From a virus, in the IMG/VR virus record IMGVR_UViG_3300049793_000366, positions 122,865-186,864 of that record: a stretch of 64,000 nucleotides of DNA; one strand, given 5' to 3'. The first letter of the stretch is position 1. The number at the start of each line of letters is the position of its first letter. The position numbers were made by a program, and so were the translations under genes. This document shows positions 1 through 64,000 of this stretch, one piece after another. The notes under the pieces are model-generated. The model made no database searches. It had not been told where the DNA came from and saw only the letters and a program-made list of their open reading frames with translations.

Positions 1-353
1 TTAAAGAATAGGTTATAGCTGTATGTCCATGTACCAGTAGTTTCGAAGTCAAGTGAATCACCACCCATAAACTTTAAATCTGGTATTTTGGAAAAAGTAT
101 ATGATAACATTACACCAATTCGCGTAAGTTTATGTTCCCACTTATCTAATATTTTGATAATAGAATCATGTGATTCTACTGAAAGATGTCTTATTTGTAA
201 TTCGTGAAAACGCTGTCTGTCTTTATCGTACTTAACATTATCTCTCTTTATTGATGATTCAACGCCTTGAATATCTTTAAGAATAGATTTCATATATGAC
301 TTAACTAATAACTCATTACTGACTGTCTCGTTAAATGATAGTAGGTGCTTCAT
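1..353 (-). CDS. hypothetical protein, partial (N-terminal ~117 codons; C-terminus lies beyond the window start)
   Basis: ATG on minus strand at ~353 overlapping the TGA of the upstream gene (ATGA overlap). Open frame with protein-like composition runs to position 1. Absent from the ORF track because no stop lies in the window. Confidence 0.45.
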   Translation of the reverse strand, partial: MKHLLSFNETVSNELLVKSYMKSILKDIQGVESSIKRDNVKYDKDRQRFHELQIRHLSVESHDSIIKILDKWEHKLTRIGVMLSYTFSKIPDLKFMGGDSLDFETTGTWTYSYNLFF

Positions 354-808
354 ATTAATTTAGCATTTTTATATCTTACCTTAATGTATTTAAATTCTGG
401 ATGTATAATCTGTGTACTCATTCTTACTGATGAAACACAATCTAAATCTTCTATTTTTCTAACTGCTTTATTTACTGACTTTTCTAGTTCTTCTATATTA
501 GATTCTTTAGTTCCTGATATAATAAATTCATCCTGTATTTTAATTACTGTGGATAGGCTACTCTTATCAATATTATCTTTAACGATGATAGATGTAGTTA
601 ATATATTAGAATGCTCGAATTTTGAGTTATGGTTCATTTCGAATGTTCTTTCTCTATCTACGGTTATACCATCGTCAACCATACCAAAGAATATTTCAAT
701 ACACTCGTTATCTGACATCACACCTGTGACTCCATTGCTATTAAATGATTCAAATAATTTAATGTGCTTCATCAGGTTATACTTTCTTTTCAAAGATGTA
801 TAAGTCAT
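350..808 (-). CDS. hypothetical protein
   Basis: 152 aa ORF with diverse composition. The fully overlapping + strand ORF 345..803 is low-complexity and GTG-started. An alternative start at the internal Met (~772) would abut the stop of the next gene. Confidence 0.5.
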   Translation of the reverse strand: MTYTSLKRKYNLMKHIKLFESFNSNGVTGVMSDNECIEIFFGMVDDGITVDRERTFEMNHNSKFEHSNILTTSIIVKDNIDKSSLSTVIKIQDEFIISGTKESNIEELEKSVNKAVRKIEDLDCVSSVRMSTQIIHPEFKYIKVRYKNAKLI

Positions 809-1745
809 AAATGTTATTACCCTTTATGCGCTTAATCTTCTTTAGTACATCACCAGTTACAGAATCAAGTACTTTATATACACCCAATGTTGTACCGTTG
901 CTTGTCAATACTTTTACAGTATTACCAGTTTGACCTAATGCTCCTAATATTGCGATGAATTTATTACCATAAATACTCTTTAAGAAAGATAATCTCATGT
1001 TAGCAACATCTTTAACTTGTGCTACATAAGCATTTTCAAATGGTTCATTTAAGTCTAATAAAGTATCAGTCTTAGTAACTTTAATAGTTGCGAACTTAGA
1101 ACCTTTCTCAGACATAGTAACATCTTCCTTATTTTGGATTGTTTGTGTCTTAACAAGATTCTGTTGATTTCTTCTAATTTCATTAAAGTCAGCACGAGCG
1201 ATGATACCACCTCTCATACCCTTATCATTCATATTATATCCTTCTGGTGGTAAACGGTAGAAAGATCCGGTAAATGTCATTGATAATATACGGTCTGCTC
1301 TGAATAAACGCCAGATTTTCTTAATATGTGAGTTCTGTGATACAGACCAACCATTTAAGTGATAACCTCTAAGTAAAAGTTTACCCTTTGATGATTTACC
1401 ATATACCATAGGATAGATAACCCTCTCGTGACCAGCAAAGTGCTTATCTTTTTCACCCTTATAGTTAATAAGGAAAATCATACCGTATTTAATAGCTCTG
1501 ATTAATATATCAGGATTGAATTTAATTGGTTCGTTTACTGGAATATCTTTAAAGATGGCTACATCATTTAATGAGAATCGAGGTACGAAAGATGTATCTT
1601 CAATTAAATCATTATAGTTTTCCCTTAATACAAACTCAAGTGGCTTTTTAACAGAATTATACACTGGTGGTTGCCAAGTATCTTCAAGCTTATTAAGAGC
1701 TTCGTTTGTTTTCTTTATAAAGGATTCTTTGTTATTATCAACCAT
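777..1745 (-). CDS. hypothetical protein
   Basis: 322 aa ORF with no antisense competitor and a TAA stop. Confidence 0.55.
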   Translation of the reverse strand: MVDNNKESFIKKTNEALNKLEDTWQPPVYNSVKKPLEFVLRENYNDLIEDTSFVPRFSLNDVAIFKDIPVNEPIKFNPDILIRAIKYGMIFLINYKGEKDKHFAGHERVIYPMVYGKSSKGKLLLRGYHLNGWSVSQNSHIKKIWRLFRADRILSMTFTGSFYRLPPEGYNMNDKGMRGGIIARADFNEIRRNQQNLVKTQTIQNKEDVTMSEKGSKFATIKVTKTDTLLDLNEPFENAYVAQVKDVANMRLSFLKSIYGNKFIAILGALGQTGNTVKVLTSNGTTLGVYKVLDSVTGDVLKKIKRIKGNNIYDLYIFEKKV

Positions 1746-1777
1746 GTGTTATATATTAATTTCACCATGACCAAAAA

Positions 1778-1809
1778 CAAAAAAAGAGACCCATAAGGTC
1801 TCTTTTCTG
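1778..1809 (-). terminator. rho-independent terminator (bidirectional, stronger for minus strand)
   Basis: GAGACC-CATAA-GGTCTC hairpin flanked by an A-run upstream and TTTTCTG downstream. Sits immediately downstream of the minus-strand lipoprotein ORF. Confidence 0.55.
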
Positions 1810-1828
1810 TAAGTATCGCGATTAACGA

Positions 1829-2002
1829 TTACTTTGTAGTGTCAACTGCTGTTGTAGTTGAACAAGCTGCTGTTGTGTCAACGGCAACTACTGCTGAATC
1901 AACTGCTGTTGAATCAGTCTTTGGAGCTTCAGCTTCCGTAGTGCTACCACCACAAGATGCAAGAACTACTACAAAGCCAAGTGCTAAGAATAAATTTTTC
2001 AT
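1829..2002 (-). CDS. small lipoprotein (57 aa)
   Basis: Minus-strand ORF MKNLFLALGFVVVLASCGG... has a signal peptide plus lipobox (LASC). The antisense + ORF 1839..2069 is GTG-started and T/V/A low-complexity. Confidence 0.45.
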   Translation of the reverse strand: MKNLFLALGFVVVLASCGGSTTEAEAPKTDSTAVDSAVVAVDTTAACSTTTAVDTTK

Positions 2003-2075
2003 AATTTGTTTTGTTTTATTGTTTTTTAATTATTGTTTGAGTAGTATATATAAAGATGAACATCTTTAGTTTAGT

Positions 2076-2837
2076 GTGTTTTTGAAAAAAATTAAAATAA
2101 TATATACATTTATGAAGCAGAAGATTGAAAACCGAAAACAGCTAAATGACTTTTTCAAAAAAGTAAACGAAGAAGTTGATAAGTATCTTATTGAACATCA
2201 AATCAAACCAAGTAGACTTGCTAAGTATATTATCAGTAATGGTGGGATAGATAAGTTTGTTGAAGAGATTGGACTATCTGAAATTGATGGTATAAATAAA
2301 GTTGTTGACCAGGTTCTTAAATCAAGAGTTCATATGGAAAGGGATGGTATTATGAAGTTTGAGTCATTCAGACTAAATGAAGATGCTGTTGTAACTGGAC
2401 CCAGCCTATTGACAGTAGATGTATTATTTGATACAATCGGTAAGGCTACTATTGAACACGAGAAGATATTAGGGGATTACTTTGATACATCACTTGGTCA
2501 CATAGAAGAATTTAATGCTTTAAAACATCTTTATATCGTTGATTCAACAGAAGGTAAGTATTATGCTTATGCCTTCACTGATAGTGATATGGACACAATG
2601 TTCAATAACATTAAAGAGTTCGTATATAACAACATACCACTTGAGGTAGAAGTTAAACTAACCGCTAATAAGTCAATTAGTATTCCGGTAACAGAAGCGA
2701 ACGTAGAAGCTAAAGTAAATTCTTTGGATGTTACTTCAATATTGGAAGAATTATTTAGTGATTACACGATAGAGAAATTCGATACATCAAGTGATAATCA
2801 CAACGAAGCTATCGTAATCTATAAGAAGAGTAACTAA
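2076..2837 (+). CDS. hypothetical protein
   Basis: 253 aa ORF with TAA stop. Confidence 0.55.
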   Translation: MFLKKIKIIYTFMKQKIENRKQLNDFFKKVNEEVDKYLIEHQIKPSRLAKYIISNGGIDKFVEEIGLSEIDGINKVVDQVLKSRVHMERDGIMKFESFRLNEDAVVTGPSLLTVDVLFDTIGKATIEHEKILGDYFDTSLGHIEEFNALKHLYIVDSTEGKYYAYAFTDSDMDTMFNNIKEFVYNNIPLEVEVKLTANKSISIPVTEANVEAKVNSLDVTSILEELFSDYTIEKFDTSSDNHNEAIVIYKKSN

Positions 2838-3649
2838 TTTTTAGTCACAAACTTAACGTAATTCTTAGTCTCTTTAATGTTTGGAACATTTTCATTTGCT
2901 TCCAATACATTAACTATACCAGCATTATATTCAGATAGTGCTAATTCCCACGCTTTGTCTTCATCGTATTTCTTATTCCACTTATCATACAGAACGTGTA
3001 ATAGATACACGCCTACTTTTATATTATTTTCAGGTGTATGTCCACCAGTCAAATTTAGCTTTTTATAATTTGACGAGAATGTACCAGGCATTATTTGCAT
3101 ATAACCCTTGGCACCAGCAGAGCTTATAGCTTTTGATTTGAACCTATTCTCTTTCCATGCTACGCGAAATAGTATCTTATATGGTACTTCATACTTATCT
3201 GCTTCTTCGAGCATGAGTTCTAAGTGTTCAGTTGGAAACCACTCTGGTATCAATATATTTGACTCATTATAGACTTTATACTTCATATACTCTCGCGTAG
3301 AGAAGAAAGCTGATAAATCCTCAATCGTATTTGTTTTGTTGTAGATGTCAGAGTTTAATGCGTGTATATGGTCATATGAACCAGTTAGCTTAAACTTTAG
3401 ATACTCAATAACTGAGAACGATTGCTTCTGACCGGCTCTATATGATAACCCGATAGATAGCGTGAAAATCAGAAAGCACGTAAGTACAAATCTGTTCTTG
3501 AAGAATAATTTACTGAACTTAGTCAGAGCAAATGGTTCGTTGGCTAAGAATAAAAGAAGATTAGTGAGTGGTTGTGTTACATACCGCTCCACCAAAGGAT
3601 GTCTTTGTCTCATCACCAGTGTATTTATTACTACGTTTAGTTTTTTCAT
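2834..3649 (-). CDS. lytic transglycosylase (SLT domain), membrane-anchored
   Basis: GYMQIMPGTF motif typical of family-1 lytic transglycosylases. N-terminal hydrophobic segment FVLTCFLIFTLSIGLSY. Ends in TAG. Confidence 0.7.
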   Translation of the reverse strand: MKKLNVVINTLVMRQRHPLVERYVTQPLTNLLLFLANEPFALTKFSKLFFKNRFVLTCFLIFTLSIGLSYRAGQKQSFSVIEYLKFKLTGSYDHIHALNSDIYNKTNTIEDLSAFFSTREYMKYKVYNESNILIPEWFPTEHLELMLEEADKYEVPYKILFRVAWKENRFKSKAISSAGAKGYMQIMPGTFSSNYKKLNLTGGHTPENNIKVGVYLLHVLYDKWNKKYDEDKAWELALSEYNAGIVNVLEANENVPNIKETKNYVKFVTKN

Positions 3650-3711
3650 ATTTAATATTCAAAATCTAATATATACAAATATAATATAAAAAACTATATA
3701 TCCAATAAAAT

Positions 3712-4341
3712 ATGAAAAAATTTTCCACAATTACCGGAGTAAAAGTAGGTCAACTACCTGAAAGTAAGCAAGATAATGATGTCCAAGATAATTCGGACAA
3801 TCTTAGATTTATCATAGATTCTATGATAAATAGCTACTTAAAAATCGAGTTTAATGGACCTTATACAACTGAACACTTCCAACAAACTTCTAAAATAGAA
3901 GGTAGAGAGACATTTATTGATGCTCTTATCGGTCTTCTTAAAGAAAAAGAAGTTCAACAACAGATTAAGGTTTTAGAATCATTAAAATCTGATGTTCGTG
4001 ATTGGAAAGCAATTGATGAGAAGATTGATGGATTGAATTTACTATTAGAAAAGCAAACAGCGGGTGATACTGCTAAACATAAGAAAAGAATTGAAGACCT
4101 TTTGAAAAAAGAGGATCCAATTGAAATGGCTAAAATACAAGCATCAAGAATGACAGACGGTGAAAAAGCTCACTATCGTTATCTTATGGCTAAATCTATG
4201 AAAGATTTATCTTCAATGGAAGGACTTTTAAAGAGACTTAAGAAGGATAAAGTTGAACGTACAAAAACTCAAGTGGTTAAATTACTTGAAGAAATCGCGA
4301 ACATCTTTAAATTCAAAGCTGACCAATTAGGATATAAATAA
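3712..4341 (+). CDS. hypothetical coiled-coil protein
   Basis: 209 aa, K/E-rich heptad-like composition. Confidence 0.5.
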   Translation: MKKFSTITGVKVGQLPESKQDNDVQDNSDNLRFIIDSMINSYLKIEFNGPYTTEHFQQTSKIEGRETFIDALIGLLKEKEVQQQIKVLESLKSDVRDWKAIDEKIDGLNLLLEKQTAGDTAKHKKRIEDLLKKEDPIEMAKIQASRMTDGEKAHYRYLMAKSMKDLSSMEGLLKRLKKDKVERTKTQVVKLLEEIANIFKFKADQLGYK

Positions 4342-4352
4342 TATTTAATACT

Positions 4353-4598
4353 ATGATTAAGAAATTTAGCGACTTCGATAAGATAAATGAATCAGCGCCT
4401 ATTGCTGAGTTAGAATCAGCATTTCAACACACTAGTGCGTATGCTGATGCAAGAGCAAAAGTAAAGGCAATAACAGATGAGTTAGAATTTAAATTTCACG
4501 ACTTCTGTGAGCAAAACGGTCACCCAGGTGCCGAAGGTGACAATGACTGTGAGATGACATTCAATAACATCTTAATGGAACTTGTAAGTAGATACTAA
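4353..4598 (+). CDS. hypothetical protein
   Basis: 81 aa ORF abutting its neighbours. Confidence 0.45.
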   Translation: MIKKFSDFDKINESAPIAELESAFQHTSAYADARAKVKAITDELEFKFHDFCEQNGHPGAEGDNDCEMTFNNILMELVSRY

Positions 4599-4600
4599 TT

Positions 4601-5080
4601 ATGAAGCATCTTAAACGTTTTAATGAAGCCATTGAGAAATTTAAGTATTCAAAAAAGGATATAGAAGACGCATATAAGTTTGTAAATGTTTATGCAAGGT
4701 CTGCTAGATTTGAACCAGAGTTCGATGCTGAAACTTACTATTACGATAAGATAGGAACACCAAATTCATTTACATATTTAGAAAAGAATCAGAAAACATC
4801 GGGTGGTGGTAAGGTTAAATCTGCTAATATAGTGGCTTATGATAAAAAAGGTAAATTGGTTGGGTTATTAAGTATTTCATTAACTGAACCAGTTGGAGCA
4901 TTTAAAATCGTAGTAGCCGAAGATTCTGCCCGAAAAGGATGGGGATTAAAACTATTAGATGAAGCAGAAAAAAGAGGGTTTGATATGGTTAACTATATGA
5001 AAAACAATACGTTCACTCACTCCGGAAGACGCTTATGCGAAAAATGGTTGGAAATAAAATTAGAAAAATTTGAACTTTAG
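4601..5080 (+). CDS. hypothetical protein, possible GNAT-fold acetyltransferase
   Basis: SARKGWGLKLLDEAEKRG resembles GNAT motif A (R/Q-x-x-G-x-G/A). This is a weak call. Stop is TAG followed immediately by TAA. Confidence 0.4.
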   Translation: MKHLKRFNEAIEKFKYSKKDIEDAYKFVNVYARSARFEPEFDAETYYYDKIGTPNSFTYLEKNQKTSGGGKVKSANIVAYDKKGKLVGLLSISLTEPVGAFKIVVAEDSARKGWGLKLLDEAEKRGFDMVNYMKNNTFTHSGRRLCEKWLEIKLEKFEL

Positions 5081-5183
5081 TAAATTTTTTACTATATTTG
5101 TATTATGATTACAACAATGAACACAAACTTACTCCTATTAGCAGACTCATAAACGTGCCTGACTGATAAACTATTATATCTAC

Positions 5184-5216
5184 CCTTGGCACCAAAAATG
5201 TCAAGGGTTTTTTATT
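5184..5216 (+). terminator. rho-independent terminator
   Basis: CCCTTG...CAAGGG hairpin followed by TTTTTT. Confidence 0.55.
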
Positions 5217-5238
5217 TTAAAAATTAATTATACAAACA

Positions 5239-6504
5239 ATGAAAGAAGAAAAATATATCGCAGTAATGTTTCCTTACCCATCTGGTAGCGGATTGCACAT
5301 AGGTCACTTTTATAACTATGCTATAATCGATTCATATTGTCGTTATTGGCGATATAAGGGAGTTAATGTATTTCAGCCATTTGGTTATGATTCATTTGGC
5401 TTGCCTGCTGAGAATTACGCGAAGAAAGTAGGTCGAGATCCTAAAGATGTTACATATGAAAACATCGAGAGGTTCAGAGCGCAAATGGATAAGATGGACA
5501 CTCAATATGAAGAGAAGTTGATAACATCTGACCCTTCTTACCAGAAATGGACTCAGTGGTTGTTCACTAAATTGAAAGAACACGGTTTGGTTTATAAAGC
5601 TAAAGGGGATGTGAATTACTGCCCTTCTTGTGAGACAGTATTGGCTCGTGAACAGGTTAAGAATGATAAGTGTGATAGATGTTCATCTGTTGTTGAAACC
5701 AGAAGCTTGGAGCAGTGGTATTTTAAGATAACTGCTTATAAAGACCGTTTGATTAAAAACTTGGATAAGATTGATTATCCACAAAGTACGATTAATGCTC
5801 AAAGAGCTTGGTTGGAGAATTTGCACGATTGGTGTGTTTCAAGACAACGTAGTTGGGGTTGCCCTATTCCAATAGAGGGTGAAACTGATACATTGGACAC
5901 ATTTGTAGATTCATCATTCTATTATATCAGATATTGCGACCCATATAATGACAACGAAATTTGTGCTAAAGATAAGTACAAACAAGTTGATGTTTATGTA
6001 GGTGGTAATGAACACGCTTGTATGCATTTGATTTACGCGAGGTTCATCAATATGTTCTTGTATGATATTGGTGTTGTCTCAGAAGAAGAACCATTTAAAA
6101 GAGTAATACATCAAGGTATGATTTTGAACAATGGTGCTAAAATGGCTAAATCGACTGGTAATGTTATTAATCCAGATGATTATAACTCTGATGAATTGAA
6201 ATTTTATTTGATGTTCATTGGTCACTATTTCGATGGTGGTTCTTGGTCTGACCAAAACATATCTGGTATTAAACGCTTTGTCAATAGATTTAAAGAATGG
6301 ATGTCGAGAGAGGGTGATGAAACGATTGACTTGGTTAAGTTTAAAGAAACTGTATTTGGTTATACAGAAGCTTTTAAATTCAATAAGGTTGTTAGTGAAT
6401 TCATGGTGTTGGTAAATCAGAACAGAACTAAAAATATCACAAAGGAATGTAAGAAGGAGATTGTTGATATTATTAAGATTTATATGCCATCAATAGAGGT
6501 ATAA
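5239..6504 (+). CDS. leuS: leucyl-tRNA synthetase-like protein, minimised (catalytic core only; no CP1 editing domain, truncated C-terminus)
   Basis: HIGH motif (FPYPSGSGLHIGHFYNY) and KMSKS variant (AKMAKSTGN). N-terminal ~220 aa are colinear with E. coli LeuRS (QPFGYDSFGLPAE, KITAYKDRL). The sequence then passes directly to CVSRQRSWGCPIPI where CP1 normally inserts. Only 421 aa. Confidence 0.8.
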   Translation: MKEEKYIAVMFPYPSGSGLHIGHFYNYAIIDSYCRYWRYKGVNVFQPFGYDSFGLPAENYAKKVGRDPKDVTYENIERFRAQMDKMDTQYEEKLITSDPSYQKWTQWLFTKLKEHGLVYKAKGDVNYCPSCETVLAREQVKNDKCDRCSSVVETRSLEQWYFKITAYKDRLIKNLDKIDYPQSTINAQRAWLENLHDWCVSRQRSWGCPIPIEGETDTLDTFVDSSFYYIRYCDPYNDNEICAKDKYKQVDVYVGGNEHACMHLIYARFINMFLYDIGVVSEEEPFKRVIHQGMILNNGAKMAKSTGNVINPDDYNSDELKFYLMFIGHYFDGGSWSDQNISGIKRFVNRFKEWMSREGDETIDLVKFKETVFGYTEAFKFNKVVSEFMVLVNQNRTKNITKECKKEIVDIIKIYMPSIEV

Positions 6505-6535
6505 GAAAAAACCCACTCAATTGAGTGGGTTTTTA
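6505..6535. terminator. bidirectional rho-independent terminator
   Basis: A-run, then CCCACTCAA-TTGAGTGGG hairpin, then TTTTT, between convergent genes. Confidence 0.6.
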
Positions 6536-6536
6536 A

Positions 6537-6722
6537 TTAAGCTTCAGTTTTCTTAGCCTGTACATCATTTCTAACTTCTTTAAGAAGTTTGATTATGTCT
6601 TGAGCTTGTTTCCTTACTCGTGTTCCAGCGGCTTTATTACCTTTAATAAAAGTCTTTTCATAGTCTTCTTTTAATGAAGATACAAGTTCAACAAGCTTGT
6701 CGTACTTATCTAAGTTATCCAT
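6537..6722 (-). CDS. histone H1-like small basic DNA-binding protein (Bacteroidetes type)
   Basis: 61 aa. KGNKAAGTRVRKQAQDIIKLLKEVR matches the conserved core of Bacteroidetes histone H1-like proteins. Confidence 0.45.
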   Translation of the reverse strand: MDNLDKYDKLVELVSSLKEDYEKTFIKGNKAAGTRVRKQAQDIIKLLKEVRNDVQAKKTEA

Positions 6723-6777
6723 ACTAAATGTTTATTTTTTGTACAGTATATATTAAAACTACTGCCCTCTAAACACT

Positions 6778-7617
6778 TTAATAGTAATTAACAACTAAAA
6801 TTTCTTGCGAATCACCAACGTTTTTGCGTCTTGCTACTTTTTCGTAGTCATAACTAAGGTTCATTACAGTGTATTTCGATAATCTTTCCATAAAAGGATT
6901 TGGTACACCTTTGTGTATTGAAACACCACTAAAGGCGAATCTGATACCTCGTGCGTCTAAATCATCAATTGTGTCGTATAGTTGATTCTCTAATTCCTTT
7001 GACCAGAAAGCATTATAACCAGCTTCCGTTCCAATATAAGGTGGGTCAAAATAAACAAAGTCATTCTTTTTTGGCGGGTTTATAGCCAAGAGGTCAACAA
7101 ATGATAAATTGGTGAATTCAATATTTTTAGTGCTAAGTGCGTGACAGTATTTACGAATTTTTTGTATAGTGCTTTCATTGATGGCTCTTTTCCCCCATGT
7201 CTGGTTGAATTCAAATTTTTTATTAAATCGCATAAGATTATTTGTACAAGAAGAAACCAACGAGAAAAATTGATACGGATCTTTAGTCTGATTGAATTCT
7301 GCCCTTAATTTAACGAATTCTTCTTGTGAGTCTTTATCGATTTTAGATTCTAATATTTTCAATATTTCATCTTCAACAGTTTTTGTTTGTCCTGCCCTTT
7401 GTAGATTAATATAGAATTCTATTAGTGGTGTGATGATATCATTTGCTATAACCTTGTCGTAGCAACAATTTATACTAACGGCTAAACCACCAGCAAATAA
7501 ATCATAGAATTTATCAACCCCATTTGGATGAGGAAAGATAGTTAATAACTGGTTCATAAGTCTATCTTTAGAACCAGTATAATTTGTAGGTGGCTTAAGA
7601 AATCCTTGACTTATCAT
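6778..7617 (-). CDS. dam: DNA adenine methyltransferase (Dam-like N6-MTase)
   Basis: SAM motif YDLFAGGLAVS (FxGxG) and catalytic DPPY (FVYFDPPYIG). Confidence 0.8.
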   Translation of the reverse strand: MISQGFLKPPTNYTGSKDRLMNQLLTIFPHPNGVDKFYDLFAGGLAVSINCCYDKVIANDIITPLIEFYINLQRAGQTKTVEDEILKILESKIDKDSQEEFVKLRAEFNQTKDPYQFFSLVSSCTNNLMRFNKKFEFNQTWGKRAINESTIQKIRKYCHALSTKNIEFTNLSFVDLLAINPPKKNDFVYFDPPYIGTEAGYNAFWSKELENQLYDTIDDLDARGIRFAFSGVSIHKGVPNPFMERLSKYTVMNLSYDYEKVARRKNVGDSQEILVVNYY

Positions 7618-8035
7618 CTTTTCTCTTTTTAGTCATTAATTCATCAAGGTCTTTCACGATTAACATACGTTTCTCATGTTCACAACCTCTTAATTTTCTT
7701 TCCATCTCAGTGTCAAATGCTTCACATAGCTCAGAGCCGGTATTACTTGATACATCAACATCATAGATATTGTGTTTATTACTTTCATCGATAACGGTCA
7801 TTATATAACCATTGGATGAACTGTAAAGCATTATTAATAGCTCACCGTTGCGTATGTGCCTTTTGCTGGTTTTAATAGAGCAGATAAGCTCTGATTCTGA
7901 ATCTTTTACGTATAATTTGAAAAGTTCATATGCTTTCTTCTGAAGCATATTCATACCATCTTTCTTTGGTAGGTTCCAGGAAAAGAATCTTCTGGAACTA
8001 ACCATGAATTTTGATAACTTGTAATTTAAGCTCAT
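7595..8035 (-). CDS. hypothetical protein
   Basis: 146 aa ORF with TAA stop. Confidence 0.5.
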   Translation of the reverse strand: MSLNYKLSKFMVSSRRFFSWNLPKKDGMNMLQKKAYELFKLYVKDSESELICSIKTSKRHIRNGELLIMLYSSSNGYIMTVIDESNKHNIYDVDVSSNTGSELCEAFDTEMERKLRGCEHEKRMLIVKDLDELMTKKRKDDKSRIS

Positions 8036-8036
8036 T

Positions 8037-9167
8037 TTAGTATATGTTAAAGTATGACTTAATGGTTTCTATTGCACTATCTTTGTCCTTCGCGAAGTAT
8101 CTTGAAGAACCGGACACTCTTAATATCTTCAAAGAGGTCAAAAGTTTAGTAAATTCTTGAACATCTCTGTTTAAAAGTATAAATCCGTTGGTTCTACACA
8201 TATCAGAAATAGCCTTATTGGATGGTACTCTGTCATTTACCTTAGTTTCGTTCAAGTAAAGAATTTCTAAAATAGCTGAGAATTGACTCCATTTTTGATA
8301 ATTAGGGTCTCTGTCTAATTTCTGCTTCATATCTGAATATGAACGCCATTTATAATATTTGTTAAAATATACACCAACTAAGATAATAATCTCAATCAAA
8401 GTAGATATTATGATGAACATGAATGAATTGTTGCTATTCTCGGACTTTTTATTATCCGCATCTTTGATAAGATTTGCTTCGTGTGTTGTAATCTTATCAG
8501 CTAATTCTTTCTTAACATCATTTTCTTTACCTTCACTTTTTGTTACCTCAGTGCGTAAATCATCCTTTTCCTTCTTAAGGTCACGTATTCTTTGTCGCTG
8601 TTGATAAGTTAATGGGCTTGATGCTTCTAAATCTGTTTGTTCTTTATCTTTTACTTCAATCTTAGATTTATATCCTTTAATTTCTTTTTCGATATCATCA
8701 ATCTTAACATTATATACAGTAGTTAATGAATCTTTAAATTGTGTGATGTTGCTTTTTGCTTGCTCTTCAATAAGAGCAGATTTTGATGAGAATTCTTTTG
8801 CTCCGTTTAGTGAGCAGTAAAAAGAGAATGATATTACCAGTAAACTAAATAATACAAGGTTTAGCACTTCTTTTTTCAGAAGATTTTTAAATCTTAAATA
8901 CTCCATTGAAAACTTATCGAATATATCACGTTTTAGTAGTTCTAAGCCACCAAGTAATATTACTGATATAATCATCACTATTGTTTGGTTCGACTCGGAA
9001 ACAGCGTTTGTGATGATTTTGGATATGAAAAAGAAAGCAAGAAATATAGAAGCAACATTTCCAAATATTGATAGAAATAATAAGACGCGATTAATCATCT
9101 TATATGACTTGTTAAAGTCTTGCTTCTTTATCTGAGTTTCTAAATCCTTAAATTCGTTAATGTTCAT
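8037..9167 (-). CDS. hypothetical membrane protein with coiled-coil region
   Basis: Several hydrophobic helices (FLAFFFISKIITNAV, MIISVILLGG) and a K/E-rich central segment. Confidence 0.5.
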   Translation of the reverse strand: MNINEFKDLETQIKKQDFNKSYKMINRVLLFLSIFGNVASIFLAFFFISKIITNAVSESNQTIVMIISVILLGGLELLKRDIFDKFSMEYLRFKNLLKKEVLNLVLFSLLVISFSFYCSLNGAKEFSSKSALIEEQAKSNITQFKDSLTTVYNVKIDDIEKEIKGYKSKIEVKDKEQTDLEASSPLTYQQRQRIRDLKKEKDDLRTEVTKSEGKENDVKKELADKITTHEANLIKDADNKKSENSNNSFMFIIISTLIEIIILVGVYFNKYYKWRSYSDMKQKLDRDPNYQKWSQFSAILEILYLNETKVNDRVPSNKAISDMCRTNGFILLNRDVQEFTKLLTSLKILRVSGSSRYFAKDKDSAIETIKSYFNIY

Positions 9168-9502
9168 TATTTATCTTTCTTTTTTGGGATAATTAACTTA
9201 CCCATAAGTCTTTCTCTGAAAGTTAGCTTTCTACTAACTACTTCGTTATTTTCTTTTTTCAAATCCTCTATTTCGGTATTCTTTTCCGTCAAAATCCTAT
9301 CGATATATTCTTTAAGATTTTTCAATTCATCCTTCACTGTGTCAGAGTCGTGTTTTAAACTTTGTTGTTTGGCATTCAATAGCCTGTAAAAAAATCTAAA
9401 CTTATGAAGTAAATACTTATATTCTTCTGCGGTAAAAATGTCTTCAAACTCTGATGTTAAAAAGAAGTTCATTAATTCCTCGTCTGTTAATTCTGTATTC
9501 AT
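9167..9502 (-). CDS. hypothetical coiled-coil protein
   Basis: 111 aa ORF abutting its neighbours. Confidence 0.5.
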   Translation of the reverse strand: MNTELTDEELMNFFLTSEFEDIFTAEEYKYLLHKFRFFYRLLNAKQQSLKHDSDTVKDELKNLKEYIDRILTEKNTEIEDLKKENNEVVSRKLTFRERLMGKLIIPKKKDK

Positions 9503-9523
9503 AGTCGATATATATTTGTTTTA

Positions 9524-10627
9524 CTAGTACCCAATCTCGTTATCTGGTGCTTGTTCTTTTAAGCCCTTTACAACATCGACAACTCTTGCTGGATTCTTGT
9601 ATGTTTTATTTTTACCTAAGAATTTACTCAATTCATTAGCCTTTTCAACATCCAATTCTTCAAACTGAATGTCTGCTACAATTGAGTTACAATCCATGTA
9701 TTCATTTGTTATATCGTCTGAATCCTCAGTATTTGTTATCAATATGATATGTACATTTAAATGGTCTGATAGTATACCATCAACCAACTGTTTAATATTA
9801 TTGATAGACATACTAAGTCTATAATGTTGATGTTCAGTAAACATATCACAATCATCCAATAATATTATTGAATTATTATTTCTTTCTAAGAAAGTTAGAA
9901 ACTCAGGACTATTGATGGTAGCATCAATCATCACTGATGGTACGTATATTACTTGTTTTTCAACCTGAGTAGTGATATAGCTTGCGAAATTGGTTTTACC
10001 AGTTCCTCTTTCTCCCCATAATACAGTCAGTCCACGAGGTAACTTATTGATTTGTTTAATTAGCTTATTAGCTTGTGTTATAACATCATCATTATAGTAA
10101 TACTCAATGTTCTCTTTATCGGTCTGTGTTTTAAAAGGACTTAGTTCATAACCGTTCGCACCTATTCTTAGGTAGAAGTTTTTCTCTTGTGAACCACTCT
10201 CTGGTGCCAAGATAGCACTATCGAATTTATGTATAAGTTTAGTAAGTTCTTCACTATTAACCTTTGTGTGATTATAGAATACCGTAAAATTTGTTATCAC
10301 TCTTTCATCTTCTTCTGCTGAATCTAATTCAAGGAAAGAAAGATATAAATCATCGCTTAATTTAACGCAATATTTATTATTGAATATAAATCTATCACCA
10401 TCAGGTATAATCTCTGATGTTTTGTTTATATTTTTATCAGTTGATTCAAATTCATCTGTTATAATACCCCATACGGCAGGGGCATCAAATTGAGAGTAAA
10501 ATACCAATTTACTTGGTCGTAAACCAAACTCATGTGTAATAAAGAGGAAATCATTCACGTCAACATCATCCTTTGTGACATTGATGTTTAGATTGTATTC
10601 TTTATTTGTGTTCTGTTGAGACTTCAT
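9524..10627 (-). CDS. P-loop ATPase
   Basis: Walker A LWGERGTGKTNF and Walker B IILLDDCD in the C-terminal half. Stop is TAG then TAA. Confidence 0.65.
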   Translation of the reverse strand: MKSQQNTNKEYNLNINVTKDDVDVNDFLFITHEFGLRPSKLVFYSQFDAPAVWGIITDEFESTDKNINKTSEIIPDGDRFIFNNKYCVKLSDDLYLSFLELDSAEEDERVITNFTVFYNHTKVNSEELTKLIHKFDSAILAPESGSQEKNFYLRIGANGYELSPFKTQTDKENIEYYYNDDVITQANKLIKQINKLPRGLTVLWGERGTGKTNFASYITTQVEKQVIYVPSVMIDATINSPEFLTFLERNNNSIILLDDCDMFTEHQHYRLSMSINNIKQLVDGILSDHLNVHIILITNTEDSDDITNEYMDCNSIVADIQFEELDVEKANELSKFLGKNKTYKNPARVVDVVKGLKEQAPDNEIGY

Positions 10628-10843
10628 CTAAAAATGAGTTTATTTTTTAATATATACATAAAAATGTACATTTCTACAAATGGAAAAACACATTAGTGGA
10701 ATATTAATTGCCAATAACTACTTAACTAAGTGTAAGTTGGAGGATTCTAATATAGAATTGGCGAGAAGGCTTCTATCGTTTAAGATAAAAGAAGCTTTGG
10801 CGGCTCTACATTCGAATACTCAACAAAGTAAGAAGGCAAAAAG

Positions 10844-11056
10844 TTAGATTTGAGGACCCTCAATCACTTGTGGACCGTCAACTCCTGGAATGCCTGGGAT
10901 TGTTGTTGGGTTGTCAAACTTACCACTTTCCTTTTCTCTTCTAATTAGTTCTTCAATAAAATTCTTTTGCGCTTTCATGTAAGCGTTTTTCTCTTGCTTT
11001 AAACGTTCATTACGTTTAGCAACTTTCTTTCTGTGTTCTTTTCTATTTTTTCCCAT
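10844..11056 (-). CDS. small basic protein
   Basis: 70 aa with a K/R-rich N-terminus and a Pro/Gly tail. Confidence 0.4.
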   Translation of the reverse strand: MGKNRKEHRKKVAKRNERLKQEKNAYMKAQKNFIEELIRREKESGKFDNPTTIPGIPGVDGPQVIEGPQI

Positions 11057-11110
11057 ACACTTTTATGTATTTTTATAGGGTTATATAACAAAGAAAGTTA
11101 GAAGTTGAAG

Positions 11111-14100
11111 TTAGTAGTTGAAAATAAAATCATAACCACCATTATCTTCGAGCCATTGTTCCAGCTCTTCTCGATTCAAGTCTCTGAGCTGTCTACCATC
11201 GGACGTTTTAATCTCAAATATAAAGTCATAATTTGATCCGAGTGAATTATTCTCACCCTCGTCACCAGTAAGCACTAATTTATCAAAGTCAATATCAGCG
11301 ATGTTACTGCTTTCTGGACCAGTATCAGTCATACCACCACTCAATACTTGCATAATTTCCTCTAATGTCATGTCATCCTGGTGTTTCTTACACAATTTTA
11401 TATGTGGTGCTTTTAATATAGCAGCTAATCCCAGTAATGCCCATACAAAGTCAATAAATCCGTTAATTATGGCTTCAATTAAACATAATATGGCATTCAA
11501 GAAGTATAGTGGTTGTTTTAACAACGTTTTAAACTGTGCTTTATTCACTTTGAATAGCTTAGGTATAAACACGATGTCAATAACTTCACTCAAGTCGAAA
11601 ATATAATCATCTGGTAAGTTCTTAAGGTCTTTAACCCATCCTGTAAATTTAGGAATATCGAATTTAATACCAATAAGAGCCAATAGATTCATAGGGTCGA
11701 AAAATTCCATAATCCATTTAAAGCTTAAGAATTCTTTTAATTTACTGACTAAGTTACCAGGATTAAGCTCCTTAAAGAAGTTCATTATATACTCAATAAT
11801 ACCAAAGATAATTTTCAATGGTGTTGTAATTAAGCTTAATAATAAATTAAATAATGGGTGTGGATAGATAGAGAATTTCTTTCTAAGTTTATCGATTTTA
11901 TCTCTTATTAATTTATTACCTCTATCTTTCTTTTGTGCTTCTTCATATAAATCAAGAGCTTGTTGAGCCATATTAGGGTCATCTGGATTGTTGTTTATTA
12001 AATCATCAGCTTGTTTAACCATTGTAGCTATTTCCTCTGATAGATAAGTATATTCATAGTCAATACCATCAACAAATTTACCAGTTGAATACCATTCGGT
12101 TATAACGTCATCGTAGTGTAAACCATTTATGTCAGCACTATATTGTTGTGAACCATTTATACTAGTAGCTTGAGCATTATTATTTGCGTTTGTACCCGCT
12201 TCTTTTATACCGGCTAAATCTTTTAGGTTATCATTTATGAATTTATCAAAAGCGTCCACATCTGGATCTTTTAGTAGTTTAAATATCAAAGTCAACGGTG
12301 GTTTTTTATCGAATAACGCGAATAATTCCCACTTAATACCAAATACAACAGATAAGAATTTAACAGCCGCAGAACCATCCCAAATGAATTTTGGAACACC
12401 AGTTTCAGGATGTATATGAATCCAGTTACTTGCTGGTGTACTCTTAATTTTATTAGTTAAGTCTTTGATATATTTCTCTTTCTGCTTAATATTACCAGCT
12501 AAGTCAGCTTGTTTTATTTTAGCAACATATGTTGGTATCGCTTTAACAGCTTTCTTAAATTCTGGTCCAAATATTTCAAAGTTTTCACCCAATTTCTCTG
12601 TTAGAATATCAAATAAGAAACTAGCGGGATTCTTTATTAAATCCATTAACTGCTTAATCTTAGGAATAAGCTTAGTCATTATATCTGATAAAATAGATAA
12701 GAAAACCTTAACGCCACCAATAGCGTGTGGTCTTTTATACCACATTGGACTTCCACCGCCTCCACCGCCACCTTGATTACCACCACCTGTACTTGGTTCA
12801 CCAGGATTAGCTTCCGGTAAAACTGCTTCTATTAAATAGATTGTTTCTAAGTCATCTTCGTTTGTAGGATATCTGAATATTTGAAATGGGTTTGGTTCTC
12901 CATACCCAGGTGTTTTTAATTCGGATGGTGCGGATGGTATCGCAAACTTAGAAGTAGCATAAGGATCCCCAACTTTAAGAAAGTTATTTGTAACTTGATT
13001 ACCAGCTATAATTTGACCAGAAGGAATATCTGCTGTTACTCTTATTGCATTAACTGGTAAATCACTAATATTTGTTGTTATCGTGGGTGTTTGTATATTA
13101 TTTATACTGACAACTTTTCTCTTATTCATAAGAGGTGATATTGGCCCCTTGTATGATTGCCATTTGACGATAGTATTAGAATCGGTGTAGAATGTGAATC
13201 CATTTGCTGTGTGATTCATATTAGGAACACCAACTTCACTTAATGTAGTTGTTACATATGTTTTCTTAACAGTATCACCTTGTGTTAATTTATAGTTGTT
13301 GAGTGTTACTGAATTGTTTTGATTTAAAGTAGCAACAGTCCAATTAGCTGATACAGTACCCCATGTTGATGGTTTTGTGTTAGTAGTTGTTCCATCATCA
13401 AAATAATATGTGATGACTTTACCGATACTTGAACCAGAACCAACTTTAATAGTTGTAACAGTTTTACCGCTAACTAGTGGTGTTGATAATTGTGCAACTG
13501 AATATGTACCACCAGATACATCTTGTTCTGCTGATGGTGAACCACCAGTTAAGTCATACTTTCTATATTCCCAGTTATCACCGATTTTTTTAATTTCATT
13601 AAATCTTAATCCATCATAGAAACTAAATTGTGTAAAGTCTGATGGTGCTGTTCTTGCCCATACATCAATATTAAAGGTTTTGTCATAATCAAGATTTCTC
13701 TGAAAGTTTAACCCAATATTATCATAAGATACGGAAGTAACATTATACGATGATTGTGTTGCTACTTCTGGGAATGTTTTATATTTTTCAAATAACGTTA
13801 TATCAAATGGTTTGTTATCAGACATTGATATATCATGTGAGTTATGTACAAATCTTAATATTGTAGCTGATTTCTCTGGTGTATTTTGTAAAGTATCATA
13901 AGTAATATTAAATGTAGTATCTACTTTTATAATTCTCATCTCATAATCACCTTCTGGGTCAATCAATAGTGGTTTACCGCCTATTACTTTTTCAACTGGC
14001 ATGAATGGTTGCTTAGGTACTTTTCCTAAGTTGTATTGTGATATTATATTACCAGGAATCCCAGGTAAAAACCCACCAGTTGATATAGCATCTAATTGTT

Positions 14101-15484
14101 TTTCAGATTCAGATGCATCAAATTTAGATAGTACAAAAGACCTTGCTTCTGCCTTTCTTGAAGGGAAATCGCTCACTACTTTGTTTCTAACTAACTTATC
14201 AAAATTAGTATCAGGCTTCGCCGCATCTACTTTTAGATTAACGAATTTATGTATGAAGTTTTTATACTCAACGATTTGACTACCTGTGAAATATTTCTCA
14301 TAGTTACCACCTGGATTCTCTGGGTCATCAGGCATATCATCACCATTGTCATCTTTCTTCTTTACTCTCTCCCAAGAACGAGGGTCATTTTCATATTTAG
14401 GTCCAGGATAATTTATACTAGATTCTCTATCACCCCAGTTTGATTTCCACCACCACACTGTTGGTCCCACAAAGCCGAATTGCCCGTACCATTTACCACT
14501 TTGTTCTAACCAAGATGGAGCCGCCATTGGCGAACCGTTAGAGTCAAATACTGCTAATACAATATTTTCAGGAAAGTCTTCTGTTGGATTGTCTTCATCT
14601 AATCCTAAGTCACCGTCTCCTACAACACCATCTAAATCTTCGAGACTTATACCACCTAAAAATTGAACAATATCATGATATGTTGTTTCATAATCTATAC
14701 CGTTTAATTTCTTACCAGTGGAATATACCTCTGATATAGTTTCATACTCCGCTTCATAGCCAGTGGTATCTACTGCACCATTTTGTGTTGATGGTAATTC
14801 GTCATTTAGTGATTCATCACCACCAGTTCCGGTATTGTTAGTGTTATTAGCATTACCAGCAGAGCTTGGAATACCACCCTTGACTTGTAAGTTTGATAAC
14901 TTACTTAATTTCTCTTGTAATAGAGATTTATCATAGTTAATCGCTCTTGGGTTTTTCTTTGGTCTAAGTCCTTTTGGTTTTGCTGGGTTTGTATAATCCA
15001 ATGGCACCGAAAGTCTTGCCGCACAATCTTCTAATTTAGCAAGAATACCAACGAAAATTTTAACAATTTCCATATATGGTTTTTGCGATTCAAATATGGC
15101 TTTAATAGCTGTCTTCTCAAGAGCTTTTAACCCCATGAAGTTATCAGCAGAAGTAAGAGAAATATCTCCTTCTGGTACAGAAATTTTACCGTTTGATTTA
15201 ACGTAAGATTTAGGATCCTTAGCCATCTTAGAGTTACTAACACTTTCGAAAATCTTAAGTGATTCTAAGCTTGGTGGTTTAGCCATACCTCTGGCTACCA
15301 TTTGCTTCTTAAGTGTATCAGCGATTCCAAGTTCACCGTTTGCGAACTTAACCAAATATGAAATATCTGGAATTAATAGAATAGGCTTACTTTTATCCTT
15401 ACCATCTGATGGCGGACCTGTAATTGCTTGTGTAAGCGGTAATGGTATTTTCGGTTGTAACGGTAAGTGAAATTCTATTGGCAT
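11111..15484 (-). CDS. giant virion-associated protein (1457 aa), possibly tape-measure or internal/ejected protein
   Basis: Very long ORF with hydrophobic helical segments near the C-terminus and a poly-Gly linker (GGGNQGGGGGGGS). No catalytic motif recognised. Confidence 0.55.
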   Translation of the reverse strand: MPIEFHLPLQPKIPLPLTQAITGPPSDGKDKSKPILLIPDISYLVKFANGELGIADTLKKQMVARGMAKPPSLESLKIFESVSNSKMAKDPKSYVKSNGKISVPEGDISLTSADNFMGLKALEKTAIKAIFESQKPYMEIVKIFVGILAKLEDCAARLSVPLDYTNPAKPKGLRPKKNPRAINYDKSLLQEKLSKLSNLQVKGGIPSSAGNANNTNNTGTGGDESLNDELPSTQNGAVDTTGYEAEYETISEVYSTGKKLNGIDYETTYHDIVQFLGGISLEDLDGVVGDGDLGLDEDNPTEDFPENIVLAVFDSNGSPMAAPSWLEQSGKWYGQFGFVGPTVWWWKSNWGDRESSINYPGPKYENDPRSWERVKKKDDNGDDMPDDPENPGGNYEKYFTGSQIVEYKNFIHKFVNLKVDAAKPDTNFDKLVRNKVVSDFPSRKAEARSFVLSKFDASESEKQLDAISTGGFLPGIPGNIISQYNLGKVPKQPFMPVEKVIGGKPLLIDPEGDYEMRIIKVDTTFNITYDTLQNTPEKSATILRFVHNSHDISMSDNKPFDITLFEKYKTFPEVATQSSYNVTSVSYDNIGLNFQRNLDYDKTFNIDVWARTAPSDFTQFSFYDGLRFNEIKKIGDNWEYRKYDLTGGSPSAEQDVSGGTYSVAQLSTPLVSGKTVTTIKVGSGSSIGKVITYYFDDGTTTNTKPSTWGTVSANWTVATLNQNNSVTLNNYKLTQGDTVKKTYVTTTLSEVGVPNMNHTANGFTFYTDSNTIVKWQSYKGPISPLMNKRKVVSINNIQTPTITTNISDLPVNAIRVTADIPSGQIIAGNQVTNNFLKVGDPYATSKFAIPSAPSELKTPGYGEPNPFQIFRYPTNEDDLETIYLIEAVLPEANPGEPSTGGGNQGGGGGGGSPMWYKRPHAIGGVKVFLSILSDIMTKLIPKIKQLMDLIKNPASFLFDILTEKLGENFEIFGPEFKKAVKAIPTYVAKIKQADLAGNIKQKEKYIKDLTNKIKSTPASNWIHIHPETGVPKFIWDGSAAVKFLSVVFGIKWELFALFDKKPPLTLIFKLLKDPDVDAFDKFINDNLKDLAGIKEAGTNANNNAQATSINGSQQYSADINGLHYDDVITEWYSTGKFVDGIDYEYTYLSEEIATMVKQADDLINNNPDDPNMAQQALDLYEEAQKKDRGNKLIRDKIDKLRKKFSIYPHPLFNLLLSLITTPLKIIFGIIEYIMNFFKELNPGNLVSKLKEFLSFKWIMEFFDPMNLLALIGIKFDIPKFTGWVKDLKNLPDDYIFDLSEVIDIVFIPKLFKVNKAQFKTLLKQPLYFLNAILCLIEAIINGFIDFVWALLGLAAILKAPHIKLCKKHQDDMTLEEIMQVLSGGMTDTGPESSNIADIDFDKLVLTGDEGENNSLGSNYDFIFEIKTSDGRQLRDLNREELEQWLEDNGGYDFIFNY

Positions 15485-15506
15485 TCAATATATATTCCAA
15501 AAGAAC

Positions 15507-16886
15507 TTACTCCTGAGGTTTAGACATCTCGGAAATTGTAAAGTTAAAATCATCCGCTAAAGTAAATTTATACTTAGCTGATAACTTACCAGACATCTCA
15601 CCACCAGTGAACATAACGTGAATATCTAAAGTAATAAATTGTTTATTATCCAATTCTAATATAATATTGAATTTGAAATCATTGTTATCCTCTTCAACAG
15701 TGTCAACCGTTAATTTAACGTGATAGTCAAACTTAGCAGTAATTCTATCATAGTTATCTCTGAAAAATTTACGAGATGGTAATCTATAAAATACGTTACC
15801 GTTGTTACCTGAATAATAGATATCTCTATCTAAACAACCAAGTTTATTTACAACAGTTTTAACTAACTTCATTTTAATTCTACCGTCTGCTAATTTAAGA
15901 CCATCTTCAAGTCTTGTAATATCCTCTGATGAATCTTTTTTAAGAGTTTCAGTAAGAGCGTGTTCTAATATCTTAGAGTTAAGAATTAATATCTTTCTTT
16001 CTGTCCATTCCTTTTCAGTAGTAGCAGCGTCTTTTAAAAATTTATCCTTTTCTTTCCAAATTTCTGTAAGTAAATCTGAAAACTGTAATATGTTCTGGTC
16101 AAGTGAACGGAAAAATTCACCTAAATGTTGAAATTGTCTATCTCTGTGTTTGATTGCGAATAACCCAAAGTAGGTCATTGAATCAATTCTCTGTGGGTCA
16201 ATAAATTTCTCAATCATTTGACGAGCCTCTGAGTTACCACCTTCATAAATTAATTTAACCCATTCCTGTGCTAACTTATCCCATTTAGGCATATATGTCT
16301 CGTGAAATAATATTTCCATTGGTTGTGCTAATAAATCTTCTGCGAAATTAGCGAATGATGCAGACTTAGATAGGTTTAAATTCTTATTTACGAAAACTGA
16401 ATATTGTCTACCATCATGTGTTTCGATGATGATATCTTCATTATTCTCTTTTGTCTTATTTGGTCCCAACCAGTAAACAGCTTTAACCATTTCTTCTCTT
16501 AGCTTCTCATCTAATAATAATTTATCATAGATATTACGAGCGGTAATACGAGCATTTATTAATTTATTCCAGTCTCTTTCAACATTAAAGTCAACTGAGC
16601 TAAATTCTCCATTTATTTTACCTAAGTTATCATCTTCAACACATTTACCATCTACAACGGCACCTAGCATTAGTCTATTTTTAGCATATACTAAGTTTTT
16701 TAAATCGTTTAAGAATACAGAAGAATCCTCTGTATAGCGACCTTTAATACCCTTGTCGAGTAGATTGTCAAGAAAGTTAGGATTGATAATAAGCATAGCT
16801 ACGCAAAGTTCAGTAACTATATTAGAGTTATTGTATTTGTATTCTTTAGCTTCTTTAAATAGGGAGTATTGCTTTAACCATTTCAT
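15507..16886 (-). CDS. hypothetical protein
   Basis: 459 aa ORF. Confidence 0.6.
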   Translation of the reverse strand: MKWLKQYSLFKEAKEYKYNNSNIVTELCVAMLIINPNFLDNLLDKGIKGRYTEDSSVFLNDLKNLVYAKNRLMLGAVVDGKCVEDDNLGKINGEFSSVDFNVERDWNKLINARITARNIYDKLLLDEKLREEMVKAVYWLGPNKTKENNEDIIIETHDGRQYSVFVNKNLNLSKSASFANFAEDLLAQPMEILFHETYMPKWDKLAQEWVKLIYEGGNSEARQMIEKFIDPQRIDSMTYFGLFAIKHRDRQFQHLGEFFRSLDQNILQFSDLLTEIWKEKDKFLKDAATTEKEWTERKILILNSKILEHALTETLKKDSSEDITRLEDGLKLADGRIKMKLVKTVVNKLGCLDRDIYYSGNNGNVFYRLPSRKFFRDNYDRITAKFDYHVKLTVDTVEEDNNDFKFNIILELDNKQFITLDIHVMFTGGEMSGKLSAKYKFTLADDFNFTISEMSKPQE

Positions 16887-16910
16887 GCTACTATATATAA
16901 ATTATTTGAT

Positions 16911-17432
16911 TTATAATATCTCTTGTGCGTGTTTTTGTAGATTATCAATTAAATTCTGTAAATCCACATCACTCATAGTAAATGGACCATTTTTAATGAT
17001 GTATTTCATTTCACTTTTACTTTCAACAACTTCGAAGTCAAAGTTTTCCAACCTTAGTTTCTGCTCAACCTTGTCAAATAGTTTCGGCTCTTTCTTATAG
17101 ATAGACCATTCCTGATTAGTTAAGTTTTTCATAACCTCTTCGATATCATTGTTTCCAATTGATATAACAACACCTCTTTTAAATAATGGAAGTCTTACGA
17201 TAGTTTGTTCAGTATCAAACTTACTTGTGAACATCAGCTTATAATCCTTCCGAAAACCACGCATATGTAGTGTATTAAGTGGATTACCTCTTTCATACAT
17301 TATATCATCAACTATTACATCATAACCTAAATCGATGACCTCTTGGAAGATGTCTTTTATCACATCAGTTGTTAAGTCATTACTGCGGTTAACTATTGAT
17401 TCATATAACCTAAATGGTTTCAAGTATTTCAT
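16911..17432 (-). CDS. hypothetical protein
   Basis: 173 aa ORF. Confidence 0.55.
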   Translation of the reverse strand: MKYLKPFRLYESIVNRSNDLTTDVIKDIFQEVIDLGYDVIVDDIMYERGNPLNTLHMRGFRKDYKLMFTSKFDTEQTIVRLPLFKRGVVISIGNNDIEEVMKNLTNQEWSIYKKEPKLFDKVEQKLRLENFDFEVVESKSEMKYIIKNGPFTMSDVDLQNLIDNLQKHAQEIL

Positions 17433-17465
17433 ATTTAATATATATTAAAGACTTAATCTAACAAT

Positions 17466-18089
17466 ATGAAATATATAAAAAGGTACAATAATTACAAGGA
17501 GTCAATACAAATAGATACGTCTATGTTTGACTGGAATATCAAGGAATCTTTGTCAATTTGGCAAGATTCTCTTCTTAATTCTATTAATGCTGAAAAGGTA
17601 GATTTTCATGATGCTTTGAAGCTTGATAGACAATTGAAGCTTGACTTAGATTATCTGTCGGATAGTAATTCATTTATAAATTCATTATCCAGTTTAGGGT
17701 TAAAGAAGTCAACAGTTCAAAATACTGATGACTATGAAACCTTACTTAACAAGTCTTGTAAATTCATGCCAATATACACGATTGAATCTAATGAGTTAGA
17801 GAATCCTATGTATATAGCAATTCAGTTTTGGATTGATTCACTATCGAGATGGGATGAAGCGGCTTTGTATCGCGTTAAAGAAGATATGAGAAAGTTTTAC
17901 GATAAGTTGACATCAAAGACTATTGAAATAGTTGATGGTGATAAGAAATACTTATATAAAACTGGTAATGGTGGTAATGATTGGACTCTACAAGGTGGTG
18001 AAGCTACCGAAGAGTTTATGAAGAATCTTAGACAAGAGGAACTACAAGCATTGGTTTCTAATAAAAATATTAGAATTAATATTATATAA
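17466..18089 (+). CDS. hypothetical protein
   Basis: 207 aa ORF. Its stop overlaps the next start (TAATG). Confidence 0.55.
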   Translation: MKYIKRYNNYKESIQIDTSMFDWNIKESLSIWQDSLLNSINAEKVDFHDALKLDRQLKLDLDYLSDSNSFINSLSSLGLKKSTVQNTDDYETLLNKSCKFMPIYTIESNELENPMYIAIQFWIDSLSRWDEAALYRVKEDMRKFYDKLTSKTIEIVDGDKKYLYKTGNGGNDWTLQGGEATEEFMKNLRQEELQALVSNKNIRINII

Positions 18090-18925
18090 TGGGTTTTGAG
18101 AAAAAGATATACATAGATTATAATCTCAATAAGAACCAATTAAAACAGGTTCTATTGGAGAACAATACCTATGATGTTATACCAACTCCGAATTCTGGTG
18201 AAGATAAGGGTCTTATATACTTTGATACCAATTTAAATAGAATTTTAGTTTGGGATGGTGATAACTGGAAGATAGTTCAATACTTAGATGATAGGGATTT
18301 ATCTAACACACAAGATGTTATTGTTGAAAATATATGGGTTGAATCTGATTTAATCCCAACAGTATTAGCAACAGCAAGTTCATCTGATATAGTTGAAGAG
18401 ATAATTGGAACAACTATGTCTTATGTTAGTAATTCCTATTCATTCAGATATAGCATCTCGGAAGATGTTGTACCATCGTCTTATGGTTCATTTTATGAGC
18501 CTGTATTAAAAACATATAATGATATAACTGTTCCCGTTGGGTTTAAAAACTGGACAGTTGAATATGGTTCGGATTTTATACAAGTGACTTTATACGGTGG
18601 GTTTTCAACATCTGGCTCGTATATTATCACACCAACAAACCCACCTAAGCTTGACTATTGGAGATATACTGGTAGAAAAGGTTCGTTCAAATTTATAGGT
18701 GGTTTCACAAACATAATGGAGATTACACCATTATCAATTCCTTATAACTTATTATCACTACCTACTTATGTTAGAAGAGATAATATCGTTTCTCTAACTG
18801 TTAATGGTGTTGTTATATACGAATGGACTTATGATGAGAATACACAAATTATTACAATAGATGAATTTTTACTTGGGTACGCTATAGATGGTACTGATAC
18901 TCTACGAATAGAGTTAAATGTGTAA
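18089..18925 (+). CDS. putative tail fibre or baseplate-associated protein
   Basis: Lies directly upstream of the fibre gene. Ser/Thr/Tyr-rich, beta-rich composition. Position-based call. Confidence 0.4.
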   Translation: MGFEKKIYIDYNLNKNQLKQVLLENNTYDVIPTPNSGEDKGLIYFDTNLNRILVWDGDNWKIVQYLDDRDLSNTQDVIVENIWVESDLIPTVLATASSSDIVEEIIGTTMSYVSNSYSFRYSISEDVVPSSYGSFYEPVLKTYNDITVPVGFKNWTVEYGSDFIQVTLYGGFSTSGSYIITPTNPPKLDYWRYTGRKGSFKFIGGFTNIMEITPLSIPYNLLSLPTYVRRDNIVSLTVNGVVIYEWTYDENTQIITIDEFLLGYAIDGTDTLRIELNV

Positions 18926-18974
18926 AAGATTATTCTTAATAATAATATATAGCTTATAAAAACAAATTTAAAAG

Positions 18975-20855
18975 ATGGCATCAAAAATACATGGTAAGCA
19001 AATTAAAGATACCAGTATCTCGTTAGCTAAAATTAGTCCAATTACTGGTCAAGTTTTAACATTAGCAGGTACAACAAAAATTCAACAAAATGCATTACCA
19101 ACGATTGCAACTGATTTAACCAACAAGCAATATGTTGATTCTGTTGCTGCTGGTTTTGATCCGAAAGCATCTGTAAGAGTTGCCACAACTGGTAATATAA
19201 ACTTAGCGAGTGCGCCTGCTACTATTGATGGTGTTTCGTTATCAAATGGTGATAGAGTTTTAGTTTGGCAACAATCATCTAATACTGAAAATGGTATTTA
19301 TGATTACAATGGTTCTGGTTCAGCGATGACAAGGTCAACTGATATGGATGGTGCGCCAACCTCTGAGGTTTCTACTGGTAATAATACTTTCGTTACAGAA
19401 GGTCCAACTTATCAAGGTAATGGATATGTTGTTATAGCATCTGGTACTTGGTCTGGAAATTTAACTGTTGGTGTTGCTCCGATTGTTTGGACGCAATTTT
19501 CTGGTGCTGGTTCTTTTGTTTGGGGTGATGGTATCTCAAATACTGGTAATAATATTTTTGTGGATTTAGCTGGTGCATCTGGCTTAACATTCTCTGCTAA
19601 TAAGTTGACTGTTGATTCAAATATCGCTGGTAGTGGATTATCATTTTTATCTGGTGTTTTAAACGTAAATACAGGTAGTGGTTTAACTATCACTGCTGAT
19701 AATGTTGTCGTTGATTATAGTACTGTTGGGAATATAATGGGTGGTGCTGGTTTAACAGTATCGGGTAATACTTTAGGTGTTGGTGCTGGTTCTGGTATAT
19801 CTGTTGGTGCTGATTCTGTTGCGGTTGATTATAACACTGTTGGAAATGTGATGGGTGGTGCTGGTTTAACCGTATCAGGAAATACATTAGGTGTTGGATC
19901 TGGAAATACTGGTATATTAGTAACTGCTGATGGTGTTGGTTTATCAATGTCTGTTACAACTGACTCGTCATTATCTTTAATAGCTGATGGTTTAAAATTA
20001 AACAGAACTACATTAGCTAACAATATGTTAGGTTTAGGTACTTCTTCATCTTTAACTGCTTCTGCTGGTAACTTACAAGTTTTAGTAGATGGTACAACAA
20101 TAACAAGAAATGTAAATGGTCAATTAGTAGCGAATGTTACTGATGCTTCAACTCTTGCTGGTGCTGGTTTAACATCATCTGGTAATGTGTTAAATATATT
20201 ATCTGGTAACACTGGTATCTTAGTAACGGCTGATGCTGTTGGTTTATCGATGTCAGCGACAACAGATTCATCATTATCTTTAGTCGGTGATGGTTTAAAC
20301 TTAAATATAACTACATTAGCTACTAACTTAGAGGGTACTGGTTTAACATCAAGTGCTGGTAAGTTAAACGTAGTCACTGGTACTGGTATTACAATATCTG
20401 GTGATGCTATCACAACAAATGCGGCTCTTATTAATACTACTGCTTATTTAAATACAACTAACGTAGCTACTGGTTCATCTGTTCAAGCGGCTTTAAGTGC
20501 TATTGACACTGCATTAGCAATGTTGAGTGGTACAATAGAAACAATTTCTGTTAGTAGTAATCCTACTGGCACATTCTTAGCATCTGTTACAACGCCTGTT
20601 GCTATTAATACGGGTGTTACATACTCAAGATTATCAAGTGGTGAAGCATTTGTTTTTGTAAATGGTGTTAGTTACGGAGTTGGTAATTCTGGTACAGCAT
20701 CAGATTTCTTCTTCGCTGCTACTACATCATATTCTGGTTCATTAACTGCGTCATCTACTGTATATGTGGGTTCATATTTATGGTCTACTGTATCAGCATT
20801 AGGTTTCGACTTAGATACGACAGATGAAGTTCTCGTAAAATATAACGCTTATTAA
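18975..20855 (+). CDS. tail fibre protein with internal repeats
   Basis: 626 aa, Gly/Thr/Ser/Asn-rich. Repeated modules GGAGLTVSGNTLGVG (x2) and NTGILVTAD.VGLSMS.TTDSSLSL..DGL.LN.TTLA (x2). Confidence 0.6.
   Translation: MASKIHGKQIKDTSISLAKISPITGQVLTLAGTTKIQQNALPTIATDLTNKQYVDSVAAGFDPKASVRVATTGNINLASAPATIDGVSLSNGDRVLVWQQSSNTENGIYDYNGSGSAMTRSTDMDGAPTSEVSTGNNTFVTEGPTYQGNGYVVIASGTWSGNLTVGVAPIVWTQFSGAGSFVWGDGISNTGNNIFVDLAGASGLTFSANKLTVDSNIAGSGLSFLSGVLNVNTGSGLTITADNVVVDYSTVGNIMGGAGLTVSGNTLGVGAGSGISVGADSVAVDYNTVGNVMGGAGLTVSGNTLGVGSGNTGILVTADGVGLSMSVTTDSSLSLIADGLKLNRTTLANNMLGLGTSSSLTASAGNLQVLVDGTTITRNVNGQLVANVTDASTLAGAGLTSSGNVLNILSGNTGILVTADAVGLSMSATTDSSLSLVGDGLNLNITTLATNLEGTGLTSSAGKLNVVTGTGITISGDAITTNAALINTTAYLNTTNVATGSSVQAALSAIDTALAMLSGTIETISVSSNPTGTFLASVTTPVAINTGVTYSRLSSGEAFVFVNGVSYGVGNSGTASDFFFAATTSYSGSLTASSTVYVGSYLWSTVSALGFDLDTTDEVLVKYNAY
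19704..19897 (+). repeat. intragenic imperfect tandem duplication (~111-nt period) within the tail fibre gene
   Basis: Two near-identical DNA units encoding VDY.TVGN.MGGAGLTVSGNTLGVG. A second dispersed pair occurs at ~19905-20020 and ~20208-20323. Confidence 0.6.
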
Positions 20856-20856
20856 A

Positions 20857-20890
20857 AACAAAGCCCTCTTAACTAAGAGGGCTTTTTTAT
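20857..20890. terminator. bidirectional rho-independent terminator
   Basis: GCCCTCTTAACTAAGAGGGC hairpin followed by TTTTTT, between convergent genes. Confidence 0.6.
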
Positions 20891-21522
20891 TAGCTTATTT
20901 GTCTTCTTATAAATTCAACTATTAATGAATTCTTAAGTGCATCAGTTGGTGAGTGATACCATTTCCATGTATATGTACTTTCGGTAAATGTAACCTTATC
21001 CTTTAGCTCTACTATTTTTGACTCAAGCTTTTCTATTTCGGTTTCTTCCATCTCATATTGGATGTTTAATTGGTCACATATTCTATAAAGATTGTGTATG
21101 TCTAATTTCTCATAATATTTAGTTGCTTGTATATACAATTCATTCAATCTTTTATCATTGATTTTATCTGGGTGAGTTAACTTAACTATGGCTCTATATA
21201 ATATTTTAAGTCTACCGTCAACTGGTGCTTTTTCTTCCTCTTCAAGTACTTCATCTATTTGTTCATCTATAACAGAAATTTCTTCTGTTTCGGATAATTC
21301 TTGTTTTTTCTTAATTTGGTCAAATATAATATCGATTTTTTGCTGAGTCTTCTTCTCATACAATTCTTTAAGGTCTGGGAATTTAACTAAGAACTCATTT
21401 ACACTTTTAATAAAATCTACATCAATCTCGGATATCAACTCTTGTCGATATTCGCATTCTGATTGTAAATACTCAAACTCCTTAAATGCCTTTTTAAGTT
21501 TAAGCTGTTTTATCTTATCCAT
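20890..21522 (-). CDS. J-domain (DnaJ-like) protein
   Basis: HPD tripeptide in helical context LYRAIVKLTHPDKINDKRLNELY. Acidic coiled-coil N-terminal half. Confidence 0.55.
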   Translation of the reverse strand: MDKIKQLKLKKAFKEFEYLQSECEYRQELISEIDVDFIKSVNEFLVKFPDLKELYEKKTQQKIDIIFDQIKKKQELSETEEISVIDEQIDEVLEEEEKAPVDGRLKILYRAIVKLTHPDKINDKRLNELYIQATKYYEKLDIHNLYRICDQLNIQYEMEETEIEKLESKIVELKDKVTFTESTYTWKWYHSPTDALKNSLIVEFIRRQIS

Positions 21523-21586
21523 ACAGTTTATATATAAATCGCTTCAATCTTTGATGAAATAATATTTAAAATTTAATATATACTTT

Positions 21587-22483
21587 ATGGTAAATAGACT
21601 AGCAGAACCGATTAGAATAATGAATGATTATAGGAATGACTATGAAAAGATGAAAGAAGAATTTTCTAAGTTAGATAATATTACATTATTTAGATTTAAG
21701 AACTACCTTACGAATGGTGGTGATAATCACGTTTTTAGAGATGTTGTGAATAATCTTAAAGAGGTTATTGATGCTAAAATCATCAAGGTTGTAGAGGGTT
21801 TACTTAATGAAGATGATGGTGGTGCTGGTTCTACTGGTACTGCAATGGTTGGTCAAGGTTCTGTATCTGGAATGGGTAATGTTGTTTCAGCACAACCTGG
21901 TGTAGTACCAGGTACATTTGGAACTGATGGTTCTGGTGATATTGGTGTTCCATTCAATGCGATTGGTGGTTCTAAATTAGCACAGAAAATTCCATCTGCT
22001 AAATTTATTCGCGATAGAAGAACTAAAAAGGGTATGTCACATGGTCCAAGAACTGGAAAGCCATCGAGATTAAAACCACCAGTTACAGATTTAAAATATC
22101 TTAAACCAGCTAAAACAACTAAAATAGACGATATGAAACCAAAAAAGGTGATGAGTTATAATGACTTTCAAGTTGATACAATCAGTACTGTAACAAATGT
22201 AAGAGAATCAATAAATGAAGGAGCTGTTAAACACGTAATGATGAATTTACAAGAAATGACAAATGATATCGCTCTATCTAAATTGAAGTCTGTTGAACTT
22301 GGTTTAAAAGATTCTGATTTGCAAACATTATCACAATTTATATCGGATAAAGCATCTGAGATGGTCGAAGATGGTAGTCTTGAACCAGTATTTTCAAAAG
22401 ATATGCCAATTGATATTCTTAGTAAGTCAAAACTTGATACAGTTACGAACTTAGTAAACGATATCTTATTCGGCAGAAAGTAA
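21587..22483 (+). CDS. hypothetical protein with Gly-rich segment
   Basis: 298 aa ORF with a GAGSTGTAMVGQGSVSGMGN stretch. Confidence 0.55.
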   Translation: MVNRLAEPIRIMNDYRNDYEKMKEEFSKLDNITLFRFKNYLTNGGDNHVFRDVVNNLKEVIDAKIIKVVEGLLNEDDGGAGSTGTAMVGQGSVSGMGNVVSAQPGVVPGTFGTDGSGDIGVPFNAIGGSKLAQKIPSAKFIRDRRTKKGMSHGPRTGKPSRLKPPVTDLKYLKPAKTTKIDDMKPKKVMSYNDFQVDTISTVTNVRESINEGAVKHVMMNLQEMTNDIALSKLKSVELGLKDSDLQTLSQFISDKASEMVEDGSLEPVFSKDMPIDILSKSKLDTVTNLVNDILFGRK

Positions 22484-22548
22484 TCATAATATTTTGAATA
22501 TTCAAACATTTTGCTTATATTTACGTATAAGAAGAAAAAGTGAGTTGA

Positions 22549-23115
22549 ATGACTGAAACTGATTTATCACAAAAGTCTGAAAAAATTATCATCGTTGGTC
22601 CTGCCGCTTCTGGTAAAGACTATCTTATACAATATTGCATTGAACACGGATTAAAGCGCGGAATGAAATGGACAACACGACCATCACGAAAGGGTGAAGT
22701 GGAAGGTGTTGATTATCATTTTGTTAACGACTCCAAATTTGAAAATATGATTACTGAATGTAGATTTCACGAGTGGCAAACTTTTGAAGTTACTGAAAGA
22801 GGTCATAAGAAGACTTGGTACTATGGTTCTACTTGGGAAGATTTCGATGAAGGGCAAGTTTTTATAAAAACACCAGCCGCCGTAGAAAAATTAACCGATG
22901 AACAACGAAAAAGATGCTTTATCGTTTATTTAGATATACCATTAGAGGTTAGGAGAAATAGGTTAATTGAACGTTTAAACACATTGGATGATACTGATTC
23001 ATTCGAAAGAAGAATAAGCGGTGATAATAAAGACTTTGAAGATTTTAAAGATTATGATATGCGAATACAGGATCCGGATTTTGATGCTGATATGATATTA
23101 GGATTTCTTAACTAA
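22549..23115 (+). CDS. gmk: guanylate kinase
   Basis: P-loop GPAASGKDYLI and Gmk signature TTRPSRKGEVEGVDYHFV, colinear with E. coli Gmk. Confidence 0.7.
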   Translation: MTETDLSQKSEKIIIVGPAASGKDYLIQYCIEHGLKRGMKWTTRPSRKGEVEGVDYHFVNDSKFENMITECRFHEWQTFEVTERGHKKTWYYGSTWEDFDEGQVFIKTPAAVEKLTDEQRKRCFIVYLDIPLEVRRNRLIERLNTLDDTDSFERRISGDNKDFEDFKDYDMRIQDPDFDADMILGFLN

Positions 23116-23145
23116 AACAAAAGCCCTCACTGAGGGCTTTTTTAA
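23114..23145. terminator. bidirectional rho-independent terminator
   Basis: GCCCTCACTGAGGGC hairpin followed by TTTTTT. Confidence 0.6.
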
Positions 23146-23427
23146 TTATTTCTTATTTCGTTTACTTTCCACTACTTCATCACCAATTACGGGTCTTCTT
23201 AATGTATCAGAAGTCGGTGGTGCTGTATTTCTTCTTCTATAAGCGTTTGTATTTACTGGAATTGTTTCTTCCTGTGAACAACAAACATCACAACATTCAC
23301 CCTTACCACATTCCTCACAATCGCAATTTTTACAAGAGCTTTCAGCTCCCTCTGGTTGTTCATCGTCTACCGGAATTCTATCCGCATCGATGAAAAAGAA
23401 TTCGTTAAACGATTTGAGTTTTTTCAT
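23146..23427 (-). CDS. small Cys-rich protein
   Basis: CKNCDCEECGKGECCDVCCSQEE cluster in a 93 aa ORF. Confidence 0.45.
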   Translation of the reverse strand: MKKLKSFNEFFFIDADRIPVDDEQPEGAESSCKNCDCEECGKGECCDVCCSQEETIPVNTNAYRRRNTAPPTSDTLRRPVIGDEVVESKRNKK

Positions 23428-23483
23428 AGTGGTGTTTTATTTCTTTTATATATTAAAGATTTATGAAAGAAAATCCTTTTTCC

Positions 23484-24179
23484 TTACTGATTCCGGCGCA
23501 TTATTTCTTTTTTTATAAAAGTTAATATCATTTTTCTACTTTTGCGTTCTATGTGTTGTTTAAAAATAAATTTAACTCTATCATTGTTGTTATACCAACC
23601 ATACCAGTTATCATTTATCTTATCAATGTGTTTATTGAGTGTGATTAACTGACCACGCGAAAGTGATGAAACATCAATTATCAATCCAGTATTTGTCTTA
23701 ACGATATTTAGCATTTCTGCTCTAATTGATGAATTATAGATGCTTGTAGCGTTCCTATGTACACGAGACTGAAAGGAAATTAAATCCTCATTAACATCAG
23801 ATGCATCTTCTATATCAATGTGTATGACATCTACGGTAATATTATCCAATTTAAAATCAACATACGTTTTTCCTAAATCCGCTTGTAATCTTTTACTACA
23901 TGATTTAACAACTGTTACTAATTCGGTAATCTCATCAAGTTCATTAACGGACAGCCCTCGATAATCATCTTTTATTCGTCTGAATTCCAGCCTATAACAG
24001 GGTTTATATCCGTTTTTAGGGTTGCATTCGTGTTCTATTCTATATCCCAAGTCTCGCCCGTAGTATTTATAGACATCTTCTGATAATTCGAAGCCGCTAT
24101 CGATTAATGAGTAGAATATTTCCTCAAAATATGAGTTATTTTTGATATGGTCTTTTGTCCATAAGTCTATTGTGTCCAT
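23484..24179 (-). CDS. hypothetical protein
   Basis: 231 aa ORF. Confidence 0.55.
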   Translation of the reverse strand: MDTIDLWTKDHIKNNSYFEEIFYSLIDSGFELSEDVYKYYGRDLGYRIEHECNPKNGYKPCYRLEFRRIKDDYRGLSVNELDEITELVTVVKSCSKRLQADLGKTYVDFKLDNITVDVIHIDIEDASDVNEDLISFQSRVHRNATSIYNSSIRAEMLNIVKTNTGLIIDVSSLSRGQLITLNKHIDKINDNWYGWYNNNDRVKFIFKQHIERKSRKMILTFIKKEIMRRNQ

Positions 24180-24219
24180 GATTCGTTGTATGAAATTTGG
24201 TAGTTAATGTTTTTTATAG

Positions 24220-24227
24220 TATATTTG
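24220..24227 (+). promoter_or_regulatory. Bacteroidetes-type -7 promoter element (TAnnTTTG)
   Basis: TATATTTG about 20 nt upstream of the 24247 start codon. Confidence 0.35.
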
Positions 24228-24246
24228 TGTACTAAAAGTTCTAAGA

Positions 24247-24873
24247 ATGATAAAAGTTGGATTAACTGGTAATAGATATTCTGGTAAAAAAACAGTAGCT
24301 AAGTATTTTAAATCGCTTGGTGTGCCTGTGTTTGACGCTGATGTGGTGATGAAATTCATCATAAATTATAATACTCAAATATTTAAAAAAATTAAACAAG
24401 AGTTCGGGGAAAATATTTCGAATTTGGGTTTAATTGATACTCAGAGGTTTGATAGCGATGTTAAAATGAATAAGCTAATTGACCTGATTGAGTTTGATAT
24501 GTGGGAATCGTACAGTAGATGGTTGGTGAAAAATAGCGATGCGCCTTATACGATTTTTAAATCATCAATTTTATTTGAGAGAAATCTGAAAAGAAGTTTC
24601 GATAAGACGATAAATGTCTTCTGTCCTGCGAAGGTTCGCTCTGAGAGATATGCGAATGACTCGATAGCAGGGATTAGTAAGTGGACTGTACTTGAGATTA
24701 TGAAGCAAGAAATGGATGAATATGAGAAAAACGTATTGTCAGACTTCATTATACACAATTATGATGCTATATCACCAATTGATAATCAGGTTAATTTTAT
24801 CCACAAAGATTTAATTGAACTGGATGGGTCAAGTAAAAAGAAGTCAGACGAATTTGAAACTATTTTACCTTAA
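24247..24873 (+). CDS. coaE: dephospho-CoA kinase-like P-loop kinase
   Basis: VGLTGNRYSGKKTVAKYFKSLGVPVFDADVV is colinear with the CoaE N-terminus (LTGGIGSGKSTVA..G..VIDADII). Confidence 0.55.
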   Translation: MIKVGLTGNRYSGKKTVAKYFKSLGVPVFDADVVMKFIINYNTQIFKKIKQEFGENISNLGLIDTQRFDSDVKMNKLIDLIEFDMWESYSRWLVKNSDAPYTIFKSSILFERNLKRSFDKTINVFCPAKVRSERYANDSIAGISKWTVLEIMKQEMDEYEKNVLSDFIIHNYDAISPIDNQVNFIHKDLIELDGSSKKKSDEFETILP

Positions 24874-25075
24874 TCATGAAGTTTTTACCCTCTTCAACTT
24901 TACCCTTAAGTGTGTTCAATGCCTTGCTAATCATGGCTTTATCCACCTCTGTGTATATGTCTGGGTTAGCACAAGCGATGTCTATCGCGCTAATTAATAT
25001 GTTAACTGCTGTAGTTGGAGTAATATCCTTGTCTAAAATCTCAACTATTGCTTCTTGTTTAGTTACTGCGTCCAT
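24860..25075 (-). CDS. hypothetical small protein
   Basis: 71 aa. More protein-like than the two overlapping + strand ORFs, but a weak call. Confidence 0.3.
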   Translation of the reverse strand: MDAVTKQEAIVEILDKDITPTTAVNILISAIDIACANPDIYTEVDKAMISKALNTLKGKVEEGKNFMIKVK

Positions 25076-25163
25076 AATAAATTTAAAATTTTCAGTATAT
25101 ATAATTTTTAGTGCAATTCATGCAACATCATGATATACTTAATACTCTTATAATTAGTTAAAA

Positions 25164-25805
25164 ATGGTTGGATATATTTTAATAGGCTTAGTTGTTGTCG
25201 GACTGACAATCGGACTTTGTAAGTATTGTGGTTATAATCCCTTTGCTAAGAAGAAAACTCAAACTAAATTAGTCTCTGTTACCAATGAACAAGGTGAAGA
25301 GGTTATAGTTAAAGTTGAAGTAAAAGAAGAAGTGAAGAAGTATATGAAAATAGAAGAGTTTGATGTGAAGAAAGAAACTGCTCAGTTATTTTCAAACACA
25401 TTCTATTCGATAATGAATGAAGCGGGTTGGAAAATGTCTCATTGGTACGACAGTATTAAATTTGAGAAAGAAGACAAGACTCGTCCGATAAGAAAATGGT
25501 GTACTTATACTAAAACCCATGTTAATGAGTTTTTAAAATTATGTGTTGAGGTAAATTACGAATTTAACCACAAGACTGGTCTAATGAGTATGAAGAAGAC
25601 CGAGTTAGAGTGTGATACTAAATACACATTCGAGGGTGAATATGATGAAGAATTTGTCGATTATATTTATAATTGCTATTATGCTCATAAAACCGCTGAA
25701 AACAAGCAGAAACAAGACGCATTTGATAATTCATGTAGAACCATAAACAGCATTTTAGGGAAAACTGTTGAACGTGGTAGTAAACTTAATGAACTTTTGA
25801 AATAA
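25164..25805 (+). CDS. hypothetical protein with N-terminal transmembrane anchor
   Basis: MVGYILIGLVVVGLTIGL at the N-terminus. 213 aa. Confidence 0.55.
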   Translation: MVGYILIGLVVVGLTIGLCKYCGYNPFAKKKTQTKLVSVTNEQGEEVIVKVEVKEEVKKYMKIEEFDVKKETAQLFSNTFYSIMNEAGWKMSHWYDSIKFEKEDKTRPIRKWCTYTKTHVNEFLKLCVEVNYEFNHKTGLMSMKKTELECDTKYTFEGEYDEEFVDYIYNCYYAHKTAENKQKQDAFDNSCRTINSILGKTVERGSKLNELLK

Positions 25806-25813
25806 AATAAGTA

Positions 25814-26143
25814 ATGTATTTATTAGTGCTAATACTGGGTAGTATTTTAGGGATAATTCTCTATAAGAAAGTCCCTGTATGGTTACATCACTACAAACCA
25901 GTTTTTTTCCCACCGAGAAAAACATATGAAATTCAATTCAGACTTACTTGGTTATCACAGCCAAGTATATTCACCACTGATTTAAATGGTGATTTAGTTA
26001 AAACGAAGCCAATTACTGTTAGAATTACTGCTGACTCAGAACATGACGCATTGATGTATTTAAACGAATTGATTTTACAAGAAACTAAACCTGACTTGAT
26101 AGCAATTAAAGAAGCAGATGAACAGGTTCAAGTTAATAATTGA
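25814..26143 (+). CDS. hypothetical protein with N-terminal TM helix
   Basis: 109 aa with TGA stop. Confidence 0.5.
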   Translation: MYLLVLILGSILGIILYKKVPVWLHHYKPVFFPPRKTYEIQFRLTWLSQPSIFTTDLNGDLVKTKPITVRITADSEHDALMYLNELILQETKPDLIAIKEADEQVQVNN

Positions 26144-26318
26144 TGCTTTATCAAGTCTCATTATCCCAAATGATGAAATAAGAAAATTAGCGCATAATCG
26201 TGCCGCTAAATGCTCAGAATGTCCTTTCAATAAACATAATTTCTGTACAGAATGTAAATGTTTTATTCCATTAAAAATACTCTCAAAAAGAGATAGATGT
26301 CCTATTGACAAATGGTAA
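26118..26318 (+). CDS. small zinc-ribbon-like protein
   Basis: CSECP...CTECKC...C pattern in 66 aa. Confidence 0.4.
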   Translation: MNRFKLIIDALSSLIIPNDEIRKLAHNRAAKCSECPFNKHNFCTECKCFIPLKILSKRDRCPIDKW

Positions 26319-26644
26319 AAATTCGTGATGCGTTTAATATAACGGGTAGAGGTATAGTCATTGTCGTTGATTCATTTGTTAAATGGGTACACGGTGATGA
26401 ATTAGTAATCATATTGGAGGACAGATACTTACATTATAAATTAACTGGTATAGAAAGCTTTACTCGAATGTCTGGTGTAAATGATGATTCAACCAAGAAT
26501 GGATTTTTATTAAAACCAATTGATGCTAATTTTTATTTAGGTCTGAATTCAATTGAAAAGAAGAAATACACTACTTCGCTTATTGGTAAAGAGATTATAG
26601 CAAAAGCCGAGTTAAGAAATCATAAATTAAATAATTTGCTATAA
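26312..26644 (+). CDS. hypothetical protein
   Basis: 110 aa ORF. Confidence 0.5.
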   Translation: MVKIRDAFNITGRGIVIVVDSFVKWVHGDELVIILEDRYLHYKLTGIESFTRMSGVNDDSTKNGFLLKPIDANFYLGLNSIEKKKYTTSLIGKEIIAKAELRNHKLNNLL

Positions 26645-26662
26645 ACTTGCAAATTAGATATA

Positions 26663-27301
26663 ATGTCCGTATATTTGTATATGGAAAAACATAATAAACT
26701 TCAGATTTCGCTTCGCTATTGGTTATTGGGTATAGCTCAAGAAAACCCAGAATACTACAAATGTATTGAAGCGATGGAATTTGCTTCTAAATTCCATAGT
26801 GGTAAAAGAAAAGATGGTGTAACTCCTGAGTTTACACATCAGTTGACAATCGCGCATTATATCCGAACAATCAAAAACTCTTTGATGTTTCCTGCTGACA
26901 CAATTACAACGGTTTTCTTACACGATGTACCAGAAGATTATGATGTTGCCATTCCAGAAATACAAAATCTTTTCGGTGAAAGAGTAGCACACTCTACGTG
27001 GTTACTTACAAAATTTCACAAAGGAGTTAAGAAAACTGATGAAGTCTACTTCGGTGATATGGCTAAAGATCCAATCGCATCAATTGGTAAAGGTGGTGAT
27101 AGAATGCACAATCTTCAAAGTATGGTTGGAGTGTTTACTATACCTAAGCAAAAAGACTATGTGAAAGAAGCAGAGGATAAAATTAAACCTATGATGAAAG
27201 AAGCACGTAGATTGTTTCCTCAGCAAGAATTAGCGTATGAAAATACTAAACTAATTATCAATTCACAGATTGAATTAATCAAAGCTACCTGGGTTAAATA
27301 A
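26663..27301 (+). CDS. small alarmone hydrolase (Mesh1/SpoT-like HD-domain (p)ppGpp hydrolase)
   Basis: KFHSGKRKDGVTPEFTHQLTIAHYI (H..Q.RK.G.P...H), FLHDVPEDYDV (HD) and GDRMHNL are colinear with the Mesh1/SpoT hydrolase domain. The start may be the second ATG at 26681. Confidence 0.7.
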   Translation: MSVYLYMEKHNKLQISLRYWLLGIAQENPEYYKCIEAMEFASKFHSGKRKDGVTPEFTHQLTIAHYIRTIKNSLMFPADTITTVFLHDVPEDYDVAIPEIQNLFGERVAHSTWLLTKFHKGVKKTDEVYFGDMAKDPIASIGKGGDRMHNLQSMVGVFTIPKQKDYVKEAEDKIKPMMKEARRLFPQQELAYENTKLIINSQIELIKATWVK

Positions 27302-27840
27302 TGAAGCCGAATTTAAATACAATCTCAATAGAGATACTTAAATCATTAGAACCTACCATAAAGGAGTTAGTGAAGCAACCTGAGATTTGGAATACACTTG
27401 ATGTAGATTATTTCCCACCTCGTGTTGAAAGACTCTATACTGACTATGATGGGTATCGTATCTATTTACACTATATCCACCCAACAGATAAGCCTTGTCT
27501 ATTTCACAAACACAGATGGCCTGCCGCATTTAAGCAAGTAGCTGGTGCGTATGAAATGGGTATCTCATATAGCGAAAAAGAAATTACATCAGATGAAGCA
27601 TATGACTTACCAATTTTAGCAAGATTCATTATTGGTATCAACTCTTACTATGAAATGACACAGACTGATTGTTTACATTTTGTTAGTCCTAAGGGTGAGT
27701 ATTCAGCGAGTATTATGATTACACCAAAGGATAAATATCCGGAGGCTGAATTCAGAAAAGAAGTTTTGGATAGAAAATTAGAAACATTTAGTGAACTTCG
27801 TAAGGTTACTTTACTACAATTCTTTAGTAAGGCAATTTAA
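27301..27840 (+). CDS. hypothetical protein
   Basis: 179 aa ORF. Confidence 0.55.
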   Translation: MKPNLNTISIEILKSLEPTIKELVKQPEIWNTLDVDYFPPRVERLYTDYDGYRIYLHYIHPTDKPCLFHKHRWPAAFKQVAGAYEMGISYSEKEITSDEAYDLPILARFIIGINSYYEMTQTDCLHFVSPKGEYSASIMITPKDKYPEAEFRKEVLDRKLETFSELRKVTLLQFFSKAI

Positions 27841-27844
27841 TTAA

Positions 27845-28075
27845 GTGGAGTTAACTGAGAAACAATTCGAAATACTATACGAAGCGACAGATTGGCATTT
27901 GAAATTCTATAAGACTTATTCAAATGACCCACCAACCTATGCTGAATTACTTAGATTGAATCATCAGAAAATTACAGACATTATTGAGGATGATATGAGT
28001 GAAGATGATATCACTTACTATCTCAATAAGATGAAGGATAATTATACAAATTTATACAATAGTTACAATACATGA
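27845..28075 (+). CDS. hypothetical protein
   Basis: 76 aa ORF. Confidence 0.45.
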   Translation: MELTEKQFEILYEATDWHLKFYKTYSNDPPTYAELLRLNHQKITDIIEDDMSEDDITYYLNKMKDNYTNLYNSYNT

Positions 28076-28500
28076 TTTTAAAACTAATATATTATTTAAT
28101 CTCACTACCTGTTCTGCTACACGAACATAATAGATTATTGTCCGGTAAATCTGACACCAAGCAATTGAAATCGGAAGTAGAATTGCTATCTGATATGAAT
28201 AAAAAGGGTGGTACTCTTGGTTCGATGAATGGTGCTGAGAAATCGATAGCAAAATCAATACTATATAAAATTTTATTTCAAATAACCTATATTATATGGG
28301 TTGTCGTTGGTCTAATGACCTTTAATTGGTGGATATTTACTATCATACTTCTTATGTCTCAAATACCTAAGAAGAGTACTGTGGCTGTACGTTTGGATGC
28401 CGCGCTGACTATAATTATGGTCGTTTTTGCTATATTGAATACCTATGTTTATAAAATAGATGTAACTTTTTACATAAAAACATGGCTCGGACTTTTTTAA
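28072..28500 (+). CDS. hypothetical membrane protein
   Basis: Three or four hydrophobic helices. Confidence 0.5.
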   Translation: MILKLIYYLISLPVLLHEHNRLLSGKSDTKQLKSEVELLSDMNKKGGTLGSMNGAEKSIAKSILYKILFQITYIIWVVVGLMTFNWWIFTIILLMSQIPKKSTVAVRLDAALTIIMVVFAILNTYVYKIDVTFYIKTWLGLF

Positions 28501-28527
28501 TTAGAATTAAATACATATCTTTGTAGT

Positions 28528-29016
28528 ATGAATACGTTTAAATTTAAAGAACCGTTTGTTGGAATTTTAGTGGGTCCACCGCTATCAGGTAAGTCCACAT
28601 GGCTTCGCGAGAATTTTGACGCTTCTGAAATAGTTATTATTTCTCGTGACCAAATTGTTTTGGACGTATATGGTTCTAACAATTACTCCGATGCTTTTAA
28701 TAATGTAAATCAGAAAGATGTAGATAGACAACTAATTGAAAATATCACTGATGCATCTAAAGGCACAAAAAACGTTATCATTGATATGACTCATATGTCC
28801 TCTAAAAGACGTAGATATAACCTCTCACATTTTCCGAATCACTATAAAGTAGCTTTCCTTTTCCCTATCTTGGATGAAGTTGAATATGCTCGTAGAAATG
28901 AAATGCGTAGACTTGAAGAGAATAAATGGATACCTGAACACGTAATCAAGAATATGATTTCTAGCTATCAACCAATTAAAGAAGAAGAAGGATTTAATAA
29001 AGTTATTTCAATATGA
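28528..29016 (+). CDS. P-loop kinase, polynucleotide kinase-like
   Basis: N-terminal P-loop ILVGPPLSGKSTWLRENF resembles the T4 Pnk kinase domain N-terminus. Confidence 0.5.
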   Translation: MNTFKFKEPFVGILVGPPLSGKSTWLRENFDASEIVIISRDQIVLDVYGSNNYSDAFNNVNQKDVDRQLIENITDASKGTKNVIIDMTHMSSKRRRYNLSHFPNHYKVAFLFPILDEVEYARRNEMRRLEENKWIPEHVIKNMISSYQPIKEEEGFNKVISI

Positions 29017-29462
29017 AGAAGAAAAGAATATACATAGACATGGATGGTGTTTTGTGTGATTTCTATGGTGCTGCACGAAAAGCATTAAAAGAAAACCCAA
29101 AACAACCATTTCCTCAAGCACAGTGGGGATTTTTCCTTAAGCTTAAACCAATTGATGGTGCGCTTGAAGCATTTAATTACTTATTCGAAAATTATGATGT
29201 TTGGATCTTAACCAGACCATCTACACGTAATGTTAATTGCTATACAGAAAAAGCACAATGGGTTTGGGACCACTTAGGTGAGAAAGCAGTTGATAAGCTT
29301 ATTCTATCATGTGATAAGAATTTATTAAAGGGTGATTATTTGATTGATGATAATCACTGGGATTTTGAAGGGGAGCATATTCATTTCAATACTGAAAAAT
29401 TTCCTAACTGGGAAACAGTAGTTAAGTATATAGATTCTTCTTGTAAACAACAATTAAATTAA
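29013..29462 (+). CDS. HAD-family 5'(3')-deoxyribonucleotidase-like phosphatase
   Basis: IYIDMDGVLCDF (HAD motif I DxDG) and DYLIDDN (motif IV), colinear with the NT5C family. Confidence 0.65.
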   Translation: MKKKRIYIDMDGVLCDFYGAARKALKENPKQPFPQAQWGFFLKLKPIDGALEAFNYLFENYDVWILTRPSTRNVNCYTEKAQWVWDHLGEKAVDKLILSCDKNLLKGDYLIDDNHWDFEGEHIHFNTEKFPNWETVVKYIDSSCKQQLN

Positions 29463-29468
29463 TTAACC

Positions 29469-29660
29469 TGGCGAGGTGGTGAAAGTAGACACTGGTGTTA
29501 TCTGTTAACCAATTGTAGAGAGCCGAAAGATGGGAAGCATTGACTTACTATTCGGGTAGCTTTAATAAACAGACGGAAAGACATTGGTCTTTTATTATCG
29601 AAAGATAGTTGCGAAGGAAACAACACAAATGCGGGTTCAAGCCCTGCTCTCGTCACAAAA
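29469..29660 (+). ncRNA. candidate structured RNA or tRNA 3'-half-like element (T-arm plus acceptor 3' strand)
   Basis: About 200-nt ORF-free, relatively GC-rich island. GCGGG-TTCAAGC-CCTGC resembles a T-arm with a 7-nt T-loop, followed by TCTCGTC-A. GGCGAGG at 29469-75 can pair with that strand including G-U wobbles. No canonical D or anticodon arm could be built. Confidence 0.25.
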
Positions 29661-29669
29661 AATAACAAC

Positions 29670-30071
29670 ATGGCAAACGCATGGATTCATTCAGTATCAT
29701 CAGTTAGAAAGTTTGGCGGTAAGCCAGAAGATTATTTAGAAATTCATCGTAAAATGGATTGTTCTAAATCGTATATTTCTGATAATCGACACAGAGCATT
29801 AACACATACAATGTTTTGGGTTAATGAGGTAATGGTTCCTCTATTTGGTTATACAATGACTAATAGTGATAACCGCGTAATTGCTGTCAAGGATATATGT
29901 GAAAGACATATACTCGAAGATTTCCATATGAAATTTATTCCCACCGCACAAGATTATCTTGAACACATGGAGTTCAAAGATTGGATGCAAAATGGTGTTA
30001 AAGGACACCCATCTTCTTATAATAAGCTTGCTGAAAAGAATGCTGAAAAAGAGAAAGAGACAACCGATTAA
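29670..30071 (+). CDS. hypothetical protein
   Basis: 133 aa ORF. Confidence 0.55.
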   Translation: MANAWIHSVSSVRKFGGKPEDYLEIHRKMDCSKSYISDNRHRALTHTMFWVNEVMVPLFGYTMTNSDNRVIAVKDICERHILEDFHMKFIPTAQDYLEHMEFKDWMQNGVKGHPSSYNKLAEKNAEKEKETTD

Positions 30072-30073
30072 TT

Positions 30074-30523
30074 GTGCATAAAGAACTACAGACCCTACTA
30101 CAAACCGATACTATACTTGTACGTAGGTTATCATACCGTAAAGTATTAATAGAGTATTCCGTGCCTGTTTTAGTAGAGGGTTCATCCGAACCTATTGAAC
30201 AGGTTTATATAAAACTTCGCTATCAGATAGCTCCTGAGTTTTTAGATTCAGAGAGTCAGTCTATTCTTCCCGTATCTCAAATCAGATGCTTGATAAAGGA
30301 TAAGTCCTATGACTATCCAATGCGTAATATTAATGGACGCTGGGGTGTCAAAAGAACAACAGTTAAATGTATTCAAACTTTGAATAAAACAATAAGTTTA
30401 GGAAATGTCCTTTATGTTCTAAACTTTTTTCCAACTGAATATCAAATAGTTACGCAAGAGTCGGTCAATCGAGTGACAACTAAGTTAAGAGAAATTCATT
30501 TAAGTAGATTATTAACCTCTTAA
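30074..30523 (+). CDS. hypothetical protein
   Basis: 149 aa ORF. Confidence 0.55.
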   Translation: MHKELQTLLQTDTILVRRLSYRKVLIEYSVPVLVEGSSEPIEQVYIKLRYQIAPEFLDSESQSILPVSQIRCLIKDKSYDYPMRNINGRWGVKRTTVKCIQTLNKTISLGNVLYVLNFFPTEYQIVTQESVNRVTTKLREIHLSRLLTS

Positions 30524-30533
30524 CAAATCTAAC

Positions 30534-30983
30534 ATGAACGTAACAGACGAATTAAAAAAGCTGAATGAAGAATTTGTGCAACAGAAAAAAGAGTTAATGC
30601 TTCGAACAAGAGTTTTATTCGATAAGGCATTAATTGAAGTATTTGATAAGCACGAAGGACTTGAATCATTTGGTTGGACACAGTACACTCCGTATTTCAA
30701 TGATGGTGATGAATGTACTTTCAGCGCACATACAGATTATCTCTACATCAATGGTGTAAACGAAGATGATATGGACGACATCAGTGAGAAAACATATGAC
30801 TACACAAGTGGTAAGAGATTACCGAATGAAAAATATAATAGCGCGAAAGCCGCTATGATTAGTGAAATTAAATCTATCCTTAATACTGTTGATGAGGAAT
30901 TCTTAAAAGAGACGTATAATGACCATGTTAAGGTCACTATTACTCGTGAGGGTTCATCTGTTACGAATTATAGACATGATTAG
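30534..30983 (+). CDS. hypothetical protein
   Basis: 149 aa ORF ending in TAG. Confidence 0.55.
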   Translation: MNVTDELKKLNEEFVQQKKELMLRTRVLFDKALIEVFDKHEGLESFGWTQYTPYFNDGDECTFSAHTDYLYINGVNEDDMDDISEKTYDYTSGKRLPNEKYNSAKAAMISEIKSILNTVDEEFLKETYNDHVKVTITREGSSVTNYRHD

Positions 30984-31046
30984 TGGTGTAACCGAAAAAC
31001 CGAAGAGTAGGAAATTAACAATTAAACAATTTAAAACAAAAACAAA

Positions 31047-32969
31047 ATGCACAGTATCTTAGATTTTATGAGCAATTATTGGTGGATTGGAGCTATTTTA
31101 TTAGCACTGGTTGCCTACAAATTAATTTTCCGTTTATTCGGTATCGTTATGATACCTGAGGATAAAATTGGATTAGTTACAAAGAAGTTTGTTTTACTTG
31201 GCGCGGATAAATCATTACCCGATGGTAGGATTATCGCAACTAAAGGTGAAGCAGGTTTTCAAGCAAAAGCAATGGCACCGGGTATTTATTTCTGGATGTG
31301 GCCATGGCAATATGAAATCGATATGCAAGGTTTCGTATTAATTCCTGAGGGTAAAATTGGTTTAGTGGCTGCGAGAGACGGTGTTGTACCTCAAAATGGT
31401 AGAATACTTGGTCGTAAAGTATCTTGTGATAACTTCCAAGATAGTGAGCAGTTCTTAACTAATGGTGGACAGAAAGGTCGTCAGTCGGCATATCTTGTTG
31501 CTGGTTCTTACCGTATCAATACACACTTATTTGAAGTGTCTGTTGTTGACCAGGTTAAGATTAATGAGAACATGGTGGGTATTGTTACTACTCTTGATGG
31601 TGAGCCTCTTGATGATGGACAAATCGCTGCTAAAGTAAATGAAGCAGGGCATAATAAGTTCCAAAACTTTGATGTGTTTCTTGAGAATGGTGGACAAAGA
31701 GGTTTACAACAAGACGTAATTCTTGCTGGTACTTATAACATCAATCCTTGGGCTGTTCAGATTGAAGAAGTTCCAATGACAAGTATCGCAATTGGATTTG
31801 TTGGTGTTGTTATCTCTTATGTAGGTAGCGAAGGACAAGATGTATCTGGTACTGCTTTCAAACATGGTAACATCGTTAGTAAAGGACAGAAGGGTGTTTG
31901 GAATGAACCATTAGGTCCAGGAAAATATCCTATCAATACATATGCTTATCGCATTGAAGTTGTTCCAACAACAAACCTTGTATTAAACTGGGCAAGCGCG
32001 AGAACTGAATCACACAACTTAGATAAGAACTTAAGTACTATCACAGTACGTTCTAAAGATGGTTTCCCATTCAATTTAGATGTGTCTCAAATTATTCACA
32101 TTCCAATGACAGAAGCACCTAAAGTAATTGCGCGATTTGGTGCTATGCAAAACTTAGTTTCTCAAGTACTTGAGCCAACTATTGGTAACTATTTCCGTAA
32201 CTCTGCTCAAGATTCAGATGTAATCTCTTTCTTAAGCTCTCGTAAAGAGCGTCAGGAGTCTGCTAAACAGCATATCTCTAAAGTTCTTGAAGAGTATAAC
32301 GTTCACGCTGTTGATACGCTTATAGGTGATATTACACCTCCTGAGTCACTTATGAAAACTCTTACTGACCGTAAGATTGCTGAAGAGCAAAAAGTAACAT
32401 ATGAAACTCAGCGTAAAGCACAAATCGAGCGTCAATCTTACGAGAAAGAAAATGCTGTTGCTGATATGCAAAAGGATGTAGTTAAAGCTGACCAGTCAGT
32501 ATTAATTGCTGATAAAACTGCTCAAGCTTCTATTAAGCAAGCAGAAGGTAATGCTAAGTCAGTAGAGCTTAACGCTAATGCTGATGCGAATGCTACTAAA
32601 TTACGTGCTGGTGCCGAAGCAGAAAGAATTACCTTAACTGGTAATGCCGAAGCAGAAAGAACATTAGCGATTGGTAAGTCTAACGCAGAAGCTTATAAAC
32701 TTGCTGTTGAAGCAATGGGTGAAGAAAACTTTACTCGCCTTAAAGTAACAGAAGCTATTGGTATTAATAAAGTACAGGTAATTCCTAACGTACTTATCAA
32801 TGGTGGTGGTAACGGAAGCGGTTCATTAGAAGGTATGATGAGCCTTCAAATGATGGAAATGATGAGCGAAAAGGGTTACTTAAATAAAAAAGACATCAAG
32901 GATGTCAAAGAAGTAACATCTAAAGCTGTTGTTGAAGAGAAAGCAGAAGACGACAAGAAGAAGAAGTAA
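31047..32969 (+). CDS. flotillin-like SPFH/band-7 domain membrane protein
   Basis: N-terminal TM helix WWIGAILLALVAYKLIF. Central SPFH-like region. C-terminal Ala/Glu-rich coiled coil (AEAERITLTGNAEAERTLAIGKSNAEAYKLA) ending in GGGNGSG, as in YqiK/flotillin. Confidence 0.6.
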   Translation: MHSILDFMSNYWWIGAILLALVAYKLIFRLFGIVMIPEDKIGLVTKKFVLLGADKSLPDGRIIATKGEAGFQAKAMAPGIYFWMWPWQYEIDMQGFVLIPEGKIGLVAARDGVVPQNGRILGRKVSCDNFQDSEQFLTNGGQKGRQSAYLVAGSYRINTHLFEVSVVDQVKINENMVGIVTTLDGEPLDDGQIAAKVNEAGHNKFQNFDVFLENGGQRGLQQDVILAGTYNINPWAVQIEEVPMTSIAIGFVGVVISYVGSEGQDVSGTAFKHGNIVSKGQKGVWNEPLGPGKYPINTYAYRIEVVPTTNLVLNWASARTESHNLDKNLSTITVRSKDGFPFNLDVSQIIHIPMTEAPKVIARFGAMQNLVSQVLEPTIGNYFRNSAQDSDVISFLSSRKERQESAKQHISKVLEEYNVHAVDTLIGDITPPESLMKTLTDRKIAEEQKVTYETQRKAQIERQSYEKENAVADMQKDVVKADQSVLIADKTAQASIKQAEGNAKSVELNANADANATKLRAGAEAERITLTGNAEAERTLAIGKSNAEAYKLAVEAMGEENFTRLKVTEAIGINKVQVIPNVLINGGGNGSGSLEGMMSLQMMEMMSEKGYLNKKDIKDVKEVTSKAVVEEKAEDDKKKK

Positions 32970-32989
32970 TAAACTTCAATAATTATATT

Positions 32990-33024
32990 AAAACCCTTAG
33001 ATAGAAATATCTAAGGGTTTTTTA
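32990..33024 (+). terminator. rho-independent terminator
   Basis: CCCTTAG...CTAAGGG hairpin followed by TTTTTT. Confidence 0.6.
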
Positions 33025-33038
33025 TTTATATATACATC

Positions 33039-33404
33039 ATGGCATTTATTAACTTCACAGCAGGACCAATCGTTGTACTACCTAACTTGAGACCATTCGT
33101 ATCTAAATTGAGTAGTATACCAGTATTAATTGATGATGCTGTTAACTATACTGACGCAGAAAAGAACAGAATAGGAGAGATTGTAACTAGATTAGCATCA
33201 CTTGATGAATACGTAAGTGGTAGTGATGTTATATTTGATTTAGAGAATATTGCTGTACTGAGTGTAGATCCAAACGAGCTTTATAATCCAACTAGGGAAA
33301 CAGTATTGTTACTATTTGAATCTATATGTGATACTTCTGGTTATCCTTATAAGGATGAAGTTATGGATGGCGTTAATGATTTATATACAATATTAACACA
33401 ATAA
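33039..33404 (+). CDS. hypothetical protein
   Basis: 121 aa ORF. Confidence 0.5.
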   Translation: MAFINFTAGPIVVLPNLRPFVSKLSSIPVLIDDAVNYTDAEKNRIGEIVTRLASLDEYVSGSDVIFDLENIAVLSVDPNELYNPTRETVLLLFESICDTSGYPYKDEVMDGVNDLYTILTQ

Positions 33405-33443
33405 AAAAACCCTCAAGTATTTCTACTGAGGGTTTTAATTTTT
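33403..33443. terminator. bidirectional rho-independent terminator
   Basis: A-run, then CCCTCAAGTATTTCTACTGAGGG hairpin, then a T-run, between convergent genes. Confidence 0.55.
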
Positions 33444-33458
33444 AATCTTAATGGAATT

Positions 33459-34562
33459 TTATCCCATTGTTAAGAAGATTTTTCTGTTTAATCTATCAAC
33501 AGCAAGTACTTTAACTTGGATGTCTTGACCAGCAGAGAATTGTTTGGTGTTACTGAACTTTTCAACTTCTGATGTGTGAATTAAACCGATTGTCTCTTCG
33601 TCAAGGTTAACAAGAACACCAAATGCTTTGTTATCTTTAACTTTACCTTTGAACTTCTGTCCAACTTTGATACCATCCCAAAGTGATTCTTTTAGAATCT
33701 GGGTAAGAATAATCTTATCCTTGATGATTTCTTTTACGTAGAAGTCAACTGCTGTTCCAGCTTGAATTTGGTCAATTTTATCAGCCCATTCAGGATTGAT
33801 GTTTGATTTGTGAATCATACCAGTTAAACATTCGTTGAATTCGACGAACACACCGAATGGAGTAGTTCCAGTTACGTGTCCTGTGTAAACAGACTCAGCA
33901 TCTAACTTCTTAATCTCTTTTGGTATTAAAGATTGTAAGTATTTTTTGCGAGATACTATATACGTTCCTTTCTCGTCTGAAAAAGACTCCACCATAACGT
34001 TGAATGTTTTACCAACAATAACGCTTGGGTCATGTAGCTTGTTAACACCAGCTAAAGTGTTTGGCATGAATGCCGGGATTGTAACACCGTTGTATAGAAT
34101 ATCTAAATCATATCCAGCTGGGTTAAGTTCTTTAACTTTTGCTTCAACGAAGTCAGTAGATTCTAACGATTGTAACCCTAAGTGAATCGCTTGTTCATAA
34201 ATAGCTGAAATGCTACCTTTAATGAAGAATGGATTTTCTTGTTGGTCTGTTACTAACACGTCAATGTATTGACCATGTTTTAAATTTTGAGTATAAGAAA
34301 GTTCTTTCTTATTTGATTCAACACGAAGATAATCTTTATATCCAATATCGAATACTAAATATTCGTTGGTTGTTTCGATAAACTTTGCGTTGGTAATTTC
34401 ACCAGTCTTCGGCAAAACAAATTTGCCCAATTGGTAGAGCTTTAACATTTGCTCTGCATAAGGTTCAGTACAATAAAGTACATAACCGTCTTTTGTTTTT
34501 CTTGGTTTCTTAGACCACTCAAAAACATCTTTAAATTCTGCGTTTCCGTAGGTTTCTGTCAT
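33459..34562 (-). CDS. multi-S1-domain RNA-binding protein (ribosomal protein S1-like)
   Basis: C-terminal canonical S1 fold signature GKVKDNKAFGVLVNLDEETIGLIHTSEV...VKVLAVDRLNRKIFLT. Further S1-like repeats (GHVTGTTPFGVFVEFNECLTGMIHKS; GKTFNVMVESFSDEKGTYIVSRK). Confidence 0.6.
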   Translation of the reverse strand: MTETYGNAEFKDVFEWSKKPRKTKDGYVLYCTEPYAEQMLKLYQLGKFVLPKTGEITNAKFIETTNEYLVFDIGYKDYLRVESNKKELSYTQNLKHGQYIDVLVTDQQENPFFIKGSISAIYEQAIHLGLQSLESTDFVEAKVKELNPAGYDLDILYNGVTIPAFMPNTLAGVNKLHDPSVIVGKTFNVMVESFSDEKGTYIVSRKKYLQSLIPKEIKKLDAESVYTGHVTGTTPFGVFVEFNECLTGMIHKSNINPEWADKIDQIQAGTAVDFYVKEIIKDKIILTQILKESLWDGIKVGQKFKGKVKDNKAFGVLVNLDEETIGLIHTSEVEKFSNTKQFSAGQDIQVKVLAVDRLNRKIFLTMG

Positions 34563-34615
34563 TTATTTAATTTTTAAAAGGTTATAAATGTTATAATGAA
34601 TGTGATGTTGAAAGT

Positions 34616-35017
34616 TTAGAGTTTTTTTATATTATGTTTCATCATGTAGTCTCTTATGCGAACAGCATCTTCATACCTCTCATCGCTAAGAGCCTTTGAT
34701 AGCTTATCATTCAGCTCTTTTTCGAGTTGTTCAATAGATAGTTTATTATTTTTTTCATTAACTATAATTGATTGATAATGTTCATTGATACCAGTGATAT
34801 CATATAAAGTTTGGTTCTCAAATTCTTCTGCTATCTTATCGAGTTCCTTCTGGTCAAGCTCATTCAGCTTGGTGGAACTTAAAATTTTATCCAGGAATTT
34901 TTTATTAAATGAATTATTATCTAATAAAAATTTAGCTAAATGATTGGGTCTATTTCTAAACATCTTTAATAGCAAAACTAAATTTCGATATACTTTATCG
35001 TTTCTGTCTCCGTCCAT
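34616..35017 (-). CDS. hypothetical protein
   Basis: 133 aa ORF. Confidence 0.5.
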   Translation of the reverse strand: MDGDRNDKVYRNLVLLLKMFRNRPNHLAKFLLDNNSFNKKFLDKILSSTKLNELDQKELDKIAEEFENQTLYDITGINEHYQSIIVNEKNNKLSIEQLEKELNDKLSKALSDERYEDAVRIRDYMMKHNIKKL

Positions 35018-35053
35018 AATATTTATATCAAAAATTTATACTTGGTTTACTAC

Positions 35054-35743
35054 TTATGCTCTTTCAAAATATACGTTGTAATAATAACTGAATGTAAACT
35101 CGCTACTCGGTTTCTCTTGTTGGAATCTAAGTGTCAACTTTTTCTTATCATAAGTTATCTCAGATTCCATTTTTTGTAAAACTAATCCTGGGTCTTCTGC
35201 ACCAGCATCATATTGAATTTGAAATCTTCTTATATTCTGTGATTTTAAATCCGTGTATTTAACGAATAACTCTACTGATTTGAATACATATCTTGACCAC
35301 AGATTATATTCGATGTAGTCATTTATAGAAATGTTTACATTATTATTAATGGTCTGATTGTTTGGTATTCCTTCGAAAGTTCTTGCTTCTTTTAATTTAG
35401 CAAAGATGTATTCAAATAGCAATGATTTTAAATCTATATCAATTATCCATTTAGTGAATTTATCCTTATCTGATGGTGATTGTGTTGGATTTAACTGAAT
35501 AACGTGTCTATCCTTTTTAGATATTGGTTCACTATATACAATAGGGTCTAAGGCAGATTCGACTACCGCATCCATCTGTTCGCCATTTGCGTTTTGATAG
35601 TAAATTACGTTACTGTTTTTAATACCAATAACATCTTCAACGTCAACCATTTTAGAACCAAAGAATGAACGTAGCTCAATCATGTTGTAAGTACCGTTTG
35701 TTTCGGTATATGTAAACTCTGGTGATATATAATTTCTTCTCAT
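35054..35743 (-). CDS. hypothetical protein (structural module)
   Basis: 229 aa, immediately downstream of two giant structural ORFs. Confidence 0.5.
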   Translation of the reverse strand: MRRNYISPEFTYTETNGTYNMIELRSFFGSKMVDVEDVIGIKNSNVIYYQNANGEQMDAVVESALDPIVYSEPISKKDRHVIQLNPTQSPSDKDKFTKWIIDIDLKSLLFEYIFAKLKEARTFEGIPNNQTINNNVNISINDYIEYNLWSRYVFKSVELFVKYTDLKSQNIRRFQIQYDAGAEDPGLVLQKMESEITYDKKKLTLRFQQEKPSSEFTFSYYYNVYFERA

Positions 35744-35744
35744 G

Positions 35745-38700
35745 TTATAAACTTTGATTAGTGTTGCTATTTGATTGTGCTATTTGATTGACAACACTTT
35801 TTTGTGTCGGATCAGCTTCATCACATTCTATATAGTATTTATTATCCCATGTGCTTTTGAATATAAAATAGTGTTTGAAGCCATAGCCATATTCATCAAT
35901 CATTGGATAGATAGATTTTAAATCCTTAGCATCCTTTAGTTTAAGTATATTCTTCTTTCTGTTTATTTTTGAGAATTTTCTCTCTTTCATAATACCGAAA
36001 TTAGATAAGCTTGTATCAAATTTGCAATTGTGGTTATCTACCTTATTGAATAGTTCGATATCATAGAATATAGGCATATAATATCCACTGAATCTATATA
36101 GACTCGTAGTTGTTAGATTTTTAAGCCCGTGAATATTATCAACTACTAAATTATCACCTTTGTGTTGGATTATATTTGTAGCTAATGGTATATCATTATA
36201 GTAGTTTAATTCATTAGTAGATTTAACTGTACCTTTGTCTAATAAGAATTTTGCTTTAATTAAATTTTTATTTGGTGATACGGGTTCAACCTTATATGAG
36301 TTCAACTTCGTGGTTACTTGGTCTGGTGCTTCTGCTAATAATATAACAGGTAAATTAGTCCAATTGTATGATTGTGTTGCACCATCGATGTAGTATTTAA
36401 TCGTATCGCTGAATCCATACTTCTCACTCACATTATTCATATAGTTGATGAAGTTATTAGCAGTAAGTTTTGAGAATAATTCATTATATAAATCATCCCT
36501 CTCCTTATTCTTAATAGAAGTATAGGTGTTGTCATTTATGTAGATATGAAGAAGAATTTCCTTATTCTTGTTGTTTATATACATATTGATACCATTCTCT
36601 AATGTTGAGTTAGAAGTAGGTGATGTACAATAGTAATATCTACTATTGAATTTAATAATATTATTATTCGTTATACTATATGGTAGTGTTGTATCATCAA
36701 CCAATGAGTATTCACGAGTCCAAGATGCATTAGTTCCTGGTTCATCAAGATACGAACCAACTAACCTCCATAATATATCATTATGAACAGCGTATTTACC
36801 ATTCAATGCTACAATTGCTGGTGGTGTTATTTTACTCCATAATATTACCTTGTTCCATTTAAGTGTAGATGTCGGTAATGTATTATCTACTCTCCAAGAT
36901 TTAGATGTGAGTGGATAAGAACGGTTTGTCGATTTAAGTGACCTATAATATTCACCATTGAATATAATATATTCATTAGCATTGTAGTTTTGCTTTGGAT
37001 TCCAGAAGCTAACTGTACCAGCACTATATGAATAGTAATCACCGTGGTGATATACTGCGCTATCATAAACCACTGTTGGTGATAATGTATAAGTCTTGGT
37101 TGGATTCCATAATATAGATGTTATACCACTTATAGTTCCCCAAGATACCGTACCATTTGTATATCCAACATCTGTTGTTAATAGTGGTGTGAATAATGAT
37201 TGTGGTCCAACGGTTGTAGTAAGTGTTGAATTATTAAGTGTTGGGCTACCTGGATATACAGACATATTTGTTAGTGTATATGGTGTAGAACCTACGTAGA
37301 CGAATACAATGTCATTAAATATAAACTTCTCACCGAATGTGTATTCTTCTTCTTGATTAAACTGTGAGAATGTTTCCCATGTTAATTCATTCTTTATTGG
37401 AAATACAGACCCAGTTGCCGAATCAGCCATTAGTACGGAGAATTTATATCCTTCGTAATCATTTGTTGATTTAGTTATGATTGAATCAATAGACCCATTT
37501 TTAATAATTAGCTTATCAACATCATATAGATAAAACTTAATACCCTTAAATACTGTGTGATTAGTTATGACTGAATCCTTTGCGTTAAATCTTGAATACT
37601 TTTTAGTATTTCTAATAGTAGAACCACTATCTAATATTTCCTTCTTATCAAATAGAGAAGCGAAATAAGATATCGTACCAGAGTATGTACCTTGATATGC
37701 CCATGTAGCCGCAGTAGCAGCTATTCCAGTGAAGAATAAATCAGGATTAAATGTAAAAGAATCTATGTTTTTATTACTATCTAATATCTGTACGTGTAAA
37801 CTTTGCTCAACATAAGATGTTGTTGATGAATTTATTGTATAGAAATAATCTAAATTATTTTCCATACGTATAGGTCTTGTTTCATATACATTAGCAACCC
37901 TATTAAAGTCATCAGCTATAAATGAATTATTCAAACGATATTCCTCATCAAAATGAGAGTTTGAATGTTGATATCCCCATTTTGTTGACGTGATATTCTT
38001 TCTCCATAGTGAGTTAAGTTCATTATTGTGAACTTCAAATAACTCACCAGTAGCGATGTATTCAGATGATGTTGGTATATGTACTAATTCTTTATTAAAT
38101 ACATACTCACTAAGTCTTTGTGGGTACTCAAGTGAATCTATATCCTTAGAATATAATTTTAATTGTTGTGTATCGGTAAGTGAATCTGATTTTTCATATT
38201 CAAATTTCGAAAAGTTTGTATCAATGATAGATGTTTCAAAATCCTTAATATCAGAAAAGTAAACCTTGTATATTTTAAATACTGGTGGTTGATGGTCTTT
38301 ATCGATAATTAATGGTATAACCGTTTTATAAGCTGGGTCACCCTCGTTTATATAATATTCGAATGTTAATTCAGTAGATTTGAATCCATAATCAGATTGT
38401 ATGTGTAGAGATCCATTACTATCAACTCTTATTACGTGCCATTTATCATCTATCTCAATGACAAATAAATCACAGTTCTTAGCTTCGTTTATAAATTTAT
38501 TATAACTAGCTTGATTATTAACGAAAGTTAGTATGTTGCTTGAATCAACATTTATAATATTAGCATCTATTATACCTTCTAATCCAGATAAATCTAAATC
38601 AGATATAATTCTGTAATTTACAACGTTTAATAGTTGTAATTCATCAGTAGCTAAACCTTTTCTTGACTTAGTTCTTTTGTTTAATCTACGTGTATTTGTG

Positions 38701-39707
38701 AATTTCTCTACCTTATAAAAGATACCATTTATTTCAACATATGTATTCTCTGTCCACCCACCTACGAATGGATCTCCACCCTCTGACTCACTTATTATAT
38801 TACCCGCCGTGATAACTGTACCAGTTACTAATTTCTGAGCTTTATATGGTGACACTGAAAGAAATTCTTCTAATTTTTCAATATAAAATCCGAAGTATCT
38901 GTTTATTGACCATTTTCTTAAAGCCTTTGGTGTAGCTGGTGTATCATTGAATAAGAAACTAAAGTTTACTATATTTGGAAATACAACTTTATTGTTTCTA
39001 TAACCATCTGTGATAAGCGACTCGAATGAATGAAATGTTTGCTCAGTAGATATAGTCTCATCTAAGAAAAAAGACTTAGAACAATATCCACCTGATTCAT
39101 ATTCAATACCATTCCACTTAGAGAATTCTAAAGTTCTCCAATCTATTTCAAATGGTGCTGTTGGAAATGATGCATCGTCAACGAAGTTTCTTTTAATCCA
39201 TTCACCAACATTTGTTTTAGGAGTTAAGTCGAAAACAGTGACACATTTAAACTTATCTAATATCTCTGTCTTGAAATTATCCTTAGTTAAGTTTATAATA
39301 CCAGGACCATCTACTCTGAAAATAATGAAATTTTCCGGAATAGAAGACGGGTCTATATACAAAGGCGCAAAGCATTCAAATTCTTCTTGATAGAATGTAT
39401 CAGAGATATACTTACATCCCATTTGATATATGTCATCAAACTGATGCTCGAACGTGTTAAACATTTTATCGGCATCGTCTTCATATTTAACTTTGAAGGC
39501 AACATCAGCGGGTGTGTTCTTGTAAAAAAACGGAACCAATTCATTAAAGAAGTTATCCTTATTGAATAGTACGTGTTTATATTTAGAAGCACATAGTTCA
39601 GGACTTGATTCAATTGATTCTAAGTATAATGAATAACTTGCTGTTACTATTACTTTAGCATTTGTTGAAAGTGCTGGGTTTGCTCTAATTACCGAAAATG
39701 ATTTCAT
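35745..39707 (-). CDS. giant structural protein (1320 aa), putative tail or baseplate component
   Basis: Very long ORF rich in Asn/Ser/Thr/Tyr, beta-rich. No enzymatic motif recognised. Confidence 0.55.
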   Translation of the reverse strand: MKSFSVIRANPALSTNAKVIVTASYSLYLESIESSPELCASKYKHVLFNKDNFFNELVPFFYKNTPADVAFKVKYEDDADKMFNTFEHQFDDIYQMGCKYISDTFYQEEFECFAPLYIDPSSIPENFIIFRVDGPGIINLTKDNFKTEILDKFKCVTVFDLTPKTNVGEWIKRNFVDDASFPTAPFEIDWRTLEFSKWNGIEYESGGYCSKSFFLDETISTEQTFHSFESLITDGYRNNKVVFPNIVNFSFLFNDTPATPKALRKWSINRYFGFYIEKLEEFLSVSPYKAQKLVTGTVITAGNIISESEGGDPFVGGWTENTYVEINGIFYKVEKFTNTRRLNKRTKSRKGLATDELQLLNVVNYRIISDLDLSGLEGIIDANIINVDSSNILTFVNNQASYNKFINEAKNCDLFVIEIDDKWHVIRVDSNGSLHIQSDYGFKSTELTFEYYINEGDPAYKTVIPLIIDKDHQPPVFKIYKVYFSDIKDFETSIIDTNFSKFEYEKSDSLTDTQQLKLYSKDIDSLEYPQRLSEYVFNKELVHIPTSSEYIATGELFEVHNNELNSLWRKNITSTKWGYQHSNSHFDEEYRLNNSFIADDFNRVANVYETRPIRMENNLDYFYTINSSTTSYVEQSLHVQILDSNKNIDSFTFNPDLFFTGIAATAATWAYQGTYSGTISYFASLFDKKEILDSGSTIRNTKKYSRFNAKDSVITNHTVFKGIKFYLYDVDKLIIKNGSIDSIITKSTNDYEGYKFSVLMADSATGSVFPIKNELTWETFSQFNQEEEYTFGEKFIFNDIVFVYVGSTPYTLTNMSVYPGSPTLNNSTLTTTVGPQSLFTPLLTTDVGYTNGTVSWGTISGITSILWNPTKTYTLSPTVVYDSAVYHHGDYYSYSAGTVSFWNPKQNYNANEYIIFNGEYYRSLKSTNRSYPLTSKSWRVDNTLPTSTLKWNKVILWSKITPPAIVALNGKYAVHNDILWRLVGSYLDEPGTNASWTREYSLVDDTTLPYSITNNNIIKFNSRYYYCTSPTSNSTLENGINMYINNKNKEILLHIYINDNTYTSIKNKERDDLYNELFSKLTANNFINYMNNVSEKYGFSDTIKYYIDGATQSYNWTNLPVILLAEAPDQVTTKLNSYKVEPVSPNKNLIKAKFLLDKGTVKSTNELNYYNDIPLATNIIQHKGDNLVVDNIHGLKNLTTTSLYRFSGYYMPIFYDIELFNKVDNHNCKFDTSLSNFGIMKERKFSKINRKKNILKLKDAKDLKSIYPMIDEYGYGFKHYFIFKSTWDNKYYIECDEADPTQKSVVNQIAQSNSNTNQSL

Positions 39708-39710
39708 TTA

Positions 39711-42700
39711 TTATAATGATATGTTTTGTCCTGTTGGTAGGTTCGAAAGATTCTTTTGAACAGCTACTTTATTTCTACTTAAATTGAACTTAATTGTAAA
39801 CGTGAATGGTCTATTTTCAGCTTCATTTTCTAAGAAGAACTTTAACTTTTTAATATGTTTAACTGTTTGTGTAACGTTATTTAATACGATATACTTGTAG
39901 TTATTACCAGTTCCAGCATTCGGATCCAATGAATTCATCTTGAAATAGATATTGATTGGAATATTGATTGCGTTATTAGGACCACCTGGTACTGTGTGTA
40001 CTTTATCTGAATTAGTTTCAACTAATTTATCTAAGTCTTGAACTACTGGATGAATTGTTGTTAGTAATTTAGTTGTACTTGATACTGACACTGAATTCTC
40101 AACCCATTTACTTGTTTCAAGTAATGATGTATTTGAATTATTAAATGATAGTAAAGTAGTTTCAGAATAACCAATATTATATTCAGTAGATGCTAATGCT
40201 GGTACAATTGAATTGTTAGCATTTGTAGTAAATGCATTTCCAATATTATCAGCCAATTTAGTAACTGTTGATGTATCTTCGATTGTAGAGTAATTAACTG
40301 ACCAAGCAAACTGATTGTTCTTCTGTGTTAATGTTTTACCAGTTGTATTTGAAAACAATAGCTGATTTAATTCATTTACCCAGAAGATTTGAGGAGCCGC
40401 TGTGTTATATAACTCAGTACTTGTATTGTATATTCTACTTGATAATAATCCAAGTGGTGATTCAACTGATTTATTCTCAATCTTTAATAGGAAATCTTTA
40501 ATTACATAAATGTTGTTTTGATAAACACGTCCTGTTGGTACACCAGTATCACTGAATGTATCTAAGTAGTCTTCACACTCAACGTTGAATGTTATTTCAG
40601 AGTTATTCTTGATAACAAATGGTTGGTTATTTCTAAACATAGTTATTACAAGCTCACCCTTAGCACGTTTAATCTTCTCTTCTAAAGCGATTACTCTGTC
40701 TTGAAGAGATTTTAAATATCCGTGTAAGTCAATAGCAGTACCGTTATCATCTTTGAAACCAGATAAAATACTATCAGAACTTGTTACATATGTTTTATTT
40801 CCAACAACAGTGATACCATCTAATATTGTTGATAAACCTCTCGCATCAAGCTCAGATTGCATTCTAACTTTAAGCTCTTCTTGTGTAGCTTCTTTTAAAA
40901 TGAATTGGTCATCAGCCATAACATCATTTAAATCATCTGGGAAATCCAGTGATATGATTTGTGACCAATCAGATTCTACCGGAGATTCTGGCCAACCAAC
41001 TTCTGAAATTGATTTAATTCTTATTTCAACTCTTTCATTTGGTGAAATAGGAATATCTAACTGATTGATATTTGGAGTATCAGCATCAGAAACATCCTCT
41101 ATTGTCCATGAGTATTGTTTAGTTTTAGGATCCTGAATTCTTTTTCTAGCATCCGTTTTAATTTCTTTCCAATTTGAAAAGGCACCAGTTTTAATATTCT
41201 CACCATTTTTTACTGGCTTAAGTTTGAATGTTGTAGTAGTTGGCTCCTTACCATCTTTTGTTGTGTATTTATATTGTATTCTAAACTGAACAATTTCTTG
41301 AGGCTTAGTACCACGAGTTATAATTGCATCAGGAATAGTCCAGAATCCTCTTATGGAGAACTTCGGAGATTGCTTGCCTATACTTGTAGTCTTAGATATA
41401 TCTAATATATCCTTTACTAACGATGATTGTAAAGAAAGCTTTGATTCCTTTTGCTTTTGTAATTTATCTACTTCTAATTCGAATTGTTTTCTTTGTGCAT
41501 CAGATGTGAATCGAGTAACCTTTATTTGCTTATTCTTAGCAATTAATGAATCCGAAATTTGTTGAATTTCAGACTTTAAGTTTTTCTGTTCATTGTGCTT
41601 TGTCTTAATTAGATTACCATTTGGTGTATCTGTTAAGTGTTTATTTATTTGAACTACTTTAAAGTTATCAGCATTTAATGTTGGTGCTGGTGGCGTACCC
41701 GCTAATTGATTTGGTATCTTCTTAGCAACTAAGTCTTTTAATACTTCACCATAGTCATATACATTTTCAGTATAGAATTGTTCCATTGACTTACCATTGT
41801 TTGGGTCTTCTGAATTCAATCTAAGGTCATTAGTCCAATATCCAGTACCAAGACTCCAATCCTTAGCCAATAAGTGATTATCAGCATTTAGTGGCTTAAC
41901 GAAAACCACATTTCTCTCATCATATCCTACTGATATTTTAACGTTTTTATTAAAAACAACAGGTGAATATACTTTAAGCGTACCGATACCTACTGCAATC
42001 GGTTGTAAACCTTCAACTCTTTCAAATCTAACTCTGAAATTAGAAGCAAGTGTTGATACTTCAACCACTTTATATCTTGTTGTAGATATGTCTACATTAA
42101 CGATAACTTCGTCACCGTGTGCTAATTGTCTGATTTCATTTGTACCAGTAACTAAGTAGTCAATAGTATCTAAGTGATACCATAACTTTCTATTAAGTGT
42201 ATCTTGTTCTACTTTTATAACAGTGAATAAACCGTTGTATAATAATTCATTTGGGTCTAAGTCGAAGATTTGCTCATCGTAATTAGGTTCATTTGGACTT
42301 GTGATACCAGGTGTTGTTCTGTGCCAACGGTCAAACTCGTCTATTTTAATAGCAGTCTGCCCTCTGAATAATGTATTGAATGAATTTAAAGCAGATTGTC
42401 CTAAGTTGGTAAGATTACCCGCGTCATCCTTAGCGAATTCAACAATATATCTTCTAACTTGACACTTTCTAACATTATTTTCTATTTTACCATTTAAATC
42501 AATGATTATATTTAGCATTGGGTTTAGTAAACCATCAAAAATCCAGTTTTTGTTGGTAACAAAGGAACTTACTACGTTTAGTGAACCGATAGTAGCAGGC
42601 TCTCGGTTTAAATCAGCAGTAATTATCTTCTTAAATTTATTATTAGCTGGTTGTATAATAGATCCAGCAGAATCGATAGAATATAGGGTATTGATATTGT

Positions 42701-42911
42701 TGTTTAATCTATCAATTTCGGACTTTAAAAATCCAATGGTTGGTAGGTTAAATTGTCTCAAAACGCCATTCTCATCAGTTATTTTTACACTGATTGAGTT
42801 TTCTGTTGTTGTTACTAAATCGTTTAGTTTAGATAGTAATTCTACCGCATTGCGGTTATAACTTATGATTTGTTCTGCTACGGTTGTAAAGGAATTTCTT
42901 ATTGTTGACAT
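39711..42911 (-). CDS. giant structural protein (1066 aa), putative tail or baseplate component
   Basis: Very long ORF with a central coiled-coil segment (QKQKESKLSLQSSLVKD). No enzymatic motif recognised. Confidence 0.55.
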   Translation of the reverse strand: MSTIRNSFTTVAEQIISYNRNAVELLSKLNDLVTTTENSISVKITDENGVLRQFNLPTIGFLKSEIDRLNNNINTLYSIDSAGSIIQPANNKFKKIITADLNREPATIGSLNVVSSFVTNKNWIFDGLLNPMLNIIIDLNGKIENNVRKCQVRRYIVEFAKDDAGNLTNLGQSALNSFNTLFRGQTAIKIDEFDRWHRTTPGITSPNEPNYDEQIFDLDPNELLYNGLFTVIKVEQDTLNRKLWYHLDTIDYLVTGTNEIRQLAHGDEVIVNVDISTTRYKVVEVSTLASNFRVRFERVEGLQPIAVGIGTLKVYSPVVFNKNVKISVGYDERNVVFVKPLNADNHLLAKDWSLGTGYWTNDLRLNSEDPNNGKSMEQFYTENVYDYGEVLKDLVAKKIPNQLAGTPPAPTLNADNFKVVQINKHLTDTPNGNLIKTKHNEQKNLKSEIQQISDSLIAKNKQIKVTRFTSDAQRKQFELEVDKLQKQKESKLSLQSSLVKDILDISKTTSIGKQSPKFSIRGFWTIPDAIITRGTKPQEIVQFRIQYKYTTKDGKEPTTTTFKLKPVKNGENIKTGAFSNWKEIKTDARKRIQDPKTKQYSWTIEDVSDADTPNINQLDIPISPNERVEIRIKSISEVGWPESPVESDWSQIISLDFPDDLNDVMADDQFILKEATQEELKVRMQSELDARGLSTILDGITVVGNKTYVTSSDSILSGFKDDNGTAIDLHGYLKSLQDRVIALEEKIKRAKGELVITMFRNNQPFVIKNNSEITFNVECEDYLDTFSDTGVPTGRVYQNNIYVIKDFLLKIENKSVESPLGLLSSRIYNTSTELYNTAAPQIFWVNELNQLLFSNTTGKTLTQKNNQFAWSVNYSTIEDTSTVTKLADNIGNAFTTNANNSIVPALASTEYNIGYSETTLLSFNNSNTSLLETSKWVENSVSVSSTTKLLTTIHPVVQDLDKLVETNSDKVHTVPGGPNNAINIPINIYFKMNSLDPNAGTGNNYKYIVLNNVTQTVKHIKKLKFFLENEAENRPFTFTIKFNLSRNKVAVQKNLSNLPTGQNISL

Positions 42912-43024
42912 TTCTTCCTGCTAATTTTTTATTATATATAAAAAAAATATGGTTATGTACCATAGTTGGAATCGCTATTTGTGTGGATTTCGCCATTTGG
43001 ATTTTTTTGCTTATATTTGTAATT

Positions 43025-43342
43025 ATGGACAAATCTTGGTCATTAAAGAATAAGCGTGATATTGAAAATTTATTCAGTAAGGGTAAATCATATACATCTG
43101 GTTGCATTGTAGCCAGATATGTGGACTCGACTGAAACTAAGTTTCTATTCGCTGTTAGTACCCGTCTGTATAAGCGCGCCAATAAGAGAAATAGAGTTAA
43201 GAGGTTGATGCGTGTTGCTGTTGCTGAGATAAAGAATACGGTAGTCAACAAACACGTTGCTTTTATCTATATAGATACTGATATTAAATCATTAAGTGAT
43301 ATAAAAAATAGCATAGCTGGTCTTAAATGTCTGAACCCTTAG
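43025..43342 (+). CDS. rnpA: ribonuclease P protein component (RnpA)
   Basis: RNR motif region VSTRLYKRANKRNRVKRLMRVAV (A-x-x-RNR-h-KR). N-terminal SLKNKRDIENLFSKGKS is colinear with Bacteroidetes RnpA. About 105 aa from the internal Met; the 5' extension of the track ORF (42902) overlaps the upstream gene. Ends in TAG. Confidence 0.7.
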   Translation: MDKSWSLKNKRDIENLFSKGKSYTSGCIVARYVDSTETKFLFAVSTRLYKRANKRNRVKRLMRVAVAEIKNTVVNKHVAFIYIDTDIKSLSDIKNSIAGLKCLNP

Positions 43343-43650
43343 AGCGGATTAAATATGATATATTGTCGGATATGCTGATTGATATGCTGTCCATCGAAGA
43401 GTCATTTTATACCAAACATAAAGATAAACCATCGGTTAATTATGAGATAGTTAAACAATCTTGTAGGTTCAATATTGATGATAATGGAAAGAAGTCATTT
43501 GTTACATCCCTTAGTTCGTTGTATAAACACACTAAAAACTATGGGGCTAAACTACATAATCGAGGATTATATCATTTAAATGAAGAAGAGATAGAAATTG
43601 ATATTGATAAAAGAATAAATAGAGCTTACAATCTCAATAGATTATTATGA
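43327..43650 (+). CDS. hypothetical protein
   Basis: 107 aa ORF. Confidence 0.5.
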   Translation: MSEPLERIKYDILSDMLIDMLSIEESFYTKHKDKPSVNYEIVKQSCRFNIDDNGKKSFVTSLSSLYKHTKNYGAKLHNRGLYHLNEEEIEIDIDKRINRAYNLNRLL

Positions 43651-43997
43651 TAAAGATAGCATTAAATATTGGATATAGTAGCCCTAATTTTGGTGGCTCG
43701 ATACTGAATACCTTCCCATTTATGTGGGAATTTAATTCGGTTAGAGAGTGCTTTGACTGGATTAGAACACAAGCATTCAATTTTCTTACTTGGTCATATC
43801 ATCAACACGTACCTAAATCCTCTATGTGCTTATATTTATACATGGAAGATGAAGAGAATTTCTGGGAATATAAAATAATGTGTGCTAATATCAGAGAGTA
43901 TAAAGCTATTATGTCATACACCAGAGAAGACATTGAGGTTAAAATGAGGGAATCTACAATTGATAGTATTTTAATTGAAGAGAAAACAAATGATTAA
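43647..43997 (+). CDS. hypothetical protein
   Basis: 116 aa ORF. Confidence 0.5.
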   Translation: MIKIALNIGYSSPNFGGSILNTFPFMWEFNSVRECFDWIRTQAFNFLTWSYHQHVPKSSMCLYLYMEDEENFWEYKIMCANIREYKAIMSYTREDIEVKMRESTIDSILIEEKTND

Positions 43998-44017
43998 TAA
44001 AAATATATAACAATCCG

Positions 44018-44374
44018 ATGATAAGAAGTAAAATACTAAACTCTACATCACCAAAAGACTTAACGACTGATGGTAAACAGGTTGAATTAGTAACAATAGG
44101 ACTTTTTAGTACTACGACACAATTGTGGAAGTACTATGTTTGTTCAGTTGTTGGTAGTAACAATAATTATAAAATGACTACTGATTTACATACGTTTGCT
44201 TCCACTGCTACGAATGATAACGTTGAGAGCTATGGTAAGCAATTTAAAACAGTAGATGAAGCTAAGAAGTTTATAGATAACTTCAGAGATAAGTGGGAAA
44301 CAGGTTCGAATGAACCAAAGCAAGAAGTCCGAGACGCTAAGATTAAGGATATTCTACAAGAAACAGAAAATTAA
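44018..44374 (+). CDS. hypothetical protein
   Basis: 118 aa ORF. Confidence 0.5.
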   Translation: MIRSKILNSTSPKDLTTDGKQVELVTIGLFSTTTQLWKYYVCSVVGSNNNYKMTTDLHTFASTATNDNVESYGKQFKTVDEAKKFIDNFRDKWETGSNEPKQEVRDAKIKDILQETEN

Positions 44375-44376
44375 AT

Positions 44377-44718
44377 ATGTCAGAATCAAGAAAAGCATTT
44401 GAAAACACAATATCAGTTATACCTGATGGATTAGTAGATAAAAAAGCATTAATGGAAAAGACTTCCGTTTTTTGGGATTTCCAGGATTATGTAATGGCTA
44501 AATACAGCCTTACTGAAAAGGAATCAGAAGAAAAATTTAAATCTTATATTTTTACAAAGATGGCGGCTACACCAGAAAAGATGTCTGACCCATCTGCTTA
44601 TCTTGAGCATTTGCGTTTATACGCAGTAGAGTGTGGATTTACCAGTCCAGATAAGCTAGTAGAAGGTTTTCAGTATATGACTGACCTAAATGCTAAGATT
44701 AAAATGAGCGAAGATTAA
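44377..44718 (+). CDS. hypothetical protein
   Basis: 113 aa ORF. Confidence 0.5.
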   Translation: MSESRKAFENTISVIPDGLVDKKALMEKTSVFWDFQDYVMAKYSLTEKESEEKFKSYIFTKMAATPEKMSDPSAYLEHLRLYAVECGFTSPDKLVEGFQYMTDLNAKIKMSED

Positions 44719-44734
44719 CATTTTTTTAGAAAAA

Positions 44735-44768
44735 TATTTGCACAATCAAAAAAAGTGTTTTATATTTG
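44735..44768 (+). promoter_or_regulatory. promoter-like region with TATTTGCACAAT box and TATATTTG (-7 type) element
   Basis: TATTTGCACAAT (44735-44746) recurs verbatim at 48230-48241. TATATTTG lies at 44761-44768. Confidence 0.35.
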
Positions 44769-44893
44769 CAGAGTAAACAATTATTAATATATAAACTATA
44801 AACAAAAAACAAAACAACATGAAGTAGATTAACAACAAAAACGAAACCAAGCTGGTAACTGTAACCAGAGCTGATATAGCTCCTGGGTATCAA

Positions 44894-45184
44894 GTGGTTC
44901 AATCAGCACATTCAATTGCCGATTTCGCGGCTGAATTTCCACAAATTTTCTCCCAGTGGAAGATGGAGTCAAACTCTATCATTTGTCTTTCTGTGAAAGA
45001 TGAACAAGAATTACTAAAACTGTACGATAAGTTAAGAACGCAAGGTGTCTCTGTGGTCAAATTTTTTGAACCCGATATTGACGCTGATACTTCTATTTGC
45101 CTATATGGCACCCCAGAAGTTAGAAAGAAATTATCTAGCCTTCCATTGTCTTTGCGTACAAAAGAATCAGTATTAACAAACTAA
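44894..45184 (+). CDS. PTH2-family peptidyl-tRNA hydrolase (minimal GTG-started ORF; homology extends upstream)
   Basis: VQSAHSIADFA...SIICLSVKDEQELLKLYDKLRTQGVSVVKFFEPDID is colinear with the PTH2 core. The in-frame upstream codons KLVTVTRADIAPGY also match the PTH2 N-terminus, but contain no ATG/GTG/TTG. ATG-AAG-TAG lies at 44819-44827. Confidence 0.55.
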   Translation: MVQSAHSIADFAAEFPQIFSQWKMESNSIICLSVKDEQELLKLYDKLRTQGVSVVKFFEPDIDADTSICLYGTPEVRKKLSSLPLSLRTKESVLTN

Positions 45185-45235
45185 AAATCAAACAACATGA
45201 AAACAACTCACGATTTGTAGATTACATTCAAAGAA

Positions 45236-45796
45236 TTGCTCAGTGATATGAAGAACTGTGAGCAGACCAAAGGTCAGTCAGTTCTACAACATGGTATTTC
45301 TGTAAAGAACTACTTCTTTGATTTAATCAATCATTTAAAACATGGTACACCACTTAAATATACGTGGAAGTTACCGGATTGGGTCTATGAAAACAAAGAC
45401 CAATTATTATCGAGTCTACCTAATGATAGGACTCTAAAACTCTACACCATTCTACATGATTGTGGTAAGCCATATTCTCGTGTAGTTGATAGTGATGGAA
45501 AAGTACACTTCCCTAATCACGCTGAGATATCCTATCAAACATTCAAAAATCTTTATGATGATCCTATTGCCTCTTTTTTAATTAAAAGTGACATGGATAT
45601 ACACACCCTAAAATCTGATGGTGTTGAAGAATTTTCTAAAAATCCATATGCCTTAACGTTATTGTTGAGTGGCTTAGCCGAAATTCATTCAAATGCTCAG
45701 ATGTTTGGTGGTATAGATTCCACGTCCTTTAAAATTAAGTGGAAATGCATCAATCAAAGAGGTAAGCAAATTATTAATCAATTAAACAAAAAATAA
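45236..45796 (+). CDS. HD-domain phosphohydrolase
   Basis: H (LQHGISV), HD (ILHDCGKP) and H..H (HFPNHAE) motifs in order. Confidence 0.45.
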   Translation: MLSDMKNCEQTKGQSVLQHGISVKNYFFDLINHLKHGTPLKYTWKLPDWVYENKDQLLSSLPNDRTLKLYTILHDCGKPYSRVVDSDGKVHFPNHAEISYQTFKNLYDDPIASFLIKSDMDIHTLKSDGVEEFSKNPYALTLLLSGLAEIHSNAQMFGGIDSTSFKIKWKCINQRGKQIINQLNKK

Positions 45797-45807
45797 AAAC
45801 AGAAATC

Positions 45808-46164
45808 ATGAAAACAACAGAACAAATCAAAACAGAAGTAGTTAATTATTTAACAAGAACATCACAACACTTATTTACTGATACGAAAGGTAGCTTTTAT
45901 AAAGTATTCGTTGACGGTGATAACTTCATTGTTATCAAAGACGATAAGACAACCGTGTATGACATTAATAAGTACATCCAGTGGTACGCACAGCATACTG
46001 AGTGTGTAGTGAAGCATTTATTATTTTTAATCCCATCATATTCATATGTTGGATCTTTAAAAGATAATAATACAAACAAGTTAAAGTCAATTCCATATTT
46101 CAAAGCTATGCGAGAAAAGCATACTGAAATTTTAGCAGAAATGAAAAAACAAACAGCTAAGTAA
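45808..46164 (+). CDS. hypothetical protein
   Basis: 118 aa ORF. Confidence 0.5.
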   Translation: MKTTEQIKTEVVNYLTRTSQHLFTDTKGSFYKVFVDGDNFIVIKDDKTTVYDINKYIQWYAQHTECVVKHLLFLIPSYSYVGSLKDNNTNKLKSIPYFKAMREKHTEILAEMKKQTAK

Positions 46165-46165
46165 T

Positions 46166-46693
46166 ATGAAGTTACAAGAGTGGCAATCGAAAATGCTTAC
46201 CAATCCAAATGTGCGAGTGAAGGAATTCCTCGCACACTATGGGATTGATAAAATAAGCAAGATGGATGAATTTACCTTTAAGCACAGCTTATCTCATCAT
46301 ACTAAATTTTCATATGATGAACAGTGTCAATTTTGGATGGATAAAGTATTTGAGTGTGTTTATTATGTAGATTATTCAAATCCTGATTTACTGAGTCATT
46401 TTCTAATCTATGATGATGGTGAATATTGGGTATTCGAAAATAAAATGGGAAGAGCCAGTTATTGTGTATATCGACTAGACCATAGACATATTGAATATGA
46501 TGATAGGGTTGATAAATACACATTTATTGCTAATTGGAAACGTCAAATAGAGACGACATTTTATATCAGATTATATGATGTTGAGTTTGCACATCAGTTT
46601 CTTGAAAATATACTTGATAGAAGAGTAGAGTTTAAAAAAGACTACGTGCGTTCACTTAAAAGAAATGAAAAACTTAAAAATATTTTAAAATGA
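46166..46693 (+). CDS. hypothetical protein
   Basis: 175 aa ORF. Confidence 0.5.
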   Translation: MKLQEWQSKMLTNPNVRVKEFLAHYGIDKISKMDEFTFKHSLSHHTKFSYDEQCQFWMDKVFECVYYVDYSNPDLLSHFLIYDDGEYWVFENKMGRASYCVYRLDHRHIEYDDRVDKYTFIANWKRQIETTFYIRLYDVEFAHQFLENILDRRVEFKKDYVRSLKRNEKLKNILK

Positions 46694-47115
46694 GAGAATT
46701 GATAAGAGACTATAAACTGAATAGGGATAACTATAAACAAATGGAGGGTAAATATAAAAGGGCTAAGAGCAATTTATCCGATAGAATATTGAGTGTTATA
46801 AAAATAATGCACGATATTGAATATAAAGAAATTAAAAAATTAGAATCAGATAAGAAAACATATCTGAATGCTTTTCCTCGATGGAGTGGAAATCCAAATT
46901 TAATTGACCTTGATTCGGTTAGTATTAAGGATGATATGATGAAGGTTAGATATGGATTTCACTACTCGTATAGTTGTGGCGATGAAGAATCTTGGCATTC
47001 GATTAAAATTCCGATTAGTTATTTCAATCTTAATTATAAGGAACTAAATAGCATACACACTGAATTTTCAATAGCAAGAGTATTGAAAATCTACAATGAT
47101 AAAAATAAAATTTAA
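46690..47115 (+). CDS. hypothetical protein
   Basis: 141 aa ORF. Confidence 0.5.
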   Translation: MRELIRDYKLNRDNYKQMEGKYKRAKSNLSDRILSVIKIMHDIEYKEIKKLESDKKTYLNAFPRWSGNPNLIDLDSVSIKDDMMKVRYGFHYSYSCGDEESWHSIKIPISYFNLNYKELNSIHTEFSIARVLKIYNDKNKI

Positions 47116-47117
47116 TA

Positions 47118-47963
47118 ATGAGATATATTGATAACCGATACTGTATAGGTAAAGTAAGAAGACTATTTAAAGAAGCTCCTGAGTCACTGAAAGACTGTGT
47201 TGTAGAGTTTTGTAGAATATTAGAAGAAGTGAAAGCTAGTTGTGGCGAACCAAGTTATAGTATTAAAGAAGACTTCTTTAAAATATGGTCTGGGTACTAT
47301 AATAGAAAAACTGAATTTATGATTCTTAGACATAAAACAATATTCACAAAAGAATCATTTGAGTTAAAGGTCGAGTTTAAATTCAACAAAGAGGTTGGTT
47401 ATAAAAAATATAGTTGGGAGGATAGATACCAAGCGGCTAAGGATATTTCGGAGTGGCAAAACAAACCAGATGCCTTACCACCAGATGAATCTTTCAGGGA
47501 GACGATTAGAGGATATAATGAGTATGGTACGGATTGGAGTAGTTACTGTTGTAATGAAGTTTCAAAGAAATGTATAGAGAAAGCACTAACATTATACGAT
47601 GAGTTTTGTTTTTTACGTGAGTATGGATTTTCAATATCAACGTATGCGGTTGCTGATGGTGGTCACGCATACAAGAGACCGCCTGATACATCTCGTTCTG
47701 GTGTTACTATGACTATTTCATATCAAAATAAAGATTTGGAAATTGAATTATCTGAATATAATGGTGTAATGACAGTTGAGACTATGCTTATAACTGAGGG
47801 TTGGAATGAAGAGAAGAATCAACACGAGAATGAGTACTACCAGCACTATGACAGCGAAGGTGGTGAAAATATCAATTCATATTCGGACATTAAACCATAT
47901 ATTGATATTATGGCACCTGGTGTATTACGAGGCCAGAAATTAGAGGACATTTTAGGTAATTAA
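47118..47963 (+). CDS. hypothetical protein
   Basis: 281 aa ORF. Confidence 0.55.
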   Translation: MRYIDNRYCIGKVRRLFKEAPESLKDCVVEFCRILEEVKASCGEPSYSIKEDFFKIWSGYYNRKTEFMILRHKTIFTKESFELKVEFKFNKEVGYKKYSWEDRYQAAKDISEWQNKPDALPPDESFRETIRGYNEYGTDWSSYCCNEVSKKCIEKALTLYDEFCFLREYGFSISTYAVADGGHAYKRPPDTSRSGVTMTISYQNKDLEIELSEYNGVMTVETMLITEGWNEEKNQHENEYYQHYDSEGGENINSYSDIKPYIDIMAPGVLRGQKLEDILGN

Positions 47964-48013
47964 CATCCGAATGTTTATAATTATTGGATTATGATAAACT
48001 GTGACATACAATT

Positions 48014-48220
48014 TTGATATATATTTACATAATGAGACTTTTTAGACTAAAGAAAAAATTTAAAAAAGAAGACAAGACTTCCGTGTACTGTTTACAGGAG
48101 CGTAAGTTTTTTGTCTGGGTAACTATTGAGGAAATTGCTGATAAAGAGCAAGCTAAGAGAGCCATCGCTGAAACCAGAGAAGGTGCTTTTTATAGCTGGT
48201 TGCTAAAGAGTCCAAAATAG
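48014..48220 (+). CDS. hypothetical small protein
   Basis: 68 aa ending in TAG. Weak call. Confidence 0.35.
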   Translation: MIYIYIMRLFRLKKKFKKEDKTSVYCLQERKFFVWVTIEEIADKEQAKRAIAETREGAFYSWLLKSPK

Positions 48221-48222
48221 TT

Positions 48223-48262
48223 AAGTCCGTATTTGCACAATACGTTAAAAGTCCGTATATTT
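48223..48262 (+). promoter_or_regulatory. direct repeat AAGTCCGTAT(A)T x2 plus TATTTGCACAAT box upstream of pncB
   Basis: AAGTCCGTAT at 48223-32 and 48249-58, 26 bp apart. GTCCGTATAT also occurs at ~26665 upstream of or within the start of the ppGpp hydrolase gene. Confidence 0.35.
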
Positions 48263-48282
48263 ACGTCAAATTGTAAATTCAT

Positions 48283-49482
48283 ATGATAATTCAGTCACTT
48301 CTCGATTTAGACTATTACAAACTAACAATGGGTCAATTAGCTTTCTTAAGCTTCCCTGATGTTGAAATTGAAGCCGCCTTTAAAAACAGAAAATCAAATA
48401 TTCGATTAGCGGATATTATCCCGGTTGACCGATTGATATCCGAACTCAATCATGTTAGAACTCTGGTTCTTAGTAAAGAACAGTTAAAGTTCGTTGAAAA
48501 ACAGGGCATATTTAAGCCAGAATACCGAGAGTATCTATATCAGATAAACCGTAGCAATCCTCTATCCGAAGTACGAGTAGAGGTTGTTGATGGTCAATTT
48601 GATGTGAGAACAAAGGGTAAATGGCCTAATGCCATTTTGTGGGAAACAATAGTATTAGCTGTTATTAACGAGCTATATTATGAGTATAAATACCCAAATC
48701 TCTCTTATGATGAGGGTCTTACTAGACTTGCGAATAAGATTAAAATTCTTAAAAAGCATCCACAAATTAAATTCTCTGACTTCGGTACTCGAAGAAGAGC
48801 ATCAAGAACATGGCAAGCACTTGTTGTTAATAAATTAAGACAAGCATTACCTAATCAGTTTCTTGGAACATCGAATGTTCAGTTGGCTATGGATTATAAC
48901 ATAACTCCAATTGGAACATTCGCACATGAAATGCCAATGGTTGCTTCTGGTGTTTGGTATGATACTGATGTTGAATTAAAAGCATCACATGGTAGAGTAC
49001 TTGATATGTGGTATGAGTTATATGATGTTAAATTATCAATTGCTCTTACTGATACATTTGGAACCAAATTCTTCTTTGAAGACTTCGTAGACCGCGCACC
49101 AGTTTGGAATGGTTTACGACACGATTCTGGTGATCCATTTGAATTTGGTCATAAAGTATTAGCTTACTACGCATCACTGGGTATTGATTCTAAAACAAAA
49201 ACTATTGTGTTTAGTGATGGTTTGGATTTAGATATCATCATCCGACTCGAAGCAATATTTGGTAAATTAATTAAATGCGTTTTCGGTTGGGGTACGACTC
49301 TGACAAATGACATTGGGTATGAAACATTATCTATTGTTATGAAAGCCATCCGTGCTAATGGTAATGAATTGGTTAAGCTTTCTGATAACTTAAATAAAGC
49401 TACTGGTTCCGATGCTACTAAATCTCGATACATTAGTGTATTTGGGTATGACAATCAAAAGCGTGAAGAGTGTGTAGTCTAA
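48283..49482 (+). CDS. pncB: nicotinate phosphoribosyltransferase
   Basis: Colinear with E. coli PncB: SLLDLDYYKLTM, FGTRRRAS, GLRHDSGDPFEFG, IVFSDGLDLD, VKLSDN. Confidence 0.85.
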   Translation: MIIQSLLDLDYYKLTMGQLAFLSFPDVEIEAAFKNRKSNIRLADIIPVDRLISELNHVRTLVLSKEQLKFVEKQGIFKPEYREYLYQINRSNPLSEVRVEVVDGQFDVRTKGKWPNAILWETIVLAVINELYYEYKYPNLSYDEGLTRLANKIKILKKHPQIKFSDFGTRRRASRTWQALVVNKLRQALPNQFLGTSNVQLAMDYNITPIGTFAHEMPMVASGVWYDTDVELKASHGRVLDMWYELYDVKLSIALTDTFGTKFFFEDFVDRAPVWNGLRHDSGDPFEFGHKVLAYYASLGIDSKTKTIVFSDGLDLDIIIRLEAIFGKLIKCVFGWGTTLTNDIGYETLSIVMKAIRANGNELVKLSDNLNKATGSDATKSRYISVFGYDNQKREECVV

Positions 49483-49508
49483 TAAGTAAAACCTAAAAAC
49501 AAAAACAC

Positions 49509-49808
49509 ATGGAATATAACGGTCAAACAAAAAAGGAATACGAGAAAAACTTCACACGTATTCGTGATATTATCACTAAGGCTGATGGTGATAAGGAAAA
49601 AGCTCTTCGACTTGCTAAAACACAAGCAGACAGAATAGAAGATGAATATAAAGCAATCAATCGTTCAAATGCCGCAGTAAAGCTTGGACATGAGTGGTTA
49701 GCTGACCCTTTCTTCGAAAGAGCTTATGAGCTTGGTGCTGTGGGTAAAATGGAGTACCGCGAATACAAGCTTAAGAAATTATTTGAAATGCAAGAAGAAG
49801 GAGCCTAA
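49509..49808 (+). CDS. hypothetical protein
   Basis: 99 aa ORF. Confidence 0.5.
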   Translation: MEYNGQTKKEYEKNFTRIRDIITKADGDKEKALRLAKTQADRIEDEYKAINRSNAAVKLGHEWLADPFFERAYELGAVGKMEYREYKLKKLFEMQEEGA

Positions 49809-50011
49809 TGAGACAGCAGATTCTTAAATACTTACCTATTAAAATTGCAATATTATTCTCTTTTATTACTGTGCCTCTTATCGCAGCAATATTCGTTAAT
49901 AGTGTTGTAATTTCTTACTTAATTGGTGCTATTTTTTTCGGTTTGCTACTGTTAGTTTACTATATAGTGAAGGGAAGGAAATCTCACCCAGAATTAAAAA
50001 ATAAAATTTGA
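49808..50011 (+). CDS. small membrane protein
   Basis: Two hydrophobic helices in 67 aa. Confidence 0.45.
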   Translation: MRQQILKYLPIKIAILFSFITVPLIAAIFVNSVVISYLIGAIFFGLLLLVYYIVKGRKSHPELKNKI

Positions 50012-50012
50012 A

Positions 50013-50270
50013 ATGAAAGAAGTAAGAATTCTATTAACGGAAGAAACATTCACACTTTTGTGTAAGCAGGGCTATGTTGCATATAAGAATAATATGTTTA
50101 GCGTATCTCAGATAAACATCACAAAAGCCGACTTGGAGAAGTTGATAAGCGGTGATATCATCGATAAACCACAGGATGGTGTTGACTTTAAAATTGCGTT
50201 AATGGATATCGGTTATGATAGGATTTTACCAATAATTAAACGTTCACCATTCTATGGTAATTCTATATAA
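50013..50270 (+). CDS. hypothetical protein
   Basis: 85 aa ORF. Confidence 0.45.
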   Translation: MKEVRILLTEETFTLLCKQGYVAYKNNMFSVSQINITKADLEKLISGDIIDKPQDGVDFKIALMDIGYDRILPIIKRSPFYGNSI

Positions 50271-50535
50271 AAATTTAGTATTTTGTTCAAGTATATATGG
50301 TACTAAACTGACTGGTAGAAAGGATGTGAAATTTTTAGAAGTACATTATGGTAGCGATAAAGATTTTATTGAAAAGTATCAGAAAATTTACCCAAATCAT
50401 CGAAAGGGAATATTCTTAGATGCTAGAAAACCTGTACCGAGAGATTTCAGACTCGATGTTGAACATATGATTAAGTCAGACCCACTGTTAATTCAAACAA
50501 TTCGTGATTTAAAGCTTGAAGAGTTATGTCAATAG
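50254..50535 (+). CDS. hypothetical protein
   Basis: 93 aa ORF ending in TAG. Confidence 0.45.
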   Translation: MVILYKNLVFCSSIYGTKLTGRKDVKFLEVHYGSDKDFIEKYQKIYPNHRKGIFLDARKPVPRDFRLDVEHMIKSDPLLIQTIRDLKLEELCQ

Positions 50536-50906
50536 AAGAGAAAATATTCATATATGGGTTTATGTTTATTATGCTTGGTGTTCTATACTTCATCGGATTT
50601 TTTATACGTGACTATAAACAAAAGTATCTACGTAATAAAAGAATGCAGAGGTTGAATTGGAATAAGGTATTGAAAATATTCGCGTGTGTTACTGGATTTT
50701 GTTTACTTGGTTCTATCAACAATAAAATGTTTACTTGGTATGAAGCTCCGATAATGGGATTTACTATCACTGCTGTGATTTTGTTTGCTGGTATATTTAG
50801 ACCAGAGAATGATACAAATGAGTATAAACAATTCGATAATCCTGAGTTTAAGGTATATGAGAAAGCACATCAGAGAGATAGAAAAATTAAAGATATTTTA
50901 AAATGA
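50526..50906 (+). CDS. hypothetical membrane protein
   Basis: Three hydrophobic helices in 126 aa. Confidence 0.5.
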   Translation: MSIEEKIFIYGFMFIMLGVLYFIGFFIRDYKQKYLRNKRMQRLNWNKVLKIFACVTGFCLLGSINNKMFTWYEAPIMGFTITAVILFAGIFRPENDTNEYKQFDNPEFKVYEKAHQRDRKIKDILK

Positions 50907-51457
50907 AGGTAGGATTATTCTTTGGGTCATTTAACCCAATACACTTAGGTCACTTAGAGATTGCTGAGAAATCAGCTAAATATGTAGATGAAGTTTGGTT
51001 CATTGTTTCACCTCACAATCCATTTAAGGATCCGAGTATGTTGATAAACCAAACTTCTCGATTAGAAATGGTTAAGTTAGCCGTTGAGTCTACACCGCAT
51101 TATAAAGTTAGTGATGTTGAATTTAATTTACCAACACCTACGAGAACTCATGTTACTTTAGAAAAATTAATCGAAGAACACGAGCATGAATTTTTATTGA
51201 TATTTGGTTCTGATTGTGTGAATACATTACACACATGGGAAAGAGGTGATTGGATTTTAGAAACATTTCCTATCATCGCATTTAAGAGAGAATCTGAGGA
51301 TGTAAATCCTGAAATTTATAAAAAGTTAATATCAGAAACTCATATATCATCTACGATAATACGAAATAATATTATAAATGGTTTGCCGGTTGATAGTCTT
51401 CTACCAACTTTAGTTGAGCAATACATATATAATAATGGATTATGGTCACACAAGTAA
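50903..51457 (+). CDS. nadD: nicotinate/nicotinamide mononucleotide adenylyltransferase
   Basis: GSFNPIHLGHL (HxGH nucleotidyltransferase motif) and C-terminal ISSTIIR motif. Confidence 0.8.
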   Translation: MKVGLFFGSFNPIHLGHLEIAEKSAKYVDEVWFIVSPHNPFKDPSMLINQTSRLEMVKLAVESTPHYKVSDVEFNLPTPTRTHVTLEKLIEEHEHEFLLIFGSDCVNTLHTWERGDWILETFPIIAFKRESEDVNPEIYKKLISETHISSTIIRNNIINGLPVDSLLPTLVEQYIYNNGLWSHK

Positions 51458-51711
51458 ATAAAGTACTACACTTTGATAATTCGAGAATAGAACTATCGCA
51501 AACTGGTCTTTGTTTTACTGCCTTTTTCTACACGAATGATAGCGAGAAACCTTGTTTTCATTTTAAATTTTATTCGGATGGAAAGTCGATAATTGAGGAT
51601 TTTAAGAAGGAAGCTCGTAACTATATGTCAACCAGTATATTGACTGATTTTATCAACAAAAACCCTGATGTATTACGGACAATTAATTTTGATAATTTAA
51701 TTGTTAATTGA
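51442..51711 (+). CDS. hypothetical protein
   Basis: 89 aa ORF. Confidence 0.45.
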   Translation: MVTQVNKVLHFDNSRIELSQTGLCFTAFFYTNDSEKPCFHFKFYSDGKSIIEDFKKEARNYMSTSILTDFINKNPDVLRTINFDNLIVN

Positions 51712-51730
51712 GAAAAAGTTTGTATATTTG
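51701..51730 (+). promoter_or_regulatory. Bacteroidetes-type promoter (TTG -33 element, 19-nt spacer, TATATTTG -7 element)
   Basis: TTG at 51701-03 and TATATTTG at 51723-30, about 35 nt upstream of the pncA start. Confidence 0.4.
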
Positions 51731-51765
51731 TAATTGATTAATGGACACTAAAAACCAAAACATAT

Positions 51766-52383
51766 ATGTTTAAATTAAAACCAAATACTCGTTCATTGTT
51801 CTGGAATGTTGACACTCAAGTTGACTTCATGAATTCAGAAGGTAAGTTATACGTTACTGACGCAGAACAAATCAAAGACACTTTAGCAAAAATAACCAAG
51901 TTCGCTAAAGACAACAATGTTCAGGTTGTTAATACTGCTGATTGGCATTATGCTGATTCTGCTGAGTTATCCGAAACACCTGATTTTATAAATACCTTCC
52001 CACCACACTGTATGGCTAATACGCCTGGTGCTGAGTTGATACCGGAAACAAAACCAGAAAAGTATGATTCTATCATTGATTGGAAAAATCCAAAATGTGA
52101 TATTAAAACTGACTCTACAAACTTTTTAGTCTTGAAAGATAAGTTTGATGTCTTCACTGGAAATCAGTTCACTAAAAGATTAATTGATGCTTTAAACCCA
52201 GATGTTGTTTACGTCTATGGTGTAGCTACAAATGTCTGTGTTGACTGTGCTGTTAACGGTTTACTTGATAACGGTTATAAAGTGGTTGTGTTTGAAGATG
52301 CTATTAAAGAGCTTCCAAATATACCATCACCAATACAAAATTGGATAGACAAAGGAGCAGAAATTATTAAATTCACAAACTAA
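51766..52383 (+). CDS. pncA: nicotinamidase (isochorismatase family)
   Basis: Isochorismatase-fold layout: N-terminal D..Q.DF, conserved Lys region (VLKDKFDVF), catalytic Cys in GVATNVCVDCAV. Confidence 0.75.
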   Translation: MFKLKPNTRSLFWNVDTQVDFMNSEGKLYVTDAEQIKDTLAKITKFAKDNNVQVVNTADWHYADSAELSETPDFINTFPPHCMANTPGAELIPETKPEKYDSIIDWKNPKCDIKTDSTNFLVLKDKFDVFTGNQFTKRLIDALNPDVVYVYGVATNVCVDCAVNGLLDNGYKVVVFEDAIKELPNIPSPIQNWIDKGAEIIKFTN

Positions 52384-52395
52384 AATATAAATACT

Positions 52396-53250
52396 ATGAA
52401 TACGAAAAAAGTATCAAATCACATCACCAATTGGTTAAAAGATTTTGCATTAAATACTAAACAAAACGGTTACGTTATCGGAGTATCTGGTGGAATTGAC
52501 TCCGCAGTTGTTTCGACACTATGCGCCCGTACTGGATTACCACTTATTGTTGTGAGTATGCCTATTCATCAAGAAGCTAATCAAGTTTCTCGCGCACAAG
52601 AGCATATGGATTGGTTGAAAAAAAATTATCCAAATGTAACACAGTTTGAATTTGACTTAACATCAGTTTATGATTCATTCGTAACTAAGTTAGATGGTAA
52701 AACACATTTTATTTCAAAGCCTGAGCATGATACACAGGTTGCTGATAAAATGTTCTTAACACTTGCGAATACTCGCTCTCGTTTGAGAATGACAACACTT
52801 TATTCACTTGCCGGATTAAACAATATGCTTGTTGCTGGTACTGGTAATAAAGTAGAAGACTTTGGTGTAGGATTCTTCACTAAGTATGGTGATGGTGGAA
52901 TTGATGTATCACCAATCGGTGAGTTGATGAAATCTGAGGTATACATATTGGGTGCTGAATTAGGTATAAACCAAGCAATACTTTCAGCAAGACCTACTGA
53001 TGGTCTTTGGGATGATGGTAGAACAGATGAAGACCAAATTGGTGCTACTTATGATGAACTTGAGTGGGCTATGGGTGTTCAAGAAGAATTGGGAAATAAT
53101 CCTGAGACTTTATACGAAATGAACGAAAGACAAACGATAGTGTGGAATATTTATTTGTCTCGACACACCGCTAACTCACATAAAATGCAAATGCCACCAG
53201 TTTGCTCATTAAAAGGAATTAAATATGATGAAGAAGTTGTTGCACAGTAA
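52396..53250 (+). CDS. nadE: NH3-dependent NAD+ synthetase
   Basis: PP-loop GVSGGIDSAV and GFFTKYGDGGIDVSPIG, colinear with E. coli NadE. Confidence 0.85.
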   Translation: MNTKKVSNHITNWLKDFALNTKQNGYVIGVSGGIDSAVVSTLCARTGLPLIVVSMPIHQEANQVSRAQEHMDWLKKNYPNVTQFEFDLTSVYDSFVTKLDGKTHFISKPEHDTQVADKMFLTLANTRSRLRMTTLYSLAGLNNMLVAGTGNKVEDFGVGFFTKYGDGGIDVSPIGELMKSEVYILGAELGINQAILSARPTDGLWDDGRTDEDQIGATYDELEWAMGVQEELGNNPETLYEMNERQTIVWNIYLSRHTANSHKMQMPPVCSLKGIKYDEEVVAQ

Positions 53251-53596
53251 TCTATCTGGTGTTGAGAACACCAGTGATTTAAATTATGTTTTTTCTTTAA
53301 TTAGAAAGGCATCAAATTCAATCGAAAGAACTGCTTTAATAAAAAAAGCATTGAAACTTAATGAAGAGGTTGGTGAATTATCAGCAGAAGTTTTAAGAGA
53401 AGATGGTTATAAAGACAGCACTTATACGAAAGAAGAAATTCGTAGAAGAATAATCGAAGAGGCAGTTGATTCATTAGTTATGATTGGTGATATTCTAAAC
53501 GATGTTAAAGCAACCGATTCTGAAATAATTGACTGCACCGAAGATGCTGTTACGAAATGGTTGACTAAACTCGATGAGAAGAAGAATAAAGTCTGA
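53225..53596 (+). CDS. MazG-like nucleotide pyrophosphohydrolase domain protein
   Basis: EEVGELSAEVL...EEAVDSLVMIGDIL matches the all-alpha NTP-PPase (MazG/HisE) E-x-x-E...E-x-x-D motif pair. Confidence 0.5.
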   Translation: MMKKLLHSNLSGVENTSDLNYVFSLIRKASNSIERTALIKKALKLNEEVGELSAEVLREDGYKDSTYTKEEIRRRIIEEAVDSLVMIGDILNDVKATDSEIIDCTEDAVTKWLTKLDEKKNKV

Positions 53597-53822
53597 GTGG
53601 CGTAGTGAGACTAAAAATCTCACAGAGATTGGATATCTTCAACACACCATCAATACGGTGAATGATATGATAGCAGAGACAGAGGTGTTGGTTGATAGAT
53701 TGCTCGATAAGGGTGAATTAACTGACGTTGACCGTCTTATGCTTAGAGAATTGGAAGAATATAAAGTAGGATTAAGAGAGTTAAAAGCTCAAGGAATAAA
53801 AAATTTAAAAGAAGCACTATGA
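53574..53822 (+). CDS. hypothetical protein
   Basis: 82 aa. The 5' end overlaps the previous gene, so the true start is probably an internal Met. Confidence 0.4.
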   Translation: MRRRIKSEWRSETKNLTEIGYLQHTINTVNDMIAETEVLVDRLLDKGELTDVDRLMLRELEEYKVGLRELKAQGIKNLKEAL

Positions 53823-54226
53823 AAAAATTAACAGCTTATGTTGTATTCGAAAAGGGGTACGAGTACAATGACGAAATTTATCACTTACCTGATGTAAGCG
53901 GTGGTGATCCAAAGAGAGTAACATTCTCAAAAGAAGATGCTAAGAATCTTATTACTGTGTTGAGCAGAGATTCATTCAGAGGATTGGATATTGGTAATTA
54001 TACATATGACCTAAAAGATGTAGTTGATGAAATATCTCTAAAAGAGATATTCAAAATCAATAAGTGGAAATGGGATGAAGATAATTTAACTGTTCCTGAG
54101 AAAGCAACCGATGAACAAATCGATGAGGTTATGAAATTTATTGATTTACAGTTTTATGACTTTCAGGAAGTTGAAATGGATATTGCATCAATGCGTAATG
54201 CAAAAATAGAAATAGTAGAAAGCTAA
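53819..54226 (+). CDS. hypothetical protein
   Basis: 135 aa ORF. Confidence 0.5.
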   Translation: MKKLTAYVVFEKGYEYNDEIYHLPDVSGGDPKRVTFSKEDAKNLITVLSRDSFRGLDIGNYTYDLKDVVDEISLKEIFKINKWKWDEDNLTVPEKATDEQIDEVMKFIDLQFYDFQEVEMDIASMRNAKIEIVES

Positions 54227-54762
54227 TGAATTTTAAAAATAAACCGAACCATTGTATTAGTACTGAGAATGGTCAAGTGTGGGTGTCTCGTTCGGTAGCA
54301 GTAGTGGTTACTACCTTACTACGATGTAATGATGAATTATATGCGCTTATGATTAAGCGTGGTGAGAGCGTTCATGCTTCGGGTAAATGGTGTATGCCTT
54401 GTGGTTACTTAGATTGGGATGAAACCGCGTCTGAGTGTGCTGTTAGAGAGATTTGGGAAGAATCTGGATTAGATGTTCTGGGTCTATCTAAATCTGAAAT
54501 TGAACATAATGGTTTACATAATGTGTGGGATTTAAATACTAATCCTGACTTAAATGATAGTCAAGATGTAGCTCTTCATTATTCAATAATAATATCTTCT
54601 GATAACTTTCCTAAGCTTAGTGATGAAAATGCCGAAGAGAATGAGGTAGTTGGCCTTGCGTGGGTTAAACTTTCTGAACTTGGTGAATATAACTTAGCAT
54701 TCCGTCACGACGAAAGAATAAAAAAGTTTTTGGATTACTATGAGAAGATTAAAGTTAAATAA
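54226..54762 (+). CDS. Nudix hydrolase
   Basis: Nudix box GKWCMPCGYLDWDETASECAVREIWEESGLDV (G-x5-E-x7-REUxEExGU). Confidence 0.7.
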   Translation: MNFKNKPNHCISTENGQVWVSRSVAVVVTTLLRCNDELYALMIKRGESVHASGKWCMPCGYLDWDETASECAVREIWEESGLDVLGLSKSEIEHNGLHNVWDLNTNPDLNDSQDVALHYSIIISSDNFPKLSDENAEENEVVGLAWVKLSELGEYNLAFRHDERIKKFLDYYEKIKVK

Positions 54763-54916
54763 TGAGAATGCAAGAGTAGGCGGTGTATGCGCTGGTCTTG
54801 GTGAATACTTCAATATTGATCCTGTTTGGTTTAGATTGCTTTTTGTAATTGGTTTTTTTACACCAATGATTCCTGCCGTGTTGACTTATATAATAATATT
54901 GATAGTTTTAGATTAA
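54740..54916 (+). CDS. PspC-domain small membrane protein (58 aa; not in ORF track)
   Basis: MRRLKLNNENARVGGVCAGLGEYFNIDPVWFRLLFVIGFFTPMIPAVLTYIIILIVLD is a PspC domain (GVCAGLGEYF...RL.F). Overlaps the Nudix gene 3' end by ~23 nt in another frame. Confidence 0.55.
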   Translation: MRRLKLNNENARVGGVCAGLGEYFNIDPVWFRLLFVIGFFTPMIPAVLTYIIILIVLD

Positions 54917-54917
54917 C

Positions 54918-55355
54918 ATGGAAATTTTAAATAGAAGAGCATATTACGATTATAGCATCATAGAACATTATGAAGCGGGTATTATGTTGACTGGTTCGGA
55001 GATAAAGTCAATACGAGGTGGTGAAGCAAACTTAAATGAAGCATATGTATTCATCAATAACGGCGAGGTATTCGTTAAGAATATGTACATTTCTAAATTT
55101 GAACAATCTTCATATTTGAACCATGAAGAAAAGCGTGATAGAAAATTATTACTTTCTAAAACTCAAATTTTAAAAATTGAAAAATATCTACAAACAAAAG
55201 GTACTGTGATTATACCGATAAAAGTATTTTTCAGCAAACGCTGGGCAAAACTAAAAATCGGAGTTGGTCGTGGTAAGAAAACCTACGATAAGAGAGAATC
55301 GATAAAAGAAAGAGAATCAAAAAGAGAATTGTCTCGACTGAACTCGAAAGTATAG
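54918..55355 (+). CDS. smpB: SsrA-binding protein SmpB
   Basis: Colinear with E. coli SmpB: NRRAYYDY, EAGIMLTGSEIKSIRGGEANL, GEVFV, KLKIGVGRGKKTYDKRESIKERE. Stop is TAG then TAA. Confidence 0.8.
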   Translation: MEILNRRAYYDYSIIEHYEAGIMLTGSEIKSIRGGEANLNEAYVFINNGEVFVKNMYISKFEQSSYLNHEEKRDRKLLLSKTQILKIEKYLQTKGTVIIPIKVFFSKRWAKLKIGVGRGKKTYDKRESIKERESKRELSRLNSKV

Positions 55356-55380
55356 TAAATATTTAGTTTTTTATATGTGA

Positions 55381-55408
55381 AACCGATGTCTAAAGCATCG
55401 GTTTTTTC
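55381..55408 (+). terminator. rho-independent terminator after smpB
   Basis: AACCGATG-TCTAAAG-CATCGGTT hairpin followed by TTTTT. Confidence 0.55.
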
Positions 55409-55466
55409 TTTATTGGATAAAATAAATAATATATACTCCATATATAAAAACAAGACCCATAGCACT

Positions 55467-56192
55467 ATGCCGAATTTAGAAGAGATACTTAATATGATCC
55501 AAAATCATGGAATTTTTACCACAATTTTATTTTTAGTTGGTATTGGATTTTGGGGTTTAATGAAAACAGCTTGGTTTAGTGATTTGGTTTCTAAATTTGG
55601 AGATGCACTTATTGGAAAACTTTTTAAGAAAAAAAAGCACAATGATTTAGTTGCGATTACTGAAGTGGAAATAATTAACCACGATATATTTAACTATATT
55701 GACTTGTGGCAATTCTCTATAATTCCAACTCTTAACTTTTCAACTGACTACAGAACCGTAGTATTTAGAAAGTATCTTAAAATATACTTACAGAAGCATA
55801 AAGAAAACTTAAGCAAGTTCATTACTGATGCTAAGTATAAAGATATGCCCGAATCTGAGCTTTGGAAGAGCTTTCTTCAATTGATTAATGATATTATTCA
55901 TGATTATGAGAAAGAGATGTCACACCAAGGAATTCCAGATGTAATCATCGAGAAGATGAAAGTTAAGAATAATGATACATTATCTCTTACTATTGATTTG
56001 ATTGAGGGTATTTGTAACTCACAATTCTATGGTTCTGAGAATAACTTACTAAAAGTCTATTCTATATTGAATATTATGTTATCTATACTTGAGAATACTG
56101 TCTCTGGTTCAGCCAATGTTTGTAACTCTATTAATGGTCAATTAGCAGGGTTGGAGATGGATGGACGAAAAGAACCGGATTCAAATCACTAA
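55467..56192 (+). CDS. hypothetical membrane protein (start re-called; track ORF begins at GTG 55377)
   Basis: The ATG at MPNLEEILNMIQ lies after the smpB terminator. The GTG-started 5' extension would encode the terminator hairpin itself. Confidence 0.45.
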   Translation: MPNLEEILNMIQNHGIFTTILFLVGIGFWGLMKTAWFSDLVSKFGDALIGKLFKKKKHNDLVAITEVEIINHDIFNYIDLWQFSIIPTLNFSTDYRTVVFRKYLKIYLQKHKENLSKFITDAKYKDMPESELWKSFLQLINDIIHDYEKEMSHQGIPDVIIEKMKVKNNDTLSLTIDLIEGICNSQFYGSENNLLKVYSILNIMLSILENTVSGSANVCNSINGQLAGLEMDGRKEPDSNH

Positions 56193-56236
56193 GACAGGGT
56201 GCTATTTAATATATAAAAAATAAACAACAAACAGCT

Positions 56237-56575
56237 ATGATTAAAGAAAACATTAATAAAATCGACCACGAACTAAAAGGTTTATTCGAAAACGTTACGA
56301 TTGAAGAAAAATCTGATAGAAATAGATTCTATTTTGAAATTAAGGTTTCTGGTTGTAAGCTGGATGAATCCCTGAGTGCTTGTGAAGTATCATTTCAAAT
56401 CGATAAAGGTGATTTGACTGGTAAAGAAATTAAGTGGAATTATTGGGCTAACCCTAAAACACAAGAATATCAAGTACCTCGCTTATCTCACGTTGACTAT
56501 ATCACAAAGGATATATCAGATGTTGTAATGAAGGGTAGATTAGATGCTGACTATTTGAGCGGCTTAAAAAAATAA
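56237..56575 (+). CDS. hypothetical protein
   Basis: 112 aa ORF. Confidence 0.5.
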   Translation: MIKENINKIDHELKGLFENVTIEEKSDRNRFYFEIKVSGCKLDESLSACEVSFQIDKGDLTGKEIKWNYWANPKTQEYQVPRLSHVDYITKDISDVVMKGRLDADYLSGLKK

Positions 56576-56584
56576 CTATAAATA

Positions 56585-58303
56585 GTGAATCTTAGTGAAA
56601 TTACATATAGTAAAGTTAGAGCGGAAATAGAAACGTACTTAAAAGACACCTATAATAAGGCTGGTGTTTTATTTTCACCTGCTTCGCCGTATGGTCAAAT
56701 ATTGAATGTGATGGAGAGTTTATATCAATATTCATTCCTTTACTTAAAGAACTCTATTAATCAATTCGACCTTAGCTTACCAAACTCTAATAATAAAAAG
56801 ATTATTAGAAATGCTGCTATTTTCGCAGGACACATACCTGGTCGCTCTATATCTGCTACTGGAACACTTAGATTTCACTTAAAGTCTGATATTGATATTG
56901 AAAAAGAAATACCTGGAAATAGAATAACATTATTTGATAAGACAGCTATTAAGAATAAACAAAATGGTTTAGAATATATCATTAATCTTGGTGCTGAGAA
57001 AATATCATATAAAGTATCACCGGGATTTCAATTCTTCGCGAGTCTTACACAAGGTAAGTGGGACACCCAGATTTTAACTGGTAGTGGTCAACAAAATCAA
57101 ACATTCCAGATTAATAATCCTGGTGGTCAAAAGGAGATTGAGAATTTCAATATCACTGTGACTGTAAATGGTGACTTATGGGTGGTTAAAAAGCATCTAT
57201 ATGATATGTTACCAGATGAGAACGCTTGTGTTGTTAGAACAGGGTTTAATGGTGGTATAGACGTTATATTTGGTAATGGTGGCTTCGGTGCTATTCCAAC
57301 TTTAGGAGCTGAAATAAAAGTGTCGTATATTATAACTGATGGTTCGAGAGGATCTATTTTCAGAAGAACATTAAATGATTGGAAGATATTGGATAATGTT
57401 ATGGATGGATTTGGAAACACTATCGACTTAGCTAAGATATTTGACATCTATATACACACTGACATTAACTTTGGTGCTGATTCAGAGTCAATTCAATTTA
57501 CAAAAAATGTATTACCAATCGTAAGTAATAACTTCGTACTTGGTTTACCTCAGCAATATGCTTATGAAATTAAGAAGCTGGGAGTATTCTCACATATAAA
57601 TGCATATGAAAAAGATGGTGTAATACACGTTGTTGCTACACCGAATATTAAAGTATTTAAAAATCAGAATGCTAATTACTTTACAGTTGATAAGAGAGCA
57701 TTTGAATTAGATACTTATGAGAAGATTAAGATTGATAAGTATCTTAGAACTGCTGGTAATATACAATTAACAAGAAAGTATAAGATAGTAGCACCAGTTT
57801 TATCATATTATATTATGAACGTATTTGTTATAACATATTCTGATTCAATTGATGATAATGTTAATAATCAAATCTATGATAAGGTATCTGAATACTTCTT
57901 AAATTTAAGTCGTTTGAATAGAATACCAAAACTTGATTTAATAAAAGAGTTATCATCGATTGATGATATACACTCTGTTGATATTCAATTTGTATCGAAG
58001 AAGAATGAAGATTATCACAAGTCTAATAAGATAAATGATGCCAATAGACGTAATCAATTCGCTGCTAAAGGCGCATTGCGTTTAAGCAGACCTTTCATTG
58101 GATATGATAAGAGTAAAGTTCTTGGTATAGATCCAGTCATGGGTGATATTATGTATGATAGTGAAGAGCTACCAATTATCAGAGGTGGTTGGTATGATAG
58201 AAACAATATTTATTACTCAGATAACGTAACATCAAGTGGATTCAGCTCAGTTAATATTATTAAAAAGGGAGTGGTTGATGCTAAACAAAGACCTAAATTC
58301 TAA
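56585..58303 (+). CDS. hypothetical protein (GTG start)
   Basis: 572 aa. No upstream ATG in frame (a TAA lies 2 codons upstream). Confidence 0.55.
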   Translation: MNLSEITYSKVRAEIETYLKDTYNKAGVLFSPASPYGQILNVMESLYQYSFLYLKNSINQFDLSLPNSNNKKIIRNAAIFAGHIPGRSISATGTLRFHLKSDIDIEKEIPGNRITLFDKTAIKNKQNGLEYIINLGAEKISYKVSPGFQFFASLTQGKWDTQILTGSGQQNQTFQINNPGGQKEIENFNITVTVNGDLWVVKKHLYDMLPDENACVVRTGFNGGIDVIFGNGGFGAIPTLGAEIKVSYIITDGSRGSIFRRTLNDWKILDNVMDGFGNTIDLAKIFDIYIHTDINFGADSESIQFTKNVLPIVSNNFVLGLPQQYAYEIKKLGVFSHINAYEKDGVIHVVATPNIKVFKNQNANYFTVDKRAFELDTYEKIKIDKYLRTAGNIQLTRKYKIVAPVLSYYIMNVFVITYSDSIDDNVNNQIYDKVSEYFLNLSRLNRIPKLDLIKELSSIDDIHSVDIQFVSKKNEDYHKSNKINDANRRNQFAAKGALRLSRPFIGYDKSKVLGIDPVMGDIMYDSEELPIIRGGWYDRNNIYYSDNVTSSGFSSVNIIKKGVVDAKQRPKF

Positions 58304-58305
58304 AT

Positions 58306-58560
58306 ATGCTATACGAAGATAAAGACATACCAGAGCTTCATTATATGAAGCACAGACATGATAACGTTAAGGGTACGCATAATTGGTGGGACACTATTTT
58401 AAGAAAGAACATCTCATCTTATATGTATAACAATAGTTTGATGGAGAAATATTTGGATAAATTGCAAAAACCTTTGACATTATTCTTCGACCAACACAAT
58501 ATTATAAAGAATTTTAAGAATTATATAGTAGATAAGTATCATTATAAGCATCCCGACTAA
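58306..58560 (+). CDS. hypothetical protein
   Basis: 84 aa ORF. Confidence 0.45.
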   Translation: MLYEDKDIPELHYMKHRHDNVKGTHNWWDTILRKNISSYMYNNSLMEKYLDKLQKPLTLFFDQHNIIKNFKNYIVDKYHYKHPD

Positions 58561-58638
58561 ACATAAGTCGAAAAAGTAATAAAATAGAGGTATACATTTT
58601 AATATATAATTAATAATAAAAAATAAGATAAATCGAAG

Positions 58639-59325
58639 ATGCTTAGAAAACCAAGCGAGGGAAATAGAAAAATTGATGGGTTTAAGAAATTTACCGAGTT
58701 GAAAGGCGGTAAAGCTAAATCTTCTAAAGAGGCTGATGAATTTGAAGCTGAAATGGAAGAGCAACCTCTTGATGGTAGTGAGCTTCCTGGTAATCCAAAC
58801 TTACCAGAAGAAACTTCATACACTCAAGGTAAGAAACCTTCTACTAAGAGTCCTAAGAGTATGTCTACTAAGCCAATCCAACCTGAGGAATTCGAAGGTG
58901 AAGATGATGACGATGATGACGATGAAGAGTTAAACGAAGATACCAAAGTTAGAATGATTGGTAAAGTTGCTAAATTCCCTAAAAAGGTAAAAGCATCTAA
59001 AGCGTATAACTTCCTTGAGAACGTAAAGATTTCTAAAAATTCTATTTGGTACATTATGGTTGAGAAACAAGATAATGAACTTCAAATGGTTAAGTATAAT
59101 TATAAAAAAGGTGTTGATTTAGTTAAGTTTGTTAACGAATTAAAGGGCTTTTATATTAGTAAATATGGTAAAATGAATAAAGATTTACCTAAGATACTTG
59201 AGAAAATAGAAGTTGATGGTACAGATAAGTATTCAACAATTAAAAATATCCCTTTAATCGAGTTGGGTGGTCGAAAGCTTATCGGCATCATCACTGAAGA
59301 CTTAATTAAGTTATTAAGTAAATAA
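58639..59325 (+). CDS. hypothetical protein with poly-acidic tract
   Basis: EGEDDDDDDDEELNED run with a Lys-rich N-terminus. Confidence 0.5.
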   Translation: MLRKPSEGNRKIDGFKKFTELKGGKAKSSKEADEFEAEMEEQPLDGSELPGNPNLPEETSYTQGKKPSTKSPKSMSTKPIQPEEFEGEDDDDDDDEELNEDTKVRMIGKVAKFPKKVKASKAYNFLENVKISKNSIWYIMVEKQDNELQMVKYNYKKGVDLVKFVNELKGFYISKYGKMNKDLPKILEKIEVDGTDKYSTIKNIPLIELGGRKLIGIITEDLIKLLSK

Positions 59326-59328
59326 TTT

Positions 59329-59356
59329 TAAAACCCTCTATTGAGGGTTTTTTTAT
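59329..59356 (+). terminator. rho-independent terminator
   Basis: CCCTCTATTGAGGG hairpin followed by TTTTTTT. Confidence 0.6.
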
Positions 59357-59375
59357 GAAATAAAAGTAACAGAAA

Positions 59376-59639
59376 ATGCAAGAAGTATTAGAGAAAGTAG
59401 CAGAAGAAATTAAAAGACCTAAGAGTAGGAGAAGAAAAAAGGTAGTAAGGCTCATCACACCGGAGTTGATATCTGATATTGAGTCTGAGATAATAAAGAT
59501 TGATTATTACTTAACTGGTAAATGCATACAGTTGCGTGGTAAGGGTTATCGTCCAAACGATGCTGATGAAGACCAACCAAAAAGACTCAGGTTAGAATAT
59601 TTAAGGGAGTTGAGGTTGAGGCTAATGCAATTGTCGTAA
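59376..59639 (+). CDS. small basic protein
   Basis: 87 aa, Arg/Lys-rich. Confidence 0.45.
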   Translation: MQEVLEKVAEEIKRPKSRRRKKVVRLITPELISDIESEIIKIDYYLTGKCIQLRGKGYRPNDADEDQPKRLRLEYLRELRLRLMQLS

Positions 59640-59993
59640 TTTATAATCACGTATATTGTCTAATCCAACTATCAATTCATTACCACTATACGTGACACCG
59701 TTTGATAGTACAAATGTTGCGTTATCATTATTTGAATCTTCATTTAGTGTAAGCTTTGAGTGGCTTATTCGATGGTCAAGTAAACCCTTATCATTATAGA
59801 ACATTTCAACGGATACCTTGTTGTTACAATTTATATTGGTTGCTGACGGGTCAATCATACTTTGTGCAATTTTATCAAAACCATCTGGTAGAGTTAATTC
59901 AATTGACATCATGAGGCGTTTGTTTTCTATCGTGAATACTTCGCCAGTTTCTTTAACTAAAGCCTGTTCTTTATTTTCCATCGATATAAACAA
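59622..59993 (-). CDS. hypothetical protein
   Basis: 123 aa ending in TAG. Its 3' end overlaps the convergent gene by ~18 nt. Confidence 0.45.
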   Translation of the reverse strand: MFISMENKEQALVKETGEVFTIENKRLMMSIELTLPDGFDKIAQSMIDPSATNINCNNKVSVEMFYNDKGLLDHRISHSKLTLNEDSNNDNATFVLSNGVTYSGNELIVGLDNIRDYKLRQLH

Positions 59994-60195
59994 TTTCTGG
60001 GTTATCTTGTGGTTTCCATCTACGTAGTGATACTATCTTGTCTGGTTCGTTAAATACACGAGCATCTGAGACTTTATCTGTCCAAATTGGACCATCTGAT
60101 TTTAGCCCAGCAAAATACATAGCATCTTTATTCATAATCCAAAAGTCTCGTTTTGGTTCTGATACTATATTAACTTTTAATTTATACTTAGACAC
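59971..60195 (-). CDS. hypothetical protein
   Basis: 74 aa ORF. Confidence 0.45.
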   Translation of the reverse strand: MSKYKLKVNIVSEPKRDFWIMNKDAMYFAGLKSDGPIWTDKVSDARVFNEPDKIVSLRRWKPQDNPEIVYIDGK

Positions 60196-61209
60196 TTATT
60201 CAGCGAATGAAAGGTTAAGCTGTTCGATTGATTGTTTCTCTTCAAGACTAATAATAGCCCTTGCTATCATTTTGTCGCATGATATAACGTGTAACTTGTC
60301 GGATTGTTTATTAACAGCTATTGTGTCTGATATAATCAATTCAGTTAATACAGAAGAGTTAAGATTCTCGATAGCATTTCCGGATAGAATACCATGTGTA
60401 GCAATAGCACGTACTGACCTAGCACCATTTTCCATTACCAACTCACTTGCTTTCTTTAAAGTACCTAATGTATCAGCCATATCATCTATGATAACAACAT
60501 TGCGGTCTTTTACATCAGCACCCATTAATTCCATTGAATGAATTTCATTTGGTTTAACTCGGCGTTTATTTATCTGAGCGAAGTGTGCTTCTGGGAAATA
60601 TTTAGCAAAGTCTAATGCTCTTTTTACACCACCTTGGTCTGGTGACATTATTGTTAGATTTTCAAGAGCAAGTGACTTGATGTAGTTTGTGAAAATTTTA
60701 CCACCATTTAAGTGAATAACTGGTATGTTGAAGAATCCTTGAATTGCAGATGCGTGTAAATCAATTGTGATGATTCGTGTTGCTCCACCTCTTTCATAGG
60801 CATCAGCCATAACCCTTGCTCCAATTGATGAACGAAGGTGGTCTACCTTATCTTGACGTGAGTAACCATAATATGGTGTCACGAGTGTTATTTCTTTAGC
60901 ACCAGCTCTTTTAGCAGCATCTAATATCAACATAGTTTCCACGATAGAATCAGAAGAACTTGTTGTTTGTATAATATAGATATCTTTACCACGCACAGAC
61001 TCATTGAAAGTTGGGAATATCTCACCATCTTTGAATTTCTCAATCTTTAAATCACCAAGACCCGTACTTTGTGGTGTCAGTAGACTTGTAGCTTGTTGCG
61101 ACAATACGATTTTATTAATACTATCAGCGAGTGATTCGCTTGATGTTCCAGAAAAAATAGTGAATGTGTTCATAATAGTGGTATTAATTTTTTGATGAAA
61201 TGTTTTCAT
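60196..61209 (-). CDS. prs: ribose-phosphate pyrophosphokinase (PRPP synthetase)
   Basis: Colinear with E. coli Prs: FKDGEIF, YYGYSRQDK, IITIDLHASAIQGFFNIPVIHL, PRPP-binding loop VVIIDDMADTLGTL. Confidence 0.85.
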   Translation of the reverse strand: MKTFHQKINTTIMNTFTIFSGTSSESLADSINKIVLSQQATSLLTPQSTGLGDLKIEKFKDGEIFPTFNESVRGKDIYIIQTTSSSDSIVETMLILDAAKRAGAKEITLVTPYYGYSRQDKVDHLRSSIGARVMADAYERGGATRIITIDLHASAIQGFFNIPVIHLNGGKIFTNYIKSLALENLTIMSPDQGGVKRALDFAKYFPEAHFAQINKRRVKPNEIHSMELMGADVKDRNVVIIDDMADTLGTLKKASELVMENGARSVRAIATHGILSGNAIENLNSSVLTELIISDTIAVNKQSDKLHVISCDKMIARAIISLEEKQSIEQLNLSFAE

Positions 61210-61705
61210 TTAATAAAGAATTAAGTGTTATATCTCTATATACAGCTTGTAGTGTTGATTCATATACTTCATCATCATAAATGAATGTATCTGGTTTTAT
61301 AAATTGTGCTAGCTTTAATCCTCTGTACATAAACCCATTTGTAGTTAATTCCGGGTCTTCTTCTGTCAATACGAATGGTATGCTAATTGTGAATGATTCT
61401 ATGGTTATGTCAGATGGGTATATTGCTGGTAGTGATGGAAATCCTGTATTTGAACTGAAAAAGAAATATGATGCTTCTGTGCTTTTTGGTGTTGAAAATA
61501 TTGTATTGGTGTGTATTGGTGTGTTGTTGAAGCTTAGTGTGATACTCAGCGGATAACCTTCTGGTGTTTTTATAAATTTAGATTTGAAGTTCTTATCTAT
61601 TTCTTTAAAAATACCATCTTTGATTACAAGTTCAGTTAGGTCGATTTCCTCACTGGTTCTGTAAACGTCAATACTTACTGTTTTATAATTATATTTTCTC
61701 GTCAC
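61184..61705 (-). CDS. hypothetical protein
   Basis: 173 aa ORF. Confidence 0.5.
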   Translation of the reverse strand: MTRKYNYKTVSIDVYRTSEEIDLTELVIKDGIFKEIDKNFKSKFIKTPEGYPLSITLSFNNTPIHTNTIFSTPKSTEASYFFFSSNTGFPSLPAIYPSDITIESFTISIPFVLTEEDPELTTNGFMYRGLKLAQFIKPDTFIYDDEVYESTLQAVYRDITLNSLLNENISSKN

Positions 61706-62054
61706 TTAGAACTTCATTAAGTTTGTTTCCTCTGTAAATTGACTTATTTGGTTTAGTCGTTTTATATATCTTATTAAGCCAAGTACCTAAGTCTAAAGCT
61801 TGTCTTGAATTATAATAATGTGAAGACCTCTCGCTATAAAATTTGCTATGAATATCTTCTTGTTCATGTTCCTCGAAAGAGTCCCACCATACAGGATCTA
61901 TTAGCATTTTAACCTGAGTACCAAATGTTTTTAATTGCCTTTTCTTCTCACGTCTTCTCGCTCTATCATTATGATATTGAGAATCTTCGTTGTCTTGCTT
62001 TTCTCTCCAACGTTGTACTTGAGGTTCATTTAAATATCTGTTATTTTTCATCAT
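61689..62054 (-). CDS. hypothetical basic protein
   Basis: 121 aa, Arg/Lys/Glu-rich N-terminus. Confidence 0.5.
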   Translation of the reverse strand: MMKNNRYLNEPQVQRWREKQDNEDSQYHNDRARRREKKRQLKTFGTQVKMLIDPVWWDSFEEHEQEDIHSKFYSERSSHYYNSRQALDLGTWLNKIYKTTKPNKSIYRGNKLNEVLSDEKI

Positions 62055-62685
62055 TCAGTTTTGCTTTTTTCCAATTTTTAGTCCAGTGAACATCTGTTTG
62101 TACGTGTCCTTTTCTTACCCACTTCATAACACTTGTTGAAAAATCATCGTTGTGAAATGCGTCAGCTTTTCTTATAACAATACCTTCTCTTTTTCCACCA
62201 AGTATAGACTCTTTTTGTGATAACTCTTCTACGGTGCTTCTGAGTTCTTTCTCATTGGTGATAATACCATTGAAGAGTACGGGTGTTGTCGGAAGGTCTA
62301 AAAGAAATGAATATTCTTCAACAGTAGACCATGGTACCCATATTTCACCATCGCGTACACCGAACATATAAAAATATGATTTTAGATTTGAATATTCGAT
62401 AGAGTGTATACCATACATATTCTCACCGAAGATGTAAGTATCTAAATCTATTGAAAGTTTTATGCGTTGCCATATATCCCACATTGGTCTATCCCAAGCA
62501 TTTTCGGAGTGAGCGGCATGAGAACGTCCGAATACACCGTATCTTTCAAGTGTTGTGTTGGAGCCATCAAGTTTTTCAGTTATGATAACTGGTATATTCA
62601 ATAGTGAATCTACTGAATGTGAAATACGGTCATCCGATGTAGCACCGGGTGAGAACGGTAAGTGGTATGTTCTTGCGTATTTCAT
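62041..62685 (-). CDS. ATP-dependent RNA ligase (Rnl2-like nucleotidyltransferase domain)
   Basis: Motif I EKLDGSN (KxDG), motif III IFGENMYG, motif IV REGIVIRK and motif V VMKWVRKGH, in the same order and spacing as the T4 Rnl2 NTase domain. Confidence 0.6.
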   Translation of the reverse strand: MKYARTYHLPFSPGATSDDRISHSVDSLLNIPVIITEKLDGSNTTLERYGVFGRSHAAHSENAWDRPMWDIWQRIKLSIDLDTYIFGENMYGIHSIEYSNLKSYFYMFGVRDGEIWVPWSTVEEYSFLLDLPTTPVLFNGIITNEKELRSTVEELSQKESILGGKREGIVIRKADAFHNDDFSTSVMKWVRKGHVQTDVHWTKNWKKAKLNDEK

Positions 62686-62748
62686 AGAACAAATATACGG
62701 AAAAACTATTAATTAACCAAGAATTATGGACAATAAAAAAAGACGCAA

Positions 62749-62982
62749 TTAAGCGTCTTTTTCTAATATTTCTGATAATCTTCTATCTCTATCTTCAAGT
62801 CTCTCTTCTATTATCCGTAACCTATCCGCTGCATTTCTATCCATAATTTCATACCAAGTGCCTGATTTATAGCTCATTACACGCTCTGATTTTATATCAA
62901 AGTAACAATCACCGTCCACTGGATTCGTGGGTTGTGATTGGTGGAATGTAACATCCACGAGTGTATAATCACTAATAGACAT
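62749..62982 (-). CDS. hypothetical protein
   Basis: 77 aa ORF. Confidence 0.45.
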   Translation of the reverse strand: MSISDYTLVDVTFHQSQPTNPVDGDCYFDIKSERVMSYKSGTWYEIMDRNAADRLRIIEERLEDRDRRLSEILEKDA

Positions 62983-63631
62983 TTCCTAATCCACCGCTTT
63001 GTGGACCTCCTGTTTGCTTTGGTGTGTCCATTTGAATTACAGCACGAGGTTCTGGTTTAAGTTCAACTGTGCCTGTTTCTTCATCCCATTTAACATCAGC
63101 CTTGTAGTCATTTATGATGGTTTGAACATCATCAGTTTGTGTGCTTTCATCAGTGCTTTCATTATTGTAGATGATTTCACCTAATGATGCTGGTGAATAG
63201 TTTATAGACTTTAATACTTTGTTGTCTTTGGTTCTGAATACAATGAATCTACCTTCTGATTCTTCTATGTGTGCTTCAGTGTTATCCTTCTGTTTATAAA
63301 ACTCAACTGTTTTTTGTGCTTCTTCTCGTGTCTCACAAGATTTGCTCATGTTGCTTCTGTGTACTTCATCGGATAATGCTGGGAATTTATTACCTAATCC
63401 AAATTCTAATACAGCACCGCTTAAAACATATTGTAAGTCAGCTAAGGCATCTGCAATTTCGATGATGTTGTAGTTATTAATTGCTTCTTTTAACTCATCT
63501 AATTCTTCTTGTAAAAGACTAACACGTAAGTCACATCTGTCCTGTGGTGGTATTTGTGGTGTATCTAAGATTGGAGCCTTGTTCGTCTTATGAAACTCAG
63601 CTACCTGATTGAGTGTGTCTAATTTATCCAT
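62972..63631 (-). CDS. MazG-like nucleotide pyrophosphohydrolase domain protein
   Basis: LLQEELDELKEAI...IEIADALADLQYVL matches the MazG/HisE-type EExxE...E/DxxD helical motifs. Ends TAG then TGA. Confidence 0.5.
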   Translation of the reverse strand: MDKLDTLNQVAEFHKTNKAPILDTPQIPPQDRCDLRVSLLQEELDELKEAINNYNIIEIADALADLQYVLSGAVLEFGLGNKFPALSDEVHRSNMSKSCETREEAQKTVEFYKQKDNTEAHIEESEGRFIVFRTKDNKVLKSINYSPASLGEIIYNNESTDESTQTDDVQTIINDYKADVKWDEETGTVELKPEPRAVIQMDTPKQTGGPQSGGLGNVY

Positions 63632-63685
63632 TTCTATTTATTGATTTTAATATATAATATCACAAAAATTCAATAAAGTTTACTT

Positions 63686-64000
63686 ATGTCTAAATATATC
63701 AGAAGCTTCGAAAACCACAGACTTTCTTCAATAGAAGATAGAGCTATTGATAAATTTATCAATGAAGGTTGGTTAGATGACCAAATGAAAACAGCATCAG
63801 CAGCTATAAAAGGATATTTGGGACAAATTACTGCTCCTTTCAAGAGTGTTATTAAAGATATTAGAAAGGGTATGGATAATGAGAAGATAAAAACTTCATT
63901 ATCAAACTCACTTGACAACGCATTTAAGAATGCTAATAAGTCAGTGGATGCTATTAAAGACGAAGCAGATTTAGCTAAGATTGTACCAGACTTTCAGGGT
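63686..64000 (+). CDS. hypothetical protein, partial (continues beyond the window end)
   Basis: ATG at ~63686 (MSKYIRSFENHRL...) is open to the window end with protein-like composition. The antisense track ORF 63670..63918 is low-complexity. Confidence 0.45.
   Translation, partial: MSKYIRSFENHRLSSIEDRAIDKFINEGWLDDQMKTASAAIKGYLGQITAPFKSVIKDIRKGMDNEKIKTSLSNSLDNAFKNANKSVDAIKDEADLAKIVPDFQG

Follow-up and report, generated by a model that had tools for sequence, protein, structure and literature searches.

To our knowledge, the smallest leucyl-tRNA synthetase (LeuRS) characterised so far is that of Mycoplasma mobile, which has 637 aa and keeps the C-terminal domain (CTD). The M. mobile enzyme has neither CP1 nor the leucine-specific domain, yet it charges tRNA-Leu, and it mischarges isoleucine (PMC3643597). 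Removal of CP1 is tolerated for aminoacylation (PMC3643597, PMC3561953), and deletion of the CTD abolishes aminoacylation in the LeuRS of T. thermophilus and E. coli (PMC3561953). In the urzymes of about 130 aa, the anticodon-binding domain has been dropped too (10.1101/2025.04.05.647346, PMC10450160). In phages, synthetases have been reported in general (Al-Shayeb et al. 2020), and the main text of that report does not mention a minimal LeuRS architecture. Our full-text search of the literature, which covered part of the journals, did not bring to light any account of a truncated LeuRS in phages or of its link to tRNA, and a search of similarly partial journal coverage found no report of a short-arm tRNA-Leu in phages. 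The databases already annotate genes of the kind described here as ‘leucyl-tRNA synthetase’.

The window (the whole 64-kb stretch of DNA analysed here) comes from a huge phage of a Mahaphage-type clade, and the host of the phage is probably a member of the Bacteroidota. Virion and baseplate proteins were matched in the window (PHROGs), several ORFs of more than 1000 aa had no family match, and the first 25 kb had no nucleotide similarity to known phages. A recoded genetic code was rejected, since ORFs of 100 aa or more already cover 90.5% under the standard code, TAG as a sense codon adds little, and the LeuRS gene itself ends with TAA. The closest relative is found in a complete, curated phage genome of 634.8 kb (LR745206.1), and the flanks of the gene are syntenic with a 709-kb NCBI contig. 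The LeuRS ORF has 421 codons before its stop codon and starts with ATG. Because its stop-to-stop frame opens at 5221, only 6 codons before the ATG, no N-terminal extension is possible. The features of the locus are as follows.

5182..5218, plus strand: terminator-like hairpin and T run at the end of the upstream gene (stem 5182-5208, 10 pairs, then TTTTTATTTT)
5239..6504, plus strand: coding sequence of a minimal bacterial-type LeuRS of 421 aa, TAA stop included in the coordinates (profiles, PDB alignment, AF2, Foldseek, dN/dS)
5296..5307, plus strand: HIGH, residues 20-23, class I ATP-binding signature (HxGH in 121 of 121 family members)
5620..5682, plus strand: zinc knuckle of the ZN domain, CPSC 128-131 and CDRC 145-148 (conserved cysteines)
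5815..5823, plus strand: CP1 junction, W191-L-E-N194 / L195-H-D-W198, where full-length relatives carry a CP1 of about 215 aa (alignments)
5872..5880, plus strand: second junction, PIPI212 / E213-G-E(TDT), where an insert of about 55 aa is missing (alignments)
6139..6153, plus strand: KMAKS, residues 301-305, KMSKS catalytic loop (sequence)
6250..6501, plus strand: the portion of the anticodon-binding helical bundle that has been kept (helices predicted at 338-356, 366-377, 381-395 and 402-412)
6509..6534, no strand assigned: hairpin with an A run on one side and a T run on the other (z-score -6.29 at -20.1 kcal/mol; 200 shuffles gave no equally good fold)

The first hairpin stands between the LeuRS gene and the ORF directly upstream (4601-5080), which has a weak GNAT-like match. 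The second hairpin lies just 3’ of the LeuRS stop codon, with a convergent Hc1-like gene beyond it (6537-6722, minus strand), and is probably a two-way terminator. The window and LR745206.1 have no gene neighbours of the LeuRS gene in common, so the GNAT-like ORF is not a conserved partner. There are no tRNA genes in the 64-kb window, and the LeuRS gene here has no tRNA neighbour; a tRNA(CUA) is located just outside the window.

By family and fold, the window protein is a bacterial LeuRS. TIGR00396 (leuS_bact) was the top profile with 392.9 bits, as compared with 150.6 bits for valS, 148.1 for ileS and 143.3 for metG. The match was split into four stretches, and its score falls under the full-length (equivalog) cut-off of 548.4 because of the deletions in the protein. 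The PDB sequence matches to LeuRS had E-values of 1e-87 to 1e-68, and those to MetRS were 1e-26 or weaker; the Pfam model tRNA-synt_1g (a MetRS model) covers residues 6-340 in one stretch (E = 1.7e-40). The AF2 model of the 421-aa protein is a confident, compact fold (pLDDT 90.9, pTM 0.89), and the best 50 Foldseek matches in the PDB were all bacterial LeuRS, with M. mobile LeuRS (3ziu) first at a TM of 0.89-0.90. Thus, a preliminary description of this DNA was right to read the ORF as a LeuRS catalytic core with CP1 deleted, and the motifs quoted there (HIGH at 20-23, QPFGYDSFGLPAE, KITAYKDRL, AWLENLHDWCVSRQRSWGCPIPI and KMAKS at 301-305) are all present. A fragment of a different class I synthetase was ruled out by the profile scores (about 150 bits for valS, ileS and metG), the PDB alignments and the Foldseek search.

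Alignment with T. thermophilus LeuRS (1h3n) falls into four blocks, in which residues 4-193 of the phage protein correspond to Tt 34-224, 194-212 to Tt 418-436, 208-296 to Tt 487-578, and 300-358 to Tt 636-698. Absent from the phage protein are the N-terminal 30 aa or so, all of CP1, the insert of about 55 aa after SRQRxWG, the last helix of the anticodon-binding domain, and the CTD. The leucine-specific domain is also gone, as QGMILNNGA runs straight into KMAKS. The direct CP1-less junction is likewise found in P0121, P0125, P0127 and P0132. In T. thermophilus, the missing 55-aa insert corresponds to Tt 437-486 and carries the second CxxC pair of that enzyme. Full-length LeuRS retains it, as do a 508-aa phage form and P0125, P0127, P0132 and P0157.

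Each deletion leaves the reading frame intact, and the junctions are clean in the alignment with relatives. When all six frames of the window were searched with nine full-length or longer LeuRS (tblastn) and with full-length, CP1 and CTD profiles (hmmsearch), LeuRS sequence was found only at 5230-6495 in one frame, and no other LeuRS parts were found in the window. The CTD profile found nothing in the window (best E = 0.9) or among all ORFs of LR745206.1 (best E = 0.25). No free-standing CP1 was found in either, the sole CP1 match being the phage IleRS’s own CP1. On the 1h3n alignment, the jump over CP1 falls exactly where the preliminary description had placed it, and it is not the product of a frameshift, as CP1 and the CTD are encoded neither in an adjacent frame nor elsewhere in the window. 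The ATG start reported there is present, and the ORF lies between a terminator-like hairpin (5182-5208) and a probable terminator (6509..6534). Of the C-terminal loss claimed, the absence of the CTD stands; the absence of most of the anticodon-binding domain does not, since only its last helix is missing. The suggestion that the enzyme is ‘anticodon-blind’ describes no special trait, because the anticodon is not read by bacterial LeuRS in any case (PMC9976931). Two deletions had been overlooked, the one of about 30 aa at the N-terminus and the one of about 55 aa at PIPI212/E213GETDT.

The E. coli LeuRS binds Leu-AMP with Y43, H52, D80, E532 and H533 (PMC13454842). The window equivalents of these five (Y13, H23, D51, E258 and H259) are invariant across the mini and full-length LeuRS, and E. 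coli L41 corresponds to F11, which is conserved in the mini family and is Phe in T. thermophilus too. HxGH and KMxK[ST] are found in 100% of the 120 cluster representatives of the family; among the 121 family members the KMSKS loop occurs as KMSKS (86), KMAKS (17), KMSKT (12), KMGKS (4) and KMAKT (2). In the ZN domain, the family alignment shows conservation of the cysteines and of E138, Q139, V140 and R147, and the LAREQV segment, flanked by the zinc knuckle, is the counterpart of the residues with which the E. coli enzyme holds bases 74-75 of the tRNA in the transfer step. The helical bundle has a pLDDT of 94-97 over most of its length in the AF2 model and contains a conserved FKFNKVVS..M...N block. 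The alignment with P0128 (835 aa) reaches residue 744 of that protein. The end of the window protein aligns with the ..LAPLAPHL of P0128, at the point from which the bundle would continue with its last helix and the CTD would follow. Since the ZN and helical domains are not needed merely for making Leu-AMP, we count their retention in favour of tRNA charging.

The short form is widespread. It was found in at least 120 sequence clusters of 407-442 aa, in IMG/VR viral contigs and in contigs of up to 780 kb, and the related phages in which the preliminary description had proposed to look for the same truncation do carry it, on 36 IMG/VR viral contigs from independent samples. The dN/dS between the window gene and its LR745206.1 orthologue was 0.09, indicating purifying selection. 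LR745206.1 has no second, canonical LeuRS; it also encodes a CP1-less ValRS (443 aa) and a MetRS core (470 aa).

Among the IMG/VR relatives, tRNA-Leu accounts for 32 of the 121 tRNAs within 10 kb of the LeuRS gene, as compared with 5 of 59 in a whole genome (binomial P = 4.7e-9, counted over loci of related phages that are not phylogenetically independent). About a third of the tRNA-Leu near the gene have short variable loops. At 6 of 11 loci the nearest tRNA is tRNA-Leu, and in two of these it precedes the gene, on the same strand, by only about 20 bp. A second phage LeuRS family without CP1 and CTD (508 aa) is encoded directly behind arrays of 5-7 tRNA-Leu genes, which were confirmed by Rfam. 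The unusual tRNA-Leu of the phages are 74-77 nt long, with a short variable loop and A73, and long-arm tRNA-Leu are present as well. LR745206.1, for example, has a short tRNA-Leu at 389081-389156 and a long-arm one at 389249-389340. As far as we know, tRNA-Leu without the long arm is otherwise a feature of animal mitochondria. Given its linkage to tRNA-Leu genes of the phages, the enzyme would more plausibly do ordinary charging of the phage’s own tRNA-Leu than rescue host tRNA-Leu, a role that the preliminary description had considered beside mischarging and a non-canonical function.

We propose that the window gene probably encodes a working, naturally minimised and editing-deficient LeuRS with which a huge phage charges its own tRNA-Leu. 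The Rossmann core (HIGH and KMSKS) with its leucine/AMP pocket would make leucyl-adenylate, the ZN domain would clamp C74-C75 so that leucine is passed to the tRNA 3’ end, and the compact helical anticodon-binding domain could lean on the inner side of the tRNA. With CP1 lost there would be no post-transfer proofreading, and with the CTD lost the usual grip on the tRNA elbow would be gone. During infection, the enzyme would charge the phage’s long-arm tRNA-Leu and the 74-77-nt type with a short variable loop, which would meet the Leu-tRNA demand of a phage coding sequence that is rich in Leu and dominated by TTA. We infer a loss of fidelity for the window LeuRS; accuracy may then depend solely on its synthetic site, unless the host LeuRS removes the errors in trans.

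The 421-aa protein very likely activates leucine, and it likely charges tRNA-Leu. The main doubt on charging arises because CTD deletion kills charging in model bacterial LeuRS, and we know of no natural CTD-less LeuRS with demonstrated activity. Further points count against the proposal. The tRNA 3’ end in the transfer complex of E. coli is gripped by the editing domain (residues 286-298) and the leucine-specific domain as well (PMC13454842), and both are absent from the phage protein; absent, too, is the nonapeptide that replaces CP1 in M. mobile. The window gene itself has no tRNA beside it, and the linkage counts come from related phages that are not independent in phylogeny. More tentatively, the LeuRS without CP1 and CTD and the tRNA-Leu with a short variable loop may form a co-evolved, phage-private leucylation system, in which recognition would proceed without an elbow-binding CTD; we regard this as possible, though doubtful.

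The loss of charging in CTD-deleted model bacterial LeuRS (PMC3561953) would also fit a synthetase-like paralogue that only activates leucine or binds tRNA-Leu and serves as a leucyl donor, sensor or regulator in the manner of Sulfolobus LeuRS-I. In LeuRS-I, CP1 is disrupted and the C-terminus divergent, and the protein makes Leu-AMP and binds tRNA-Leu with no aminoacylation (PMC9437257). The weak GNAT-like ORF directly upstream in the window is compatible with such a role; however, it is behind a terminator and is not conserved in LR745206.1. The ZN and anticodon-binding domains have been retained under selection, and tight same-strand linkage to multi-isoacceptor tRNA-Leu arrays is seen in two independent families. 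The same phage clade has a parallel CP1-less ValRS, and LR745206.1 has no canonical LeuRS beside the short one (the host supplies one). On this evidence, we consider a non-charging paralogue rather unlikely.

The LeuRS of Aquifex aeolicus is split into alpha and beta. The phage enzyme might similarly charge tRNA only with a partner in trans, either a separate tRNA-binding subunit or a host protein that replaces the CTD, CP1 or both. The CTD matters greatly in model enzymes, and huge phages encode many uncharacterised proteins, among them the window ORFs of more than 1000 aa. However, the profiles found no free-standing CP1 or CTD in the window or in the complete LR745206.1, a search that a partner unlike the CTD would escape, and the neighbours of the gene are not conserved between the two. 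A trans partner thus has only a small chance of being the explanation. A decaying fragment or an assembly or frameshift artefact, which half the normal length and a score below the NCBIfam full-length cut-off might suggest, is highly improbable and for practical purposes refuted by the recurrence of the architecture in independent samples (at least 120 clusters, 36 viral contigs), the dN/dS of 0.09, the in-frame deletions with clean junctions, the missing parts being in no other frame, the confident compact predicted fold, and the gene’s own terminators.

If the 421-aa protein is a working charging enzyme, a large family of 407-442 aa under strong selection and without CP1 and CTD would show that both modules are dispensable in nature, and the family offers a direct test of the minimum protein for a class Ia synthetase. 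A private leucylation system, if true, would mark how small a class Ia synthetase can naturally be and still work, and it may show partial orthogonality to the LeuRS/tRNA-Leu pair of the host. Taken with the CP1-less ValRS found in the clade, such a system would imply a proofreading-free minimal synthetase set in huge phages. The compact scaffold of the family, with its own unusual tRNAs, could be of use in translation engineering. The family also raises the question of whether lower translational fidelity is tolerated or exploited by huge phages, and why they have leucine tRNAs without the long arm.

Among known systems, M. mobile LeuRS (3ziu, 637 aa) is like the phage protein in being bacterial-type, without CP1 and without the leucine-specific domain. 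No other structure matches the phage protein better, and by sequence it ranks third among the PDB matches; the linker between QGMIL and KMSKS has four residues in both (GKDG in M. mobile, NNGA in the phage protein). However, the phage protein is 216 aa shorter and lacks the KEEIDGKIT nonapeptide at the CP1 site, an insert of about 50 aa (Mm 262-313), the N-terminal helix, the last anticodon-binding helix and the CTD. Indeed, the alignment to 3ziu ends at Mm residue 467 of 637, and the TM normalised by target length is 0.61-0.67. The M. mobile enzyme is the product of the cell’s only leuS gene, whereas the short form is phage-encoded.

The 508-547-aa huge-phage family (LR756501 and relatives) has the same CP1-less W-x-x-x / L-x-D-W junction as the window protein and no leucine-specific domain. 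It too has no CTD and goes together with tRNA-Leu arrays, in which long and short types are mixed. Unlike the window protein, it keeps the insert of about 55 aa with CxxC pairs. The identity is only 34%, and among cellular enzymes the family is nearest to Campylobacterota LeuRS. The metagenomic forms of 569-650 aa (P0125, P0127, P0132 and P0157) share the CP1-less junction and the absence of the leucine-specific domain, but keep the CTD (..R[IV][IVL]NF[IV]). P0122 (530 aa, 56% identical) has a CP1 remnant of about 110 aa with the TTKPET and GTG..VP.DD.RD editing motifs.

The same modules are gone in engineered deletions, namely the CTD-less E. coli and T. thermophilus LeuRS, the E. coli LeuRS that carries the M. 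mobile linker in place of CP1, and the LeuAC urzymes. While the engineered CTD-less LeuRS does no charging (PMC3561953), the natural phage form is under strong purifying selection. The phage enzyme keeps the anticodon-binding domain that the urzymes have lost. The MetRS core is the simplest class Ia architecture, and its helical domain reads the anticodon. The monomeric MetRS core (about 500 aa) has the same domain order as the phage protein, with a Rossmann fold, a small zinc-knuckle insertion, KMSKS and a helical bundle. Anticodon reading by the helical domain is a feature of MetRS, and nothing here extends it to the phage protein, whose sequence and active-site pocket are those of LeuRS and not of MetRS.

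The mini-LeuRS gene occupies window positions 5239-6504 on the plus strand, with 421 codons from an ATG to a TAA, and its frame opens just six codons 5' of the ATG. No Shine-Dalgarno sequence was visible 5' of that ATG, as is usual in Bacteroidota and their phages. A hairpin stands on either side of the gene:

5182-5218, plus strand: terminator-like hairpin with a T run, upstream of the mini-LeuRS gene
6509-6534: strong hairpin between A and T runs (-20.1 kcal/mol, z = -6.3), between the mini-LeuRS gene and the convergent gene of an Hc1 histone-like protein

Because of the ATG/TAA frame and these two hairpins, the gene is a self-contained unit, as the preliminary description had claimed. Directly 5' of it, a 159-aa ORF (4601-5080, plus strand) weakly matches GNAT acetyltransferases (E = 2.4e-4); the ORF at this position in a 709-kb relative is shorter (119 aa), and no counterpart was found beside the LeuRS of LR745206.1, a curated 634.8-kb huge-phage genome. 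Immediately 3', on the opposite strand, lie the genes for the 61-aa Hc1 histone H1-like protein (6537-6722, minus strand; E = 4.7e-20) and then a D12-class N6-adenine DNA methyltransferase (6778-7617, minus strand).

In mini-LeuRS, Pfam found no domains other than those of class I synthetases. The NCBIfam profile of bacterial LeuRS, TIGR00396, reached 392.9 bits, and those of ValRS, IleRS and MetRS about 150 bits; the TIGR00396 match is under the full-length cut-off of 548.4 and split into four pieces. The best sequence matches among solved structures were Thermus thermophilus LeuRS (4.6e-87) and the naturally CP1-less Mycoplasma mobile LeuRS (3.9e-82). An AlphaFold2 model built from 60 homologues was confident (pLDDT 90.9, pTM 0.89), and the best 50 PDB matches of this predicted fold were all bacterial LeuRS, with M. 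mobile LeuRS at the top (TM-score 0.89-0.90, query-normalised). The profile lead and the matches of both sequence and model bear out the proposed LeuRS identity and rule out that the ORF is a piece of some other class I synthetase.

The domain anatomy was determined by alignment with T. thermophilus and M. mobile LeuRS and by a ten-sequence alignment with longer relatives. Mini-LeuRS keeps MFPYPSG, HIGH (residues 20-23), GYDSFGLPAEN, the ZN domain with CPSC, CDRC and the LAREQV segment, the DW..SRQR.WG.PIP motif, ETDTLDTFVDSS.Y, GGNEHACMHLIYARF, QGMIL followed by KMAKS (301-305), and four helices of the anticodon-binding bundle with the conserved FKFNKVVS..M...N block. Missing are about 30 N-terminal residues, the whole CP1 editing domain (about 215 aa in relatives), an insert of about 55 aa between PIPI212 and E213GETDT, the final helix of the anticodon-binding bundle and the C-terminal tRNA-elbow-binding domain (CTD); the protein ends at the position of residue 744 in a relative of 835 aa. 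Mini-LeuRS has no leucine-specific domain either, which is no special feature since P0128 (835 aa) and P0346 (819 aa), the full-length proteins nearest to it, lack that domain too. The minimised, CP1-less phage LeuRS of the preliminary description is confirmed, and its main interpretation is supported in family, fold and the direct CP1 junction (N194|L195). The stated loss of most of the anticodon-binding domain is incorrect, as only the last of the bundle helices is gone.

When the window was searched in all frames with full-length LeuRS sequences, and with one profile each for CP1 and the CTD, no remaining LeuRS parts were found, in agreement with the earlier view that the gene is not split by a frameshift. 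An identical protein is encoded on a 185-kb Logan contig, and a 709-kb NCBI contig carries a syntenic copy (84% identical). A search of 5.8 billion proteins yielded at least 120 clusters with 72-84% identity, all of 407-442 aa and all with HxGH and KM[SAG]K[ST], and 36 IMG/VR viral contigs carry the gene at 57-82% identity, so the truncation is shared by relatives. The dN/dS against the LR745206.1 orthologue (82% identical) was 0.09. Taken together, these results exclude an artefact.

An exhaustive representative search and a second homologue search recovered further reduced forms. The nearest longer relative, the metagenomic protein P0122 (530 aa, 56% identical), has the same C-terminal end and a CP1 remnant of about 110 aa with TTKPET (Thr-rich) and GTG..VP.DD.RD (conserved Asp) motifs, which may represent a minimised editing domain. 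Huge phages also have a second, separate family (508-547 aa), found in the 735-kb genome LR756501, which has neither CP1 nor CTD and retains the 55-aa insert; some few proteins related to this family (645-647 aa) match a Pfam domain for CP1. Other forms, metagenomic and 569-650 aa long, have the CTD and no CP1. This graded series shows that CP1 and the CTD were each lost more than once.

The gene content points to a phage origin: PHROGs matches in the window include virion-structural or head-decoration proteins and a baseplate wedge protein, and an SLT transglycosylase and a Dam-type methylase are also encoded. The nearest mini-LeuRS relatives come from genomes whose depositors listed them as huge phages. 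Al-Shayeb et al. 2020 (PMC7162821) assign genomes above 634 kb to the 'Mahaphage' clade, with predicted Bacteroidetes hosts, and report as many as 15 synthetases and 67 tRNAs in one genome. The standard code suits the window (90.5% of bases within ORFs of at least 100 aa), and Leu makes up 8.3% of the codons of its ORFs, TTA being 52% of the Leu codons. Homologues of nicotinate phosphoribosyltransferase (48283-49482, plus strand) and ribose-phosphate pyrophosphokinase (60196-61209, minus strand) suggest phage-encoded NAD+ salvage. The window also encodes a 640-aa SPFH/Band 7 protein (31047-32969, plus strand), a 367-aa S1 RNA-binding-domain protein (33459-34562, minus strand) and three ORFs of 1066-1457 aa with no Pfam match (11111-15484 and 35745-42911, minus strand), one of which has the uncharacterised phrog_29329 as its sole match.

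The complete genome LR745206.1 has 59 tRNA genes, including five for tRNA-Leu, all with A73; three of the five are just 74-76 nt with a short variable loop, and the closest match of one short tRNA-Leu(UAA) is the 92-nt tRNA-Leu(UAA). Within 10 kb of the mini-LeuRS gene in 36 IMG/VR loci, tRNA-Leu was by far the commonest tRNA (32 of 121, against 5 of 59 genome-wide; binomial P = 4.7e-9), counts that are phylogenetically non-independent and come from loci whose tRNA orders differ. Leu was the nearest tRNA in 6 of 11 distinct tRNA-bearing loci, on the same strand as the gene in all, and ended about 20 bp 5' of the gene in two. Eleven of the 32 are 74-77 nt, and all but one have A73. The 508-aa family is likewise accompanied by tRNA-Leu arrays, each with five to seven genes and with both 83-87-nt and 73-75-nt forms, which stop 11-22 bp before the LeuRS gene in two loci and about 820 bp 5' of it, with one ORF between, in the 735-kb genome. 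The Rfam tRNA model scored the array tRNAs at 48-65 bits and aligned the short ones to the usual class I cloverleaf, their anticodons being those of Leu. The pattern fits known leucine identity, and human mitochondrial tRNA-Leu also lacks the long arm (PMC9976931). This linkage is the strongest available argument that mini-LeuRS acts on tRNA-Leu.

Short tRNA-Leu genes (73-77 nt; anticodons UAA, UAG, CAA; A73; short variable loop) recur in the clade's huge phages next to normal 81-92-nt tRNA-Leu, often as a long/short pair sharing one anticodon. To our knowledge, tRNA-Leu of bacteria and phages is otherwise class II. LR745206.1 also has long-variable-arm tRNAs (82-90 nt) with anticodons for Lys, Arg, Asn, Gln and Pro:

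LR745206.1 388229-390005 (= L012 45229-47005): short tRNA-Leu
L019, L021, L024, L040, L045, L001, L054, L055 (loci of related phages): short tRNA-Leu
LR745206.1 343293-343558, 388055-388144, 388398-388484, 407961-408042, 421470-421559: long-arm non-Leu tRNAs

Several tRNAs with an 8-nt anticodon loop were called tRNA-??? (gtag at LR745206.1 407364-407437; similar in L019, L020 and L040). The ORF between array and LeuRS gene in the 735-kb phage (L001 5219-5989, plus strand; 256 aa) has a GIY-YIG-like N-terminus as judged by eye (..FIYTL..KYIGKT..). The 64-kb window itself contains no tRNA. Just 5' of it on the same contig, 6-10 kb 5' of the mini-LeuRS gene, are a homologue of CCA-adding enzymes (PF01743), a 2H phosphoesterase (PF22547) and an amber-suppressor-type tRNA, anticodon CUA (L003 122-2108, 3528-3600).

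In E. coli LeuRS, Leu-AMP is bound by Y43, H52, D80, E532 and H533 (PMC13454842). The counterparts in mini-LeuRS (Y13, H23, D51, E258 and H259) are invariant across the mini family and full-length LeuRS; F11, at the position of E. coli L41, is conserved in the mini family, and T. thermophilus LeuRS has Phe there too. The retained ZN domain is the clamp on tRNA bases 74-75 in the transfer state, and M. mobile LeuRS, which has neither CP1 nor the leucine-specific domain, still charges tRNA, with Ile mischarging as the price (PMC3643597). Three points stand against charging: the LeuRS of T. thermophilus and of E. coli no longer aminoacylates once its CTD is deleted (PMC3561953), the editing domain adds contacts to the 3' end of tRNA in the transfer complex of E. 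coli, and the nonapeptide linker of M. mobile LeuRS is absent from mini-LeuRS. We propose that mini-LeuRS is probably a working LeuRS that would charge the phage's own tRNA-Leu set without post-transfer editing. The main rival, a non-charging paralogue that activates leucine or binds tRNA-Leu, like Sulfolobus LeuRS-I (PMC9437257), seems unlikely.

Still less probable is dependence on a partner in trans, which might have no similarity to the CTD. CP1 and CTD profiles found no free-standing copy of either domain in LR745206.1, which also has no second LeuRS. Its other synthetase genes are:

LR745206.1 382035-384251, plus strand: IleRS, 735 aa, CP1 kept
LR745206.1 34381-35829, minus strand: ValRS-like protein, 443 aa
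LR745206.1 32198-33619, minus strand: MetRS core, 470 aa

A weak ArgRS-like protein is encoded as well. The ValRS-like protein skips CP1, its residues 220-420 aligning to ValRS profile positions 454-662. With these further synthetases, minimisation is a trend of this phage clade rather than a quirk of a single gene.

The main text of Al-Shayeb et al. 2020 (PMC7162821) does not describe the truncated LeuRS form, and in the literature that could be searched, a conserved LeuRS family lacking both CP1 and the CTD and coupled to short-arm tRNA-Leu is undescribed. A natural CP1-less LeuRS is already known from M. mobile. Compared with that enzyme, the proteins of the mini family are shorter by about 215 aa and have lost the CTD besides CP1, and their genes are linked to those of short-arm tRNA-Leu.

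Follow-up and report, generated by a model that had tools for sequence, protein, structure and literature searches.

The translation- and tRNA-related genes in this window, the 64-kb stretch of viral DNA analysed here, are probably many individually acquired accessory genes that look functional but do not form one operon-like system. The window is part of a megaphage related to Mahaphage and Lak phages, with a host in the Bacteroidota and a genome of ~0.7 Mb. Repertoires of this general type have been described in huge phages before. Less expected are RnpA, the only component for which no prior phage description was found, and a pair of genes with an in-frame amber codon at their beginning. 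Each translation gene product most likely works with an RNA partner of host or phage origin.

The Phage and Its Translation-Related Genes

The window is contained in a 185-kb Logan contig, and proteins identical to its own are also encoded on a 711.8-kb JGI contig. PHROG families for baseplate-wedge and head-decoration proteins were matched, and a 1066-aa protein is 62-65% identical to its counterparts in LR756502 and LR745206. LR756502 (642 kb) was used as the closest complete relative; 50 of the 98 window ORFs have homologues there, within three syntenic core blocks. The best cellular relatives of RnpA are nearly all from Bacteroidota (28-38% identity), and TAnnTTTG promoter boxes were found in the window, in agreement with the Bacteroidetes host guessed in a preliminary description of this DNA.

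Gene identities were established by profile, PDB and fold searches (Table 1), and the roles discussed below are those suggested by homology and context. These searches agree that the preliminary description had correctly recognised a phage rich in genes directed at tRNA and the ribosome. All nine features that it listed are real and lie at or near the positions assigned to them, with scores far above chance; the editing-less mini-LeuRS, S1-like protein, ppGpp hydrolase, RnpA, SmpB and RNA ligase stood as named, and three assignments were corrected.

Table 1. Translation- and tRNA-related features of the window (positions are those of the 64-kb stretch).
Feature	Length	Coordinates	Strand	Assigned from
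Mini leucyl-tRNA synthetase	421 aa	5239..6504	+	TIGR00396 leuS_bact, PDB, AF2 model
Small alarmone hydrolase, Rel/SpoT-type HD domain	212 aa	26663..27301	+	PF13328 HD_4, TIGR00691, PDB
P-loop polynucleotide 5'-kinase-like protein	162 aa	28528..29016	+	AAA_33, PDB Pnkp1
HAD-family 5'(3')-deoxyribonucleotidase homologue	149 aa	29013..29462	+	PF06941 NT5C, PDB cdN/mdN
tRNA-Leu-derived element		29469..29667	+	Read from sequence, ends compared with tRNA-Leu genes
Ribosomal protein S1 homologue	367 aa	33459..34562	-	NF004952 rpsA, PF00575
RNase P protein subunit RnpA	105 aa	43025..43342	+	PF00825, PDB, RNR motif
Pth2-fold protein	121 codons	44819..45184	+	PF01981, AF2 model of homologue
HD-like protein	199 codons	45197..45796	+	PF01966 HD, weak (E 0.006)
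SmpB	145 aa	54918..55355	+	PF01668, NF003843
Stand-alone RNA ligase nucleotidyltransferase domain	214 aa	62041..62685	-	PF09414

Leucyl-tRNA Synthetase, S1 Homologue and Alarmone Hydrolase

The mini-LeuRS matches TIGR00396 in four stretches (393 bits, E 3e-117). It retains the catalytic Rossmann core, the HIGH (LHIGH) and KMSKS (KMAKS) motifs and a short helical tail, and is without the CP1 editing domain, the leucine-specific insert and the C-terminal domain. LeuRS entries of the PDB match it at E 5e-87 with the CP1 segment absent, and the alignment to Thermus thermophilus LeuRS covers residues 34-~224, 418-436, 487-578 and, weakly, 636-698. In its AF2 model (pLDDT 83), all of the top 50 structural matches are LeuRS. 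More than 120 homologues of 412-440 aa are 72-84% identical to it, on contigs of up to 779 kb; none was found in LR756502, and related phages carry 3-6 tRNA-Leu genes. Leucine activation is the expected activity, probably followed by charging of tRNA-Leu. The charging step is uncertain, because the mini-LeuRS lacks domains on which E. coli LeuRS depends to bind tRNA.

The S1 homologue is aligned to NF004952 over residues 38-366 (profile 32-373 of 580; 120 bits), and its four domains correspond to domains ~1-4 of bacterial S1. No PHROG family was found for it. Its LR756502 homologue (54% identical, 348268-349326) is syntenic and adjoined by the same large proteins, and the gene belongs to a conserved core block, not to an accessory island. 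Such a core protein may bias mRNA recruitment.

The small alarmone hydrolase scores 33.6 bits against PF13328 and E 8e-13 against the N-terminal hydrolase part of TIGR00691. It matches Rel hydrolase domains (E 9e-8) and Mesh1 (E 1e-3) in the PDB as well as phrog_15275 and phrog_990, and contains the motifs THQ..., LHDVPED and GDRMHN; no homologue was found in LR756502. Its substrates could be (p)ppGpp, (p)ppApp or the 3'-pyrophosphate that toxSAS adds to tRNA; small alarmone hydrolases are known to reverse tRNA pyrophosphorylation by toxSAS.

RNA Repair Genes and the tRNA-Leu-Derived Element

A kinase/phosphatase pair had been proposed, and of this the Pnk-like kinase is confirmed. The kinase matches AAA_33 (E 6e-17), phrog_505 (polynucleotide kinase) and phrog_6931, and its only PDB match is Pnkp1 of the Capnocytophaga Pnkp1-Rnl-Hen1 complex (E 6e-7). 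The supposed phosphatase, whose first 4 nt overlap the end of the kinase gene, belongs to the NT5C family (PF06941, 52 bits; PDB cdN/mdN, E 1e-17; phrog_2643) and is not among the recognised polynucleotide 3'-phosphatases; a role on the nucleotide pool is more probable for it than one as an RNA 3'-phosphatase. The adjacency is not conserved: none of seven NT5C homologues in IMG/VR has the kinase as a neighbour, and three of the seven lie against tRNA arrays. An NT5C homologue was not found in LR756502.

The RNA ligase (PF09414, 91 bits; motif I EKLDGSN) matches phrog_34045 and phrog_24030, annotated "RNA ligase", and is 67% identical to a homologue at 485.6 kb in LR756502; no PDB sequence match was obtained. 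A 2H-SAK phosphoesterase and a CCA-adding enzyme are encoded 4-6 kb upstream of the window. Together with the kinase, the ligase and the HD-like protein, a candidate RNA-end phosphoesterase, they might heal and seal cleaved tRNA.

The region described earlier as a tRNA-like element at 29463 does have tRNA-Leu ends but is not callable as a tRNA. Its recognisable parts are a 7-bp acceptor stem, a type-II D arm and a T arm, with ~137 nt where the anticodon and variable arms are expected, and its two ends can be aligned with tRNA-Leu genes from L020, a related phage. ARAGORN called no tRNA in default mode and a doubtful "Phe + 115-nt intron" when introns were allowed; the Rfam tRNA score is 13 bits and the fold z-score -1.7. 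No homologue was found in phage records and IMG/VR.

RnpA, SmpB and Their RNA Partners

RnpA, whose true start is the ATG at 43025, scores 50 bits against PF00825 (E 3e-13), carries the RNR motif KRANKRNRVKRLMR, and all nine of its PDB matches are RNase P proteins. An identical protein on the 711,805-bp contig was labelled "ribonuclease P protein component" by JGI. Homologues occur in just 2 of 50,697 phage records, there is no PHROG family for the protein, and no published description of a phage RnpA was found in the literature. At three of eight related viral loci in IMG/VR the gene lies within same-strand tRNA arrays, and 49 Rfam tRNA matches, summed over the eight loci, lie within 5 kb of it.

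SmpB scores 179 bits against PF01668 and 186 bits against NF003843 (cutoff 130), its C-terminal tail (YDKRESIKERE) is complete, and homologues are present in Lak phages and LR75650x.

The RNA annotation suggested in the preliminary description was run on the window, its flanks and LR756502. It recovered about 46 tRNAs in LR756502, with few-nt spacers inside arrays. ARAGORN and Rfam gave no tRNA in the window, and neither tmRNA nor RNase P RNA was detected there, in 20 kb of window flanks, in all 642 kb of LR756502 (scanned in pieces overlapping by 200 nt) or in 78 kb around the eight viral RnpA genes. For this phage these negatives cover the window and 20 kb of its flanks, and divergent RNAs may score below Rfam thresholds; a phage tmRNA or RNase P RNA may lie in the remaining ~630 kb of the genome. 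SmpB, with its complete tail and with no tmRNA found in LR756502, would act with the host tmRNA on stalled ribosomes. The RNR motif, the Bacteroidota-like sequence and the lack of a detected phage RNase P RNA likewise suggest that RnpA binds the host RNase P ribozyme, helping to mature the tightly packed tRNA arrays of the phage.

The Pth2-Fold/HD-Like Module and Amber Codons

The Pth2-fold and HD-like genes form a conserved two-gene module: they adjoin each other in CBB, GAP32, pT24 and XbC2, and phrog_14850 fuses the Pth2-like C-terminal half to the HD-like protein. In phrog_6931 a similar N-terminal domain is joined to the kinase domain. Both genes begin ATG-(1-6 codons)-TAG, a pattern kept in related megaphages. 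In the Pth2-fold gene, which is preceded by TTTG-N20-TATATTTG (44737-44768), TAG is the third codon (44825-44827), and the standard code gives a truncated ORF, at longest 44894-45184 (PF01981, 29.6 bits). The N-terminal KLVTVTRADI aligns to Pth2 from residue 2, homologues read MKQINN... with Gln standing at this TAG, and the start ATG-x-(x)-TAG-ATT recurs in LR756502, LR745206 and LR756504. In the HD-like gene TAG is codon 8 (45218-45220); tblastn homologues already align from residue 8-10, ahead of the first ATG available under the standard code, and the homologue in LR745206 starts ATG AAT ACT TAG ATT. The leading TAG is thus conserved in four genomes for the Pth2-like gene and in two for the HD-like gene. 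It is probably read as Gln, and translation of both genes would therefore depend on amber suppression.

The preliminary description had named a PTH2 peptidyl-tRNA hydrolase here, and its fold is upheld: the AF2 model of a 79%-identical homologue (P0010) has a pLDDT of 91, and its top 15 PDB matches are all Pth2. The canonical catalytic residues are not there, and peptidyl-tRNA hydrolysis is not certain; the activity may be absent. The Pth2-like family has 231 members and ~40 invariant or near-invariant positions.

These amber codons bear on a rather unlikely reading, which overlaps with that of individually acquired genes, namely that the genes support a code switch around an amber suppressor tRNA (TAG = Gln). 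RnpA would mature the phage tRNAs, the suppressor and those of unusual shape among them; the stalling and peptidyl-tRNA load caused by read-through on host and phage mRNAs would be cleared by SmpB and the amber-gated module; and the leading TAG would switch the module on only once suppression is active. Suppressor tRNAs raise tmRNA tagging in E. coli. A suppressor tRNA(CUA) is encoded 1.2 kb upstream of the window on the same contig, and another lies 3.2 kb from RnpA on one viral contig. Of 14 TAG-terminated ORFs, 4 have a back-up stop directly behind the TAG, where about 6% would be expected per ORF, and SmpB, where TAA follows TAG, is one of them; among phages, genuine SmpB homologues are found mostly in Lak phages and their relatives, which are TAG-recoded. 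The conserved leading TAG aligned with Gln points the same way, but LR756502 has it too and no suppressor tRNA was detected there. In-frame TAG occurs in just 2 of ~95 window ORFs, so the read-through load may be small; the leading codons could instead form a mini-ORF of 2-7 codons, after which translation re-initiates at the invariant AUU; and the Pth2-fold protein may be no peptidyl-tRNA hydrolase.

One System or Individually Acquired Genes

The preliminary description saw in these genes a coordinated system, which does not agree with their arrangement. The nine genes spread over 58 kb on both strands without an operon, and between them lie unrelated genes, among them large core genes (those for the baseplate included), nucleotide kinases and a cluster for NAD salvage. 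The comparison with relatives that it had proposed also spoke against such a system, as homologues in LR756502 are scattered at 212, 349, 368, 432, 486 and 525 kb without synteny, and three genes (LeuRS, alarmone hydrolase, NT5C) are absent there. Their density speaks the other way: the nine genes lie within 58 kb here, whereas the six homologues in LR756502 span 314 kb. A distinctive promoter layout, with TAnnTTTG 4-5 nt before the ATG, is common only to the kinase (4 nt), RnpA (5 nt) and the RNA ligase (4 nt), three translation genes against about 0.13 expected by chance, which argues for some co-regulation.

That all of them constitute one counter-defence system, keeping translation going under tRNA cleavage, ribosome stalling and alarmones, is improbable. 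Every component exists, the shared promoter layout and the candidate repair set with its two upstream enzymes would fit, as would reversal of toxSAS modification, and the same logic has been put forward for jumbo phages (Iyer et al., 2021; PMC7824862). Against it stand the scattered, non-syntenic arrangement, the unconserved kinase-NT5C adjacency and the place of S1 in a core block, and nothing in the window ties SmpB, LeuRS or RnpA to defence.

Functionless, decaying remnants of horizontally acquired host genes are highly improbable: the LeuRS is short of about half the bacterial protein, a TAG breaks the PTH2 ORF under the standard code and the tRNA-Leu-like element is not callable, but the mini-LeuRS is conserved in length and sequence across its homologues and has its HIGH and KMSKS motifs intact, the TAG position is conserved opposite Gln, the Pth2-like family combines strong conservation with a confident fold, and functional motifs are kept in RnpA and SmpB. 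The conservation of the mini-LeuRS and the Pth2-like family suggests purifying selection on both. The tRNA-Leu-derived element alone stays a plausible relic.

Comparison With Known Systems

Lack of CP1 is common to the phage mini-LeuRS and the LeuRS of Mycoplasma mobile (3ziu), the top PDB match of its model (TMq 0.88). The Pth2-fold protein resembles canonical Pth2 in fold but differs in its catalytic residues, the Lys being replaced by Tyr (GK to GY) and the segment of the Asp motif (DxGxT) being gapped in the alignment. The preliminary description knew of no phage in which RnpA, SmpB and PTH2 had been described together, and the novelty that it claimed is overstated. SmpB/tmRNA, aminoacyl-tRNA synthetases, S1 and tRNA-ligation genes were reported in huge phages, and PTH2 is annotated in many of the same genomes (Al-Shayeb et al., 2020; PMC7162821). 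Pth2, alarmone HD hydrolases and RNA-repair sets were described in jumbo phages together with the proposal of counter-defence (Iyer et al., 2021; PMC7824862), and RnpA is the one component for which no earlier account was found.

Genomic Context and Assessment of the Listed Features

The window has a GC content of ~32% and contains 98 non-overlapping ORFs of at least 50 codons, which cover 97.6% of the sequence; TAA is the stop codon of 72 of them. Megablast with 24 kb of the window as query matched none of 50,697 phage records, so that relatives of the window are visible at the protein level only. A protein of 1066 aa shares 65 and 62% identity with proteins of the uncultured huge phages LR756502 (642 kb, the complete genome closest to the window) and LR745206 (635 kb), respectively, and has remoter kin in a 735-kb phage, in Lak phages, and in Tenacibaculum jumbo phages. 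PHROGs recognized a baseplate wedge protein and a head-decoration domain, and 50 of the 98 ORFs have homologs in LR756502, arranged in three syntenic core blocks. Together, these results identify the window as a fragment of a Mahaphage/Lak-related megaphage. It was placed on a 185,316-bp Logan contig, and identical RnpA and PTH2 proteins are present on a 711,805-bp JGI contig.

Profile, PDB, and fold searches indicated that all nine features named in the preliminary description are real, and its observation was largely right. The assignments of LeuRS, RnpA, SmpB, S1, alarmone hydrolase, RNA ligase, and kinase were upheld, and three others, a "phosphatase", a "PTH2", and a "tRNA-like element", have to be corrected. 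The novelty ascribed to the joint presence of RnpA, SmpB, and PTH2 was overstated, as most of these gene classes have already been published for huge or jumbo phages. The window represents no new system and is a further example of the reach of the largest phages into host translation. Three features are worth pursuing: an orphan RnpA linked to tRNA arrays, a conserved minimal LeuRS, and an adjacent Pth2-fold/HD-like gene pair that is amber-gated, i.e., both genes carry an early in-frame TAG.

Coordinates of the features discussed, in window positions
Feature	Position	Strand	Remark
TAG-ended ORF	4601-5080
Promoter motif, hairpin, and T-run	5069-5214		motif 5069-5100; hairpin ~5183-5207
Mini-LeuRS	5239-6504		421 aa (about 860 aa for full-length LeuRS)
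D12-class adenine methyltransferase	6778-7617	-
TAG-ended ORF	9524-10627
Guanylate kinase	22549-23115	+
Dephospho-CoA kinase (CoaE) homolog	24247-24873	+
Predicted small alarmone hydrolase (SAH)	26663-27301
Pnk-like kinase	28528-29016
5'(3')-deoxyribonucleotidase (NT5C) family protein	29013-29462
tRNA-like element	29469-29667
SPFH/Band 7 protein	31047-32969	+	640 aa
RnpA	43025 (ATG start)		105 aa; PF00825
Four small ORFs 3' of RnpA	43327-44718
Pth2-fold gene	44819-45184		longest standard-code ORF 44894-45184 (GTG start)
HD-like gene	45197-45796
NAD+ salvage/synthesis cluster	48283-54762	+
NAPRTase	48283-49482	+
CTP_transf_like/NMNAT-type protein	50903-51457	+
Isochorismatase/nicotinamidase-type protein	51766-52383	+
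NAD synthase	52396-53250	+
NUDIX protein	54226-54762	+
SmpB	54918-55355		TAG-ended
PRPP synthetase	60196-61209	-
Predicted RNA ligase domain	62041-62685
MazG/PRA-PH-type nucleotide pyrophosphohydrolase	62972-63631	-	TAG-ended

A Putatively Orphan RNase P Protein

The phage RnpA was recognized by both profile and motif: it scored 50.1 bits on its Pfam family (cutoff 22.3), and its KRANKRNRVKRLMR aligned with the RNR motif of RnpA proteins in the PDB, where its matches were RNase P proteins only. On TIGR00188 it reached 36.6 bits, slightly under the cutoff of 38.35. A longer ORF with a TTG start adds a hydrophobic artefact. Among cellular RnpA proteins, the nearest come almost exclusively from Bacteroidota, with only 28-38% identity. 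The four small ORFs 3' of the gene had no Pfam or PHROG match.

The RNA partner was sought around the gene and in its relatives. Annotation of tRNA, tmRNA, and RNase P RNA in the window and its 20-kb flanks (Rfam for RNase P RNA; ARAGORN and Rfam for tmRNA) yielded a tRNA(CUA) in a flank and neither of the other two; in the window itself, Rfam gathering and E-value scans and ARAGORN gave no tRNA, tmRNA, RNase P RNA, or T-box. RNase P RNA was likewise not found across the 642 kb of LR756502, nor was it or tmRNA found in 78 kb around eight IMG/VR homologs of RnpA. At three of these eight loci, RnpA is embedded in same-strand tRNA arrays. LR756502 carries ~46 tRNAs, with within-array spacers of a few nt. 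We infer that phage RnpA would pair with host RNase P RNA and process phage pre-tRNAs. Its frequent position in tRNA arrays, with no RNase P RNA detected, suggests that the protein cofactor of a host ribozyme can come from a virus.

There is no PHROG family for RnpA, and homologs occur in only 2 of the 50,697 phage records. The JGI automated annotation names the phage RnpA, and a literature search found no paper describing one; RNase P protein is unmentioned in the main text of Al-Shayeb et al. (2020; PMC7162821) and was not found in 200 of its supplementary files.

Unusual tRNA-like genes were noticed near some of these loci. On two IMG/VR contigs with RnpA (L032, 5730-5950; L034, 5442-5907), five oversized type-II-like tRNA genes of 106-116 nt, with the common D arm GTGGTGAAATTGGTAAACAC, lie immediately 3' of RnpA; inspection by eye suggests the anticodons UUA or UCA for some of them, and such tRNAs could read stop codons. 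On a third such contig, L035, a tRNA(CUA) lies 3.2 kb from RnpA. LR756502.1 contains a full-length GOLLD RNA (RF02032, 275 bits) at 434685-435091 (36285-36691 of the locus piece L010), and directly after it comes a tRNA-like gene whose anticodon loop seems to have 6 nt (ARAGORN "tRNA-???").

A Minimal Leucyl-tRNA Synthetase

The mini-LeuRS scored 393 bits on leuS_bact, vs. 151 on valS, 148 on ileS, and 143 on metG, and its signatures are intact (HIGH as LHIGH, KMSKS as KMAKS); it thus has the core of a bacterial class Ia LeuRS. The score is under the full-length equivalog cutoff of 548 bits. The protein aligned to residues 34-~224, 418-436, 487-578, and, weakly, 636-698 of Thermus thermophilus LeuRS, and residues ~225-417, 437-486, 579-635, and beyond ~700 have no counterpart. 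It therefore lacks the CP1 editing domain, the leucine-specific insert, and most of the part after KMSKS, and does not have the full anticodon-binding and C-terminal tRNA-binding domains of a full-length LeuRS. In its AlphaFold model (pLDDT 83), all of the top 50 fold matches were LeuRS.

More than 120 metagenomic homologs of 412-440 aa were found at 72-84% identity, many on contigs of 0.4-0.78 Mb. These homologs indicate a conserved megaphage protein rather than a fragment, and LR756502 has no homolog of it. A 422-aa "leucyl-tRNA synthetase" beginning MEEKEKYVAVMFPYPSGSGLHIGH is annotated in the supplementary GenBank files of Al-Shayeb et al. (2020; PMC7162821). A LeuRS of ~420 aa that is strongly conserved without the editing and tRNA-binding appendages represents a minimal synthetase of natural origin; it may mischarge or have a new role.

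Upstream of the gene, ~25 nt before the start codon, a GC-rich hairpin (CCCTTGGCACCAAAAATGTCAAGGG) and a T-run come after a full promoter motif of the Bacteroidetes type. This element had no match in Rfam; it may terminate the preceding gene or serve the synthetase as a leader/attenuator.

SmpB, S1, and the Alarmone Hydrolase

The SmpB is full-length (186 bits vs. an equivalog cutoff of 130), and its C-terminal tail GKKTYDKRESIKERESKRELSRLNSKV carries the D-K-R motif. The 642 kb of LR756502 gave no tmRNA with ARAGORN or Rfam. In this respect the closest relative differs from the huge phages in which phage tmRNAs were reported together with SmpB (Al-Shayeb et al., 2020; PMC7162821). The phage SmpB would use host tmRNA. 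The S1 protein scored 120 bits vs. the rpsA equivalog cutoff of 524 and aligned with profile positions 32-373 of 580, approximately the first four domains; with neither six S1 domains nor a score at the cutoff, it is an S1 homolog and not a full-length ortholog. The SAH scored 33.6 bits on HD_4 (cutoff 27.2) and contains Rel/SpoT hydrolase motifs, with LHDVPED and GDRMHN kept in the alignment to Rel hydrolase domains. By profile and motifs, it is a predicted small alarmone hydrolase with a Rel/SpoT hydrolase domain.

RNA-Repair Candidates and the tRNA-Like Element

The kinase is Pnk-like, and its sole PDB match was Pnkp1 of a Bacteroidota RNA-repair complex. Its neighbor, originally read as the phosphatase of a kinase/phosphatase pair, belongs to the NT5C family, resembles dNMP nucleotidases, and had no match to Pnkp phosphatases. 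In none of seven related viral loci with an NT5C homolog does the kinase stand beside it. Both the family and the unconserved adjacency make the pair doubtful as a split Pnkp.

The HD-like protein is tentatively a better candidate for end healing than the NT5C protein. It has a weak HD-domain match, is fused to a Pth2-like domain in other phages (phrog_14850), and is similar to the N-terminal domain that is joined to a kinase domain in phrog_6931. The ligase scored 91 bits on PF09414 (cutoff 27), has motif I (KxDGxN) as EKLDGSN, and matched phrog_24030 "RNA ligase" with E 1e-40; it is, as predicted from these matches, an Rnl2-superfamily RNA ligase domain of 214 aa without a C-terminal domain. 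Its only PDB sequence match, hemocyanin, was rejected as spurious. Hen1 was not found. Outside the window, ~2.7-4.6 kb upstream on the same contig (L016, the locus that includes this flank, 14400-16386), lies a PolyA_pol-family nucleotidyltransferase of the CCA-adding type (405 aa), which is adjoined by a 2H-SAK phosphoesterase (247 aa); both are tRNA-repair/maturation genes.

In the tRNA-like element, a type-II D arm and a T arm accompany an acceptor stem of 7 bp; these parts align with tRNA-Leu genes of a related phage and have ~137 nt between them. Only these arms resemble tRNA-Leu, and a cloverleaf tRNA was recognized by neither program: ARAGORN made no call, and the Rfam tRNA score was 13 bits vs. 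a gathering score of 29, so that it was not accepted as a tRNA. Homologs were detected neither by blastn against phages, nor with an end-anchored pattern in IMG/VR, nor downstream of NT5C homologs. Since NT5C homologs abut tRNA arrays in three of the seven related loci, the simplest view of the element is that it derives from such an array or is a relic of one; alternatively, it is possibly an oversized tRNA-like RNA. A tmRNA, suggested by the acceptor stem and T arm around a long insert, was rejected, given the lack of a tmRNA call, of an Ala-type G3:U70 pair in the best register, and of a tag ORF, together with the tRNA-Leu-like ends.

Amber Codons at the Pth2-Fold and HD-Like Genes

The longest standard-code ORF of the Pth2-fold gene lacks the N-terminus of the family. 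In frame upstream of it, the sequence reads ATG AAG TAG ATT, and the segment KLVTVTRADI aligned to archaeal Pth2 from residue 2 onward. The leading TAG recurs in LR756502 (ATG AAA AAT TAG ATT), LR745206 (ATG AAC AAT TAG ATT), and LR756504 (ATG ACA TAG ATT), and the TAG-free homologs begin MKQINN, MNNQIK, or MKNQIN, with Gln at the TAG position. The HD-like gene also reads ATG ... TAG ATT, with TAG as codon 8 here and codon 4 in LR745206, and its homologs align upstream of its first standard-code ATG. Because of the in-frame TAG, both genes were missed or cut by standard-code gene callers: Logan has no gene at 44718-45248, and JGI gives only a 96-aa Pth2-like fragment. Other "ATG/GTG-x-TAG" extensions (7595-8077, 62749-62994, 1839-2837, and 59601-60095) have no A-rich leader and no supporting homology and were set aside as chance.

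A suppressor tRNA with the anticodon CUA is encoded ~1.16-1.23 kb upstream of window position 1 (L016, 12908-12980, - strand of the locus); ARAGORN called it "tRNA-Pyl(cta)", and its Rfam tRNA score was 62 bits. In LR756502, neither relaxed ARAGORN nor inspection of the Rfam-only tRNA hits gave a suppressor tRNA. Four of the 14 TAG-ended ORFs of the window, including SmpB, have an immediate back-up stop (TAA or TGA), compared with ~6% per ORF predicted by base composition, which is compatible with selection for such stops in a genome encoding an amber suppressor. These observations fit TAG-to-Gln suppression at the start of the Pth2-fold and HD-like genes, as in Lak and other gut phages. Translation of a mini-ORF followed by re-initiation at the invariant AUU is a possible alternative to TAG read as Gln. 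Two genes amber-gated at their very start would make a compact reporter for the timing and mechanism of the TAG stop-to-Gln switch. A 66-nt tRNA-like sequence lies 120 nt from the tRNA(CUA) (L016, 13099-13164; Rfam 53 bits, no ARAGORN call) and seems to be without a normal anticodon arm.

The Pth2 fold is well supported. An AF2 model of a 79%-identical homolog (pLDDT 91) matched Pth2/Bit1 in all of the top 15 PDB matches (TM 0.58-0.76, probability 1.0), and the protein scored 29.6 bits on PF01981 (cutoff 23). The Lys of G-K and the Asp of D-x-G-x-T are reportedly important in the Pth2 of S. solfataricus. Neither of these canonical residues is present: when two canonical phage Pth2 proteins were aligned with it by MAFFT, their GK stood opposite GY and their D(A/E)(A/G)RT segment opposite a gap, and among 52 family members the Tyr hardly varies. 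The protein may therefore not act as a peptidyl-tRNA hydrolase, and of the original "PTH2 peptidyl-tRNA hydrolase" the fold is retained and the catalytic residues are not. The family has 231 detected members, and in several cultured jumbo phages they stand beside the HD-like gene.

Gene Dispersal and Expression Signals

The view that these genes form a coordinated system is overstated. They lie on both strands over 58 kb, separated by unrelated genes (large core proteins, a baseplate block, guanylate kinase, CoaE, the SPFH protein, and a complete-looking NAD salvage cluster), and their homologs are scattered in LR756502: Pth2-like at 212 kb, S1 at 349 kb, SmpB at 368 kb, kinase at 432 kb, ligase at 486 kb, and RnpA at 525 kb. 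S1 alone keeps synteny with its neighbors, and the alarmone hydrolase and NT5C protein, like LeuRS, have no homolog there. SmpB is the next gene but one after the NAD+ cluster. Phage NAD+ reconstitution pathways have been proposed to counter NAD-depleting defenses, and the cluster of the window resembles these.

Some sharing of control is nevertheless suggested by sequence signals. A TAnnTTTG box lies 4-5 nt before the ATG of the kinase, RnpA, and ligase genes (~0.13 such cases expected by chance), and the LeuRS and Pth2-like genes are preceded by full TTTG-N19-20-TAnnTTTG motifs. The full Bacteroidetes promoter TTTG-N17-21-TAnnTTTG was rejected as a shared signal because its three hits, though all intergenic and correctly oriented, equal the chance count. 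Of 92 ORFs that start with ATG, 26 have another motif, ATATATA/TATATAT, in the 70 nt before them, compared with 2.7% of random 70-nt windows. The genes concerned are mostly large core or structural ones, e.g., downstream of the motifs before 15484(-), 17466(+), 42911(-), 58639(+), and 63631(-), and the motif probably serves as a promoter or initiation signal specific to the phage, in contrast to the host-like TAnnTTTG box. The picture is one of accessory genes belonging to one or two expression classes, not of a module.

A broader reading, which we regard as rather improbable, is that a partial switch of the genetic code operates in megaphages of this clade and that the "toolkit" serves this switch instead of evasion of host defenses. 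The phage RnpA would then retarget the host RNase P ribozyme to phage tRNA arrays, and the RNAs it matures would include the amber suppressor and oversized tRNA-like RNAs. The leading TAG would act as a translational gate, so that the Pth2-fold/HD-like module would be made only once suppression is on, and ribosome stalling caused by read-through would be cleared by SmpB with host tmRNA and by this module. If true, the takeover of a host ribozyme by a phage-encoded protein subunit and the amber gating of auxiliary genes would each be a mechanism not described in the literature as searched.

Comparison With Known Systems

The phage RnpA resembles the protein of the bacterial RNase P holoenzyme in size (105 aa), Pfam family, and the RNR motif that contacts the RNA subunit, and it can be aligned to RnpA of B. 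subtilis, S. aureus, and T. maritima. Unlike bacterial rnpA, the phage gene is not beside rpmH/yidC. The best structural match of the mini-LeuRS is the naturally CP1-less LeuRS of M. mobile (PDB 3ziu; TMq 0.88-0.89, 32% identity), which is also its third-best sequence match. CP1 is absent from both, but the phage protein is ~200 residues shorter, is without the leucine-specific insert and C-terminal tRNA-binding domain, and keeps only ~120 residues after KMSKS.

With T4 Pnkp plus Rnl1/Rnl2 and the bacterial end-healing enzymes Pnkp1-Rnl-Hen1 and HD-Pnk, the window shares a P-loop kinase homolog and a PF09414 ligase domain, and its HD-like protein is tied to kinase domains through phrog_6931. 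It differs from them in the spacing of its repair genes (17-34 kb, with genes on different strands), in a ligase that consists of a 214-aa nucleotidyltransferase domain only, and in the HAD protein next to the kinase, which is of the dNMP nucleotidase subfamily.

Lak, crAss-like, and other gut phages likewise have TAG at Gln and a phage tRNA(CUA) (Borges et al.; bioRxiv 10.1101/2021.08.26.457843), and share low GC, a preference for TAA (72 of 98 ORFs here), and Bacteroidota hosts. Unlike in those phages, recoding here is minimal: it affects 2 of ~95 ORFs, none of them structural or lysis genes, with TAG at codons 3-8 of a pair of neighboring auxiliary genes, and 14 ORFs still end in TAG.

The huge phages of the Mahaphage/Lak clade belong to the same lineage, and the best matches, LR756502 and LR745206, come from that study, in which aaRS, S1-domain proteins, SmpB, tRNA arrays, and tRNA-ligation genes were already reported and PTH2 is annotated in the supplementary GenBank files of many genomes (Al-Shayeb et al., 2020, Nature; PMC7162821). 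In a survey of jumbo phages, Pth2, an HD-type alarmone phosphodiesterase, and tRNAs, as well as ATP-grasp RNA ligases with polynucleotide kinase and HAD/2H/HD phosphoesterases, are presented as counter-defense tools, the rationale also proposed in the preliminary description (Iyer et al., 2021, Viruses; PMC7824862). That survey contains no SmpB and no RNase P, and the passages compared no pairing or fusion of Pth2-like and HD-like proteins (phrog_14850), unlike the gene set here, and the Pth2-fold protein of the window differs from the Pth2 described there in having Tyr for the canonical Lys and in being amber-gated.

Follow-up and report, generated by a model that had tools for sequence, protein, structure and literature searches.

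Alarmone signalling is a general brake on phage growth and is also the output of abortive-infection toxins (CapRel, FaRel, PhRel), and a hydrolase carried by a phage would be a simple way to disarm both the stringent brake and the alarmone toxins. Jimmy et al. (2020) tested five toxic alarmone synthetases (toxSAS) and found each of them neutralised by the stand-alone small alarmone hydrolases (SAHs) of phages PVP-SE1 and SSU5; they proposed that incoming phages use such SAHs to bypass alarmone-mediated defence. It has also been published that the stringent response restricts phages and that phages counter this response by other means too, and an 'HD-alarmone PDease' has been described in jumbo phages (Iyer et al. 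2021, Viruses 13:63). Stand-alone alarmone hydrolases of phages and jumbo phages are already in print, and the protein analysed here (the query) already carries a name from the JGI pipeline, '(p)ppGpp synthase/HD superfamily hydrolase'. Concept, precedent and annotation all pre-exist; the query adds to the known phage SAHs a well-conserved clade from huge phages, mostly annotated 'hypothetical', and the only point about it that is not routine is a Tyr-to-Glu change in the active site that holds across the clade.

Gene and family identity

The gene lies in a window of 64 kb, the whole stretch of DNA that was analysed, which has a G+C content of 32.6%. The open reading frame runs from an ATG to a TAA and its presence was confirmed. 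Its true start is probably the ATG at 26681 rather than the one at 26663, because both P0001, a 206-aa protein 100% identical to the query, and the orthologue on the closest related locus, L001, begin at the position of query Met7.

26663..27301, plus strand: open reading frame as first read, stand-alone RSH-type hydrolase (SAH), 212 aa and stop codon
26681..27301, plus strand: putative true coding sequence, 206 aa, from the second ATG (Met7), following the starts of P0001 and the L001 orthologue

A promoter scan returned a TTGCTA-17-TATAAT site ending at 26664, which we do not take as evidence of a promoter because such promoter-like sites are fewer in the sequence than in its shuffled version (25 versus 41.6).

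The earlier note, made from the letters of the DNA, had read the product as a Mesh1/SpoT-like hydrolase, and four lines of evidence agree on this identity, namely searches with domain models, searches with a profile, a predicted structure compared with known folds, and residue conservation among 62 homologues. The query protein scores 33.6 bits (E 3.8e-8) with PF13328 (Pfam HD_4), for which the curated cut-off is 27.2, and a precomputed match to the same family is present in all but one of the 120 homologues listed. The NCBIfam model spoT_relA matches the N-terminal hydrolase part of the query (8e-13). When the query was compared with all PDB sequences using phmmer, 22 matches were returned, including T. 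thermophilus Rel (TtRel) at 9e-8, and 21 of these have the RelA/SpoT-type hydrolase fold (Rel, SpoT, RelA, Mesh1 and small alarmone hydrolases); the sole match outside it, Lmo0740, is marginal (E 0.66). A profile built from the 62 homologues finds the hydrolase domains of SpoT, Rel, P. aeruginosa SAH (PaSAH) and Mesh1 in the PDB, at E-values of 1.7e-18 to 3e-7, and nothing else. The E-values of this profile against four representatives are as follows.

A. baumannii SpoT: E 1.7e-18
T. thermophilus Rel: E 1.5e-16
P. aeruginosa SAH: E 3.7e-14
Drosophila Mesh1: E 3.8e-12

The protein was also said to stand alone without a synthetase domain, which is borne out with one amendment to its length, probably 206 and not 212 aa. 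HD_4 is the sole Pfam match above its curated cut-off in this single-domain architecture of 206–212 aa, the two other Pfam matches being weak, sub-threshold and attributable to chance (E 0.011 and 0.12), and a crude regular-expression search finds no occurrence of the E-x-Q-x-R-T synthetase hallmark in the window, which covers 64 kb out of the roughly 712 kb of the contig. The data support assignment of the query as a predicted single-domain Mesh1/SpoT-like RSH hydrolase, an SAH, with an intact active site. Its clade corresponds to PHROG 15275, which is labelled 'unknown function'.

Predicted structure

An AlphaFold2 model built on the 62-homologue alignment is all-helical, with 11 helices, a pLDDT of 95.9 and a pTM of 0.91. 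The best 45 matches of this model among PDB structures, searched with Foldseek, are all RSH-family (RelA/SpoT-type) structures, the first being P. aeruginosa SAH with a TM-score of 0.71 normalised on the query and 0.85 on the target, and an rmsd of 2.2 Å. Among predicted viral structures, the orthologue from phage GAP32 is the best match (TM 0.86), followed by many viral proteins that are named '(p)ppGpp synthetase/hydrolase' or 'HD domain protein'.

Active site and substrate pocket

The HD motifs were described in the earlier note as present and colinear with Mesh1/SpoT, and the motifs HSGKRKDGVTPEFTH, FLHDVPED and GDRMHNL were indeed found in that order, as a colinear set that lies far beyond chance expectation. 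The alignments from phmmer, hmmsearch, hhalign and MAFFT give a single, gap-free register for the active site, from which the following elements and residue equivalences are read.

Residues 45-59, plus strand: H45/H59 region, HSGKRKDGVTPEFTH
Residues 85-92, 26915-26938, plus strand: FLHDVPED
Residues 145-151, 27095-27115, plus strand: GDRMHNL
26807..26815, plus strand: R49-K50-D51, from hhalign and phmmer; aligns with MESH1 R24-K25-D26 and TtRel L42-R43-R44
26828..26842, plus strand: E56-F-T-H59-Q60; H59 is the first metal ligand
26921..26938, plus strand: H87-D88-V-P-E91-D92; HD metal ligands and catalytic Glu-Asp pair
27089..27112, plus strand: K143-G-G-D146-R147-M-H-N150; fourth metal ligand (Asp) and Asn of the KLADRxHN motif
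Metal ligands: query H59, H87, D88, D146; TtRel H52, H76, D77, D146; MESH1 H35, H61, D62, D122
Catalytic pair: query E91, D92; TtRel E80, D81; MESH1 E65, D66
Conserved Asn: query N150; TtRel N150; MESH1 N126

On careful alignment, all four metal-binding residues (H59, H87, D88, D146) are retained. Together with E91, D92 and N150 they are invariant in 62/62 homologues, which are 49–76% identical to the query; as the ligands and catalytic residues do not vary across this range, the active site is under purifying selection. The further residues R49, D51, E56, Q60, K117, K143, R147 and F158 are also invariant in these homologues, and K50 is kept in at least 90% of them. Such a pattern is typical of an active rather than a decayed enzyme and suggests that the query retains catalysis. 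In the P-Y-x-x-H-P motif, Glu and Gln stand where Tyr and Pro are usual, which could instead point to a catalytically dead HD-fold protein that binds or sequesters alarmones or has a structural role; we regard this as very improbable, since the metal ligands and catalytic residues are all invariant not only in the 62 homologues but also in the proteins of GAP32 and RsoM2USA, at 31–46% identity.

The P-Y-x-x-H-P motif is a conserved feature of the RSH family that does not formally define it, and the query reads P55-E56-F-T-H59-Q60 in its place. E56 (for Tyr) and Q60 (for Pro) are invariant in the query clade, and E56 is also found in GAP32 and RsoM2USA, while the Tyr is kept at this position in the long RSHs, in MESH1 and in the SSU5 enzyme PaSpo. 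According to the MESH1 preprint, the Tyr of this motif (Y32) contacts the scissile phosphate. The E56 carboxylate might make a water-bridged contact or hold a second metal; both are possibilities. Taken further, the jumbo- and huge-phage clade of PHROG 15275 could form a branch of the RSH hydrolases with a function of its own, in which E56, Q60 and F158 retune the chemistry or the substrate, possibly through a second metal site or through a preference for pyrophosphorylated tRNA ends or another immune nucleotide over (p)ppGpp. If this were true, the clade would be a dedicated counter-defence enzyme and not a general alarmone hydrolase, a prospect to which we give only a small chance. The reading that we prefer for the query is that of an active alarmone hydrolase.

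The base-binding pocket was compared with those of three characterised enzymes. In TtRel, R43, R44 and M157 stack on the guanine while S45, N150 and T153 form hydrogen bonds with it, and in the (p)ppApp-specific hydrolase Aph1 the positions of R43-R44-S45 are occupied by D24-K25-A26 (both from the Aph1 paper). The query has K50-D51-G52 at these positions, S153 in place of T153, and V157 followed by an extra invariant residue, F158. In the MESH1 preprint, R24 is described as stacking on the base and K25 as contacting the ribose, the 5'-diphosphate and N7, and its authors state that the R24/K25 arrangement cannot tell adenine from guanine. As the query pocket resembles that of Mesh1 (R-K-D), it gives no basis for predicting guanine specificity. 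Given the Tyr-to-Glu change, and K50/D51 in place of TtRel R43/R44, guanine specificity is uncertain, and so is the exact leaving group.

Distribution of the clade

The query was taken in the earlier note to be phage-encoded, and both the window and the relatives agree with this. PHROG matches in the window include a baseplate wedge subunit and head-decoration/virion proteins, and full-length relatives are almost confined to jumbo or huge phages. P0001 comes from a 711,805-bp JGI contig, and an orthologue that is 77% identical, with the same local gene order, is found on a 709,085-bp NCBI contig. No near-identical DNA is present among 50,697 GenBank phage records, which indicates that the phage itself has not been described. 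Full-length tblastn matches in GenBank come from 36 records, 35 of which are genomes of 337–469 kb; the lone small record is that of Klebsiella phage phiKp_21 (46.8 kb). These jumbo phages include RsoM2USA (45% identity to the query), Phosso (43%), and the RaK2-like, GAP32/CBB-like, XbC2 and XaC1 phages (about 31%), and nearly all of the GenBank relatives are annotated 'hypothetical protein'. In IMG/VR there are 64 loci; for 24 of these the contig is 150 kb or longer, up to 608 kb. On the cellular side only 21 loci, mostly on MAG contigs, were found in 185,579 species-representative genomes, which rules out a typical bacterial housekeeping SAH.

Gene neighbourhood and other genes of the window

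The SAH gene sits within a run of plus-strand genes, with the following neighbours.

24247..24873, plus strand: dephospho-CoA kinase (CoaE) homologue, NCBIfam equivalog at 73.2 versus a cut-off of 65.55 bits
26118..26318, plus strand: 66-aa Cys-rich protein (DUF6171, phrog_13558), just upstream of the hydrolase and overlapping the open reading frames on both sides
27301..27840, plus strand: 179-aa cupin-fold protein, with a one-base overlap with the hydrolase stop codon
28528..29016, plus strand: PNK-like P-loop kinase (phrog_505, 5.4e-17; AAA_33; weak match to the bacterial Pnkp kinase domain)
29013..29462, plus strand: NT5C/HAD-type nucleotidase, overlapping the PNK-like gene

The 179-aa product has no Pfam, PHROG, NCBIfam or PADLOC match. 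It has more than 150 homologues at 50–77% identity, and an AlphaFold model (pLDDT 89) searched with Foldseek shows a cupin fold, with matches of the cysteine dioxygenase, lyxose isomerase and TM1459 types; its conserved histidines are H57, H60, H69, H71 and H126. The CoaE homologue, 1.8 kb upstream of the SAH gene and kept in the 709-kb relative, is an unusual gene for a phage.

Synteny was assessed by blastp of 13 window neighbours against the open reading frames within 6 kb in 67 related loci. No conserved gene partner of the SAH emerged across these loci: synteny is seen only with the closest relative, L001, which is also the only one in which the cupin gene adjoins the hydrolase, and recurrence among the 67 loci is limited to three for the cupin and four, the closest ones, for the PNK-like kinase. 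An operon or toxin-antitoxin reading is rejected on this basis, and the absence of a conserved partner fits an enzyme that would act alone on a diffusible substrate. Neither the SAH nor four of its neighbours match a PADLOC defence model. A toxSAS-SAH module with a type IV antitoxin such as ATfaRel was also considered and set aside, as the neighbours are the cupin, Cys-rich, PNK-like and HAD nucleotidase genes and the window lacks a synthetase motif; the same crude search of the 64 kb likewise argues against self-immunity to a phage-encoded synthetase toxin.

The PNK-like kinase and the HAD nucleotidase, which begin 1.2 kb downstream of the SAH gene on the same strand, look together like a kinase-phosphatase split into two genes, for either RNA-end repair or the metabolism of dNMPs. 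Their presence bears on whether the main substrate could be tRNA pyrophosphorylated at its 3'-CCA end by a toxSAS defence that targets translation, such as CapRel, FaRel2 or PhRel, in which case the query would serve RNA-repair counter-defence by restoring aminoacylation. In published work, MESH1 and the SAH ATfaRel strip the pyrophosphate from the CCA end and make tRNA modified by FaRel2 chargeable again, and toxSAS that target tRNA are neutralised in vivo by phage SAHs (Jimmy et al. 2020). The query also has the R-K-D base-contact motif of Mesh1, which reads adenine as well as guanine. However, only 4 of the 67 loci have the PNK-like neighbour, and its position varies among them; no domain or surface for RNA binding was identified in the query, and its best sequence matches are the long RSH enzymes that hydrolyse (p)ppGpp. 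In known SAHs, moreover, activities on tRNA and on nucleotides are not mutually exclusive. We consider it unlikely that tRNA is the main substrate, and continue to favour alarmone nucleotides.

Further genes of nucleotide and cofactor metabolism are found elsewhere in the window.

48283..49482, plus strand: nicotinamide phosphoribosyltransferase-like protein (NAMPT), phrog_448
52396..53250, plus strand: NAD synthase, PF02540 at 1.2e-42
60196..61209, minus strand: PRPP synthetase

These three look like an NAD+ salvage and synthesis set of the kind that phages use against NAD-depleting defences. Along with the CoaE homologue and the NT5C-like nucleotidase close to the SAH gene, they raise the question of whether the query could be a Mesh1-like phosphatase of a 2'- or 3'-phosphorylated metabolic nucleotide (NADPH, CoA/dephospho-CoA or PAPS) engaged in nucleotide and cofactor remodelling instead of alarmone signalling. 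Human MESH1 dephosphorylates NADPH, and a crystal structure of it with PAPS exists; its R-K-D motif is present in the query, and a Glu in place of the phosphate-contacting Tyr could suit a different leaving group. Yet the nucleotide and cofactor neighbours are conserved beside the gene only in the closest relative, the residues that hold nicotinamide in MESH1 (W138 and R142) fall in a region where hhalign gives no convincing alignment, and the profile is nearer to SpoT/Rel than to Mesh1 (70 versus 47–49 bits). We judge a metabolic phosphatase to be improbable, and an alarmone hydrolase remains the preferred reading.

The earlier note had placed the hydrolase within a translation-maintenance theme of the genome, which stands in part: the window encodes a MetRS-like synthetase core and an S1-domain protein, but default ARAGORN finds no canonical tRNA gene in it.

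5239..6504, plus strand: MetRS-like class I aminoacyl-tRNA synthetase core, 421 aa, PF09334 at 1.7e-40
33459..34562, minus strand: 367-aa protein with a C-terminal S1 RNA-binding domain

The window also contains three very large open reading frames. Two of them have no PHROG match, and one matches only PHROG 29329, of 'unknown function' (3.9e-87).

11111..15484, minus strand: 1457 aa
35745..39707, minus strand: 1320 aa
39711..42911, minus strand: 1066 aa

A structured-RNA candidate downstream

An element with the features of a structured RNA follows the NT5C-like gene.

29470..29656, plus strand: structured-RNA candidate of about 170–190 nt, between the NT5C-like open reading frame and the open reading frame 29670..30071

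When introns are allowed, ARAGORN reads this element as a tRNA-Phe(GAA) split by a 115-nt insert. In the 709-kb relative, however, conservation covers the 'insert' (81% identity over 140 nt) and leaves out the tRNA-like flanks. A second copy lies at L001:12528-12702, with a folding z of -4.5 and a closing helix of 18 bp. In a comparison that comprises these two copies, one small hairpin keeps its stem while the loop differs (AAGAC/GUCUU), and in another the bases of both strands have changed in a way that preserves the pairing (UCAC-AAAA-GUGA versus UAUC-GAAA-GAUA). Rfam at both thresholds, the tmRNA and mitochondrial-tRNA modes of ARAGORN and an exact-pattern scan of IMG/VR returned nothing for the element, and 33 metagenome matches were dismissed as chance matches to a 19-mer.

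Proposed function

The query has the RSH fold and an active site that is intact and strongly conserved, it stands alone as a single domain, and its family is found mainly in huge phages. We think it probable that it is an active, metal-dependent 3'-pyrophosphohydrolase of the RSH fold, a single-domain SAH that clears alarmones in infection. A very large phage would make this enzyme during infection, and the enzyme would remove the 3'-diphosphate from alarmone nucleotides to give GDP/GTP or ADP/ATP. It is likely to act on (p)ppGpp and, because its base pocket is Mesh1-like, probably on (p)ppApp as well. Removal of the alarmones would stop the alarmone-driven shutdown of growth and translation, whether the alarmones come from the RelA/SpoT stringent response of the host or from toxic alarmone synthetases deployed as an abortive-infection defence. 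The substrates and what the phage gains are inferred, as is the metal, taken by analogy to be Mn2+.

The higher similarity to SpoT/Rel favours (p)ppGpp as the substrate, while the Mesh1-like pocket and the PNK-like neighbour would keep (p)ppApp and pyrophosphorylated tRNA in play. The earlier note had likewise left the substrate open, and (p)ppGpp, (p)ppApp and pyrophosphorylated tRNA are not separable from sequence. As to the benefit, degrading alarmones to keep the host productive, as proposed in the earlier note, is what is usually inferred for genes of this type, and a possible role against toxSAS is at least as well supported by published experiments.

Comparison with known systems

The hydrolase domains of the long RSH enzymes (A. 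baumannii SpoT, 7qpr/7qps; T. thermophilus Rel, 6s2t; RelSeq, 1vj7) are the best profile matches of the query, at 1.7e-18 to 3e-15, and share with it the H...HD..ED...DRxHN active site with identical spacing. The alignment to SpoT covers 207 columns (TM-score on the query 0.70) and takes in the N-terminal helix and the helices that follow the core. In contrast to the long RSHs, the query has no synthetase, TGS or ACT domain, and would therefore lack their reciprocal regulation. Relative to TtRel, the guanine contacts R43/R44/S45 become K50/D51/G52 and Tyr49 becomes Glu56, and the query has the extra invariant Phe158 beside the position of Met157.

The closest solved structure is PaSAH (6yvc, 6z3n/6z3o), a (p)ppGpp and (p)ppApp hydrolase that is single-domain and stand-alone like the query and superimposes on it over about 181–183 columns. 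The two are only about 20% identical, and the profile aligns with the PaSAH sequence only from residue 67 onward; PaSAH is also chromosomal and bacterial, whereas the query is viral. Metazoan Mesh1/human MESH1 (3nr1, 5vxa) is matched by hhalign with a probability of 97% (E 1.6e-11) at 23% identity, and has in common with the query the R-K-D motif before the first metal His and all of the catalytic residues. The two differ in that MESH1 Tyr32 corresponds to Glu56, and in that the model of the query has one more helix at the N-terminus and a helical hairpin at the C-terminus that is longer.

SSU5 PaSpo and PVP-SE1 PbcSpo resemble the query in being phage-encoded proteins of about 210 aa with a single HD domain and no adjacent cognate toxin, and in their proposed role of countering alarmone-based growth arrest. 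PaSpo (SSU5_099) is distant in sequence, with a BLASTP match of 7e-6 over the N-terminal 84 aa and an hhalign probability of 95% at about 27% identity over 131 columns, and it keeps the Tyr and has DLLDN in place of the query DRxHN; this identity and the DLLDN/DRxHN difference rule out membership of the PaSpo subfamily. An Aph1-type (p)ppApp-specific hydrolase is likewise rejected on the three signature positions compared, K50-D51-G52 versus D24-K25-A26. Aph1 (7smg) is a weak fold match (E 4e-3) with no sequence-profile match at E ≤0.01, and has a compact 8-helix fold without terminal helices, whereas the 11 helices of the query include N- and C-terminal ones. The jumbo-phage example of Iyer et al. 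(2021), BBI90576.1, resembles the query in predicted activity and kind of genome.

By profile score the query is closer to the hydrolase domains of long RSHs than to any solved SAH, and PaSAH is its nearest match in fold. It shows all the defining features of an SAH that could be tested, except for the family-typical Tyr. Two features of the query stand out: an invariant Glu in place of the phosphate-contacting Tyr of MESH1, and a Mesh1-like R-K-D base-binding motif.
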